From assembly GCA_029856105.1 (NCBI GenBank), contig JAHQWH010000088.1, forward strand, positions 1 through 37,431: a stretch of 37,431 bases of DNA, read 5' to 3'. This DNA comes from Promethearchaeia archaeon. Its GTDB lineage: Archaea; Asgardarchaeota; Lokiarchaeia; Sigyniarchaeales; SOKP01. This document shows, piece after piece, positions 1-37,431 of this stretch. The translations under genes and the position numbers were made by a program. The notes beneath the pieces were generated by a model that was not told the origin of the DNA, made no database searches, and saw only the letters and a program-made list of their open reading frames with translations. Position 1 is the first letter of the stretch. The number at the start of each line of letters is the position of its first letter.

Positions 1-929
1 TCCAAATAACGAGCCCAGAGCAAATCCAACAATTCCTTGACGAAGAAGAACGCATGCTTAGAACAATGGTTGAAAAAGTCGTGAATTCAGGAGCAAACGT
101 TGTAGTTTGCCAGAAAGGAATCGACGACATGGCTCAACACTTCCTCTCGAAAGCAGGTATTATGGCTATAAGACGCGTTAAAAAGTCTGATATAGAAAAA
201 CTCTCTAAAGCTACTGGTGGAACGATTTTTACTAACATCAACGATATAACTCAAGACAACTTGGGATTCGCTGGCTTAGTGGAAGAACGCAAAATTATGA
301 ACGATAGTTGGATTTTCATTGAAGAATGTAAAGATCCTAAATCCGTTGTAATTTTAATACGGGGTGGAACTGACCTTATTATTGACGAAGCTGATAGGGC
401 AATTCACGACGCTTTATGTGTAACAAGAGATGTTATCGAAGATCAAAAAATTGTTGGCGGTGGTGGAGCTCCAGAAATTGAAGCGGCAATCCAATTAAGA
501 AAATATGCTCAAACATTAGGAGGACGCGAACAATTAGCAGTCGAAGTTTTTGCCGATGCGTTAGATATTGTACCGAAAACGCTCGCAGAAAATGCTGGAT
601 TAGACCAAATTGACGTGTTAATGAAATTGAGAGCTGCCCATCAAGCAGGTAAGAAATTTGCGGCTCACGATTTAGAAACTGGTGATATAGTCGAAAATAT
701 GATGGCTATAGGCGTTGTAGAGCCTACCGTAGTAAAAATACAAGCAATTAAAAGCGCTACAGAAGCAGCCTCAATGATTTTGCGCATCGACGACGTAATC
801 GCAGGCGTAAAAGGCGCTGGTGGACCTCCAGGTATGCCTCCTGGTGGTATGGGTGGTATGCCCCCTGGTGCAATGGGTGGTATGGGCGGCATGGGCGGTA
901 TGGGTGGCCTTCCTCCGGGTATGATGTAA
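1..929 (+). CDS. ths: Thermosome / group II chaperonin subunit (5'-partial)
   Basis: Frame is open from base 3 ([18 protein letters not shown]...). Motifs [38 protein letters not shown]; C-terminal GGM/PPG-rich tail. Confidence 0.97.
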
Positions 930-934
930 ATTTA

Positions 935-985
935 ATCAATCTTTTAAATTTTTTTATTCTTTCTATTTTTCTTTTAATTTTTTAC
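935..985 (+). terminator. Oligo-T archaeal terminator of the thermosome gene, overlapping the island's left boundary
   Basis: T-tracts (cttttaaatttttttattctttctatttttctttt) directly after the TAA at 929. Confidence 0.55.
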
Positions 986-1061
986 TTATATTTTGAGAGA
1001 GTCCACATCCAATTATATCAATTCCGTTAATTGCCCATTTAAGTTGTTCTTTTATATCTTC
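961..1061 (+). repeat. Dispersed repeat R, copy 1 (3' end of the intact small ORF)
   Basis: ttctatttttcttttaatttttt..atattttgagagagtccacatccaattatatcaattccgttaattgcccatttaagttgtt. Confidence 0.9.
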
Positions 1062-1187
1062 GGAATTAATAGATTTGCATAACATTGTTAAATCCACTCT
1101 TACTTCAAGTAATAATGCTATAAGTTCATCGAGAGTTTGATATTTTGGACCGTCTTCTTCTTCTTTTTTTATTTTATTTTCTGATAT
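963..1187 (-). CDS. Small 74-aa hypothetical protein, not in the ORF track; source of the dispersed repeat
   Basis: Manual translation: (M)SENKIKKEEEDGPKYQTLDELIALLLEVRVDLTMLCKSINSEDIKEQLKWAINGIDIIGCGLSQNISKKLKEK*. ATA codon preceded by SD-like GGAGCTGA with an in-frame TGA just upstream. The four paralogous 3' fragments vary mostly synonymously or conservatively in this frame. Confidence 0.75.
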   Translation of the reverse strand: MSENKIKKEEEDGPKYQTLDELIALLLEVRVDLTMLCKSINSEDIKEQLKWAINGIDIIGCGLSQNISKKLKEK

Positions 1188-1348
1188 TTTGCTTCAGCTC
1201 CAAATATTTATGTTTTTCCTATTGTTATGGATGTATCTATTTAAACAAAAATTAATTCTTTTTTGAATGCTTGATATGGATTTTTTTTCACACTTGAAGT
1301 TTAAATACATATTTTAAGAAATATTTTAAAATAGGCAATAATTCAAAA

Positions 1349-3415
1349 ATGGTTAAAGATAAAGAAGAAGCTCCTTATGGTTATATTTATAAAATTACAA
1401 ATACCATCAATGGAAAGGTTTATATTGGAAAAACTGGAAAAACTATAGAAGAGAGATGGAGTAAGCATTTAGAAAATGCGAAGGAGTTAAAGAGAGCGCG
1501 AGAAGCTAATCCTCATGAAAAGAAAGAAGGGTCTCATTTAAATAATGCTATCAATAAATATGGCCCCAATGCTTTTATTGTTAATCAAGAAGATGTTGCT
1601 TATAGTAAAGAAGAATTGAATGAAAAGGAAAGATATTGGGTTAATGAATATGATTCGATGAATCCAGATAAAGGTTATAATATGACCGAGGGTGGAGAGG
1701 GAGGTAGACAGAGTCCGGAAGTAATTAAAAAAATGACGGAGATAAACCAAGAGATAGCAAGGAATCCACAAGCCCTAGAGAAAATGAGTAAAGCAATTTC
1801 AGAGAAATGGCAAGATCAAAACTATCAAAAGAATGTAAGCGAGGGTGTAGCAAATAAATGGCAACAAGCTAAGTTTCGGGAGAGACAATTAAGAGCTAAG
1901 ACAGAGGGTAAAAGGGATATCCCAGATAGGAGAGAATTCTTAAAGGAAATCCTAAATATGAACAAAAAAGATTTAAATACTAAATATGATATGGATGGTA
2001 AATGTATTAATAAAAGAATAGAAGATATGCTTGGTCATCATGGACTAAAAAATTTTTCACAAGCAAAAAAATATCTTGGAGATAAAAATCTTGACGAAGT
2101 ATTAAAGGATATTAATAAATGGCAGAAGGACCACCATCAGAAACCTGAGATAAAGAAGGAAATATTAAATAAGCGAGAATTTTTAAAAGATATTAAAAAT
2201 ATGCAAGGAAAAGAGATCGCCCAAAAATATGATATGAATAGGTCAACAATTAATAAAAGAATACAAGAAATGCTCGGGGAACATGGAGTTCATAATTATA
2301 CAGAAGCTAAAAAGTACCTTGAGAATAAAGATTTAAAAAAAGTCTTGAATGATATAAATGAAAGATTTTCTAAGCAAGCTGAGCGATATCAGGGGACAAC
2401 GGATATAACGGATAAGAAACAATTCCTCCAAGATATTCAAACTATGCAAAAGAATGAGATCAATTATAAATACGATATGGATGCCAAAACTATTAATCAA
2501 AAGATAAGAGAGATGTTAGGAGAACATGGAATTAAGAACTATACAGAAGCAAAAGAATATTTAAAAGATAAAAATGTTGATGATGTATTAAAAGAGATCG
2601 AAGAGAGAAACAAAGAAAAAGAGGTTAAACCGGAATCTCAAGGAGAGGACTCAAAAGATAAAGGGGGATCGAAATCGCAGGATGATTTAAAGGAGAAAAC
2701 AGATAAGGATTCTAAGAGCGATGAAAAAGAAGATCTAAAAGAACCCTCTAAGGAAGAGAACGAAGATAATAAATCAGATAAGAATAAAGAAAATTCAGAA
2801 AGAAATCAAAATCAAGAGGGTTCTGATGAGAATTTAAGAGAAAAGGGGGAAAAATCGGTAGAAATAGAAGAAAGTATCGAGTCTAAAAATAAAGAGACGA
2901 TGGAGGAGGATATATCCAAAGAAGAAAAGGAAAACAATGTTAGGGATTTGGAGGAGATCAAAAGCAAAGATTCGTCAAATAGTGAAGAGGAAACAAAGTG
3001 TGGTAAAAATGTTGATGATATGGAGAATTTGAATCTGACAGTGAAAGAATATGCTGGAATCGATAAGAATTCTTCTGAGAGCGAGCAAGATATAACGTGT
3101 TTAGATGGGGAGCAAGACGGTAAGAATTCTTCTAAGAGAGAGCAAGATATAACATGTTTAGATGAGAACCAAGACAGCAAAAATTCGGGATCAATAAAAG
3201 AGATATATCTTGGTAATGAAGATATAAAATCTATTGAAACTGTTAAAGATATAAAGACAGACGATGAGAAAGATTATACGGACGTTGATGAAGGAGGTAA
3301 AAAGGAACGCCCTGATTATGCGTTTATTGATAATTATTTGGATAAAACTAAGGGAAGTGAAGTAAGTGAAGGTGGCAAAAGAGCTGAAAGAGGGAAGGAG
3401 TATAGACACACATAA
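1349..3415 (+). CDS. GIY-YIG endonuclease with three 81-aa HTH-like repeats and an acidic low-complexity C-terminus
   Basis: N-terminal GYIYKITNTINGKVYIGKT...R.SKH...E...GYN motif set. Repeats start at aa 190, 271 and 352. E/D/K/S/N-rich tail from ~aa 420. Confidence 0.85.
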   Translation: MVKDKEEAPYGYIYKITNTINGKVYIGKTGKTIEERWSKHLENAKELKRAREANPHEKKEGSHLNNAINKYGPNAFIVNQEDVAYSKEELNEKERYWVNEYDSMNPDKGYNMTEGGEGGRQSPEVIKKMTEINQEIARNPQALEKMSKAISEKWQDQNYQKNVSEGVANKWQQAKFRERQLRAKTEGKRDIPDRREFLKEILNMNKKDLNTKYDMDGKCINKRIEDMLGHHGLKNFSQAKKYLGDKNLDEVLKDINKWQKDHHQKPEIKKEILNKREFLKDIKNMQGKEIAQKYDMNRSTINKRIQEMLGEHGVHNYTEAKKYLENKDLKKVLNDINERFSKQAERYQGTTDITDKKQFLQDIQTMQKNEINYKYDMDAKTINQKIREMLGEHGIKNYTEAKEYLKDKNVDDVLKEIEERNKEKEVKPESQGEDSKDKGGSKSQDDLKEKTDKDSKSDEKEDLKEPSKEENEDNKSDKNKENSERNQNQEGSDENLREKGEKSVEIEESIESKNKETMEEDISKEEKENNVRDLEEIKSKDSSNSEEETKCGKNVDDMENLNLTVKEYAGIDKNSSESEQDITCLDGEQDGKNSSKREQDITCLDENQDSKNSGSIKEIYLGNEDIKSIETVKDIKTDDEKDYTDVDEGGKKERPDYAFIDNYLDKTKGSEVSEGGKRAERGKEYRHT
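1916..2610 (+). repeat. Three intragenic repeats with 243-bp (81-aa) period
   Basis: DIPDRREFLKEI..KYDM..INKRI..MLG.HG..N...AK.YL..K repeated at 1916, 2159 and 2402. Confidence 0.9.
3062..3186 (+). repeat. 57-bp (19-aa) tandem repeat, about 2.2 copies
   Basis: DKNSSESEQDITCLDGEQD / GKNSSKREQDITCLDENQD / SKNS. Confidence 0.85.
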
Positions 3416-5345
3416 ACAAGGGACATTATTTTGGCAAACGCGAATAAAAATAACGCAAGCTCCAGGAATATTCGTACCTAAAGAGATACCAGAAAGCGCG
3501 GTTCCATTTTATCAGAAACCGGGAGATATCAGGACATTTCTATACGATCCATTTGGGAAAGAGCCTTCGCGTACTTATGGTCTTGAATTAACCGCAAATG
3601 ATAAAATAGAGGTAATTTTTTTCACTAAAGCAGAATCTGAATCTGAGGCGATACAATTAGGACACGCGTGGCTCTCAAATTTGAAATATAAATTTATAGG
3701 TCTGGATGGAAATGTTAAGGCAAAAGTTATATTAAAAAGTAGCCAAGAATTATTGAAACGAAGTCAATTATTTGAAATAGTTCTCCCTATAGGATTTATT
3801 AAGGACAAAATTAATATCGTTGAAAGATTTATTAATGCCTTTTATTATAAGAACGATCATAAGGTACAGTTATTTCTCATGTGGCGGAGAGAACCACGCT
3901 CTGAAAACCTTGAAGAGCAATCTAATTTATTCAATTTAAGGGTTTTTATAAAATACGATTTAAAGAATTTCAATATAAACGATGAGTTAGAACTTAAAGG
4001 AATTATACAATTTTTATCAATGGATATTGAAAATCGGAAGGCAGAACGAGCACGAATTCTTAACCCCTCTCATATTTCAAATTTAGATATAATAAAAGGA
4101 GACGTGTTCAAAGATGATCAAGAGCGATTAATAAATGTTGTTCAGGAAGATGTTAATTTCGATTTTCCAGAGAATTTACCGCTACCCCGATTACCACATT
4201 TAAAGAACGAAAATGTTAGATATATAGACATAAACAATGATTTTAAGAAAGAAGCGATAAGGGTAGGAAATCACATAAAAGATGGTGTTATCACTAATCA
4301 TAAAACTTACATCCCGATTAATAAACTTCCTCAAGATTTAGCAATATTTGGGAAATCTGGCAGTGGAAAAACGTATTTTCTTGCGCGATTTATAGAAGAG
4401 CTTACCAATAAATCAAAAAATGTCGGGATTTTAGTTCTAAATGTAGCAAAAGAATCTCAAGAAATTTTCTATAATAATTTTATTAAAGTCAAATATTCTG
4501 ATGAGGGATTTAATATACCTTATTTTTTTAATATTGAAAAGAAATCCCTAAAAAAACATTTGCAGGAAACTGCTACTTACATATGCGCCTCGTTAGGATT
4601 AAAAAATGTTTTTGAAAAAATTATATACCGCACCGAAGTAGGTTTTTTAGAGTTAAAAGGTAGATTACCTGAATTCTTTATAGGCTTACTAAGAGGTGTG
4701 GAGACTTACATCAAAAATAATCCATATGGTCCTGAAGAACAAGCTAATTTATTACAAGTCTTTAGAAATCGAATGAACGTTTTTAACGAAGATAAAGTTC
4801 AAAATGTATTAAAAATAACAGATACTTTACCGAAATGGATTGAGGGTTGGTTGAACGGTAAAAACATATTCCTTGATTTATCCATGAGTAGTAAATTTGT
4901 AAAAATGTTGATTGTGAACGCGATATTTCAGCTAATAAGAACAGTTACAAAAGATAGCGAAGCTGAAGAGTTAAAGCATCTCATCGTTATTGACGAAGCT
5001 CACGCTATTTTAGAAAAACCTATTACAACTAATAGCGACGACGCTGATTTTATCATGAAAGAACAGATGGCAAAAATATTTTCTGAATTATTAAAGGAAT
5101 ACCGAAGTAGAGGAGTAGGTATTATAATCGCTGATCAATCTCCCGCTCGTTTGTTTGATGACGTAGTATCTCAACCAAGCATAAAAGTTATTTTTAGGGA
5201 GGATTACCCGAATAACCTCCTTTTTTCAGAAGATCCTATTGAACGACAAATTTTAACGCAGTTAGCAAATAGACTCGCATTGGTGATAAATGGTGCAACT
5301 GGGGAAAAATATCTAATCAAAACATTGGACTATGAATTATCATAA
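3366..5345 (+). CDS. HerA/FtsK/VirB4-superfamily ATPase (DUF87-like)
   Basis: Walker A GKSGSGKT, Walker B LIVIDEAH, EYRSRGVGIIIADQSP (Arg finger and Q motif). Overlaps the end of the GIY-YIG gene; start uncertain (GTG 3366 or ATA 3402). Confidence 0.88.
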   Translation: MKVAKELKEGRSIDTHKQGTLFWQTRIKITQAPGIFVPKEIPESAVPFYQKPGDIRTFLYDPFGKEPSRTYGLELTANDKIEVIFFTKAESESEAIQLGHAWLSNLKYKFIGLDGNVKAKVILKSSQELLKRSQLFEIVLPIGFIKDKINIVERFINAFYYKNDHKVQLFLMWRREPRSENLEEQSNLFNLRVFIKYDLKNFNINDELELKGIIQFLSMDIENRKAERARILNPSHISNLDIIKGDVFKDDQERLINVVQEDVNFDFPENLPLPRLPHLKNENVRYIDINNDFKKEAIRVGNHIKDGVITNHKTYIPINKLPQDLAIFGKSGSGKTYFLARFIEELTNKSKNVGILVLNVAKESQEIFYNNFIKVKYSDEGFNIPYFFNIEKKSLKKHLQETATYICASLGLKNVFEKIIYRTEVGFLELKGRLPEFFIGLLRGVETYIKNNPYGPEEQANLLQVFRNRMNVFNEDKVQNVLKITDTLPKWIEGWLNGKNIFLDLSMSSKFVKMLIVNAIFQLIRTVTKDSEAEELKHLIVIDEAHAILEKPITTNSDDADFIMKEQMAKIFSELLKEYRSRGVGIIIADQSPARLFDDVVSQPSIKVIFREDYPNNLLFSEDPIERQILTQLANRLALVINGATGEKYLIKTLDYELS

Positions 5346-5551
5346 TACAAGCAAAATACAAGTATAGAGTGCCAGTGGATTTCCATATTTCATATCTGAT
5401 TCTACATTCTCAAGATATTCATTAATAATTTCATAAGAATTTCCTTTGAAATCATACTCTGAATTTACCATTCAATACGAACTTTCATCATGTAAGCAAT
5501 TATTGAACTAGATAAATACAAAAAAATTAAACAAAAAAAAAATAGAATCCG

Positions 5552-5566
5552 GAACACACTCCCACC
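5552..5566 (+). repeat. 15-bp direct repeat GAACACACTCCCACC, left of the Rab-like gene
   Basis: Identical copy at 6832-6846; both are preceded by A-tracts. Confidence 0.75.
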
Positions 5567-5744
5567 ACCTCACTTCTCAGCTCAAACCATGATAATTACC
5601 AGAAACTGTTTTAAAAGTTTTAGACTAAGTGAAACCATTAATTTAAAATTAAATATCCATATTTTTATTATAGTCAAAGTGTATCGTTGTTAAAAATCAA
5701 TTTGAGGAGAGAAGAAGAAAATTCAAAGGGAGGAAAAAATCTAA

Positions 5745-6779
5745 ATGTATGACCTTCTGTTTGACGTTACAGTTCTGGGTTCTGAACAAGTAGGAAAAAA
5801 AACCTTTGCGAAATGTAAATTCTTAGATTTCAACGATCACGATTACATGTTCTCTCTTGGCATGGATTTCTCTCTAAAAACAGTCGAAATCGATGAGACA
5901 ATAGTTAAGTTACGTTTCATTATATATAGTTGCGCACAATATTGGTGGGAAGAGACTCCAAAAAGTATTTTACCAAGTATGGTTCGTGGAGCATTTGGAG
6001 CAATAATACTCTACGACGTTACAAACTCAAAATCTTTAGAACGGATTCCTCAGTGGATTAAGGTCGTAAAAGATAACGCAGGGGAGGTTCCAATTTTATT
6101 AGTAGGAAATAAACTCGATTTAAAACAAGAACGAGAAATAACAATAGAACAGATAGAAAAGATTAAAAATGAGCATGATATAGCGTCATCGATGGAGATT
6201 TCCGTAAAAACGGGAGAAAATATGGAAAAAATGGTTTCGAACTTAACCCGTATGATACTAAATAGCTATAAATCGATTGCGAAAGCTAGAATCGATGTCG
6301 ATGAATACAAAAAACGGATGATAACATACATAAATCAAGCAGAAGAAGGAGTTAATTTACCCGATGATTATCAAAATTTAGCAGAATTGATCGAACGGTT
6401 AAAGAACGCAATTAATACTATTATACATAGGAACGAACGAAAGGAAAAGATCGTTTATGGTTATGTCCTTTTAATTCGGAATTGTTTCGACTTATTAAAA
6501 GAACCTATTCTTCTCCTTGATAAAGAAATATTACAAACAAACATTGATCAAGCCTATAAAAGTATCCACGATATTTTGAGACGAGATCGATCAATCTATT
6601 ACAACACCCATTTAATGATGATGATGTTTCTTGGAACAGATCAAACTAGACAATTCTTCAGCAAGTATAAAGTAAAAGAACCCAGATCTCTAAAGCCCAT
6701 ATTACCTAAAAAATGGTACTTATATGCTTTATACCTCATATTTGCTATTGTAATTTTTATATTACTAAAAGCTCTTTAA
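5745..6779 (+). CDS. Rab/Ras-like small GTPase domain (degenerate G1/G3) with helical extension and C-terminal TM anchor
   Basis: GSEQVGKKT (G1-like), LGMDFSLKTV, GAIILYDVT, ILLVGNKLDL (G4), EISVK (G5). DxxG is absent. Hydrophobic tail WYLYALYLIFAIVIFILL. Confidence 0.85.
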   Translation: MYDLLFDVTVLGSEQVGKKTFAKCKFLDFNDHDYMFSLGMDFSLKTVEIDETIVKLRFIIYSCAQYWWEETPKSILPSMVRGAFGAIILYDVTNSKSLERIPQWIKVVKDNAGEVPILLVGNKLDLKQEREITIEQIEKIKNEHDIASSMEISVKTGENMEKMVSNLTRMILNSYKSIAKARIDVDEYKKRMITYINQAEEGVNLPDDYQNLAELIERLKNAINTIIHRNERKEKIVYGYVLLIRNCFDLLKEPILLLDKEILQTNIDQAYKSIHDILRRDRSIYYNTHLMMMMFLGTDQTRQFFSKYKVKEPRSLKPILPKKWYLYALYLIFAIVIFILLKAL

Positions 6780-6831
6780 TTAACAGAAAACTTTTGGATA
6801 AAACATAAAATCGAAAAAAAATTAAATTCAA

Positions 6832-6846
6832 GAACACACTCCCACC
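6832..6846 (+). repeat. 15-bp direct repeat GAACACACTCCCACC, right of the Rab-like gene
   Basis: Identical to 5552-5566. Confidence 0.75.
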
Positions 6847-6950
6847 CTTCAATCTCGAAACATTCGTATCGTCTGCCGCACTACTCTAATCCCTCACTCA
6901 CTCTAAGCCTAAATGTCTTAATGTATGACTTGGGCAGCATTGTTGAGTTC

Positions 6951-7673
6951 TTATGTTACAGAATGCAAAACAAAAGGAAAATAAACAAACATTATTTCGA
7001 TCTTAGAATTAAAACATAAAAATTGCTCCATTCTTATATCTCCAAAGCATGCAAACCCACAACTATAATGATATTCTAAATTCATTCGAACTAAAAAAGT
7101 GTCATTTAAGGCAATAGTATAAGAATTACTGGGAGACAAGGGGATTTGAGTAAAATTTAGATACCAATTGCCCTCCCAATTTGACGTATATTTATTAGTG
7201 GAATAATCCCAACATCGATCAGCCGCAAATATTTCTGTGTGGTTTGAATACTCTGCTTTAATAATATTATCATTGTTGTACGTGAGATATATTAACGATT
7301 CATTAGTAACATCCACTGAGTAAATAAAATTAAATCGATCCCCTGGAAATAAATGAAATCTATTCTTTTCTCCATCGATTTTCAGCTTTAAGGATTCTAT
7401 GAATTCTCTATCAATGTTATCATAATAATAATCAGAAGTATTTAATGGACCTTCCCCCCAGGAATCTCGATAATGGCAATACTTTTTATATTCAAATAAT
7501 TCGCTCTTTTCGATAACAGTCTCAAAATTTTCAACGTTTCCTTTATAATTTATCTCGTAATAGATTCTTGATAAAGCGGTAGAATGATTAACAATTAATA
7601 AGATTGGTATGATTACTCCAGCCGTTATTATTACTCCTATTATAACGGAGATATATAATAGCTTTTTTCTAAT
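6951..7673 (-). CDS. Membrane-anchored/exported hypothetical protein, ~240 aa (longer than the 121-aa track ORF)
   Basis: Frame stays open upstream of 7316 as far as 7679. ATT at 7673, after GTGAGGGA, gives (M)RKKLLYISVIIGVIITAGVIIPILLIV, a basic-plus-hydrophobic signal anchor. Confidence 0.7.
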   Translation of the reverse strand: MRKKLLYISVIIGVIITAGVIIPILLIVNHSTALSRIYYEINYKGNVENFETVIEKSELFEYKKYCHYRDSWGEGPLNTSDYYYDNIDREFIESLKLKIDGEKNRFHLFPGDRFNFIYSVDVTNESLIYLTYNNDNIIKAEYSNHTEIFAADRCWDYSTNKYTSNWEGNWYLNFTQIPLSPSNSYTIALNDTFLVRMNLEYHYSCGFACFGDIRMEQFLCFNSKIEIMFVYFPFVLHSVT

Positions 7674-7841
7674 ATTCCCTCACTTCCCTTCTTAATATAG
7701 TAATGATATTATAGGTTTTAACATTCTCTTCAACAGTGGAAAATAGTTCAGTTGATACTAAGAATTTTTTTGTTCATTTTTTTGTCTTCTTTTTTTAGTC
7801 TGACCTTAGAAGAATTTAGGATAACCACGTTTATATTTTTA

Positions 7842-8380
7842 ATGCTTTACCGAAATGGATTGAAGGTTGGTTGACCGGTAAAAACATCTTCCTTGATTTA
7901 TCCATGAGTAGTAAATTTGAAAAAATGTTGATTGTGAACGCGATATTTCAGCTAATAAGAACAGTTACAAAAGATAGCGAAGCTGAAGAGTTAAAGCATC
8001 TCATAGTTATTGACGAAGCTCACGCTATTTTAGAAAAACCTATTACAACTAATAGCGACGACGCTGATTTTATCATGAAAGAACAAATGGCAAAAATATT
8101 TTCTGAATTATTAAAGGAATACCGAAGTAGAGGAGTAGGTATTATCATCGCTGATCAATCTCCCGCTCGTTTGTTTGATGACGTAGTATCTCAACCAAGC
8201 ATAAAAGTTATTTTTAGGGAAGATTATCCGAACAACCTCCTTTTTTCAGAAGATCCTATTGAACGACAAATTTTAACACAGTTAGCAAATCGACTTGCTT
8301 TGGTGTTAAATGGTGCTACAGGTGAGAAGTACTTAATCAGAACATTAGAACATAGCCTAGATAAATTCAAGAATAGTTAA
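7842..8380 (+). pseudogene. Orphan 3' fragment of the HerA-like ATPase with an alternative C-terminus
   Basis: Aligns to 4822-5329 at offset 3020. Lacks Walker A; ends LIRTLEHSLDKFKNS instead of LIKTLDYELS. Confidence 0.92.
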
Positions 8381-8580
8381 TATTAATTATAACTCGTTAG
8401 AAAAAAAGATCTCAAATAACAAGTTATTAAAATTTTATGTGACAAAATCTTTTAGAATTTGTTGTTGGATATTTAACCAAAAAATATATACTCCATATCA
8501 TGAAAATTAAAAGAGTAAATAAATTAATACATTAATTTTTTTTAATATTTGAAACGAAATAGTAAAAAAAGGTTAAAAAT

Positions 8581-8700
8581 ATGAATGTTTTATTAATTAT
8601 TATTGTTATTGTAGTAGTAGTAGTAATTTGCGTTAGTTGGTATGAAAAACATAATAGGAGAAAAAAATCAAAAGAAGTGAATAAAAATGAAGCAAATTAA
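8581..8700 (+). CDS. Putative 39-aa single-TM microprotein
   Basis: MNVLLIIIVIVVVVVICVSWYEKHNRRKKSKEVNKNEAN*; AGG upstream; overlaps the start of the next ORF. Confidence 0.45.
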   Translation: MNVLLIIIVIVVVVVICVSWYEKHNRRKKSKEVNKNEAN

Positions 8701-8845
8701 AGTTATTGAATACATGAAAATTAAAGAAGTTGAGAGTGAACTAAATAAACATTTAAGCGTTCTGCCCAATAGTAGATTGGTTAGTATAACTTTTAATGTG
8801 AAAGAAAGAAGATATTACGGGTTTATCGAATTTGAACCAAATTAA
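8687..8845 (+). CDS. Putative 52-aa small protein
   Basis: MKQIKVIEYMKIKEVESELNKHLSVLPNSRLVSITFNVKERRYYGFIEFEPN*, followed by a long T-tract terminator. Confidence 0.5.
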   Translation: MKQIKVIEYMKIKEVESELNKHLSVLPNSRLVSITFNVKERRYYGFIEFEPN

Positions 8846-9030
8846 TCTTTTTTTTTTAATTTTTTATTAAATATTTTTAAATTTAATCTCAAGAAACAAA
8901 TTTAGGCGTAAGACTTATTTTAATAAAAATATAAAAGAAATTAAACACCATAAATATTTAATGATAAAAACCAAAATAAAGCAATAAATGATTATTTCAC
9001 TTGTTATATATAAAAGAGGTCTATAAAAAA

Positions 9031-9612
9031 ATGGTATGCCAAATTTGTGGAGCAAAATCTGGATTTTATCCATTATGTAAGAATTGTTTTAACTTAAAAG
9101 ACGAAGGTAAAATAACTAAATGTGAAGATTGCGGTATTTGGAAAAAAGATGCAAAACCTCTATGTTATGAATGCTGGCTTAAAAGTAATAAGTTAAAACA
9201 AAAAGTATCGGATGATTACAAAATCTCAGATATCGAAGCCGAAGAGAAAAATTTCCGAGACAAATTTCGTGCTAAATATAGAACAGATGATGGTCATAAA
9301 GTCAGGTCAAAAGCAGAGCAGGCCATCGATAATTGGTTATATCATAATGAAATCGTTCACGCTTATGAAAGACGAGTTCCAATAGAAGAAGACCTCTTCT
9401 GCGATTTCTTTATCCCAAAAGGGAAAGTATGGATAGAATACTGGGGTCTTGAGGATAAAAAATATTTAAAAAGAAAAGAATTGAAGAGAGCACTCTATAA
9501 AAAATATGATAAGGATCTAATAGAACTAACCGATAAAGACATAAAAAATCTTGATGATATTTTACCCTTAAAATTGCGACCTTATTTACCGTCCAACTTT
9601 AGTTTTGATTAG
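9031..9612 (+). CDS. Zn-ribbon protein with C-terminal PD-(D/E)XK-like nuclease domain
   Basis: Four CxxC pairs, then YRTDDGHKVRSKAEQAIDNWL...CDFFIP...IEYWG. ATG 9031 follows GAGGT (the track starts at TTG 9001). Confidence 0.7.
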   Translation: MVCQICGAKSGFYPLCKNCFNLKDEGKITKCEDCGIWKKDAKPLCYECWLKSNKLKQKVSDDYKISDIEAEEKNFRDKFRAKYRTDDGHKVRSKAEQAIDNWLYHNEIVHAYERRVPIEEDLFCDFFIPKGKVWIEYWGLEDKKYLKRKELKRALYKKYDKDLIELTDKDIKNLDDILPLKLRPYLPSNFSFD

Positions 9613-9637
9613 AAAAAAAGAATTAATTTTTTTTATC

Positions 9638-10210
9638 TTAAATACTAAATTGTCCACGTTTGTATAATTCAAAAAGAATTTTAGCTTCATGGATTGCATC
9701 ATCTGCAGCTCTATGTTTTTCAATATATTCCCTATTTGGGAAGAAAAAGTCCCAAGCTTCTTGGACATTAGGCCTTTTATATCTTGAATTGTCATATTGG
9801 TATGGTATTTTCAAAATATTTTGTACTGTCAGCATTATACATGGTAATTCTTTGGGAACATTAATCTCTCTAGCTTTTAAAAAATCAAGGTCGAAAGCTT
9901 TTTTATAAGCAGTTATTGGGTATTGATTGAGAATTTTGCTTATTTTCGGTTTTAAATTATCAAGTAGTGGAGCATTTTCAATATTTTCAAATTTAAGATT
10001 GGAATTATTAAAAATCCATGAATCTCTATGCTCTTTCCCAAATTTAGGCTCCTTTATTAATGAATCAAAAAGAATCCTAATTTCACCAGTATCTAAATTT
10101 AATTCGACAATTCCAATTTCCAGAATTAAATCTCTTTTTGGATCTAACCCCGTGGTTTCGATATCTATAACAGCAACCTTATTATCTTTTAATTTTCTCA
10201 TTATATTCAT
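9638..10210 (-). CDS. DEDDh 3'-5' exonuclease (DnaQ-like)
   Basis: DIETTG (ExoI), AYKKAFD (ExoII), HRAADDA (ExoIII). Confidence 0.92.
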   Translation of the reverse strand: MNIMRKLKDNKVAVIDIETTGLDPKRDLILEIGIVELNLDTGEIRILFDSLIKEPKFGKEHRDSWIFNNSNLKFENIENAPLLDNLKPKISKILNQYPITAYKKAFDLDFLKAREINVPKELPCIMLTVQNILKIPYQYDNSRYKRPNVQEAWDFFFPNREYIEKHRAADDAIHEAKILFELYKRGQFSI

Positions 10211-10322
10211 ATTCCTACATGCTTAATTTTGCCTTTTTAAATCCCTTGTTATGATTTTTATAAAATCAAAATTCGATTGTTACAAATAAGTTCACATTTA
10301 TTATCAATGTGATAACTGTTCG

Positions 10323-10392
10323 AAATTTCTAATCAAAACATTAGACCATGAATTATCATAATTCAAGTAAAATACCCGTACAGTGCTAATGG
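10323..10392 (+). pseudogene. Second orphan 3' end of the ATPase gene, with its downstream sequence
   Basis: Encodes KFLIKTLDHELS* (cf. KYLIKTLDYELS*); similarity to 5307-5378 continues ~30 bp past the stop. Confidence 0.85.
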
Positions 10393-10546
10393 TGTGAACT
10401 ATAATTTTATCCCCTTTTTAGGAAATATTCATTCCAAACCGATTTTTTTAGGGGGGGACACCACGGAGGAGGGAGAAGAAAATAGGAGGAAAAGAATATA
10501 TTTATATTCCAACTATTTTAGGTTAGGATATTGAGTTGTTGATAAA

Positions 10547-11143
10547 ATGACAGTATTATGGTATGAAGAAAATTATAAGATTACCGAATATGATGACGAT
10601 TGTAATCAGGAAAATGTTGAAAGATTAGCAGATTTTATTTATGGAAGATTTTACGAACGATATTTACAACCGTTTGAGAAAATGAACCTTGATATAAAAA
10701 ATGGTTTTAGTATAATGGCAGTTGCATGTTTGATGATTGAAACACTGGAAAATTTTTGGCGAGGTTCGAAGGAAACTCCTATGAGAAGAGGAAATGAATT
10801 TTTTGAAAGTTTTTTTTCTCGATGTTCCCACTCCGACAATGATTTATCTGTCTTTCAAGGCTTAAAATTTTATAAATTTATTCGATGTGGGATTTTACAC
10901 CAAGCTGAAACAAAAGGGGGGTGGAAAGTTAGAAGAGACGGACCATTGTTGAAGGAAGAAACAAAAACAATCAATGCAACAAAGTTTTTAGGTCAATTAA
11001 ATGAATATTTGAAGTGGTACAGAGAGGAATTAAAAAAGAGAGATTTTAAAACTGATGAAATTTGGAAGAATTTCAGAAAAAAAATGAAGGCTATAAAAAA
11101 AAATTGTGGTATATCGACGGAGGATAGTTCAACAGATTGCTGA
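10547..11143 (+). CDS. Hypothetical protein, possible HEPN-like fold
   Basis: Helical protein with CLMIETL and RCGILH (E...RxxxxH pattern). Confidence 0.5.
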   Translation: MTVLWYEENYKITEYDDDCNQENVERLADFIYGRFYERYLQPFEKMNLDIKNGFSIMAVACLMIETLENFWRGSKETPMRRGNEFFESFFSRCSHSDNDLSVFQGLKFYKFIRCGILHQAETKGGWKVRRDGPLLKEETKTINATKFLGQLNEYLKWYREELKKRDFKTDEIWKNFRKKMKAIKKNCGISTEDSSTDC

Positions 11144-11217
11144 AATTAAAATTTCATAGTGAAACAAAATTATTCCTAAATTTATAATAAAGATTAAATC
11201 AAAATTAGCAACAATCT

Positions 11218-11991
11218 TTATAAAGATTCAATAAGACTCTTCAAATTAAATTTCTTTCTAATTGAATCATCGATAAAATCCATGTATGATTTAATATCAT
11301 CATGGCATTTCCAAAGATAATCAATATCACAGTTAAGTTCTTCATTTAGTTGACCTTTGCCTAAAGACATTTTTTTTAAGTATATTTCAGATATTTTCCC
11401 ATCATTATGGACAATTATATTTCTTCGGTAGTAATTTTCTCTTAACGGCTTCCAGTACTCAAAATCTTCTTTTAAATTAATCTTAAATTTATCCATTAAA
11501 GTATCGGCAATTTGATCAATATCAAGATAACCAAGACTATTTATTTCTTCTTGGACTATACACTCATATAATTCGTCAATATCAGAGAAGTTGAGCAATG
11601 CCTCATAATTTAAATGTTTATCCTTTGTTTTCATTAGCTCAGGTTTAAATTTAAATAATGTCTGAAAGAAATCCTTATTAAACGCTTCAAATAGAGAAAA
11701 GAGATAAATTAATCCCATTTTTAGTATATGATCCTTTATTGTTTCTGGTTTTTGATTTATCTGAAAATCTATTTTTTCTAATTTATTCGTTGTCAATGGT
11801 TCTTGCTTAGATTCTTGAGATGGGAAAAATGAGGTTCTATATCTATCTTTTATAGCTTTTATTGAACCATCTCCCATAGAAGTAGTATTATAACCCCAAA
11901 ATAGCATGGTGGATATTACAGTTTCTAAAATAAAAGTTAAATGTGTTGAATAATATACATTGATACTTGCTAATTTGGATTCGATACTCAT
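11218..11991 (-). CDS. HEPN-domain protein (putative RNase)
   Basis: FSLFEAF and RRNIIVHNDG (RxxxxH) motifs typical of HEPN families. Confidence 0.7.
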   Translation of the reverse strand: MSIESKLASINVYYSTHLTFILETVISTMLFWGYNTTSMGDGSIKAIKDRYRTSFFPSQESKQEPLTTNKLEKIDFQINQKPETIKDHILKMGLIYLFSLFEAFNKDFFQTLFKFKPELMKTKDKHLNYEALLNFSDIDELYECIVQEEINSLGYLDIDQIADTLMDKFKINLKEDFEYWKPLRENYYRRNIIVHNDGKISEIYLKKMSLGKGQLNEELNCDIDYLWKCHDDIKSYMDFIDDSIRKKFNLKSLIESL

Positions 11992-12163
11992 ACAATTTAA
12001 TATATTTCCAGTTTCTAATATATTTTATTTATAAGTTACTGAATCTTAAAAAATATTCATTTCTTTGTATTTTCTCCTTATTACCCGCATAGGAGATGAA
12101 AATTAAGATAAATTTATATAGTCGAATTTTCTTGTTGAAGTACTATTTAAAAATTATACAAAT

Positions 12164-12811
12164 GTGAAAAAAATGAGTAATATCAAAAAGTTAGAAAATA
12201 AAAAGCTTAAAGGAATATTAAAGAAGATTAATACAGATCCTCAAACTCAGGCATTTTATGATTCTAAATTAAATCGAGTAATGAACTTCCTACAAAAAAC
12301 TGCAGGATTTAAAATTGCTGCGATCAAGGAAGGTGGATCTCGAGGGAAGCAAACAGATACGAGGAAGAGCGATCTAGACATTATTTTTTGTACTGGGAAA
12401 GATCAAAATCAGAAAATTATTCGAAATGACCTTTTTGAGAGAGCTAAAAAAGCATTCAAGAAGAATACCAATGTCAATAAGAGTAACAAGGCAGTCAATA
12501 TAGATTTTTTAAAACCCAAATCTAATATTGATGTTGTATACCTTACAAATCAACAATTTAATCAAGAGAAAAAGAAGATTGCTCAAATTAAAAAATTAAG
12601 ACCGTTACATAAAAATGCAATAAAGCTTGCAAAATACGCTCTGGATAAAGCTAAACAGAAGACTATCGAGGGTTATGAAGTAGAGCTTGCCTGCCTTACT
12701 TTTAATTATAACGATCTTTCGGAATGTGTATATCACCTTATTAATTATTTTTCAGGGAGATTAAAACAGAATAGATCGAGTGTTGGTAATGTATTAAAAT
12801 TCTTAAGATAA
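12164..12811 (+). CDS. Pol-beta superfamily nucleotidyltransferase, OAS/CD-NTase-like
   Basis: GGSRGKQT..SDLDIIF (GS, DxD), third Asp in NIDVVY, AIKLAK and GYEVEL (cf. SYxLEL). Start may be ATG 12173. Confidence 0.7.
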   Translation: MKKMSNIKKLENKKLKGILKKINTDPQTQAFYDSKLNRVMNFLQKTAGFKIAAIKEGGSRGKQTDTRKSDLDIIFCTGKDQNQKIIRNDLFERAKKAFKKNTNVNKSNKAVNIDFLKPKSNIDVVYLTNQQFNQEKKKIAQIKKLRPLHKNAIKLAKYALDKAKQKTIEGYEVELACLTFNYNDLSECVYHLINYFSGRLKQNRSSVGNVLKFLR

Positions 12812-12901
12812 CATTCTGCTAAATAGATGTTAGAAATGAAAAAAAGTAAGAAAGTCATAAATCCAGTTTAAATAGAAAATTAGATTAGAGGACATTGATC
12901 T

Positions 12902-12961
12902 TTTTTTTTATCTCATATATGAAATAGTCCACGTTTATATAATTCAAAAAAGATTAAAGCT
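12902..12961 (-). pseudogene. Orphan 3' end of a DEDDh exonuclease allele
   Basis: Aligns to 9627-9686; encodes ALIFFELYKRGLFHI* versus AKILFELYKRGQFSI*. Confidence 0.8.
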
Positions 12962-13061
12962 AAGGAATTATATGACAGAGTTAAAAAAAATTTCCCTGAA
13001 TATCTCAATAAGCTAAATCAAGCTATAAAAAAATTTTAATCTATACTGTAAAAGATAAAAA

Positions 13062-13979
13062 TTAAAAAGGTTTCGAAGAACATCTACCTCCTTTCGATGT
13101 CCTCATGTCAGAAAAACTAGAAGCGACAAGGTTGTGTGAATGGAAGAGCCGTTGATCTTCAAGAGCTTGACAAAGTTTACTCAGAAAACTAATAAATCCC
13201 TTAATTTGATTTTCTACTATTAAATCATTAAAAAAACCTTCTCTAAATCCCTCCTTTTGCCACATTTGGTTTTCATGTAAAAATAATGGATACTCTTTGA
13301 TAAGTTTTGAAGGAAAAAATTGTGGCCAACGAGGATTATATGGTATTTTCCCCCCATATTTTTTTGAGAAATCAACTCTACCTTGTACGTTATATGGTAT
13401 ATCCCAGTTCAAAGATATTCCCTTCCGCATAATATATAGATAATCAAATCTTTCACTTGGTTTTATATCATTCTCATTTACAATTTTTGTTATATTTTTT
13501 AAAATTGAACCAAATTTCTTCCAAATTGTATCATAAGCGAAAATATAACAGAGAGGTGGATGAACTTGCCATCGAGGATTACCATCCAATCTTTTAAAGA
13601 AATTCATCCTCCTTAAATCTCTGATCTTTAAAAGCGTTTCTTTTAGATTAGTATTTCCTAAGGTTGTTTTTACTTCAATACACATAGAAACACCTTCAAT
13701 GAGAAAGTATTCCGTTTCTGAAAAAATTCGAGGGTATTCGGTTGAATTCCAGATAACTATATCTTGCTCAGTTGATTCCTTTCCATCTTTATCAAATAGA
13801 ATTTTACTTCTTGTTAACTCAAATTTTCTGGGTAAGAAAGATTTTAGGAGATTGATGAGAACAGCCTCATTTTCTCTTCCTTTTATTGCCTGATGATTAT
13901 AAAGAGAATTTAAATTACTAATACTTTTATAAAATTTTTCATAAATTAATTCCCATAAGAGGTTCTTCTTTGATTTCAT
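13062..13979 (-). CDS. NucC/DUF6602-like restriction-fold endonuclease
   Basis: GRENE..L..FLP.KF....FD.DG.ES.EQDIVI...IEGV...IEVKT pattern (D..ExK). Confidence 0.7.
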   Translation of the reverse strand: MKSKKNLLWELIYEKFYKSISNLNSLYNHQAIKGRENEAVLINLLKSFLPRKFELTRSKILFDKDGKESTEQDIVIWNSTEYPRIFSETEYFLIEGVSMCIEVKTTLGNTNLKETLLKIRDLRRMNFFKRLDGNPRWQVHPPLCYIFAYDTIWKKFGSILKNITKIVNENDIKPSERFDYLYIMRKGISLNWDIPYNVQGRVDFSKKYGGKIPYNPRWPQFFPSKLIKEYPLFLHENQMWQKEGFREGFFNDLIVENQIKGFISFLSKLCQALEDQRLFHSHNLVASSFSDMRTSKGGRCSSKPF

Positions 13980-14147
13980 ATATAGATCTTTAGGTAAAAC
14001 TAATATATAATTTTGAAGTTAAAAGATATTTCTTGTTTAAACAGGCTCTAATTTAATACAAAAGCATAAATATTATAAAAAAATAATAATGGGTTAAAAC
14101 TCCGGTTTTTATAATAAAATCATACAACTAATAGAGGTATAATATAA

Positions 14148-14720
14148 ATGTGTGCGGATTTATCCTTAGTAGAAATAATAATATTATTAATTTCTATAAT
14201 TGGATTAATATTAAGCATCATAAACTTGGTAAAAAGTGCATTACATGAGAAAAGATATAAATACCAGCTTAAAATCAAATTGAAAAAAGATTTGTTAACA
14301 AAATGGTTTGAGATTGCAAAAGATTTTGTAAAACTAGTAGAATTTAGTAGAATTGAGTCAACGAACACTCATAAATACTATTACTATGAGATAAAGAAGG
14401 AAAATAGTAATGAATATTTGGATTTAGAGAATAAAAAAGGTTTTATTAATAGATACGAGTATGCTATGACTAATTTTACAAAATTCTGCCAATATCCTGA
14501 TGAGACTGCTGGACCCTTTGATATACCAAGATTATTAAATGTCAATAAAAATATGGATATTGAATTTATTAGTTATCCATTATCGTTAGATCCTGGAAAT
14601 GAAGAAAAAATAAAAGAAGAGTTTTTAGAAGACGTTAAAAATCATGGTCAAATGAATGGTATAAGAATTAAGGGATTTCGCTGGTGGAAGATGAAAAAAA
14701 TCTTAGGAATTCTTTATTGA
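14148..14720 (+). CDS. Hypothetical protein with N-terminal TM helix
   Basis: 190-aa ORF; GAGGT upstream; hydrophobic residues 7-28. Confidence 0.65.
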   Translation: MCADLSLVEIIILLISIIGLILSIINLVKSALHEKRYKYQLKIKLKKDLLTKWFEIAKDFVKLVEFSRIESTNTHKYYYYEIKKENSNEYLDLENKKGFINRYEYAMTNFTKFCQYPDETAGPFDIPRLLNVNKNMDIEFISYPLSLDPGNEEKIKEEFLEDVKNHGQMNGIRIKGFRWWKMKKILGILY

Positions 14721-14893
14721 GATTTTAACTTAAAAAAAAAATTATTGAAGAGAGACCTTTGAGTATCCTAAATTATATTATTTGAAGATAATATGATTCC
14801 ATTAGTTCTCAAGTAAGAAATTCTAATTATTATATAATATAAATTATACATTTTATTGTAGTTTTTAAATCTCTAACCCTAATAAAGAATCAA

Positions 14894-15157
14894 ATGTTAA
14901 ACTTTTTGGATATTTCTGACTTCAATTTATTTTATTTAATTCTAATCCTTATTTTAGTTGGACTTAATATAGTTTTTTTCATATCTCAGAAAAGAGAAAA
15001 GTCAGCTATTAACCTAAAAATTCTCATCATTATTCTATTGGTAATTACAATAATTATTTTCGTTTCGACTTCGTTAAATTATCTTACTTCTACGGATGAA
15101 TCAATAAAATCCTCAGAAAATGTACTTTTTAACAATATATTTCTATTTTTCTTTTAA
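14894..15157 (+). pseudogene. Membrane-protein gene apparently truncated by repeat R copy 2
   Basis: Two TM segments; the last codons (FLFFF*) are supplied by repeat sequence beginning at 15141. Confidence 0.55.
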
Positions 15158-15210
15158 TATTTTAGCGATATTTTGAGTGAGCTCACATCCAACAATATCA
15201 ATTCCGTTAA
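15141..15210 (+). repeat. Repeat R copy 2 (orphan 3' end of the small ORF)
   Basis: Minus strand encodes VNGIDIVGCELTQNIAKILKEK*. Confidence 0.9.
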
Positions 15211-15395
15211 CGAGTATAGTTAAATAATATTTGGGCCTCAAAACTGTTAAGATCAGTTTGAAAAATTTTTATAATTTTAATAATCTATTCGTTTTTAAGT
15301 TCTACCTCTTTTTTTTAGTTGTTCCATTTTTTTCTTTAATCTGTGATTTTCAGACGATCACAATTTATTTATAAAACAATGAAGGAGTAAGATTT

Positions 15396-16925
15396 ATGAA
15401 GATAAGTATATTAAACGATGTATTAGGGCCAATTCTGCATGGACCTAGTAGTTCACATACCGCTGCTTCCTATAGTATTGGTCGGTTGACCCATATGTTA
15501 TGTAAGAACGAAATAAAGGAAATTCATATTACATTTGATTCAAAGGGTTCTTTTGATAAGACATATAAATCTCAAAATGGAGATGTTGCGTTCTTATCGG
15601 GGATACTTAATTTAGGTGTTGATGTTCCTGACTTTTTTAATTCTAAAAATGTAGCCAGTGAAGAAGGAATTAGAAGTATCTTCGATTCTAAAGATATTCC
15701 TGAAGCAGATCATCCAAACTATATGTCAATTAATATTCCTGCTAAGAAATTAACAATAGTAGCGAAATCCATAGGAGGAGGCATGATTCTGATAGAAAAG
15801 ATTAATAGGTGGAAAGTTAAGCTTAAAGGAAATAATTATAATATATTAATCGAATTTCTTACAAATTCCAAGGAAGAACTACTGAATTTAATTCAATCAT
15901 TTTCTAATTCTCCAGAAAAAATACATATCCAAGATGATGAGAGGTATTCTTTTATTCAACTAAAGAATCCAAATAAGTTTAAAGATGAATTTGTTAATAA
16001 ATTAAAATCTCTAGATTATATTTCTAATATCTGGACTACTCAACCTATACTTCTTCCGATTCATGGGACTCCGTTGTTTAAAAATAGCTTTGAGATGCTA
16101 AAGCTTGCAGTTGAGAATAAGTATTCTCTCGGAGAGATTGGGCTTATGTACGAAACAGATTTATTGAACGTAGATGAAAAATCCATTTTAGAAGAAATGG
16201 AAAAAAGGATTTTAGTAATGTTTTCTTCTATTGAAAAGGGTTTGGAAAAGAAAAATTCGTGTATGAAATTATTGGAGCATTCTGCAAGTAATATCCAAAA
16301 AAAAGAGAATCTGCTTTTCAGTTCTGGAATTAATTTAAGAAGTTCTTATAGGGCTATGGCAGCTATGGATACAGCTTCTTCAGGGGGACTGATCTGTGCG
16401 GCCCCTACAGGCGCTTCTTGTGGTGTTATTGCTTCTGTTCTTTATACACTCCATTACGATTGTAATATTAATATGAAAAAGATTATTAAATGTGCACTTG
16501 CAGCAGGAGTGATTGGTTTAATAAACGGCATGAATTCAACTTTTGCTGCTGAAATAGCGGGATGTCAAGTTGAGATAGGAATGGCTGGAGCAATGGCAGC
16601 GGCAGCAGTGATCGAAGCTGCTAATGGTAGTCCTACAGCAGCCACAGAAGCGGCAGCGATTGCATTGCAAAACACAATGGGATCTGTATGCGATCTTGTT
16701 GCGGGATTCTGTGAAATCCCTTGTCACACTAGAAACGCAGTGGCAGCGTCAAATGCGTTTATTTGTGCTGATCTTATTATAGGTGGTTATAATAATCCAA
16801 TAAATCTTGATGATTCAATCCAAGCATCGTTTGAGAGCGGTAAGATGTTACCCTCTCAATTACGTTGTACTTCATTAGGAGGAATCGCGATCACAGAATC
16901 AGCAAAAAAATTGGGGAGAAAATAA
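15396..16925 (+). CDS. sdaA: Fe-S L-serine dehydratase, fused beta and alpha subunits
   Basis: GPILHGPSSSHTA, SIGGG, AAPTGASCG, GCQVEIG, GSVCDLVAGFCEIPC, LRCTSLGGIA. Confidence 0.9.
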   Translation: MKISILNDVLGPILHGPSSSHTAASYSIGRLTHMLCKNEIKEIHITFDSKGSFDKTYKSQNGDVAFLSGILNLGVDVPDFFNSKNVASEEGIRSIFDSKDIPEADHPNYMSINIPAKKLTIVAKSIGGGMILIEKINRWKVKLKGNNYNILIEFLTNSKEELLNLIQSFSNSPEKIHIQDDERYSFIQLKNPNKFKDEFVNKLKSLDYISNIWTTQPILLPIHGTPLFKNSFEMLKLAVENKYSLGEIGLMYETDLLNVDEKSILEEMEKRILVMFSSIEKGLEKKNSCMKLLEHSASNIQKKENLLFSSGINLRSSYRAMAAMDTASSGGLICAAPTGASCGVIASVLYTLHYDCNINMKKIIKCALAAGVIGLINGMNSTFAAEIAGCQVEIGMAGAMAAAAVIEAANGSPTAATEAAAIALQNTMGSVCDLVAGFCEIPCHTRNAVAASNAFICADLIIGGYNNPINLDDSIQASFESGKMLPSQLRCTSLGGIAITESAKKLGRK

Positions 16926-17053
16926 TCAATTTTTCATTACATTAAATTGTGTGCGATCTCGTGAAAAAAACTTTCAATGTTAAGTCCTGTTAGCGCTTCG
17001 GTTCAAAGTTTTTTAATAAATATTCTGCATTTTTTCTATGGTTTAGTTTTTCT

Positions 17054-17143
17054 TTCTATTTTTCATTTAATTTTTTCTTGATATTTTGAGATAGTCCACA
17101 GCCGACTATATCAATTCCGTTTAAGTTCTTCTTTAATATCTTC
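17054..17143 (+). repeat. Repeat R copy 3 (with an ~11-bp internal deletion)
   Basis: Minus strand encodes NGIDIVGCGLSQNIKKKLNEK*; similarity resumes at ttaagttcttctttaatatcttc. Confidence 0.9.
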
Positions 17144-17262
17144 TTACTTCTTTTTGAACTGAAAAATTTGACAAAATAGTAAGATTTAAATTATTATCAA
17201 GCTTAATTATCAATGCAAAATCTAATAATTAATCAAATTAAAATTACTCAAATGTGAGAATT

Positions 17263-17589
17263 ATGGTTATGGTTGTATCTACATCTTGGTTTCCAACAAG
17301 TAAATCCGCTGAAGTAGGGAAAAAATATCTTGAAGTCTTGAAACAATTTCCTCGGGATAAAACAATTTCAAAAGTTATTGTACCCGTAGGCGTAAGAACA
17401 ACATCAGATGGAATGAAATCCTTTTCGATTTTTGAAGTAAAAGAAGGGAAATTAAAGGAATTCATGAACATAGCTTACAAGCAAATACTCATTTACTCTG
17501 AAATTGAGGGATATCAAACTGAAATGGAATTTTACATGTCAGGAGTAGAGGCATTACCACTTGTAGGACTTGAAATGCCTGAATTATAG
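17263..17589 (+). CDS. Small hypothetical protein X, copy 1
   Basis: Close paralog of 20102-20422; ATG after GTGAG (the track starts at GTG 17254). Confidence 0.8.
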   Translation: MVMVVSTSWFPTSKSAEVGKKYLEVLKQFPRDKTISKVIVPVGVRTTSDGMKSFSIFEVKEGKLKEFMNIAYKQILIYSEIEGYQTEMEFYMSGVEALPLVGLEMPEL

Positions 17590-17776
17590 ATCAAAAATAA
17601 TTAAATTTTTTTTATCTTTTTTTTTTTTTAATTTTTTACTGATATTTAATTGATTATTCAATATGGGGTTTTTCAAAGCAAGCACCTAACAGAATCAGCT
17701 ATTTTATATTGACTACGACTTACTATGCCTTTTTCCTTTCTTTACCTAAAAATCTAAGTCTTTTCATTATTTTTAA

Positions 17777-18400
17777 TTAATCTTTTGAAAGAGCAAGAAT
17801 GATCTTATTTAGTAATTGGAGGAAATATTCATCAGACTCAAAAGTATACTCATCATAAATATGGCGATGGATTAATGTATCAACAATCCTATGAATATGT
17901 TTTTCCTTTCCCTCAAACTTAAGATCTTCTTGAGGGAACTTTTCTAAAAGAGTTTTAATAGGCTTAAAAAAAAGGTTCGTCTCGATCTGACGAGCTTCTT
18001 TGGATCTGATATCATTTTTTAATTTATCATAAAAGCTAATGTTAGAAAGAACTTCGCTTTCCATCGCAGCTAAGAATAGGCGATTTTTTCTATGATTCTC
18101 AATTAATGCTAATAAATATGTGTTTAACCCATCTGAAAAGTTATTAATTTCCTTGTCAGCGAAAAAATTTTGAGAGTTCAAATCTTCTGAAAATTCAATG
18201 GTTGATTTTACTATTATTTCTTTCAGAAGATCTATCTTCCCCTTCTTAAAATGATGATACAAGGTTCCAACACTAACGTTAGCTAGATAAGTTATATCAC
18301 GGATATTTGTATTGCTATACCCTTTCTCTAATATCAATTTTTTAGCGATTTCCAGAATTTTATCTTTAGCAGACTTTTTACTCATATCTTTAATATACAT
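17777..18400 (-). CDS. TetR/AcrR-family transcriptional regulator
   Basis: KILEIAKKLILEKGYSNTNIRDI...VSVGTLYHHF.K HTH; start may be ATG 18385. Confidence 0.92.
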   Translation of the reverse strand: MYIKDMSKKSAKDKILEIAKKLILEKGYSNTNIRDITYLANVSVGTLYHHFKKGKIDLLKEIIVKSTIEFSEDLNSQNFFADKEINNFSDGLNTYLLALIENHRKNRLFLAAMESEVLSNISFYDKLKNDIRSKEARQIETNLFFKPIKTLLEKFPQEDLKFEGKEKHIHRIVDTLIHRHIYDEYTFESDEYFLQLLNKIILALSKD

Positions 18401-18419
18401 ATAATAAAATAAAAAACTT

Positions 18420-18503
18420 TCGAATTCGATTCGGTTTCGATATCTTTAAATATTATTATGAATATTTTTATCATAATAACTAGAAAGCGAATCGGTTTCT
18501 AGT
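18420..18503. promoter_or_regulatory. Two related palindromic operators in the divergent TetR/hydrolase promoter
   Basis: ACTAGAAAGCGA-A-TCGGTTTCTAGT (18479-18503, one mismatch) and TCGAATTCGA-T-TCGGTTTCGA (18420-18440). Confidence 0.7.
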
Positions 18504-18532
18504 ATAATCATTAGAAAAAGAGGTTAAAATAA

Positions 18533-19813
18533 ATGGCAAAACAAAAAAAGAACCAAAAAAATGAAAGAAGATCCCCTGATGCAGGTTTTAAAATCTTTAA
18601 AGACCCAGAAATGGATTGGACTTTTGCCCGTACACTCCAATACATCTATGAAAACGCAGCAGAAGTTGGAGAATGTCTCCGTGTAGCCCGTAGAATTAAT
18701 GAAAAGAATAGAGAGAGCTGGATCGAAGAATGGGCTAATCTTGCCTTAAAAAAAGAAATTAAGGCCATAGAATCCCTTACTAAAGGACACAGAATTAGTG
18801 CAAGAGAATTATTTTTATGTGCTTCGAATTACTACAGAACCGCTGAATATGCAACACCACCTTCACACCCACGCTTTCATGAACTTTGGGAGAAAAGTGT
18901 TGAGTGTTTTCATAAGGCTTGCCCATTATTTAGTCCCCCAATTCAGATAGTTGAGATATCATTTAATAATTTTAAATTACCAGGGTATTTCTGGAGCCCA
19001 GATACAACTAATACTCATCATCCCACTCTAATTGCCGCAGGTGGAAACGATACTTCACTAGAAGAAGTTTTTTTCTTATGTGGACCAGCAACAGTAAGGC
19101 GAGGATATAATTTTTTTACATTTGAACATCCTGGTCATCGAGGAGCTGTTCATCTCTATCCTAATTGTACCAGACGACATGATTATGAAATACCTTATAA
19201 AGTAGCGATCGATTTTCTTAAGACATTTAATGGCGTGGATGATAGAATTGCGTTAACGGGATTTAGTTACGGTGGATATGTAGCTACTAGAGTAGCAATT
19301 TATGAAAACCGTATTAAAGCTGTTATTCCAAATACACCTATTATAGATATGGTCAAAATGCAAAAATCTTTTGGAGGTAATTCTCGAAAACGTAATCTTT
19401 TACTTAAAATTCCAGCTTCTTACCTTAATCGACTTATAGAACGAATGCTTAGCAAGATGCCATTACAATATACCCTCGCAAAATATGTTCTATGGGTATT
19501 TGGAATGCATGAACTCTCTTGGACTGAGGTTATTAAGAAGGATATGTATAAAAAGCACAATATTAAAGATCAGATTCATAAAATAAAATGCCCGGCTCTC
19601 GCAATAGTGAGCGATAGTGAAGGAGAAGAACTATTAACTCAAGCAAAAGAGTTCATTAAAGGTATTTCTTCAGATGTCAAAGAAATTTACATTTTTAATT
19701 TAGATAAAGATGGCTCAAATGATCATATTCAACTTGATAACCGAATAAGTGGAAATCAAATAATGTTTGATTGGCTTGATGAAATTTTTGATTACAACGC
19801 TCAATTGATATAG
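18533..19813 (+). CDS. Alpha/beta hydrolase (FrsA / dihydroxypseudooxynicotine-hydrolase-like)
   Basis: Nucleophile elbow GFSYGG; ASNYYRTAE, LPGYF and GGND motifs; C-terminal His and FDWLD. Confidence 0.85.
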   Translation: MAKQKKNQKNERRSPDAGFKIFKDPEMDWTFARTLQYIYENAAEVGECLRVARRINEKNRESWIEEWANLALKKEIKAIESLTKGHRISARELFLCASNYYRTAEYATPPSHPRFHELWEKSVECFHKACPLFSPPIQIVEISFNNFKLPGYFWSPDTTNTHHPTLIAAGGNDTSLEEVFFLCGPATVRRGYNFFTFEHPGHRGAVHLYPNCTRRHDYEIPYKVAIDFLKTFNGVDDRIALTGFSYGGYVATRVAIYENRIKAVIPNTPIIDMVKMQKSFGGNSRKRNLLLKIPASYLNRLIERMLSKMPLQYTLAKYVLWVFGMHELSWTEVIKKDMYKKHNIKDQIHKIKCPALAIVSDSEGEELLTQAKEFIKGISSDVKEIYIFNLDKDGSNDHIQLDNRISGNQIMFDWLDEIFDYNAQLI

Positions 19814-19915
19814 GAGAGTCTGAGAAATTTACAAAATTCAGGATTAGTATAAATTTATTAAATACATTTTTTTCTTTTTTTTCTCTAAAACTAATGAATA
19901 GTATCTAAATTTCCA

Positions 19916-19994
19916 TTCTATTTTTCTTTTAATTTTTCTTTTATATTTTGAGAAAGCCCACATCCAACTATATCAATTCCGTTGATTGCCCATT
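19916..19994 (+). repeat. Repeat R copy 4
   Basis: Minus strand encodes WAINGIDIVGCGLSQNIKEKLKEK*. Confidence 0.9.
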
Positions 19995-20101
19995 GAACTG
20001 AATAATTTGACAAAATAGTAAGATTTAAATTATTATCGAGCTTAATTATTAATGTAAAATCTAATTATCAATTAAATTGAAATTACCCAAAGGTGAGAAT
20101 T

Positions 20102-20422
20102 ATGGTTGTAACTACATCTTGGTTTCCAGCAAGTAAAGCCTCTGAAGTAGGGAAAAAATATCTTGAAGTCTTGAAACAATTTCCTCGGGATAAAACAATT
20201 TCAAAAGTTATTGTACCCGTAGGCGTAAGAACAACATCAGATGGAATGAAATCCTTTACGATTTCTGAAATAAAAGAGGGGAAATTAAAGGAATACATGG
20301 ACCTAGCTTACAAGCAAATACTCATTTACTCTGAAATTGAGGGATATAAAGCTGAAATGGAATTTTACATGTCAGGAGTAGAGGCATTACCACTTGTAGG
20401 ACTTAAAATGCCTGAATTATAG
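20102..20422 (+). CDS. Small hypothetical protein X, copy 2
   Basis: Paralog of 17263-17589; SD AGGTGAG before ATG 20102 (the track starts at GTG 20093). Confidence 0.8.
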   Translation: MVVTTSWFPASKASEVGKKYLEVLKQFPRDKTISKVIVPVGVRTTSDGMKSFTISEIKEGKLKEYMDLAYKQILIYSEIEGYKAEMEFYMSGVEALPLVGLKMPEL

Positions 20423-20543
20423 CTCAAAAATAATTAAAATTTTCTTTTTTTATTCTATAAGTAAATATTGATATTATTGCTTAGATTTTTCAAACCTATA
20501 ATGTTATTATTTCTATATTAATGTATTATAAAGTTGATTTAAA

Positions 20544-21407
20544 TTGAGGATAGATTTCCACTGTCATATTTTTCTTAATGTTAACGCGTTTCAGGCATTC
20601 AAATTATACAATCAAAAGTTTAGCGGCTACGGGTTCTACAAAAGAATTCTTAAAATGCTGGAAGGGATTAAAACTATCAACACAGATAATATTATAAAGA
20701 AGACATTATATCATTTAGAAAGAGTTAAAATAAATAAGGTAGTTATGCTCCCAGTAAGTGAAAAGGAAAACGTGGCTGTAAGTGAGTGGGCACGGAATGC
20801 ACCTGATATCATAATTCCTTTTTTCAATCCCCCAGAGAGGCTGGATGATAGTAAAGGCATAAAAGAGATTATAGAAAAGGCAATTTTAGATGATAATTAT
20901 AAGGGATTTAAAATAATGGTATCCTTTAGAAAAAAGAAATTGAATGACAAAATCTTATATCCGGTTTTAGAAACGGCGCATGAGCATAAATTACCTGTCC
21001 TATTCCATACGGGTTATCCTCCACCTGGAACTCAGAAAAGCGTTCTAACTTTTTCTAATCCTATTGTTATTGATGAGTACGTTAATTCATTTCCGGATGC
21101 TAAAATTATCATAGCGCATATGGGATATCCTTGGGTTGATAATGCTCTTGCTTTAGCGGTTCAATATCCCAATATATATTTAGATATTAGCAATATGACC
21201 TATATGATGCCAAATCGTTTAAAGGACTTTCTGGTATATGCTAAAGAGCTTATTGGATTGGATAAAATATTATTTGGATCGGATGGGTTTGTCCCAGAAA
21301 TGATTGAAATTGCTGTAAATTACTTTAATAACGTCAATTTTCTAACTAAGGAGGAAATTGATAACATTTTAGGGTTGAACGCTCAAAAATTGTTAAAAAT
21401 TGAATAG
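20544..21407 (+). CDS. Amidohydrolase-family (Amidohydro_2-like) metal-dependent hydrolase
   Basis: IDFHCH, GFK, PVLFHTG, IAHMG, YLDIS, LFGSD. Confidence 0.9.
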   Translation: MRIDFHCHIFLNVNAFQAFKLYNQKFSGYGFYKRILKMLEGIKTINTDNIIKKTLYHLERVKINKVVMLPVSEKENVAVSEWARNAPDIIIPFFNPPERLDDSKGIKEIIEKAILDDNYKGFKIMVSFRKKKLNDKILYPVLETAHEHKLPVLFHTGYPPPGTQKSVLTFSNPIVIDEYVNSFPDAKIIIAHMGYPWVDNALALAVQYPNIYLDISNMTYMMPNRLKDFLVYAKELIGLDKILFGSDGFVPEMIEIAVNYFNNVNFLTKEEIDNILGLNAQKLLKIE

Positions 21408-21457
21408 AAAAAGACTATGCTGCGTTTTTAATTGATAATAATATAATTTGTTTTTCT

Positions 21458-21545
21458 TTCTATTATTCTTTTAATTTTTTAGCTATATTTTGAGAGAGTC
21501 CACACCCGATTATATCAATTGCGTTGATTACCCATTTAAGTTGTT
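21458..21545 (+). repeat. Repeat R copy 5 (candidate right boundary of the island)
   Basis: Minus strand encodes QLKWVINAIDIIGCGLSQNIAKKLKE*. Confidence 0.9.
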
Positions 21546-21568
21546 ATAAAAATTTATTTTTGTAAAAG

Positions 21569-22237
21569 TCACAATAAAAAACACGGCACACTATTGAACA
21601 TGACTAATAATTCGTATGTTTCTATTGCGAGCGTAAGTATAATGCCCATAATTCCAATAATTTTAATCCAATTTAAATTATTCTTTTCTCCGTATCTTAT
21701 AAAAAAATAATAGCCAATAATAGGGATAAGTATCAAACCCGTAAAAAAATTATACATAAACCAAGTATTCATAGCACAACCTAAATTAATACCCACCATG
21801 TACACTATTCCATAGAAGAACATCAATAAATACGCTGAAATATTATGAATTAAAACCATTATTCCTCCAATTAAAAGAGAATTACCGTAATTAGCTCTGC
21901 TTTTCATTCCATAAAGTGTTAAAGCTATTCCGTGAGTAATTATATAAGGGAAAAAGAAGATTGTAAGATAAACAAAGCCAAGGGTATATAACAAGGGAAG
22001 ATCTGCATTTAGATTAATGTTATTTGCATTATATGTAGGAATAAAAAACGTAACAATTATTAGCCCAAAGTTAAAAAATTGCGAGACTAATAGGAATTTA
22101 GAATATTTAGTTCGACCTTTATCTTTTTGAGCAATAACTAAAAGAGCATAGTTATTAAAGACAAAAGGAATGAGCAACCATAAATAAAGTAAGTGATTGT
22201 TAGAAAACTCCCATATAAATCCAAAATTGAGATCCAA
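21569..22237 (-). CDS. Multi-pass membrane protein
   Basis: About six hydrophobic segments; SD GAGGTGA upstream of the TTG start. Confidence 0.75.
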   Translation of the reverse strand: MDLNFGFIWEFSNNHLLYLWLLIPFVFNNYALLVIAQKDKGRTKYSKFLLVSQFFNFGLIIVTFFIPTYNANNINLNADLPLLYTLGFVYLTIFFFPYIITHGIALTLYGMKSRANYGNSLLIGGIMVLIHNISAYLLMFFYGIVYMVGINLGCAMNTWFMYNFFTGLILIPIIGYYFFIRYGEKNNLNWIKIIGIMGIILTLAIETYELLVMFNSVPCFLL

Positions 22238-22359
22238 CTCATGTTCACCTCATTGTGAAATAAAAATCCATTAAATAATTACTTCTTAACATCTAATTTA
22301 AAGCCATCAATAAAAAAAGTGACACTAAGAGGAGATAAAATGAGAATTCTTATGAAAAT

Positions 22360-23406
22360 TCAATGATGAGTCGTTAATTCATTTAATTTTTCATTATTTA
22401 AGCAATAAAGGTTTTTCTTGTCAAGGGTTCTAAGATTCACCAATTGACTATCAATCAAAATCTCGAGATATTTATTCACGGTCGTGTGATGCATTCTGAG
22501 GGTTTTAGCAATTTGGGATTTTGTGCAACCTTTCGAATTTAATTTCAAATATTCGATTAGTTCGCTACATTTTACTCTTGAAATGATTTGTAATATATGG
22601 TCATTTTCCGAGGGCAATTTCGAGTCAAAATATGCGATTTGGTTATTAAACTCTTGTTTTCTTATCATATTAAACCTCAGTAGAATATTTAGGTGCCAAT
22701 TTGTCAGAAAGATACTTAATCCCAGAGTTTTTGATAATTTGTTTAAATATGTTCCAGGATTATTCTTTATCTCCTCGTAAATACTACTACGGTTTAAATT
22801 GGATAAAATTGTATTTCTTGTAATCTTTGATCCTTCTACAATCATATGTTTTGTTGCCAATGAATCGAGTATTTGTTTAATACCATTATGATTTAACCCA
22901 TTATCCTCTTGAAAATATCTGTTTTTGATGAAAGAAACCAAATCAGGTTTATAACATACTCTATTTTTATTTAGAAATTCCTCAACGAGAGTAAAAACTT
23001 GAGACTCCTCAATCGATAAATCCAATGAGATGGAGATTGAGGCGACTTCCTTACCTTGAACTTCTCTTTGATGCCCTTCCTTAATTAGACCGAATAATTG
23101 AGCCCCTGCAGAGATTCCAATAAAAACTGTAAGAGAAATTATGATTTTTCGATTAATTTCTAAATCCAAATTATTAAAAGTACTACATTCCATACTGAAC
23201 GGATCAAAATCTTCATCTGATACCCCCGTAATAGAATTAGATGTTTCTAAAATTACTTTTAATAGGTTAGAATTTAAATAATCTGAATAATTATCTTGGT
23301 CATCAAAATCATCTATCAATTTATTAAATAAAACGTTAGGTACATAAAGAATTAGCAGTCCCGTGATAATTAGGATAATAACTTTAATTCTTCGCCCTTT
23401 GAACAT
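22360..23406 (-). CDS. Membrane-anchored winged-HTH transcriptional regulator
   Basis: Two N-terminal hydrophobic segments; tandem wHTH (NRSSIYEEIKNNPG..LSKTLGL...WHL; KSQIAKTLRMHHTTVNKYL). Confidence 0.75.
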   Translation of the reverse strand: MFKGRRIKVIILIITGLLILYVPNVLFNKLIDDFDDQDNYSDYLNSNLLKVILETSNSITGVSDEDFDPFSMECSTFNNLDLEINRKIIISLTVFIGISAGAQLFGLIKEGHQREVQGKEVASISISLDLSIEESQVFTLVEEFLNKNRVCYKPDLVSFIKNRYFQEDNGLNHNGIKQILDSLATKHMIVEGSKITRNTILSNLNRSSIYEEIKNNPGTYLNKLSKTLGLSIFLTNWHLNILLRFNMIRKQEFNNQIAYFDSKLPSENDHILQIISRVKCSELIEYLKLNSKGCTKSQIAKTLRMHHTTVNKYLEILIDSQLVNLRTLDKKNLYCLNNEKLNELTTHH

Positions 23407-23799
23407 AATATTAATCTCATGGTGATGCTTTGCTTAATATTTTTCTTAACAACCTAATAAATTTTATGGTGATGGTTTTCTTTTGTTTGAATTCTCACCC
23501 AAGCTAAATTCTCCCCGAAAGGTATTAATTTTTCACACAAAAGAAAACTTGTTAGGCTTAGAACTTGTGATTTCGTCGTTAATCGAAGGTTTAAAGACGA
23601 GCGATTACATAGAATAATTTATCTCTGTAATTTATTTAAAAAACTCTAAATTAATTAATTTTAAATCATAAAATCAAAATAAAAGCTAAAAATGTATTGT
23701 GATAAGAATTGAATAGAAAATGAATTTCGACTTGATATTTATAGCCTTCAATTTTTAGAGCGCAATTACCAAGTAAAATCAATTCTTATTCTTTCTTTA

Positions 23800-25107
23800 T
23801 TATTCAAGCTCGATTTGTATGTATTTTTTTTGAAGTTTTAACATTGATTCTAAAATATTTTTTGCTTGCGATGTGCTATTTATAACTGGATCGGCAAGAA
23901 GCGCTTGTAGAGCAACTTTTTTTGATTTAGTAAGAATTGCCTCGACGACAAGGTCTTGAACAGAAGCTTGAGTCCTTAATAACGCAGCTAGACCTTTAGG
24001 ATAGTCTCCAAGCGGTACTCCGTGAAGTCCGTCTTTATTAACGATAGCAGGGCATTCTACTACTAGGTCTTGGGGAAGATTTGTAATAATACCATCATTA
24101 GGAATGTTTACCGAGGTTTCTTCGTGATTATCATTAGTTATTATGCCTTCAATAATAGGAATGGCTCTTTCAGCATCGGCTTTCACGAGTTTAGCGCCTC
24201 TTCCGCGTTCTATAGTCCTTTTTATTCGACTAAAACTTTTAGCTAACTTAACTTCGTAGGATTCCCAGAATTCACGGCCATGGGGTAAGTCTGCAACTTC
24301 CCACGCCCATGATAGGTATTCCCCATAATGGTTGTCCGTCGTGTATGCATAATAATCATATGTTTCTAAAATGAATTTAATTAGAGACAGATCTGTGCTT
24401 TCAGCTAATCTCTCTAAAACCGCAGGACCTTTCTGACGAATATCTGGATAAGCATCTCTACCAGTATCGCGATATTTTGCTTCTAGAACAACTCCAAAAT
24501 GATTTAATCCTCCTGTTTTAATTTCAATATTTGACATCGGCGTATCAAGAATTTTTGGGAGGATTTGAGGGGCATTATTTCCTAATTCGTGGCATAAGCC
24601 TACAAATTTTTGATTTGGAAATTTTCGCTTTATTGCCAGACAAATTCGACTCATGGGATTGGAGTAATTTATAAAAAGCGCATATGGACAAATCTTCTGA
24701 ATATCCTCACAAATGTCTAAAATAGGAGGTATCACTCTCAATGAATGGAAGAGACCTCCAGGTCCACCATTCTCACCAGTAATTTGCGTGCTACCCCACA
24801 TCATTGGAAATTCAAAATCCCACCTTAACAGTTTAAATCTTGGAGGTATTTCTATTGCGTTGATAACAAATGTTGCGTTTTTTAAGGCTTCTTTTCGATC
24901 TAAAGATAATTCAACGGTATAGTTTAATTTACCACTCTCAACAGCAGATTGACATGCTTGAGTTGCTAAACCTAAATTTTCTTCGTTTATATCGTGAAGG
25001 CATATAGTAGAACCATCTAAGCTCTCACTATGTATTACACTGCCCACGGAACCTAATCCAAATTGAAGAGACCCGGCACCAATCACTACTATTTTTTCTT
25101 TACTCAT
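23800..25107 (-). CDS. Glycoside hydrolase family 4 (alpha-galactosidase/alpha-glucosidase)
   Basis: IGAGS, GENGGPGG, NYSNP, GLCH, GLNH. Confidence 0.93.
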   Translation of the reverse strand: MSKEKIVVIGAGSLQFGLGSVGSVIHSESLDGSTICLHDINEENLGLATQACQSAVESGKLNYTVELSLDRKEALKNATFVINAIEIPPRFKLLRWDFEFPMMWGSTQITGENGGPGGLFHSLRVIPPILDICEDIQKICPYALFINYSNPMSRICLAIKRKFPNQKFVGLCHELGNNAPQILPKILDTPMSNIEIKTGGLNHFGVVLEAKYRDTGRDAYPDIRQKGPAVLERLAESTDLSLIKFILETYDYYAYTTDNHYGEYLSWAWEVADLPHGREFWESYEVKLAKSFSRIKRTIERGRGAKLVKADAERAIPIIEGIITNDNHEETSVNIPNDGIITNLPQDLVVECPAIVNKDGLHGVPLGDYPKGLAALLRTQASVQDLVVEAILTKSKKVALQALLADPVINSTSQAKNILESMLKLQKKYIQIELE

Positions 25108-25252
25108 TATGAATCACTTATATCTAAATTTAATTTCTATAATTAAAAAATTTTTATCATAAGAGTTTATTATAATTGGGAAGATAAACATTTTTATTAT
25201 GATATCTTATATATTGTTGTATAGAATAGATAAAAAGTGTGGAATTTAGAAA

Positions 25253-26053
25253 ATGAAATTTATTGATCTTTCAATCCCTATTATAAATCCCGACGAACTT
25301 ATTTTTGACCCTCCTCTTACCCAACCTCATATTGAGTATGGTAATCACGATAGAGGCGCTGAAGAAATGGGTTTTCTTTTTTCACGGCTGAAACCAGAGC
25401 ATCTCCCCATTGGAAAGGGTTGGACAACAGAATCCATTACATTAGGCACGCATTCTGGAACCCATATGGATGCCCCTTGGCATTTTGCTCCTATCCAAGA
25501 CAGAGAAATTGGAGAAAAAAAGGCTATGACAATTGACGAGTTTCCATTAGAATGGGGTATTGGACCGTTAATTGTCTTAGATTGTACGGATTACGAAGAA
25601 GGGTACGTAATGACGCCCGAAGATATCGATAAAAAATTAGAAGGTATAAATCATAATTTAAAAGAAGGTGATATTCTCTGCGTTCATACAAACGCCCCCA
25701 AGCACTATGGTACAAAAGAATACATAAATCATGGCGTTGGAGTTGGTAGGGAAGCAACGCTACATATTATTCGCCAAGGCGTTCATGTGGTTGGAATCGA
25801 TGCTTGGTCATGGGACGCTCCATTTACTCTAACTGCAAAAAAATGGAAAAAATCAATAAAAGAGAAAAAACCTGATACATCAATTATTTGGGAAGGCCAT
25901 TTCGCTGGAATAGAATTAGGCTATTTTCAAATGGAAAAAATGATGAATTTAGATAAATTACCTGCGGTTGGAGCCACAATTTATTGTTTTCCAGTTAAAA
26001 TAGCTAGGGCGAGCGCTGGTTGGGTTAGAGCTGTTGCGAGTGTCCCTGATTAA
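25253..26053 (+). CDS. Cyclase-family protein (kynurenine formamidase KynB-like)
   Basis: HSGTHMDAPWH, GIDAWSWD, RAVA. Confidence 0.9.
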   Translation: MKFIDLSIPIINPDELIFDPPLTQPHIEYGNHDRGAEEMGFLFSRLKPEHLPIGKGWTTESITLGTHSGTHMDAPWHFAPIQDREIGEKKAMTIDEFPLEWGIGPLIVLDCTDYEEGYVMTPEDIDKKLEGINHNLKEGDILCVHTNAPKHYGTKEYINHGVGVGREATLHIIRQGVHVVGIDAWSWDAPFTLTAKKWKKSIKEKKPDTSIIWEGHFAGIELGYFQMEKMMNLDKLPAVGATIYCFPVKIARASAGWVRAVASVPD

Positions 26054-26059
26054 CGAATA

Positions 26060-27178
26060 TTAAGAACTAAGAACTTTTAAAGCTTTTTTTTTAAAACTAT
26101 TTTCTATGAGCCGAGTTGCAATTAAAAAGCTGAGAATGCCGAGAACAGCTTTAAGAGAAGCTTTTTCTCTTAATTTCATGTAAGTAGCTCGCAGAATTAC
26201 CCCAAATAATATTATTCCCACTGCACATGCCAACCAAATTGTAAAATAAGCGTTAAGTTGTTGCGTAAATAGGAAAATTAGCGGGTTGTGTAGCAAAAAG
26301 ACGGTAAATGAGTAATAAGAATAATAGAAGAAATATTTGTAGCTTTTAGCTGTTTTTATTTTTTCCAAAACTTCGATAAGCATAAGGGATGATAATATAA
26401 TTATTACTAAACCTATGGCAGAAGCAATTGATGGGATTGTGTTAAAGATCAGAAAATTAGGGAATTGATAAAAAACACCAAAAACAACTAAAGAAATTCC
26501 AATTAATAACATATGAATTAGCAATTTGTTTTTAAATTGGTATTTCCTATCGATTTGATCTTCAATAATATTGATTTTGTAAACATATTCCCCTACTGCC
26601 GATCCAATTATAAATATACCTAGATAAATCAAAATTACATATTGATCCAAAGGAAAAAAGAGTATATGAAATAGAACACCAAATAGCGATGCTTCTCCCT
26701 CATAGGACAATAACAAATTCAAAATTAGCTGATTTCCTATTATCATAGAAATTCCCAGAAGTATTCTGAATAGTTTAGAGGTTTTCAAGAGTGGCCAAGC
26801 TAATAAAAGAGAAAATCCAATTGTTTGCAGGGCGTTCCACTCCCAAATGCTTCCCCCCCATATCAACGCATTAAAAGCATTAAAAATAAAGGCTATAATT
26901 AATATAAAGCTAGCTCTAAGGAGGTAAATGTTTCTTATGGTTGTCATACTAATCGTATCTGAGTCTTTTGTTGTGTTTTGATAATTTCTAAAGGATAACG
27001 CTGCGCTGATTCCTGAAACGAAAAGAAATCCCGTTGCACCGAGTGGTTTAAGAAACGCGTATAACCAAAATTGCAGCCAAGCGTCTTCCGGTCTTATCCA
27101 CCAAAAAATTAGGTGCCCAAAAACCATGAGGAACATTGAAAGACCTCTAACGGTGTCAACGCTATTTATTCTTCTCAT
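26060..27178 (-). CDS. HGSNAT/DUF1624-like membrane acyltransferase
   Basis: RINSVDTVRGLSMFLMVFGH, FLFVSGIS, LQTIG; multiple TM segments. Confidence 0.8.
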   Translation of the reverse strand: MRRINSVDTVRGLSMFLMVFGHLIFWWIRPEDAWLQFWLYAFLKPLGATGFLFVSGISAALSFRNYQNTTKDSDTISMTTIRNIYLLRASFILIIAFIFNAFNALIWGGSIWEWNALQTIGFSLLLAWPLLKTSKLFRILLGISMIIGNQLILNLLLSYEGEASLFGVLFHILFFPLDQYVILIYLGIFIIGSAVGEYVYKINIIEDQIDRKYQFKNKLLIHMLLIGISLVVFGVFYQFPNFLIFNTIPSIASAIGLVIIILSSLMLIEVLEKIKTAKSYKYFFYYSYYSFTVFLLHNPLIFLFTQQLNAYFTIWLACAVGIILFGVILRATYMKLREKASLKAVLGILSFLIATRLIENSFKKKALKVLSS

Positions 27179-27351
27179 ATTGTTAATAAAAAGTTGACAT
27201 ACTATTTATAGCTTTAATTCTCGAAAACGATTTTGATAATAATGTAAAAATTTTGTTTGGAAAGTAATTCTCATAAAAAGAAGCGAACTAATAGAGTTAT
27301 AGCTACAATTCTTGAATAAATAAGAAAAAAAATAGAAATTTAATTTTTTTT

Positions 27352-29580
27352 TTATTCTTCTTTAAATATGTTCTCGACTAGTTTGTGATCGTCTTTGAAA
27401 TATATTAAGGCTCCACTCCAATCTGCTAACGCATCAGCGTACTTAGCTTCAAATTCATTGACGAATTCTCTTAGATTTGACCGCACTTCAGAAGCTTGCT
27501 TTCCCTTAATAAATAACGCCCCAAATATGCGCTTACCATATTCGAGAAGGATAGTTATGTCGCCATGATCTATTGTTTTTAGTAGTTCTTGTGATTTGGT
27601 AGTTTCCTTAATAAAAGATGTGATTGCTGAAAACATACCAGAAACAATTCCGGGGTCTTGATTGTAATCTTGAGTGAAATTATAATCGAAGATACCTCGG
27701 CCGTCGTCGTAAATAATGTATAGTCCCTGTTTTACTACTTTTTCAAAAACGTAACTAAACTCTTGTTTTAATACATCAATTAGGTTGTTGTTATAGAGGT
27801 ATTTAAGAGTAAAGTAAAATCTTTGCATCTCTTTTTCGTCTGTAGGTTTAATTTCATCCAGAATTTTTCCAGTCTCTAAAGAAGCCAAAATGGATTTTAT
27901 TTCCTCTCGCTCATCACTCAAAATATAGTAATCAACATTTTCCTTCTTTATAATTAAATATCGCGCTTTTCCTTTCATATATTCATCGTATGATAGGAAT
28001 TCAGTTACAGTAGAGAAAATCGCTTTCTCTAAATGGCGTTCGTCAATACTAATATTTTTAGCTCTAAAACCTTTTGGAAAGTAAAAAACTATTAGGCTCC
28101 AGAATATAATATTGAAGATATAATGAGTGGTTTGATAAGGAATCGCGAGTATAGATAGAATTCCAATTAAATCCGCATTAAATCCAGCAGTTCTTAAAGT
28201 ATAGAAGTTAAAGCCAAAAATAGTGGTAAAACTTGACTGTCCGGTTATCCAATACGTATCTGGTGCGAAATTGATTATCCCATTTCCCCCTAGAAATATA
28301 AATAGCATAGATAGAACGATTAAAATAGGTAGAAATGTTACAAAACTCAGAAACATGCTGTTCATATATTTCAAACTGAGGTTTAAGAAGATTGAGGCAA
28401 CAATTAATGAAACTGCGACTAATGCTACGAAATTGAAAAGATTCATAAGGTCAAATCCTAGACTTTGGGATAAGTATACCGGATCGCTTGGTACGAAATT
28501 AGCAGAGCCAATTATGCTCGTAGGAGTTTGAAAGATAAGGGCATATAAAGTTCCAAAAACTAGATAGTTTAGTACAAAAAATACAAAATATGCCAGGAAA
28601 CTAAATACAATTCCGTAGTAAAAATTCGTAAAGTTCATTTTCTTTCTTTTTTCCTTTCTATTTTTCCACCAGTCAATTAATTTGATGAAGATCAGTAAAG
28701 AAATGGGTTCGAAGATTTTAAGAAACAAGATAAAGATAAACGAAGCCATGAGGAAATAAGCAAAGAAATATATGATTACTCCAAAAGAACTGATATCCTC
28801 AACAATGAATAATATAATGGATAAAACGGATATTGGCGCTCCAACGGTGTATAAGCTTTTGTAGGTCTGCTGTCTGATATTCTCTCCGAAATATCTTCCT
28901 CGCAATGCAATTTTAGAGCTGAAAAGGAGTTCTAAGCTAAATATGAATACTGCAAGGTAAACAAATAAGATTTCTATGAACCAACCTAAAGCAGTTTCTC
29001 CGGTTGTAATTGACACTGATTCTAAGCCTGAAATTTTGAGTAAAACTTGTAGTAAATACAGCGAAATTGGTAAAAGTACGACAAGTAACTTTAATATATC
29101 TTTTTCTCTCGACCAATCGTTTTTAAATAAATCATTTCTAATTCGTTTGTATGGACTATCGATAATGTGATACGACAATCCCTGTAATTTTTCTTCTTTT
29201 GAGCCTTTATCTTTTCTTAGTCGATTCCATACAAAAACAAAAGAAATAAACGGCGCCACGAAAAAGATAAACGGTAACGTAACGAGAGGGTAATAAGCAA
29301 ATAAAGCAATGAGAGAACCGATATGTGTTATTATATAACCAATGCCCAAACCAAGATTGCCTTCCTCGCCAGGATGTAATTCTAGTTCGATTGGAGCTGT
29401 TCCTAATTGAAAGATTATAGGAAGTACCCAATATATCAAATAGAAAACCATGATTCCTAGCATTACTCTAAAATATACTTTGCCAGCAAATTTTTTCCGT
29501 ATGAAAAAGTATGGTATCACAACTATAATTATTGGAATTGCGTTAAGTAAGAACAAAGCAACTATTTCGATAACATTCAT
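27352..29580 (-). CDS. Polytopic membrane protein with C-terminal longin/roadblock-like domain
   Basis: About 12 TM segments, then LYIIYDDGRGIF...SGMFSAITSFIKE...IDHGD..ILLEYG...FVNEFEAKY, a pattern seen in Asgard longin-like domains. Confidence 0.7.
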   Translation of the reverse strand: MNVIEIVALFLLNAIPIIIVVIPYFFIRKKFAGKVYFRVMLGIMVFYLIYWVLPIIFQLGTAPIELELHPGEEGNLGLGIGYIITHIGSLIALFAYYPLVTLPFIFFVAPFISFVFVWNRLRKDKGSKEEKLQGLSYHIIDSPYKRIRNDLFKNDWSREKDILKLLVVLLPISLYLLQVLLKISGLESVSITTGETALGWFIEILFVYLAVFIFSLELLFSSKIALRGRYFGENIRQQTYKSLYTVGAPISVLSIILFIVEDISSFGVIIYFFAYFLMASFIFILFLKIFEPISLLIFIKLIDWWKNRKEKRKKMNFTNFYYGIVFSFLAYFVFFVLNYLVFGTLYALIFQTPTSIIGSANFVPSDPVYLSQSLGFDLMNLFNFVALVAVSLIVASIFLNLSLKYMNSMFLSFVTFLPILIVLSMLFIFLGGNGIINFAPDTYWITGQSSFTTIFGFNFYTLRTAGFNADLIGILSILAIPYQTTHYIFNIIFWSLIVFYFPKGFRAKNISIDERHLEKAIFSTVTEFLSYDEYMKGKARYLIIKKENVDYYILSDEREEIKSILASLETGKILDEIKPTDEKEMQRFYFTLKYLYNNNLIDVLKQEFSYVFEKVVKQGLYIIYDDGRGIFDYNFTQDYNQDPGIVSGMFSAITSFIKETTKSQELLKTIDHGDITILLEYGKRIFGALFIKGKQASEVRSNLREFVNEFEAKYADALADWSGALIYFKDDHKLVENIFKEE

Positions 29581-29683
29581 TTTTATTCTCTAACCTTTTT
29601 GAGTAAATTGAAATTATTTTTTAATATTAGTATGCAAATATTATTATAAGAGTTTAGTTATTCTAATATTTTTTATTTTTGAT

Positions 29684-30778
29684 ATGATGACAGAAAATAC
29701 AATTGGTATTATAGTCGATGATGATTTTGCTTCCAAGCACATTCCCCCATATCCAAAACCATCCTTTATATCTTTTGAACATCCCTTTAGGATAAGATCT
29801 ATTCTTAATCATTTAGAACGGGCCAATCTATTTAAAAATAATCGTATAATTAAGGTTGAGCCTAAAATGGCTACAGAATCTATTCTAGAGCTAGCCCATT
29901 CGAAATATCATATTGAAGCAATTAAGCGCATCTCTAACGTAGGAGGAGGCTTTCTTGACGAAGAGGTTTTTGTATCAGACGATACTTACGCCTTAGCTAA
30001 AAAAGCTGTTGGTGGAGCTATAGAAGCAATAGAAGGCGTAATAAATGGTAGGTTTAATCAGTCGTTTGCCTTAATAAGACCTCCAGGACACCACGCATTC
30101 AGAGAGAAAGCATCAGGACTCTGTATATTCAACAATATCGCAAATTCTATCCTTTATCTACGAAAGCAATTGAAATTTAGTCAGAAAATTGCAATAATCG
30201 ATATTGACGATCATTTTGGAGATGGTCTTGCGCAATTTTTTTACGATGATCCTTCAATTCTTTACTTTTCTATTCACGAATTTGATTTTACCGGAGGTGA
30301 TTTAGGTATGATTGACGAACTTGGAATAGACGAGGGAATTGGTAAAAATATTAACTTTCCCGTGCCAGCAGGCATAACAAATAACGATTTTTATTATTGT
30401 CTTGAATTGCTCGACCCTATAATTAAAGAATTCAAGCCAGAGCTTATCATTGTTGCCGCGGGCTTTGATATGTATTTCGCAGATCCTATTGGAAACTGTT
30501 TATTGACTAGCATTGCATACAATAAATTTGCTGAAAGACTATTAAAAATTGCAGAAGAAGTATGTAAAGGAAAAATATCTTTCATTCTAGAAGGAGGATA
30601 CAATATAATAGGATTACCTTATTGTGTTCACGCCGTTATCAAAGCTCTATTAAAGGAAAAATACGAGCCTCCTGAATTTGAGAAAAAATTTTCATTATCG
30701 GACGAATCTAAAAGAGAGGAGTTAGAAAAAATCAAAACTTTTCTCACAGATTTATTACAAACTCTTTGGGACAAATAA
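29684..30778 (+). CDS. Histone deacetylase-family protein
   Basis: RPPGHHA, GLCIFNN, DIDDHFGDG, AGFD, LEGGY. Confidence 0.93.
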   Translation: MMTENTIGIIVDDDFASKHIPPYPKPSFISFEHPFRIRSILNHLERANLFKNNRIIKVEPKMATESILELAHSKYHIEAIKRISNVGGGFLDEEVFVSDDTYALAKKAVGGAIEAIEGVINGRFNQSFALIRPPGHHAFREKASGLCIFNNIANSILYLRKQLKFSQKIAIIDIDDHFGDGLAQFFYDDPSILYFSIHEFDFTGGDLGMIDELGIDEGIGKNINFPVPAGITNNDFYYCLELLDPIIKEFKPELIIVAAGFDMYFADPIGNCLLTSIAYNKFAERLLKIAEEVCKGKISFILEGGYNIIGLPYCVHAVIKALLKEKYEPPEFEKKFSLSDESKREELEKIKTFLTDLLQTLWDK

Positions 30779-30814
30779 ACCGTTAAAAATAAAAATTTAA
30801 AAATAAAAAGAACT

Positions 30815-31219
30815 TTATACAAAATTCGCTAACTTTAGCGCAAAAGATTGAACTGTAAACAAAGCGTCTCTAGGTCCAACTTGAGGGTTAATGTAGCAAA
30901 TAAGTGCGCCCGTTCCACCTATAGGGATTGGTGCTATAATTAGGTGTCCTTTTCCTGTGATATTCGTACCTATCTTTCGCTCTTCAGTATTCTCTACTAT
31001 CATATATTTAATTCCTTGGAGCGAAATATTTGACATTCCCCTTTGTCCAAGTTCAAGTTTTGCTTTTAATAATTCATTAACCTTGTCTAAATCGCTGGAG
31101 AGATCCCAGTTCTGGGTTTGAGTAATTAAAGATCCAGATTTATTAATAATGGCTACTCCAAAAACATTCTGCTCTGCATTTAGAAGTTCATTTATAATAG
31201 TTTCAATTTCTGTTGACAT
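30815..31219 (-). CDS. Profilin (Lokiarchaeal type)
   Basis: 134 aa; QGIKYMIVENTEERKIGTNITGKGH...PIPIGG.GAL..Y.NP..GPRD matches Loki profilin as I recall it. Confidence 0.88.
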   Translation of the reverse strand: MSTEIETIINELLNAEQNVFGVAIINKSGSLITQTQNWDLSSDLDKVNELLKAKLELGQRGMSNISLQGIKYMIVENTEERKIGTNITGKGHLIIAPIPIGGTGALICYINPQVGPRDALFTVQSFALKLANFV

Positions 31220-31314
31220 TATTCATTATTCCCAAAATTTTTATTATGATTTTATTATATAACTAATACAAACAATTTATATAAAAAATTAATTTTTACT
31301 AAACGGTGAAATAA

Positions 31315-31848
31315 TTGGCTTTTAGATTATTTAAAAAATCTGTTATGATGGTTTTACGGGAGAAAAAGCAATTTATAGTTTTTTGTTTGATGTATACCTT
31401 CTTAATATTTTGGACAAGTTATTCAATCGAGTTGGTAATAAAGACACCAAGTTTAGGTCTCGCGAGCACAAGTTTCTTCATGGCTTTAGGCGTAGGAATA
31501 TTTTTATCTTTACTTTATGCTTGGTTAATAGTAAGACGTAATTCGAAAACTATAGCAACTTTGAAATGCATTGGTTGGACGAATAAAGATATTAACTCGT
31601 TAATTTCGGGATTTATTCTATTCACAACATTCATGGGCTTTTTTATTATTGTTGAGGTATTATTTCATTACGCAGCTTTTTTTGTGTACATTAACCCAAC
31701 AAGCCCAACGGTACCTTTAGTAAACCTTTTACCGGTTTTTGTAACTTTTACAATTTTTCTATTTTTCCAAATTTTGGCGATTTTGTTAGCTAATAGAAAA
31801 ATCTTGAAAGTTAGACCAATTATCGCATTAAAGAGGGTAGGTGTATAA
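31315..31848 (+). CDS. FtsX/MacB-like ABC transporter permease (minimal)
   Basis: Four TM segments; IATLKCIGW and P..ALK motifs; adjacent to the ABC ATPase gene. Confidence 0.78.
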   Translation: MAFRLFKKSVMMVLREKKQFIVFCLMYTFLIFWTSYSIELVIKTPSLGLASTSFFMALGVGIFLSLLYAWLIVRRNSKTIATLKCIGWTNKDINSLISGFILFTTFMGFFIIVEVLFHYAAFFVYINPTSPTVPLVNLLPVFVTFTIFLFFQILAILLANRKILKVRPIIALKRVGV

Positions 31849-31860
31849 GGAGGGAAAAAA

Positions 31861-32553
31861 ATGCCTGTAGATAAAGATACTATGATAGAAGCTATTGATG
31901 TAAATAAAGAATATCGGCGATCTGGTGCGATTATTCGCGCTTTAGCTGATATTAACCTTACAATTAAATCAGGAGAATTTATTTTAATTCAAGGTCCAAC
32001 GGGTTGTGGTAAAAGTACGCTCCTCAACGTATTAAGTGGTATTGACTTACCAGATTCGGGAAAAATAATATTTGATGGCGAAAATATTGCTAGAGCGCAA
32101 GAAGCAAGACTTAGCAAACTAAGAAGACAAAAAATTGGTTTTGTCTTTCAAGATTTCAACTTAATTCCTACTTTAACTGCTATTGAAAATATCTCGGCTC
32201 TATTGTGGCCCACAGTTTTAAGAGAGAAAGAAATCGAAAATCGAGCAATTGCAGCGCTAAGAGACGTCAATTTACTTGAAAGAAAAGATCATTATCCCGT
32301 AGAAATGTCTGGCGGTGAAAAACAGAGATGCGGTCTCGCAAGGGCGATTATCCATCGTCCAAGGGTAATTTTAGCTGATGAACCAACGGGTAATCTTGAT
32401 CCTGAATCTGAGAAGCAAGTAATGGACCTCCTAAAGCAAATTAACAAGGATATGGAAACCACGATAATAGTAGTAACCCACAGAGGTTCCTTAGCTTCTT
32501 ACGCTAATAAAATCGTTAAAATGGATAAAGGGGCAATTATCAACATTAAATAA
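31861..32553 (+). CDS. ABC transporter ATP-binding protein (LolD/MacB-like)
   Basis: GPTGCGKS, GFVFQ, MSGGEKQR, ILADEPTGNLD, VTH. Confidence 0.95.
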   Translation: MPVDKDTMIEAIDVNKEYRRSGAIIRALADINLTIKSGEFILIQGPTGCGKSTLLNVLSGIDLPDSGKIIFDGENIARAQEARLSKLRRQKIGFVFQDFNLIPTLTAIENISALLWPTVLREKEIENRAIAALRDVNLLERKDHYPVEMSGGEKQRCGLARAIIHRPRVILADEPTGNLDPESEKQVMDLLKQINKDMETTIIVVTHRGSLASYANKIVKMDKGAIINIK

Positions 32554-32802
32554 AAATCTTTTATTTAAAACTTTTTTCTTTAAATTTTTTTTTATATCGC
32601 ACGACAACTCTAAGATAGCTTAAGCATTCAATGAATCTAAGTTGTTTTTAAAGAAAAATTATAAATTATTCTATAAGGATTCCTAACAAGATAGTAACAA
32701 CAAAAACAAAATTTTAAATATACGAATCGTGTTTGAATTAGTAATAAAAATTATTAATTTGATCAAAATTATTTCAAAAATACGATAAAGAGGAATGATT
32801 AT

Positions 32803-33549
32803 ATGGGATGGGGACGCGTTATAGGATCGGGCTGTCTTGGCATGTTATGTTTGATTCCTATGGCTTGGATTAGTTTTTCATTTTTAGATTTGACGAGTTC
32901 AGTTACTGGTGGCTTAATCACTAATTTAAACGACGCAATAGCGTCTATCGGAATTTTACTAGGTATGGGTGCTGTTGGAGATATTCTCAGTTTAGTTGCA
33001 GGTGCCTTTCTTGGCCTAATTTTAATCTTACTATTTCCTATTCATTGGTGTATCTTTTATAGACCTGACGATGTATTGCTTCTAATTTCTGTCATTCTTC
33101 CTTGGATTTTATGCTGCACGATTACTAGCGCGATTTTTTCGCACTCTCCTCGAGGTGGGATTCATACTAGTCTTGCGATTGGTATTGGTTATTTAATTCC
33201 CGCCATGGTTATATATTTATTAATACCTTTAATTCCTGGTGGTTTTGGTTCGATTATCGCAGGAGTAGTGGATGGAGCAGTATCGGGTCTAACAGATTTA
33301 CCCTACTTGCTGGCGGTTTTTACGGCGATTTTAGAAGGGTGTCTTGTGGGGGCTGTGTTTGGAGGATTTATTGGAAGTTTAAAATACAAAAGTACGGCTC
33401 AACATAAAGTGAGTAAATCAAAAGGAAAGGCAGAAGAGGTAGAAGAACCATCTTTAGATAGTTCAGAGCTATGCCCTAATTGTAAAGCCAAATTGGTCCC
33501 TGGAAACGAGTTTTGCACCAATTGTGGTTCAGCAATAAAAGCGAAATAA
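32803..33549 (+). CDS. Membrane protein with C-terminal zinc ribbon
   Basis: Gly-rich TM segments; CPNCKAKL..FCTNCG. Confidence 0.8.
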   Translation: MGWGRVIGSGCLGMLCLIPMAWISFSFLDLTSSVTGGLITNLNDAIASIGILLGMGAVGDILSLVAGAFLGLILILLFPIHWCIFYRPDDVLLLISVILPWILCCTITSAIFSHSPRGGIHTSLAIGIGYLIPAMVIYLLIPLIPGGFGSIIAGVVDGAVSGLTDLPYLLAVFTAILEGCLVGAVFGGFIGSLKYKSTAQHKVSKSKGKAEEVEEPSLDSSELCPNCKAKLVPGNEFCTNCGSAIKAK

Positions 33550-33719
33550 ATCAATTTAGATATATTTTTTATTATTTTTTTTATTTTTAGATATCTTTTT
33601 TCTTTCGAAAAAAAATCTTAATTTTAAAATTAATTAAAAATTGTGATAAAACAGAGATTTTAAAATGTTTTATTTTCATTATATGCATAATTGAAAAAAG
33701 CTATAAGTTAAATTAATAG

Positions 33720-34727
33720 ATGTCAAAAACTGTAAAGGGAGTAATCTTCTCCCGCTTAATTGTTTTGTTTGCAGCAATTTTGGTACCAATAAGCATTTTT
33801 TTGATATTTTCCATTGTGGATTTTAACTTATGGTATTCAAACGACCCAGATTTAAATTTTTGGATAGTTAAGATTTTAAGTCCGATTGTGTTTAGCGTTT
33901 CTTGGTTATTTTTTATAATTCTATTTGCAAACCGATTTGCCAATACGATGGATTCGTTCGACGAAAAGATTAGCGTAGTTCCCTCTAGATTAAAATTCTT
34001 TTATGGGATTAATGCCGTTTATGTCCTTTTTATTTTTGTCTTTCCCATAATAACACCCATAATCGCTGTTTTAAGTTTTGCGTCTTTTGCATGGCGTTTA
34101 ACCACTTTCAGAAAAGAGAGTTGGGAAGACGATTCGAAAACCTCGTTCTTAACAAAATTTGTTATGGTTTTAGCATCAGTAATCCCAATTTTCTGCACTG
34201 TAAGCATTATTCCAGAGTATTTAGAGCTACCTTTATTTTTATGGAATTCCGTCTGGCTTTTTTTAATTGAATATCTTTATATGATCTCATATTCATTATT
34301 CACGGCTTTATCAATTGGTTCGCTAATTATATTGTTTTCTAACTCAGGTATTAGTGAATACGAGCAACTTTTTGTAGATACCAATCAAAAAAAAAGTTTT
34401 GCGCACATAAAGATTTTAGTAGTATTTCTCTTTGGATTTTTTCTGTTTTTAGATTATAATGATTACCCGATTATCGATTTGTTCTATACATCAGGCCTAA
34501 TAATAGTTATTTTTACTTATTTTGTTAACTTAATTCGAGGGAAATCTAAATACGGAAGTTTTAAAAGCTATTTTGTTGGTTACCTCATCGCAGCAATCTT
34601 CATTGGTTCAAATGTAATAATAGCTACTGAAGAAGTCTCAGAATTTTTAAGAATTTGGAGCTTGTTGATGTCAGCAATATTATATATTTTTGTTCTATTT
34701 TACACGTTTGCAACCATTGAAGATTAA
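33720..34727 (+). CDS. Multi-pass membrane protein of unknown function
   Basis: 335-aa ORF with about 9-10 hydrophobic segments. Confidence 0.75.
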   Translation: MSKTVKGVIFSRLIVLFAAILVPISIFLIFSIVDFNLWYSNDPDLNFWIVKILSPIVFSVSWLFFIILFANRFANTMDSFDEKISVVPSRLKFFYGINAVYVLFIFVFPIITPIIAVLSFASFAWRLTTFRKESWEDDSKTSFLTKFVMVLASVIPIFCTVSIIPEYLELPLFLWNSVWLFLIEYLYMISYSLFTALSIGSLIILFSNSGISEYEQLFVDTNQKKSFAHIKILVVFLFGFFLFLDYNDYPIIDLFYTSGLIIVIFTYFVNLIRGKSKYGSFKSYFVGYLIAAIFIGSNVIIATEEVSEFLRIWSLLMSAILYIFVLFYTFATIED

Positions 34728-35042
34728 TTTTCTTTTTATTTTTAATATTAAGGTTAACTTAATATGTCTATGTTTAGTCTATTTATGAAAGAAATTAAGC
34801 GAAATCAGATATAAGATTTTTTGAATTTATATAATTTGCGTTTTTAAGGAAAATTAATGTCATTATAAGTGAATATCTAAACAATAATGCTAGATAGAAT
34901 AAAAAAAGCGAAACTTATTGCTACTAAAACTCTTGATTTTGAAATTTCTAATTGCCTAGAATATAAACTATTAAAAATATAGATTTTATTTATTATTTTA
35001 ATAAATTAATTTTTAAAAAAAAATTTAATGTGATCATAAATA

Positions 35043-37178
35043 ATGAAAAAAGTAAGCACTAAAACCTTAATGGTTTTAACATTAATGATAGCTTCTTTTG
35101 CAGCTACACCAATGATGGTAGCTGGATACGATTACGATAACGACTATGGTTTTGATCAATTTGGAGACATAGGAGACATAGGAGCAGCTGATATCGTTTC
35201 TGGATTTTCAGGTGGTTTTGGAAGTATTTTTAGAGGATTAGGTTACGGAGGAAATTTACTAGCAACTGTTTTTGACATGTTATTTATGCAAGTCTTAACC
35301 AACTTCAGCGGTAAGGAAGTTTTACCTGGAGTCTACGTGTTAAGCGCATTCAAGGAACAAACAGTTTCTGGTAATAGAACATTTTTCGCAGGCGAAAAAG
35401 AGAATTTTATGGTCCCTTATGAATACTACCTATCAAGTGGAATCGATGGAAACACAGATGGTTACGCTTATTGCGAAGTTGAAAAGTCTGGGGCTTACAA
35501 TTTTACTTTAACCTATGGTGCTGGAGTTACTTTGGTTATTTGGGACAACGATAATTCTTTTGTTAATGCAGTAAAAAAAATAATCAAATTTTTCCATACT
35601 TTAAGACCTTACATGGAAGGGGAAGGTTCAATGTCAGAAGAAATTCCCGAAACACTAATAAGAGAAGGCATCGAATTAATTACTTGGTTCTTAATTCACA
35701 TCAACGACATCTTTACCGGAGAAGAATTATTTGTTTTAAATCCTATATCTTGGCAAAAGTTAGAAATTCAAACTGGTCCAGGGTTTAGTATTACCAAAGA
35801 ATGGAAAGTTACAGGAAACGACTGGCATATTGGTCCAGGAGATGCTACAATTGTATCTTTAGTTGGTGGACCTGAAATACTTGATGAATGGAATGCTACA
35901 GCAAATGATAGAAACGATAGTTACATGAAATGGTTGTTAACCGAAACTGACGATGTTGCTCTTATCGATACTATTTTCACTTCGTTTACATTTGATTTAA
36001 TTCAATTTTGGGTTAAAAATTTTGAAATACATATTGATGTTGGAGCAATCATGAGCATGGTTGGCGGTTCAAGTGATCCTATTAACCCTGCCGAAATATT
36101 TCAGGGATTAGATATTGAATTTTACTTGTTCACGCATCATTTAGCAGGCACTTTCTTATACAACGATACTAGTCCTGATGGTGGAATTACACCTCCCGAC
36201 GGCAAACTCTCTGCAAACTATGTACCAATAGTTAATGGTACAGGCGTTCCTTTATTGGATGAGATGGGAGATCCCGTAGAGGTCCCATATAGTTCAGAAC
36301 TTACCCATAGATTAATTTTAGGCACTGTTGGTGATTTCGATTTTATGTTACCTGCTAAGGATGGTAATAAAATTTCGTGGGGATTAAAAATGAATCAAGC
36401 AACTATAGTTCCTGTTCCAATTGGAGTTGATTTAGATTCGTACTTAGGAGCTTCTGAGGAATCTCTTGCCTACATCCAATTCGGATTTACTTTTGAACCA
36501 AAATTCATTGATCTTCCCGCTAAGGATGGAGGAACTGTTCCTGTTTTACATGGCGCTGTTAAATTAGATCAATTTTTTGCTCCTTGGAACGATCTTTCAG
36601 CACCCCATTCTAATAATGCAATCGCTGGTTTAGACCTTGCCATAATTTACGTCTCAACTGTACTGCACTTCCACCTTAAAGTCGATACTTTAGGCGCAGA
36701 TCCAAACGATATTTTAGATCCTGCCGATGATTACGATAATTCAACTCATAAATTAAAGATAGGTAATTACCTCTCTCCTAAAATCAGAGACAAGTTAGAC
36801 TTTGTTGACATTGCTGGACCCGAATATATTTATGGTAGTATTATAGCAAACGATACTGCTCCAGCAAGCACAAGCATACTTCCAGTTGCGTTATTTGAAG
36901 CTGAGGTGGATAAACATGAAACATTCGAAGGTACACCTGGTGAAGTAGAAACTTTTGCTGCTGATATCAAGTTGAACGTGAGTTTCAACGTTATGGTTTA
37001 TGCCGTATGCTTTCCAGAATTCGAAAACGGAAACGGAATTTGGCATGACCCAACGTTCAGCGTCTATATGGTGTTCGAAGCTAAGGGTTTCTGGGCGTTA
37101 ATTTTACTCATTGCTGGTGTTGGCTTAATTGGTGTTGCTACCATCCTAATCAAAAGGCGTAAGGACAATAGATTTTAA
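35043..37178 (+). CDS. Exported cell-surface protein with signal peptide and C-terminal TM anchor
   Basis: Signal peptide MKKVSTKTLMVLTLMIASFAATPMMVAG; acidic body with NxS/T sequons; WHDP, then TM helix and KRRK. Confidence 0.8.
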   Translation: MKKVSTKTLMVLTLMIASFAATPMMVAGYDYDNDYGFDQFGDIGDIGAADIVSGFSGGFGSIFRGLGYGGNLLATVFDMLFMQVLTNFSGKEVLPGVYVLSAFKEQTVSGNRTFFAGEKENFMVPYEYYLSSGIDGNTDGYAYCEVEKSGAYNFTLTYGAGVTLVIWDNDNSFVNAVKKIIKFFHTLRPYMEGEGSMSEEIPETLIREGIELITWFLIHINDIFTGEELFVLNPISWQKLEIQTGPGFSITKEWKVTGNDWHIGPGDATIVSLVGGPEILDEWNATANDRNDSYMKWLLTETDDVALIDTIFTSFTFDLIQFWVKNFEIHIDVGAIMSMVGGSSDPINPAEIFQGLDIEFYLFTHHLAGTFLYNDTSPDGGITPPDGKLSANYVPIVNGTGVPLLDEMGDPVEVPYSSELTHRLILGTVGDFDFMLPAKDGNKISWGLKMNQATIVPVPIGVDLDSYLGASEESLAYIQFGFTFEPKFIDLPAKDGGTVPVLHGAVKLDQFFAPWNDLSAPHSNNAIAGLDLAIIYVSTVLHFHLKVDTLGADPNDILDPADDYDNSTHKLKIGNYLSPKIRDKLDFVDIAGPEYIYGSIIANDTAPASTSILPVALFEAEVDKHETFEGTPGEVETFAADIKLNVSFNVMVYAVCFPEFENGNGIWHDPTFSVYMVFEAKGFWALILLIAGVGLIGVATILIKRRKDNRF

Positions 37179-37320
37179 ATCTCAACCAAATTAATAATTT
37201 TTTTTTATTTTATTTTCTCTTTTTTATCAATTTTTTTGACTTTAAAGAAAATTTTAAATTCTGAGTTATCAAAGTGATATTAAACAATTGTTATTGTTAC
37301 AAAGCAAAGAAGGTTACGAA

Positions 37321-37431
37321 ATGCAATCCAAATTAAACGATTCATATCAAGTTGATGAGAAGAAACGCTGGTTCCAAAAATGGTGGCCATCGAATGTTCC
37401 ACACAACATAGATTTCAAAGAAAAATCTTTA
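37321..37431 (+). CDS. 3'-partial CDS, possibly a long-chain acyl-CoA ligase N-terminus
   Basis: MQSKLNDSYQVDEKKRWFQKWWPSNVPHNIDFKEKSL; the W..WP.NVP..I.F pattern resembles FadD N-termini; truncated by the window edge. Confidence 0.45.
   Translation, partial: MQSKLNDSYQVDEKKRWFQKWWPSNVPHNIDFKEKSL

Follow-up and report, generated by a model that had tools for sequence, protein, structure and literature searches.

A variable gene island behind the thermosome of Promethearchaeota, possibly assembled by recombination between conserved gene tails

The window analysed here, a 37,431-nt stretch of DNA from a member of the Promethearchaeota (Lokiarchaeia), opens with the 3' part of a thermosome gene, followed by a small ORF on the opposite strand, a GIY-YIG nuclease gene and a HerA-like ATPase gene (together, the trio). 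The sequence-only reading had described this core and, beyond it, four orphan small-ORF ends and two orphan ATPase ends dividing the cargo; all six were found where it had placed them, and the pattern that they form, dividing ~20 kb of quickly changing defence and metabolic cargo, is larger than first reported. The first features are:

3-929, + strand: thermosome (Cpn60/TCP-1) 3' part, the island's fixed left border (Pfam PF00118, E = 2e-93)
945-1048, − strand: R0, proximal copy of repeat R, comprising the small-ORF tail and the spacer toward the thermosome stop; reference copy of repeat family D1, belonging to the full ORF
963-1193, − strand: small ORF, a 76-codon frame conserved in 8 aligned genomes (63-91% identity)
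1349-3415, + strand: I-TevI-like GIY-YIG nuclease (PF01541, E = 1.5e-8)
3366-5345, + strand: HerA-like ring ATPase (PF01935; PADLOC HerA and mad8; PDB profile match to HerA 4d2i)
5307-5367, + strand: A0, ATPase tail, the final 13 codons plus 22 nt (repeat D8)

The small-ORF product is probably ~74 aa long, starting at an ATA codon (1187-1185) that is preceded by a Shine-Dalgarno-like GGAGYTGA in 28 of 32 genomes. Most differences between orthologs fall at third codon positions, and the protein, which matches no Pfam or Atlas family, is predicted to fold as a two-helix hairpin (AlphaFold2 pLDDT of 81). The nuclease gene encodes three 81-aa HTH-like repeats (~1926-2605; repeat D4) followed by an acidic low-complexity tail; among solved structures it comes closest to the I-TevI catalytic domain (E = 1e-8), to which its Tyr/Tyr/Arg/His/Glu/Asn positions align. 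The ATPase carries a ~290-aa N-terminal domain, and its best Foldseek matches are HerA, HerA-NurA, SIR2-HerA and DUF4297-HerA (E = 1e-12 to 8e-17). In the comparison that the sequence-only reading had suggested, the core genes co-occur elsewhere with variable cargo, in at least 10 lineages and always at this site; the single possible exception is a second ATPase copy, 71% identical, on G068:C128. Nothing pointed to a recent transfer of the trio, whose ATPase is 74-78% identical between species with thermosomes of ~82% identity. The trio does have a mosaic structure produced by recombination, its left half nearest to locus L220 and its right half to L198, so that homologous recombination between diverged alleles is directly visible at this locus. 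The trio is conserved as the occupant of the first slot, and most likely consists of a nuclease and a motor paired for defence or DNA processing, with a small partner protein.

Synteny with all relatives stops at A0, where homology to L198, L221 and L172 ends between 5326 and 5347. The cargo that follows includes genes of defence type:

5521-6846, + strand: Ras-like GTPase module (gene 5745-6779, PF00071, E = 6e-25) between 47-nt imperfect direct repeats (5521-5566 and 6800-6846; D16)
7842-8380, + strand: A1, orphan ATPase tail from residue ~490 to the end (95% identity over 508 nt, 7842-8349; blastx 93%, E = 6e-110)
9001-9612, + strand: PDC-S69-type CxxC/PD-(D/E)xK defence candidate, a single-gene module (PADLOC PDC-S69, E = 2.6e-47)
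9638-10210, − strand: DEDDh 3'-5' exonuclease (PF00929; PADLOC DEDDh)
10323-10383, + strand: A2, orphan ATPase tail of 61 nt, 87% identical to 5307-5367
10547-15157: further defence-type cargo (Pfam, PADLOC), comprising the next three genes, an uncharacterised 198-aa protein and two small membrane ORFs
11218-11991, − strand: HEPN protein (Pfam)
12164-12811, + strand: CBASS-like cyclase (PADLOC cyclase, E = 1e-10)
13062-13979, − strand: NucC-like DUF6602 nuclease (PADLOC PD_DExK, E = 2e-25; NucC, E = 4e-15)

A1 remains an open frame to 8380, and its last 9 residues differ from those of the resident ATPase. In L172 this tail type is carried by the intact, full-length ATPase, and in L198 by the orphan copy, as expected if a tail of one type, arriving with cargo, had displaced a tail of the other. 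The region of L198 equivalent to A2 adjoins its DEDDh gene, and orphan ATPase ends recur as an array in L221 (3 copies), where the cargo includes a type IIG restriction-modification enzyme. The PDC-S69 module (720 nt) is 94% identical in L198 and 91% identical at another locus of genome G017. Such scars extend to genes outside the trio: the DEDDh tail (9627-9686) has an orphan copy at 12902-12961 (repeat D10), and a tail-type scar is also present downstream of the ORF at 6951-7316. That non-trio tails are marked in the same way indicates a general process.

Further to the right, the island is divided by R alone:

15125-15228, − strand: R1, orphan small-ORF tail (this and the next three copies by BLAST and translation)
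15229-17037, + strand: L-serine dehydratase cassette (gene 15396-16925, PF03313)
17038-17168, − strand: R2, orphan small-ORF tail of ~35 codons with a 12-nt deletion (BLAST match 17038-17141)
17169-19899: cassette with a 111-aa ORF (17254-17589, +), a TetR gene (17777-18400, −) and an alpha/beta hydrolase (18533-19813, +) (Pfam)
19900-20003, − strand: R3, orphan small-ORF tail
20004-21441, + strand: cassette with a 109-aa paralog (20093-20422) and an amidohydrolase (20544-21407, PF04909)
21442-21545, − strand: R4, orphan small-ORF tail, at 90% the copy nearest to R0
21546-25250: rest of the variable region, with a membrane protein, an HTH protein and a GH4 protein (delimited by synteny in relatives)

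Each R copy, when translated, gives the small ORF's final 20-35 codons (..NGIDIVGCGLSQNI.KKLKEK, then stop) plus ~10 nt. The copies in the window share a single orientation (BLAST E-values of 5e-18 to 1e-32), and in this genome R is confined to the one contig. All other finds of R came from Promethearchaeota MAGs and sediment metagenomes, and viral contigs had none. It lies directly 3' of the thermosome ortholog in all related loci whose contig includes the thermosome (~80 loci, from genus genomes and sediment metagenomes). Related loci yielded 134 unique copies, of which 83 are proximal and 51 internal; not one of the 181 hits departs from the common orientation. Differences among tail copies at codon positions 1/2/3 number 124/81/217 for proximal and 55/51/97 for internal copies; this excess at third positions indicates that the tails stem from diverged functional alleles rather than from duplication in place. 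R0 is T-rich on the + strand.

The DNA between R copies has been exchanged recently. Compared with G017, the serine-dehydratase cassette is 98.1% identical upstream of the gene, 98.6% within it and 99.1% downstream, with similar values for L184, whereas the adjacent R2 is only 86% (G017) or 81% (L184) identical and other shared genes reach 87-94%. This step in identity marks R copies as synteny and rearrangement breakpoints. The amidohydrolase cassette is bounded by R copies in G017 and L205 too (92-93% identity), and L172 has the order ATPase, 1.4 kb, R and then the 111-aa gene (93% identity). A DUF3303 cassette has retained both R copies next to different neighbours at 5 loci, and in L217 the first unit between R0 and R1 has been replaced. 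In total, we identified 42 distinct R-to-R cassettes, mostly single-gene (median ~1.1 kb), with ordinary cargo, including serine dehydratase, SMP-30, hydrolases, URO-D with a B12-binding protein, SDR, beta-propeller and beta-helix surface proteins, and TPR and SIR2 proteins; this cargo showed no recombinase.

Taken together, we give about even odds (roughly 0.5) to the reading that the window is a single instance of a genus-wide variable island, starting just past the thermosome stop codon in this Promethearchaeota group, and that this island gathers genes without a recombinase, through homologous recombination anchored in gene tails. Gene modules would enter at short conserved tails, the main anchor being R (the small resident ORF's final 50-105 nt plus ~7-22 nt past the stop) and an equivalent one the ATPase tail behind the resident GIY-YIG/HerA operon. 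The donor would be DNA of a diverged relative, or another genome copy, carrying the same tail beside different cargo; a single crossover may bring in a circularised piece of tail and cargo, or a break may be repaired by copying a tail-cargo-tail donor. Every entry would add cargo and leave a diverged, co-oriented tail copy, and established R copies could then act as portable homology through which cassettes are swapped, lost or replaced. On the + strand, R copies may also be oligo-T terminators. Because neither a circular or excised form nor a strain-level before/after pair was found, this route is read from its end products. Ordinary homologous recombination works poorly on stretches of 70-100 nt at 80-90% identity. 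Cassette genes that are homologous to each other are found in both orientations relative to R, which counts against a pure R-by-R single-crossover model. Since it recurs across related genomes with no integrase in sight, the layout looks like an undescribed, homology-anchored mode of gathering genes.

The edges of R bear on a different history, in which whole small-ORF units, with or without the nuclease and ATPase genes, were duplicated in tandem or stacked through ordinary recombination of alleles and their redundant cores then deleted, leaving the tails as functionless debris. The outer core genes face outwards, and this divergent order would account for the survival of 3' ends only; units in which R flanks a complete small ORF and a single gene do exist (G015, G010, G002, L177 and L200), and A1 is still an open frame close to the resident gene. 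The upstream edge of R is variable (hmm positions 110-240) and its cargo-side junctions differ by lineage, which counts for this history and against tail-anchored entry; later deletion would give the same picture. However, the downstream edge is fairly sharp, at 7-23 nt beyond the stop, and the blocks exchanged at 98-99% identity repeatedly end exactly at R copies. No 5' or internal core-gene remnants were found in intergenic DNA, and an R stump adjoining an ATPase stump was never seen. Dense arrays such as those of L216 (4 R copies in 4.4 kb), L168 and L176 would demand many full insertions and equally many large deletions, and we regard accretion followed by decay as unlikely.

The sequence-only reading had instead cast the trio as a self-contained capture element, in which the nuclease, aided by the HerA-like motor, cuts R and the ATPase end, related elements serve as repair templates that add cargo, and the displaced end stays behind. 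This would amount to homing of cassettes, much as some free-standing homing-endonuclease genes bring along a copy of the end of their target. Wu et al. 2022 (PMC8813620) suggest for Heimdallarchaeum that HeimM2 integrates site-specifically by means of a co-opted homing-endonuclease homolog. The orphan R and ATPase ends are exactly the trio's two outward-facing ends, the trio is syntenic here while its cargo varies, the nuclease combines intact catalytic positions with three HTH-like modules, and it is present at 18 of the 33 loci with a full-length small ORF, against one borderline case among 39 loci with a truncated one. ATPase-tail arrays, in L221 and L198 as here, occur solely behind the trio. 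R arrays, however, are most frequent in genomes lacking both nuclease and ATPase, with up to 4 copies at loci without either (G028, G011, G027, G016, L216, L168 and L176), and in four species that carry the trio, 14-23 kb of sequence contain neither an orphan R nor an orphan ATPase tail. The 50-nt overlap of the nuclease and ATPase ORFs resembles a fixed operon, the nearest structures are HerA-nuclease defence or repair complexes, and the trio keeps to one locus with no recent transfer seen, while the DEDDh tail and the Ras-like gene repeats, although outside the trio, are scarred likewise. The proposal of a capture platform stands for the recurrent tail-divided cargo and the integrase-free locus contigs, and not for the trio as a mobile element's machinery, which is unsupported and doubtful; tail-anchored recombination as a general process explains the data better than an element dedicated to capture. 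Within that process, the trio is the leading candidate for the first cut, although the data do not require it, and the nuclease may plausibly initiate capture.

The claim that no integrase, transposase or reverse transcriptase is visible was borne out by Pfam scans of 30 window ORFs, which revealed no recombinase, transposase or reverse transcriptase. Likewise, no tyrosine or serine recombinase was found on any locus contig, nor any XerA-like homolog among 1674 ORFs from 1.05 Mb of these loci. The sequence-only reading had named recognition of these repeats by a conventional integrase elsewhere in the genome as contrary evidence. Of 42 genus genomes, 38 encode a conserved XerA-like tyrosine recombinase away from this locus, which is a possible trans-acting factor. 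R could then be the attachment site of such a chromosomal enzyme, with recombinase-free cassettes stacking like IMEX elements at dif or integron cassettes at attI. One locus per genome, strict co-orientation, a ~36-48 nt core (..AAAAAATTAAAAGAAAAATAGAAAG..) kept across the genus and cassette sizes similar to those of integrons would suit this arrangement. R has no dyad symmetry, however, its edges are not fixed, and its single-strand folds do not exceed shuffled controls: 6 of 7 folds (R0 and R4 on both strands, R1 and R3 on the + strand) gave z of −0.06 to +1.08, and R2 alone −2.2. The ATPase and DEDDh tails behave alike, cassette genes occur in both orientations, and the polypurine/T-tract core is also explicable as a coding end plus terminator. 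Site-specific recombination in trans appears very improbable.

The locus also varies among relatives, as the sequence-only reading had anticipated, and trio-less loci retain a truncated R stump beside the thermosome in 39 of 72 cases. Orphan small-ORF ends are widespread in relatives, and an R copy adjoins the HTH gene in L179. Synteny resumes at ~25250, after a short patch at 23544-23709, and the conserved right flank opens with a cyclase gene at 25253. No tRNA genes or Rfam families were found in the window. Since many assemblies made independently show the layout, and a metagenome contig (L185) matches the window at 100% identity over 2.8 kb, the locus is not an assembly artefact. Three features add to the earlier description: the DEDDh orphan tail, a 600-nt duplication within the window (17048-17656 against 19910-20483), and the Ras-like 47-nt repeat pair, a relative of which lies in a different setting in L219.

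The 37.4-kb window (GC ~30%) is an entire contig of a 3.66-Mb, 92% complete metagenome-assembled genome, and Ras-family, profilin, and thermosome genes were all identified on it with Pfam, consistent with an Asgard archaeon. Behind the thermosome lies a trio composed of a small ORF, a GIY-YIG nuclease, and a HerA-like ATPase, followed by defence-type cargo from 5346 to ~15100 and by distal metabolic or regulatory cassettes (Pfam: serine dehydratase; TetR and alpha/beta hydrolase; amidohydrolase). The features relevant here are:

929: thermosome stop codon
963-1193, minus strand: small ORF frame, directly after the thermosome stop
1349-3415: GIY-YIG gene, divergent from the small ORF
3366-5345: HerA-like ATPase gene, with a 50-nt overlap with the GIY-YIG gene
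945, 15125, 17038, 19900, and 21442: starts of the copies of R, the tail repeat of the small ORF (R0 to R4), all co-oriented
7842-8349: A1, ATPase tail copy, 95% over 508 nt, frame open, last 9 residues different
10323-10383: A2, ATPase tail copy, 61 nt, 87%
12902-12961: orphan tail of the DEDDh exonuclease gene
Around the Ras-like gene: 47-nt imperfect repeat pair
600-nt duplication, including 111-aa and 109-aa paralogs
Defence-type cargo: PDC-S69 (PADLOC, E 2.6e-47)
Defence-type cargo: CBASS-like cyclase (PADLOC, E 1e-10)
Defence-type cargo: NucC-like DUF6602 nuclease (PD_DExK; PADLOC, E 2e-25)
Defence-type cargo: HEPN protein (Pfam)
DEDDh exonuclease and HerA: PADLOC matches

The sequence-only reading had described orphan tails of the small ORF and of the ATPase gene, and both were recovered upon closer comparison. 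Self-comparison delineated R as five co-oriented copies of ~100 nt (E 5e-18 to 1e-32), each of which, translated from the minus strand, represents the 3'-terminal 20-35 codons of the small ORF (..NGIDIVGCGLSQNI.KKLKEK*) plus ~10 nt, while the whole small ORF continues from the first copy only. Alongside A1 and A2, the DEDDh exonuclease tail, the 47-nt repeat pair, and the 600-nt duplication had gone unreported in that reading, and the intergenic DNA of the window held no further gene remnants, whether of the GIY-YIG gene or of 5' gene parts. Two readings of R, a dispersed MITE and a viral att site, were rejected because, genome-wide, no copy was found in the source genome beyond this contig, and IMG/VR returned no matches.

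The small ORF itself lacks a canonical start codon (no ATG, GTG, or TTG; window 1185-1200, minus strand, 32 related loci compared). A Shine-Dalgarno (SD)-like GGAG(C/T)TGA motif instead lies 6 nt before an ATA triplet in 28 of 32 genomes, the others carrying ATT (two), ATC (one), or ATG (one). Because this conserved motif precedes ATA where ATG, GTG, and TTG are missing, the alignment suggests that the small ORF uses an AUA start codon. A selenocysteine reading of the in-frame TGA before the small ORF was rejected, as the upstream frame contains stops in four of nine genomes and the TGA falls inside the SD-like GGAGYTGA. AlphaFold2 predicted the protein to be a plain two-helix hairpin; its family had no Pfam match at E < 0.1, and the Atlas gave unnamed clusters only.

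We assembled ~80 related loci from three sources, namely a genus-wide protein search, a species-level genome collection, and one scan of metagenomes for a 24-nt core of R. Wherever the thermosome was on the contig, a copy of R was found directly behind its ortholog. R copies were counted with an HMM of the full small-ORF region (330 positions), which identified 134 unique copies in the related loci (83 proximal and 51 internal) and the same orientation in 181 of 181 matches. Internal copies start ~50 to 165 nt upstream of the small-ORF stop and end 7-23 nt past it, and an extension of these copies into the thermosome coding tail was rejected on the basis of these end points, there being only weak resemblance near the stop. 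The 72 distinct proximal copies comprise 33 full small ORFs and 39 stumps, i.e. proximal copies without a full small ORF. To the right, the variable region is bounded by a conserved flank (cyclase, 742-aa protein, histone deacetylase, profilin). No strain-level pair differing by one cassette was found among these loci, the metagenome scan having returned mostly species-level relatives.

Cassettes, defined as cargo intervals bounded by R copies, are short and diverse. The 42 distinct R-to-R intervals have a median length near 1.1 kb and mostly hold a single gene, in mixed orientation (51 plus, 26 minus). Recurrent cassettes encode serine dehydratase, an SMP-30-like protein, a 104-aa DUF3303 protein, a 111-aa family, and URO-D with a B12-binding protein; further cargo includes SDR enzymes, beta-propeller or beta-helix surface proteins, and TPR or SIR2 proteins. 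The commonest single-gene cassettes are those of a function-unassigned family of 104-111 aa (window 17254-17589 and 20093-20422) and of the 104-aa DUF3303 protein (locus L168, 6854-7168).

The serine-dehydratase cassette is 98.1%, 98.6%, and 99.1% identical to that of the related genome G017 (upstream, CDS, and downstream, respectively), with similar values for locus L184, and the remaining genes shared with these two are 87-94% identical. At R2, identity drops to 86% (G017) and 81% (L184), and the left edge of the high-identity block lies ~5 nt beyond R1. The R copies are thus recombination breakpoints, and there is direct evidence of recent cassette movement between lineages. The DUF3303 cassette keeps both of its R copies in five loci while its neighbours change. 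In locus L217, the R0-R1 unit consists of small ORF, URO-D, and B12-binding genes, replacing the 14-kb defence unit of the window, and R1 meets the dehydratase cassette at the same junction as in the window. Since differences between R copies concentrate at third codon positions, the stumps derive from diverged functional alleles rather than from in-place duplication. A single R-by-R event converting locus L216 into L168, or vice versa, was rejected, as the R edges misfit and the two represent separate species.

Taken together, the window best fits an accretion island that is anchored on gene tails and formed without a recombinase. The donor would be DNA of diverged relatives carrying the same short gene tail beside other cargo, with recombination occurring at the tail. 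Either a circular piece would enter through one crossover, or a break would be repaired by copying from a tail-cargo-tail donor, and each event would add cargo and leave behind a co-oriented, diverged tail. The R copies could then serve as portable homology for cassette exchange, and R may in addition act as an oligo-T terminator on the plus strand.

The proposed lack of any recombinase, transposase, or reverse transcriptase held for the 30 window ORFs searched with Pfam, and PF00589 had no match in the source genome. A conserved XerA-like gene is present once in 38 of 42 genus genomes, always on a contig other than that of the locus, and serine recombinases (PF00239) are rare in the genus and also located away from it; neither PF00589 nor PF00239 was detected on genus contigs carrying the locus. 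Among 1674 ORFs (1.05 Mb of locus DNA), a phmmer search detected no XerA-like protein, and the single match, to a query derived from a locus with a serine recombinase, lay outside the array: a 420-aa ORF in locus L081 (E 5e-67), whose sequence is probably TnpB-like. This ORF lies between the histone deacetylase and profilin genes of the conserved right flank (G017:C49), a position at which the window has no such ORF. An integrative element would carry its recombinase within at least some repeat-bounded units; none was found in any such unit, and the scanned cassette proteins were ordinary enzymes and surface proteins. Similarly, no IntI adjoins the array, and no window ORF matched PF00589. R was also considered as a recombination site in its own right. 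An attC-like fold was rejected from seven single-stranded DNA folds compared to shuffles (both strands of R0 and R4; plus strand of R1, R2, and R3), six of which gave z-scores of -0.06 to +1.08 and R2 alone a weak -2.2, with no inverted repeat within R. A dif-like site was likewise rejected, because the R core is polypurine/T-rich and devoid of dyad symmetry by eye in a 38-copy alignment. The window contains no tRNA genes or Rfam families.

The nuclease displays a GIY-YIG domain (PF01541, E 1.5e-8) that aligns with I-TevI (1mk0, E 1e-8) and conserves the catalytic Tyr, Tyr, Arg, His, Glu, and Asn, along with three HTH-like repeats and an acidic tail. Among close relatives, its middle part (window 1926-3174) is hypervariable (52% identity where the ATPase has 93-94%); it contains three 243-nt repeats, the acidic tail, and a 57-nt tandem repeat (3061-3174). 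The ATPase has a HerA fold with a P-loop core (PF01935; HerA 4d2i profile, E 5.5e-7), and its AlphaFold2 model (pLDDT 82) matched HerA in Foldseek at E 8e-17, the nearest structures being HerA, HerA-NurA, SIR2-HerA, and DUF4297-HerA.

The GIY-YIG gene is patchily distributed (11 of 42 genus genomes) and adjoins a full-length small ORF in 18 of 33 loci vs one borderline case among 39 stumps. This patchiness and linkage would be compatible with homing into an element-free allele, and equally with vertical descent and loss. The trio recurs with conserved synteny, as had been anticipated: the ATPase follows the GIY-YIG gene wherever the contig is long enough, in 10 lineages (nine with a full-length small ORF, plus locus L120) as well as in this window and genome G030. 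Synteny with every relative then stops within 20 nt of the ATPase stop. Locus L221 carries three orphan ATPase tails and cargo that includes a type IIG restriction-modification enzyme, and L198 carries one such tail plus an equivalent of A2. The A1 variant is the tail of the intact ATPase in locus L172, as expected if a different tail with its cargo had displaced it. The trio is itself mosaic: L220 is closest to its left half, and L198 is closest to its right half.

The further claim that the trio is the capture machinery is not supported by this comparison. Arrays of two to four R copies occur most often at loci that have neither GIY-YIG nor ATPase, no orphan copy of R or of the ATPase tail was seen within 14-23 kb in four species that do carry the trio, and unrelated gene tails carry the same type of scar. 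The small ORF and trio were found at this locus only, with a 71%-identical second ATPase (G068:C128) as a possible exception. Distant ATPase paralogs belong to different operons, in which they accompany SIR2-TPR or else the combination of an M50-like membrane protein and a giant acidic protein, and distant GIY-YIG homologs occur at other loci where the ATPase is absent. We consider it unlikely that Asgard archaea acquire cassettes without recombinases by means of an I-TevI-like nuclease and a HerA-type motor that cut gene tails, with inter-tail cargo of a donor copied into the break, building integron-like defence and metabolic arrays by essential genes. The nuclease-motor pair is a conserved resident of the first slot and most likely forms a complex of the HerA-effector type; it could make the initiating break.

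Several known systems share parts of this organization. Hackl et al. in 2023 reportedly described tycheposon-built islands in Prochlorococcus. As in such tandem accretion at the 3' ends of tRNA or housekeeping genes, there is a single fixed landing site by a conserved gene, co-oriented partial 3'-end copies separate the cargo modules, many modules lack an integrase, and content varies by species. Unlike in these islands, no tyrosine recombinase is found at or near any of the ~80 thermosome loci, the repeated end is that of a small ORF arriving in the first slot rather than of the conserved host gene, repeat edges are unfixed, and several gene tails are in use. Mobile ORFs of fungal mitochondria are said to duplicate the end of their host gene, e.g. 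Allomyces atp6 (a 1994 report by Paquin et al.). HeimM2 of Heimdallarchaeum is a close analogue (Wu et al. 2022, PMC8813620). End-duplicating homing-endonuclease genes and HeimM2 share with the window an I-TevI-type GIY-YIG in the first slot, a highly conserved neighbour gene, the lack of an integrase, and displaced gene ends diverged chiefly at synonymous sites. The window differs in that its nuclease shares a fixed operon with a HerA-like ATPase, many cargo genes are not nucleases, and R arrays persist without the nuclease, whose cleavage of R is putative.

Integrons also line up mostly single-gene cassettes in a row at a single platform with one co-oriented repeat. This likeness is one of outcome only: IntI is missing, R is derived from a coding gene end and is not an attC-like hairpin, and the genes of the cassettes face either way. 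Polymorphic toxin loci with orphan C-terminal cassettes (CdiA-CT/CdiI, Rhs; Zhang et al. 2012, PMC3482391) resemble the ATPase part alone, in which a full gene is followed by its own 3' fragments, each with different downstream genes. Here, however, the repeated part is the conserved C-terminal core of the ATPase (84-95% identity) rather than a toxin tip that varies, what follows each fragment are mutually unrelated defence-type genes and not immunity partners, and the fragments of the small ORF are located upstream of the complete gene, the opposite geometry. With HerA-NurA (end resection), SIR2-HerA/Nezha, and DUF4297-HerA, the pair shares a HerA-fold ring ATPase, an overlapping nuclease operon, and a defence-island setting, and in one relative a paralog of the ATPase has a SIR2-TPR protein as its partner. 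The pair departs from these complexes in the ATPase partner, an I-TevI-like GIY-YIG protein that has HTH repeats as well as an acidic tail, and in an unassigned domain of ~290 aa at the N-terminus of the ATPase.

Asgard archaea, the closest prokaryotic relatives of eukaryotes, have large mosaic genomes. To our knowledge, gene gain in this group has been linked to few integrases or transposons. The locus offers a recurrent and easily recognized structure in which single defence genes and ordinary enzymes are stacked and swapped at one site with no known recombinase; if general, the mechanism would provide Asgard archaea with a main route of gene flow. Orphan gene tails would also provide a simple marker for accessory islands in MAGs, and the I-TevI-like nuclease and HerA-like ATPase stand out as a candidate enzyme pair.

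Known and candidate defence genes cluster in this variable hotspot as in a defence island; the distal cassettes, however, are metabolic. A paper on an ANME-1 hotspot (PMC13385816) mentions no direct repeats, flanking repeats, or integrases. Within the defence-type cargo, a CBASS-like minimal pair (window 12164-13979) consists of an oligonucleotide-cyclase-like gene convergent with the NucC-like DUF6602 nuclease, and the orphan DEDDh tail sits between the two. The same cargo includes a Ras-family GTPase (5745-6779) that carries a long helical extension plus a membrane helix at its C-terminus, next to a 121-aa ORF of no known identity; a related pair is found in locus L219. The stable flank encodes two large conserved proteins without Pfam match (742 aa, 27352-29580; 711 aa, 35043-37178). 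ATPase paralogs form a conserved operon in genome G000 (contig C191; L038:645-8859) and in loci L033, L035, L039, and L040, in the order M50-like membrane protein, ATPase, and a giant acidic protein of 1300-1800 aa without Pfam domain, and the paralog of locus L036 has a SIR2-TPR protein as its upstream partner.

Follow-up and report, generated by a model that had tools for sequence, protein, structure and literature searches.

Repeated 3' ends of a small gene as candidate recombination scars in an additive genomic island of a Lokiarchaeia archaeon

Why should the last ~70–100 bases of one small gene recur as a unit between blocks of accessory genes? The question is raised by a contig of Promethearchaeia archaeon (JAHQWH010000088.1, assembly GCA_029856105.1), analysed here over 37,431 nt (the window), in which the unit is the 3' end of a 74-aa gene, here called G. 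To our knowledge, gene gain and shuffling in Asgard archaea are little known, and the mobile elements described are integrase-based or viruses. The repeats are rather probably recombination scars in an additive genomic island, where circles would integrate by single crossover at gene ends; this reading is drawn from sequence comparison with 42 genomes of the genus, all of them metagenome assemblies (MAGs).

An earlier note on this DNA had proposed a hidden 74-aa gene, and G is real. It lies on the minus strand (963–1187; ATA start at 1185–1187, TAG stop at 963–965) in an open frame spanning 963–1190. At least seven congeners match it end to end at 72–79% identity, and small homologues number 84 in Lokiarchaeia-type assemblies. 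Upstream are a TATA-like TTTAAATAG box (1237–1245) and a GGAG (1198–1201). The start codon is ATA in eight of nine aligned genomes and ATG in the ninth (G010), and ATG also occupies this position in several database homologues. AlphaFold models G as a two-helix hairpin (pLDDT 85), for which the PDB gave no structural match at E ≤ 0.001; G matches nothing in Pfam or PADLOC, and an Atlas look-alike search with it returned unnamed clusters only. Throughout the genus G stands tail-to-tail with a thermosome gene (Cpn60/TCP-1), whose 3' part (3–929, plus strand) is the conserved left flank of the island. The thermosome beside G shows 82–93% amino acid identity in 12 congener loci and 43% in G046, a member of another family, and Cpn60_TCP1 is also called beside G in public contigs.

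A repeat scan of the window recovered one direct repeat family (D1) with five members (945–1048, 15125–15228, 17038–17141, 19900–20003 and 21442–21545), copies 2–5 being 66–88% identical to copy 1. A search of the whole genome (3.66 Mb) returned the five at E 1e-18 to 1e-32, added a sixth copy of 47 nt (17601–17647), and gave no further convincing copy outside the locus. The five co-oriented copies of the earlier note and the translations it gave for them are correct. All copies lie at a single locus in a single orientation, so they do not form a MITE-like family scattered in both orientations; the repeat also lacks the inverted-repeat ends or hairpin of a MITE.

From left to right, the first copy, O1 (945–1048, minus strand), covers the final ~28 codons of G and a further ~18 nt downstream. 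Interval A (1349–15124), a defence-type island, encodes a GIY-YIG protein (1349–3415), a HerA-like ATPase (3366–5345), a Ras-like GTPase (5745–6779), orphan ATPase 3' ends (7842–8380 and 10323–10383), a PD-DExK-like protein (9001–9612), a DEDDh exonuclease (9638–10210), a HEPN protein (11218–11991), and CD-NTase-like (12164–12811) and NucC-like (13062–13979) proteins; it also contains internal repeats. O2 (15125–15228, minus strand; gene nt ~158–228) is a remnant of a G copy once beside cassette B, and at the equivalent junction G015 has a nearly full-length pseudo-G. Cassette B (15229–17037, plus strand) carries a serine dehydratase-like gene (15396–16925; Pfam SDH_alpha) with its own upstream and downstream regions. 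O3 (17038–17220, minus strand) consists of the repeat and a degraded stretch of upstream G that has lost 11 nt by deletion; these are remains of a G body next to ORF111 (17254–17589, plus strand). ORF111 is conserved (87–93% identity in at least eight congeners) and in G008, G011, G031 and G004 adjoins right-flank genes, its neighbour being the cyclase or the 742-aa gene. The sixth, mini copy (minus strand; gene nt ~195–244) follows right after the ORF111 stop and is also present in G017.

Direct repeats of 609 nt (17048–17656 and 19910–20483, 86% identical) flank the next insertion (17657–19899), which holds a TetR-type regulator (17777–18400, minus strand) and an alpha/beta hydrolase (18533–19813). 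O4 (19900–20064, minus strand) again includes a decayed upstream part, with a 34-nt deletion, and is followed on the plus strand (20093–21407) by ORF109, a second copy of ORF111, and an amidohydrolase (20544–21407). O5 (21442–21552, minus strand) spans gene nt ~140–241, and a premature stop replaces its last lysine codon. The conserved right flank begins with the cyclase gene (25253–26053, plus strand) and continues with the 742-aa ORF, histone deacetylase and profilin. Cargo orientation is mixed, the cassettes have their own promoters, and the window contains no tRNA genes as targets. The earlier picture of four orphans breaking off after 70–90 bp, with 1–3 cargo genes per interval, needs amending: in copies 3 and 4 a decayed pseudogene continues to about codon 24–33, and the first interval (1049–15124) holds about 14 genes.

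The outer end of the repeat is indeed sharp; it falls some 20 nt beyond the stop codon, past the coding sequence, so that the copies start near the stop only roughly, homology running about 10–20 nt past it. More than 10 different left flanks meet this same boundary (±3 nt). The inner end is ragged (gene nt 90–205 across copies), and the junction of one SMP-30 cassette with the gene differs among three genomes (nt 166, 127 and 107). The ragged inner end therefore speaks against a fixed site of cutting or recombination within the coding region, which had been suggested. The ±3-nt precision looks finer than homology alone would impose and may point to a site-specific step, which counts against the crossover reading given below.

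Across the genus, the locus is a hypervariable island of 8–24 kb from thermosome to cyclase (three genomes measured). Extra G 3' fragments occur at it in at least nine of the 42 genomes, an array is also present in one public genome, and the cargo varies. As anticipated, repeat-to-repeat blocks are units present in some genomes and absent from others, with the order of blocks across repeats not fully secure in MAG assemblies. These cassettes are exchanged between genomes: cassette B together with its repeat matches G017 at 98.4% identity, where the thermosome flank reaches 87%, and cassette B is 90.6% identical to G015. The ORF109–amidohydrolase block is contiguous in G017 (93%). None of the other 41 genomes of the genus yielded the TetR–hydrolase block, and its insertion site is uninterrupted in G017. 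The G017 repeat joins the left part of copy 3 to the right part of copy 5, with a ~175-nt insert, and therefore reflects several overlapping events. The SMP-30 cassette has a complete, reciprocal junction set, G027 holding an attP-like form (left arm, gene nt 221–170, right arm) and G002 the matching attL-like and attR-like forms. At the G027 contig end, an exact 77-nt repeat looping back into this cassette indicates a tandem or circular form of it.

The pattern is genome-wide. Local repeats in the genome comprise 95 direct and one inverted, and at least seven other loci combine a full gene, 1–2 cargo genes and an orphan 3' end. The repeats there measure 60–600 nt, share no sequence relationship from one locus to the next, and terminate between −41 and +28 nt relative to the stop codon. 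For both loci checked (C18 and C107), empty sites were found in relatives (G017, G064, G002). The C18 copies are 88.8% identical and the orthologous flanks 94–95%; copies more diverged than their flanks argue against target-site duplication. SNP patterns do not place the crossover point at C18, where the two copies lie at much the same distance from the alleles of the empty sites. Campbell-type integration thus agrees with the empty sites for C18 and C107 and with the diverged copies at C18 and around the TetR block.

Campbell-type single crossover is familiar from suicide-plasmid genetics, where a circle with a homologous patch integrates and reversal loops the insert out. Such integration leaves what is seen here, a full gene, an insert and an orphan patch as direct repeats, both copies being hybrid; the difference is that we infer it here as natural, recurrent gene gain between diverged Asgard lineages. 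G, the small conserved gene that borders the hypervariable region and converges on the thermosome gene, would serve as the anchor. Circles from related strains would bring one or a few cargo genes with a stretch of G ranging from 50 nt to the entire gene, and a single reciprocal crossover with a resident G copy would add one extra G 3' end per event; the 5' parts of redundant copies would later be lost by deletion. The sharp outer end would then mark where the conserved gene unit stops, and unequal patch lengths and later deletions would make the inner end ragged. In keeping with this scheme, GCA_023705845.1 and G011 show the classical geometry, which runs from the thermosome gene through a truncated G and cargo to a full G and GIY-YIG, and G-less genomes still have 30–55 nt of the G end beside the thermosome gene. 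The circular intermediate, the order of events and general homologous recombination are presumed parts of this scheme, the last needed over 50–100 nt at 85–90% identity and putative in these organisms. For a simple insertion, the intact gene of the window stands on the "wrong" side of its orphans, and the scheme needs a further event: most likely, intact G and interval A would have arrived together via crossover with an older orphan copy.

The sharp outer boundary would also suit a repeat that is an attachment site for a trans-acting site-specific recombinase, such as the Xer-like enzyme of the genus, with cassettes of the IMEX/pdif kind; this is possible and, in our view, unlikely. In its favour, all copy classes, whose patch limits differ, overlap in a 29-nt core (gene nt ~193–221), one cassette has a patch of only 52–56 nt bounded on both sides, and 38 of 42 genus genomes encode a tyrosine recombinase, mostly as a single ~315-aa gene. 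Small integrase-free cassettes, short conserved sites and tandem arrays are common to this locus and IMEX/pdif modules. However, the repeat shows no dyad-symmetric, dif-like site by eye and no fold signal (among 10 folds, five copies on both strands, eight gave z −0.11 to +0.82, with no shared structure), the same geometry recurs at the other loci with unrelated repeats, and the genome has no similar site elsewhere. Nor is a recombinase linked to any array: the ORFs of 13 loci include no integrase or transposase, PF00589 has no match in the whole 92%-complete assembly, the Xer-like genes of the genus lie on other contigs, and the genome has no serine recombinase.

G and its upstream neighbours might instead belong to an integrative element whose target is the stretch following the thermosome gene and whose attachment site lies in the end of G itself. 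This is distinctly improbable, although G is patchy (intact in about nine of the 42 genomes, missing or a stub in about half), adjoins a different convergent gene in one lineage, and the window geometry needs a circle carrying G. Against it, the thermosome–G–GIY-YIG order common across families fits vertical descent, IMG/VR yielded no relatives of G on viral contigs or plasmids, and no replication or integration genes travel with G.

Little credence is given to a homing-endonuclease style of capture, in which the GIY-YIG protein and the HerA-like ATPase would cut near the G end and break repair would capture or exchange cassettes. The GIY-YIG gene is divergent beside G in five contigs or genomes (the window, G030, GCA_023705845.1, G046 and another public contig), and its product has three HTH-like 81-aa modules. 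Yet the nuclease gene does not track rearranged alleles: arrays occur with and without it, equally rich without it in G017, G015, G011, G027, G028 and G016. The ATPase matches HerA and mad8 defence models in an otherwise defence-like interval, which makes a defence role more likely, and the other loci are left unexplained.

Local duplication of the resident gene end, followed by decay in place, was already disfavoured and is very improbable. For the final 21 codons, pN/pS comes to 0.38 when orphans are set against the resident gene (p=0.013 for the synonymous excess), 0.28 among orphans and 0.24 among intact alleles, below the value near 1 that would have refuted the earlier note. Taken by themselves, the four orphans of the window give codon-position counts (7:7:13) short of significance, which the coding-type divergence reaches only in site-corrected and pooled tests. 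Copy 3 is 94% identical to alleles of other genomes and 80% to the resident gene, and its cassette shows the contrast with the thermosome flank given above. This contrast and the coding-type divergence together point to transfer from other lineages, and therefore to copies from different functional alleles, as the earlier note had it. Its further phrase "rather than decay in place" overstates the case: the small deletions and premature stop of the orphans, which local duplication would also explain, show that decay occurred too. A chimeric assembly joining strain variants through the repeat is scarcely credible even for a 238-contig MAG with 6% contamination and with several relatives' contigs breaking at G repeats, given that the copies differ by 10–34% (few long exact k-mers), that the cassette B–O3–ORF111 and ORF109–amidohydrolase junctions are reproduced in the independent assembly G017, and that at least nine other assemblies have multi-copy arrays.

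Recombination scars in an additive island thus remain the preferred reading, and known systems place it. Tandem islands at tRNA genes are known from Alteromonas and have also been described for Prochlorococcus. The present locus shares with additive and tandem tRNA islands a hot spot by a conserved gene, a sharp outer end, a variable inner end and varying content. In additive flexible genomic islands, small cargo blocks are split by direct repeats of a conserved gene 3' end (PMC4898812, PMC3698932). Here, by contrast, the anchor is protein-coding, patches range from 50 nt to a whole gene, and many unrelated gene ends are used in one genome; target-gene 3'-end direct repeats flank the inserts as in integrase-mediated islands, whereas no element-encoded integrase stands beside a junction at the array loci. 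Integrons are reported in Archaea (PMC9668308), and they too stack 1–3-gene cassettes, each with a ~50–100-nt site, mostly single enzymes and defence genes. Unlike integrons, the array has no IntI gene beside it, no attI/Pc arrangement and no attC hairpins; its site is coding sequence without a hairpin (z-score about 0), and variation tracks codon positions. The integrated elements of Atabeyarchaeia likewise have Asgard hosts, integrated and excised forms and an AT-rich attachment motif, but they encode tyrosine integrases and use an 11-bp motif (PMC11529989), while the present cassettes encode no integrase and share 50–600 nt with the target. A literature search turned up neither this locus nor, for Asgard archaea, arrays built on gene ends without an integrase; we regard such arrays as a new variation on additive genomic islands.

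This locus, like seven or more others in the genome, suggests a simple route in which a short conserved gene end anchors circles and arrays accumulate, here with defence systems, metabolic enzymes and a Ras-like GTPase as cargo. If true, this would account for one hypervariable island across a genus, explain MAG contig breaks at the locus, and suggest a DNA insertion route (a circle with a 50–500-nt homology patch) for so far genetically intractable organisms. A bolder idea, also of low probability, is that Lokiarchaeia possess an integron-like, integrase-free capture platform: single-gene circles with a ~50-nt gene-end patch would be inserted and excised at many gene ends by a dedicated activity (putatively GIY-YIG/HerA or a host Xer, with G as cofactor), spreading defence and eukaryote-like genes such as small GTPases.

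The lysine-rich tail of G is the complement of a T-rich tract after the convergent thermosome stop codon, two apparent roles for one stretch of DNA; read on the plus strand, O1 contains oligo-T runs after that stop. The T-rich ~50 nt probably form the terminator of the thermosome gene.

The repeats of this locus come from G, a small 74-aa gene that is convergent with the thermosome gene. Five direct copies, each some 100 nt long (945-1048, 15125-15228, 17038-17141, 19900-20003 and 21442-21545, here copies 1 to 5) correspond to the last ~21-28 codons of its frame, and a whole-assembly search recovers them at E values of 1e-18 to 1e-32. The same search adds one 47-nt copy (17601-17647) and finds no convincing further copy elsewhere in the assembly. 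All copies share one orientation and are confined to the locus. The earlier note's proposal that the co-oriented repeats are the 3' end of a small gene is upheld.

The open frame containing G (963-1190, minus strand) is a real gene. It is conserved at full length in congeners (72-79% identity), in every case tail-to-tail with the thermosome gene. G belongs to a family of 84 with strongly conserved residues, and its homologues are labelled Lokiarchaeia or Lokiarchaeota in public records. G starts with ATA (1185-1187, minus strand), which leads gene callers to truncate it or to translate an upstream TGA as W. Of nine aligned genomes, eight have ATA as the first codon and one, G010, carries ATG there, as do several database homologues. 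Ahead of the start, on the same strand, stand a GGAG motif (1198-1201) and a conserved TATA-like box (1237-1245). G has no Pfam domain, and its predicted structure is a two-helix hairpin, for which structural comparison gave no informative match.

The two ends of the repeat differ in character. Counted from the start codon of G, whose stop codon occupies nt 223-225, the outer end of nearly all copies falls near nt 245-250, some 20 nt beyond the stop, and more than ten unrelated sequences adjoin this boundary. The inner end is ragged (nt 90-205); the point where G joins the SMP-30 lactonase cassette differs among three genomes (nt 166, 127 and 107). Copies 3 and 4 extend as a decayed pseudogene with complementary deletions (11 nt and 34 nt), and copy 5 carries a premature stop. 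In one relative (G016, contig C51, locus L047, 10715-10826), ~45 nt from a thermosome gene 3' end stand in front of a G fragment; this is the only duplication found to extend across the intergenic spacer.

On the plus strand, the outer 50 nt of the repeat consist of T runs immediately after the thermosome stop codon, a T-rich tract complemented by the lysine-rich tail of G. Oligo-T tracts are transcription terminators in archaea, and we therefore infer that the outer part of the repeat is kept as a terminator. Each copy in the window stands downstream of a plus-strand gene, and genomes without G retain 30-55 nt of the T-rich G end beside the thermosome gene.

The copies lie in a hypervariable interval. 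It is bounded on the left by the thermosome gene, within which the window's first bases fall, and on the right by conserved flanking genes (cyclase, 742-aa ORF, histone deacetylase, profilin). The window, with a GC content of ~30%, also encodes a Ras-family GTPase; taken with the profilin and the public labels of the G homologues, we read these features as those of a Lokiarchaeia-type Asgard archaeon. The thermosome-to-cyclase distance is 24 kb here, 8 kb in the relative G017 and 12.7 kb in G015; in G008 the thermosome gene lies ~4 kb from the 742-aa ORF, with no cyclase match there. At least two co-oriented G 3' fragments occur in the interval in at least 9 of 42 genus genomes, which are non-independent samples, and in one public genome outside the set. 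All genomes compared are metagenome assemblies; that of the window (G000) comprises 3.66 Mb in 238 contigs (92% complete, 6% contamination). Assembly chimerism as the source of the arrays is disfavoured.

Sequence divergence bears on where the copies came from. Over the last 21 codons of G, to which the calculation was confined, pN/pS is 0.24 among intact alleles, 0.28 among the window orphans (the copies apart from the resident gene) and 0.38 between orphans and resident G (synonymous excess, p=0.013). Cassette B, a serine dehydratase-like gene block (15229-17037), and the left part of copy 3 together match G017 at 98.4% identity, against 87% for the thermosome gene and 87-94% for the other flanks in the same comparison. 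Copies in the relative G028 share 94% identity with copy 3, resident G only 80%. Together these values argue that the orphans derive from different functional alleles that moved together with their cargo, as the earlier note had held. In-place duplication, with the copies arising at the locus itself, is disfavoured.

The best-supported reading, which we hold with moderate confidence, is Campbell-type integration of circular DNA, anchored by homology. A circle from a related lineage would integrate at the conserved gene end; loop-out, re-integration and unequal exchange among the copies would follow, and redundant gene copies would erode. The circles and their crossover points are postulated from assembled sequence. 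In the relative G027 the SMP-30 cassette junction reads left arm, nt 221-170, right arm; in G002 nt 250-166 precede the right arm on one side and nt 221-95 follow the left arm on the other. These junctions form the set predicted when a circle with a 52-56-nt patch crosses over with the resident gene. A terminal exact 77-nt repeat on a G027 contig (C144, locus L049; 7913-7989 and 8952-9028) returns into the cassette. It resembles an assembly-graph loop of k-mer length through the SMP-30 junction and indicates a tandem or circular form of the cassette. GCA_023705845.1 shows the classical outcome of gene-end insertion: the thermosome gene is followed by a truncated G, a 129-aa gene, the full G, GIY-YIG and HerA. 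In G011 the G 5' end lies at the far side of the array.

In the window, the intact thermosome-adjacent G would reflect a circle carrying G and the defence-type interval A (1349-15124) that crossed over with an older orphan. Copies 3 and 4 look like the remains of the original G body because ORF111 (17254-17589, plus strand) adjoins right-flank genes in four relatives and a decayed G 5' part lies immediately upstream of it. G015 has a near-full-length pseudo-G directly next to cassette B, where the window has copy 2. Repeats of 609 nt, 86% identical to each other, flank the TetR-hydrolase block (17657-19899). The site is uninterrupted in G017, and the block is absent from all other genus genomes. 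Among the other 41 genus genomes, its TetR-type regulator and alpha/beta hydrolase (17777-19813) find no DNA match at E<=1e-15, and the pair was therefore probably acquired from outside the genus.

A trans-acting, site-specific enzyme that recombines at the repeat would agree with the precise outer boundary and with one cassette's very short patch; we consider it unlikely. The arrays yielded no integrase, transposase or resolvase, and the whole G000 assembly has no PF00589 or PF00239 match (tyrosine and serine recombinase domains). A tyrosine recombinase occurs in 38 of 42 genus genomes, mostly as a single ~315-aa Xer-like gene on contigs other than those of the arrays; the G000 gene is probably in the unassembled part. 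Discovery of a dedicated activity behind the arrays would sharply raise the interest of the locus. That G is borne by a mobile element of its own appears more doubtful still.

Cargo varies between genomes. It includes enzymes (serine dehydratase-like gene, amidohydrolase, SMP-30 lactonase, short-chain dehydrogenase, corrinoid protein with a URO-D-like gene) as well as TPR-ATPase and SIR2-TPR proteins, and in the window a defence-type block with HerA-like ATPase, CD-NTase-like and NucC-like genes. The genes at 9001-13979 (PDC-S69-like PD-DExK protein, DEDDh exonuclease, HEPN protein, CD-NTase-like cyclase, NucC-like nuclease) look like a CBASS-like set. The region 1349-5345 encodes a GIY-YIG protein, which has an acidic tail and three 81-aa HTH-like modules, and after it, with an overlap, a HerA-like ATPase with a PADLOC match to HerA/mad8. 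The pair also adjoins G in G030 and GCA_023705845.1, and GIY-YIG alone does so in G046 and another public contig. Such conservation across lineages could suggest that the pair drives cassette exchange; however, the arrays are independent of the pair, which resembles a defence system, and this makes the role highly improbable. The pair is instead a candidate two-gene defence system, of which G may be a third component.

A literature search returned no description of this locus. Among the closest known systems are laboratory single-crossover integration, additive genomic islands with repeated tRNA ends, and integrons; the G locus differs from the latter two in its protein-coding anchor, in lacking an integrase and in that the repeat has no attC-type fold. 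Described Asgard elements encode integrases and use an 11-bp motif (PMC11529989), unlike these cassettes.

The same pattern recurs elsewhere in the genome. Self-comparison of G000 gives 95 direct and 1 inverted local repeats at gaps of 0.4-20 kb, a count that includes some tandem paralogues and within-gene repeats. At least seven other loci consist of a full gene, 1-2 cargo genes and an orphan copy of the gene's last 60-500 nt (contigs C18, 6900-9262; C32; C63; C107, 28577-31678; C132; C96; C11; C85). Their repeats are mutually unrelated, with ends at -41 to +28 nt relative to the stop codon. This order fits a single crossover with a circle, not end-joining of a linear piece. In the two loci checked in relatives, C18 and C107, empty sites were found in G017, G064 and G002; the C107 cargo is natively adjacent to the gene in G015. 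The C18 copies are 88.8% identical, against 94-95% for the flanks to the empty-site genomes, which argues that the duplication was not copied from resident DNA at insertion. C85 has the inverted geometry seen at G, with its orphan 19 kb upstream. Within interval A, the HerA-like ATPase gene shows the pattern twice: its 3' end (4822-5329) recurs downstream at 7842-8349 (95%) and 10323-10383 (87%), bracketing a Ras-like GTPase cassette and the PD-DExK/DEDDh block in the classical geometry.

A further insertion lies beside the right flank. The family-4 glycosyl hydrolase gene (23710-25251) is a clean 1.5-kb insertion relative to G017, has no flanking repeat >3 nt and separates the cyclase gene from what lies upstream of it. 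Another G017 contig carries a copy that is 95% identical.
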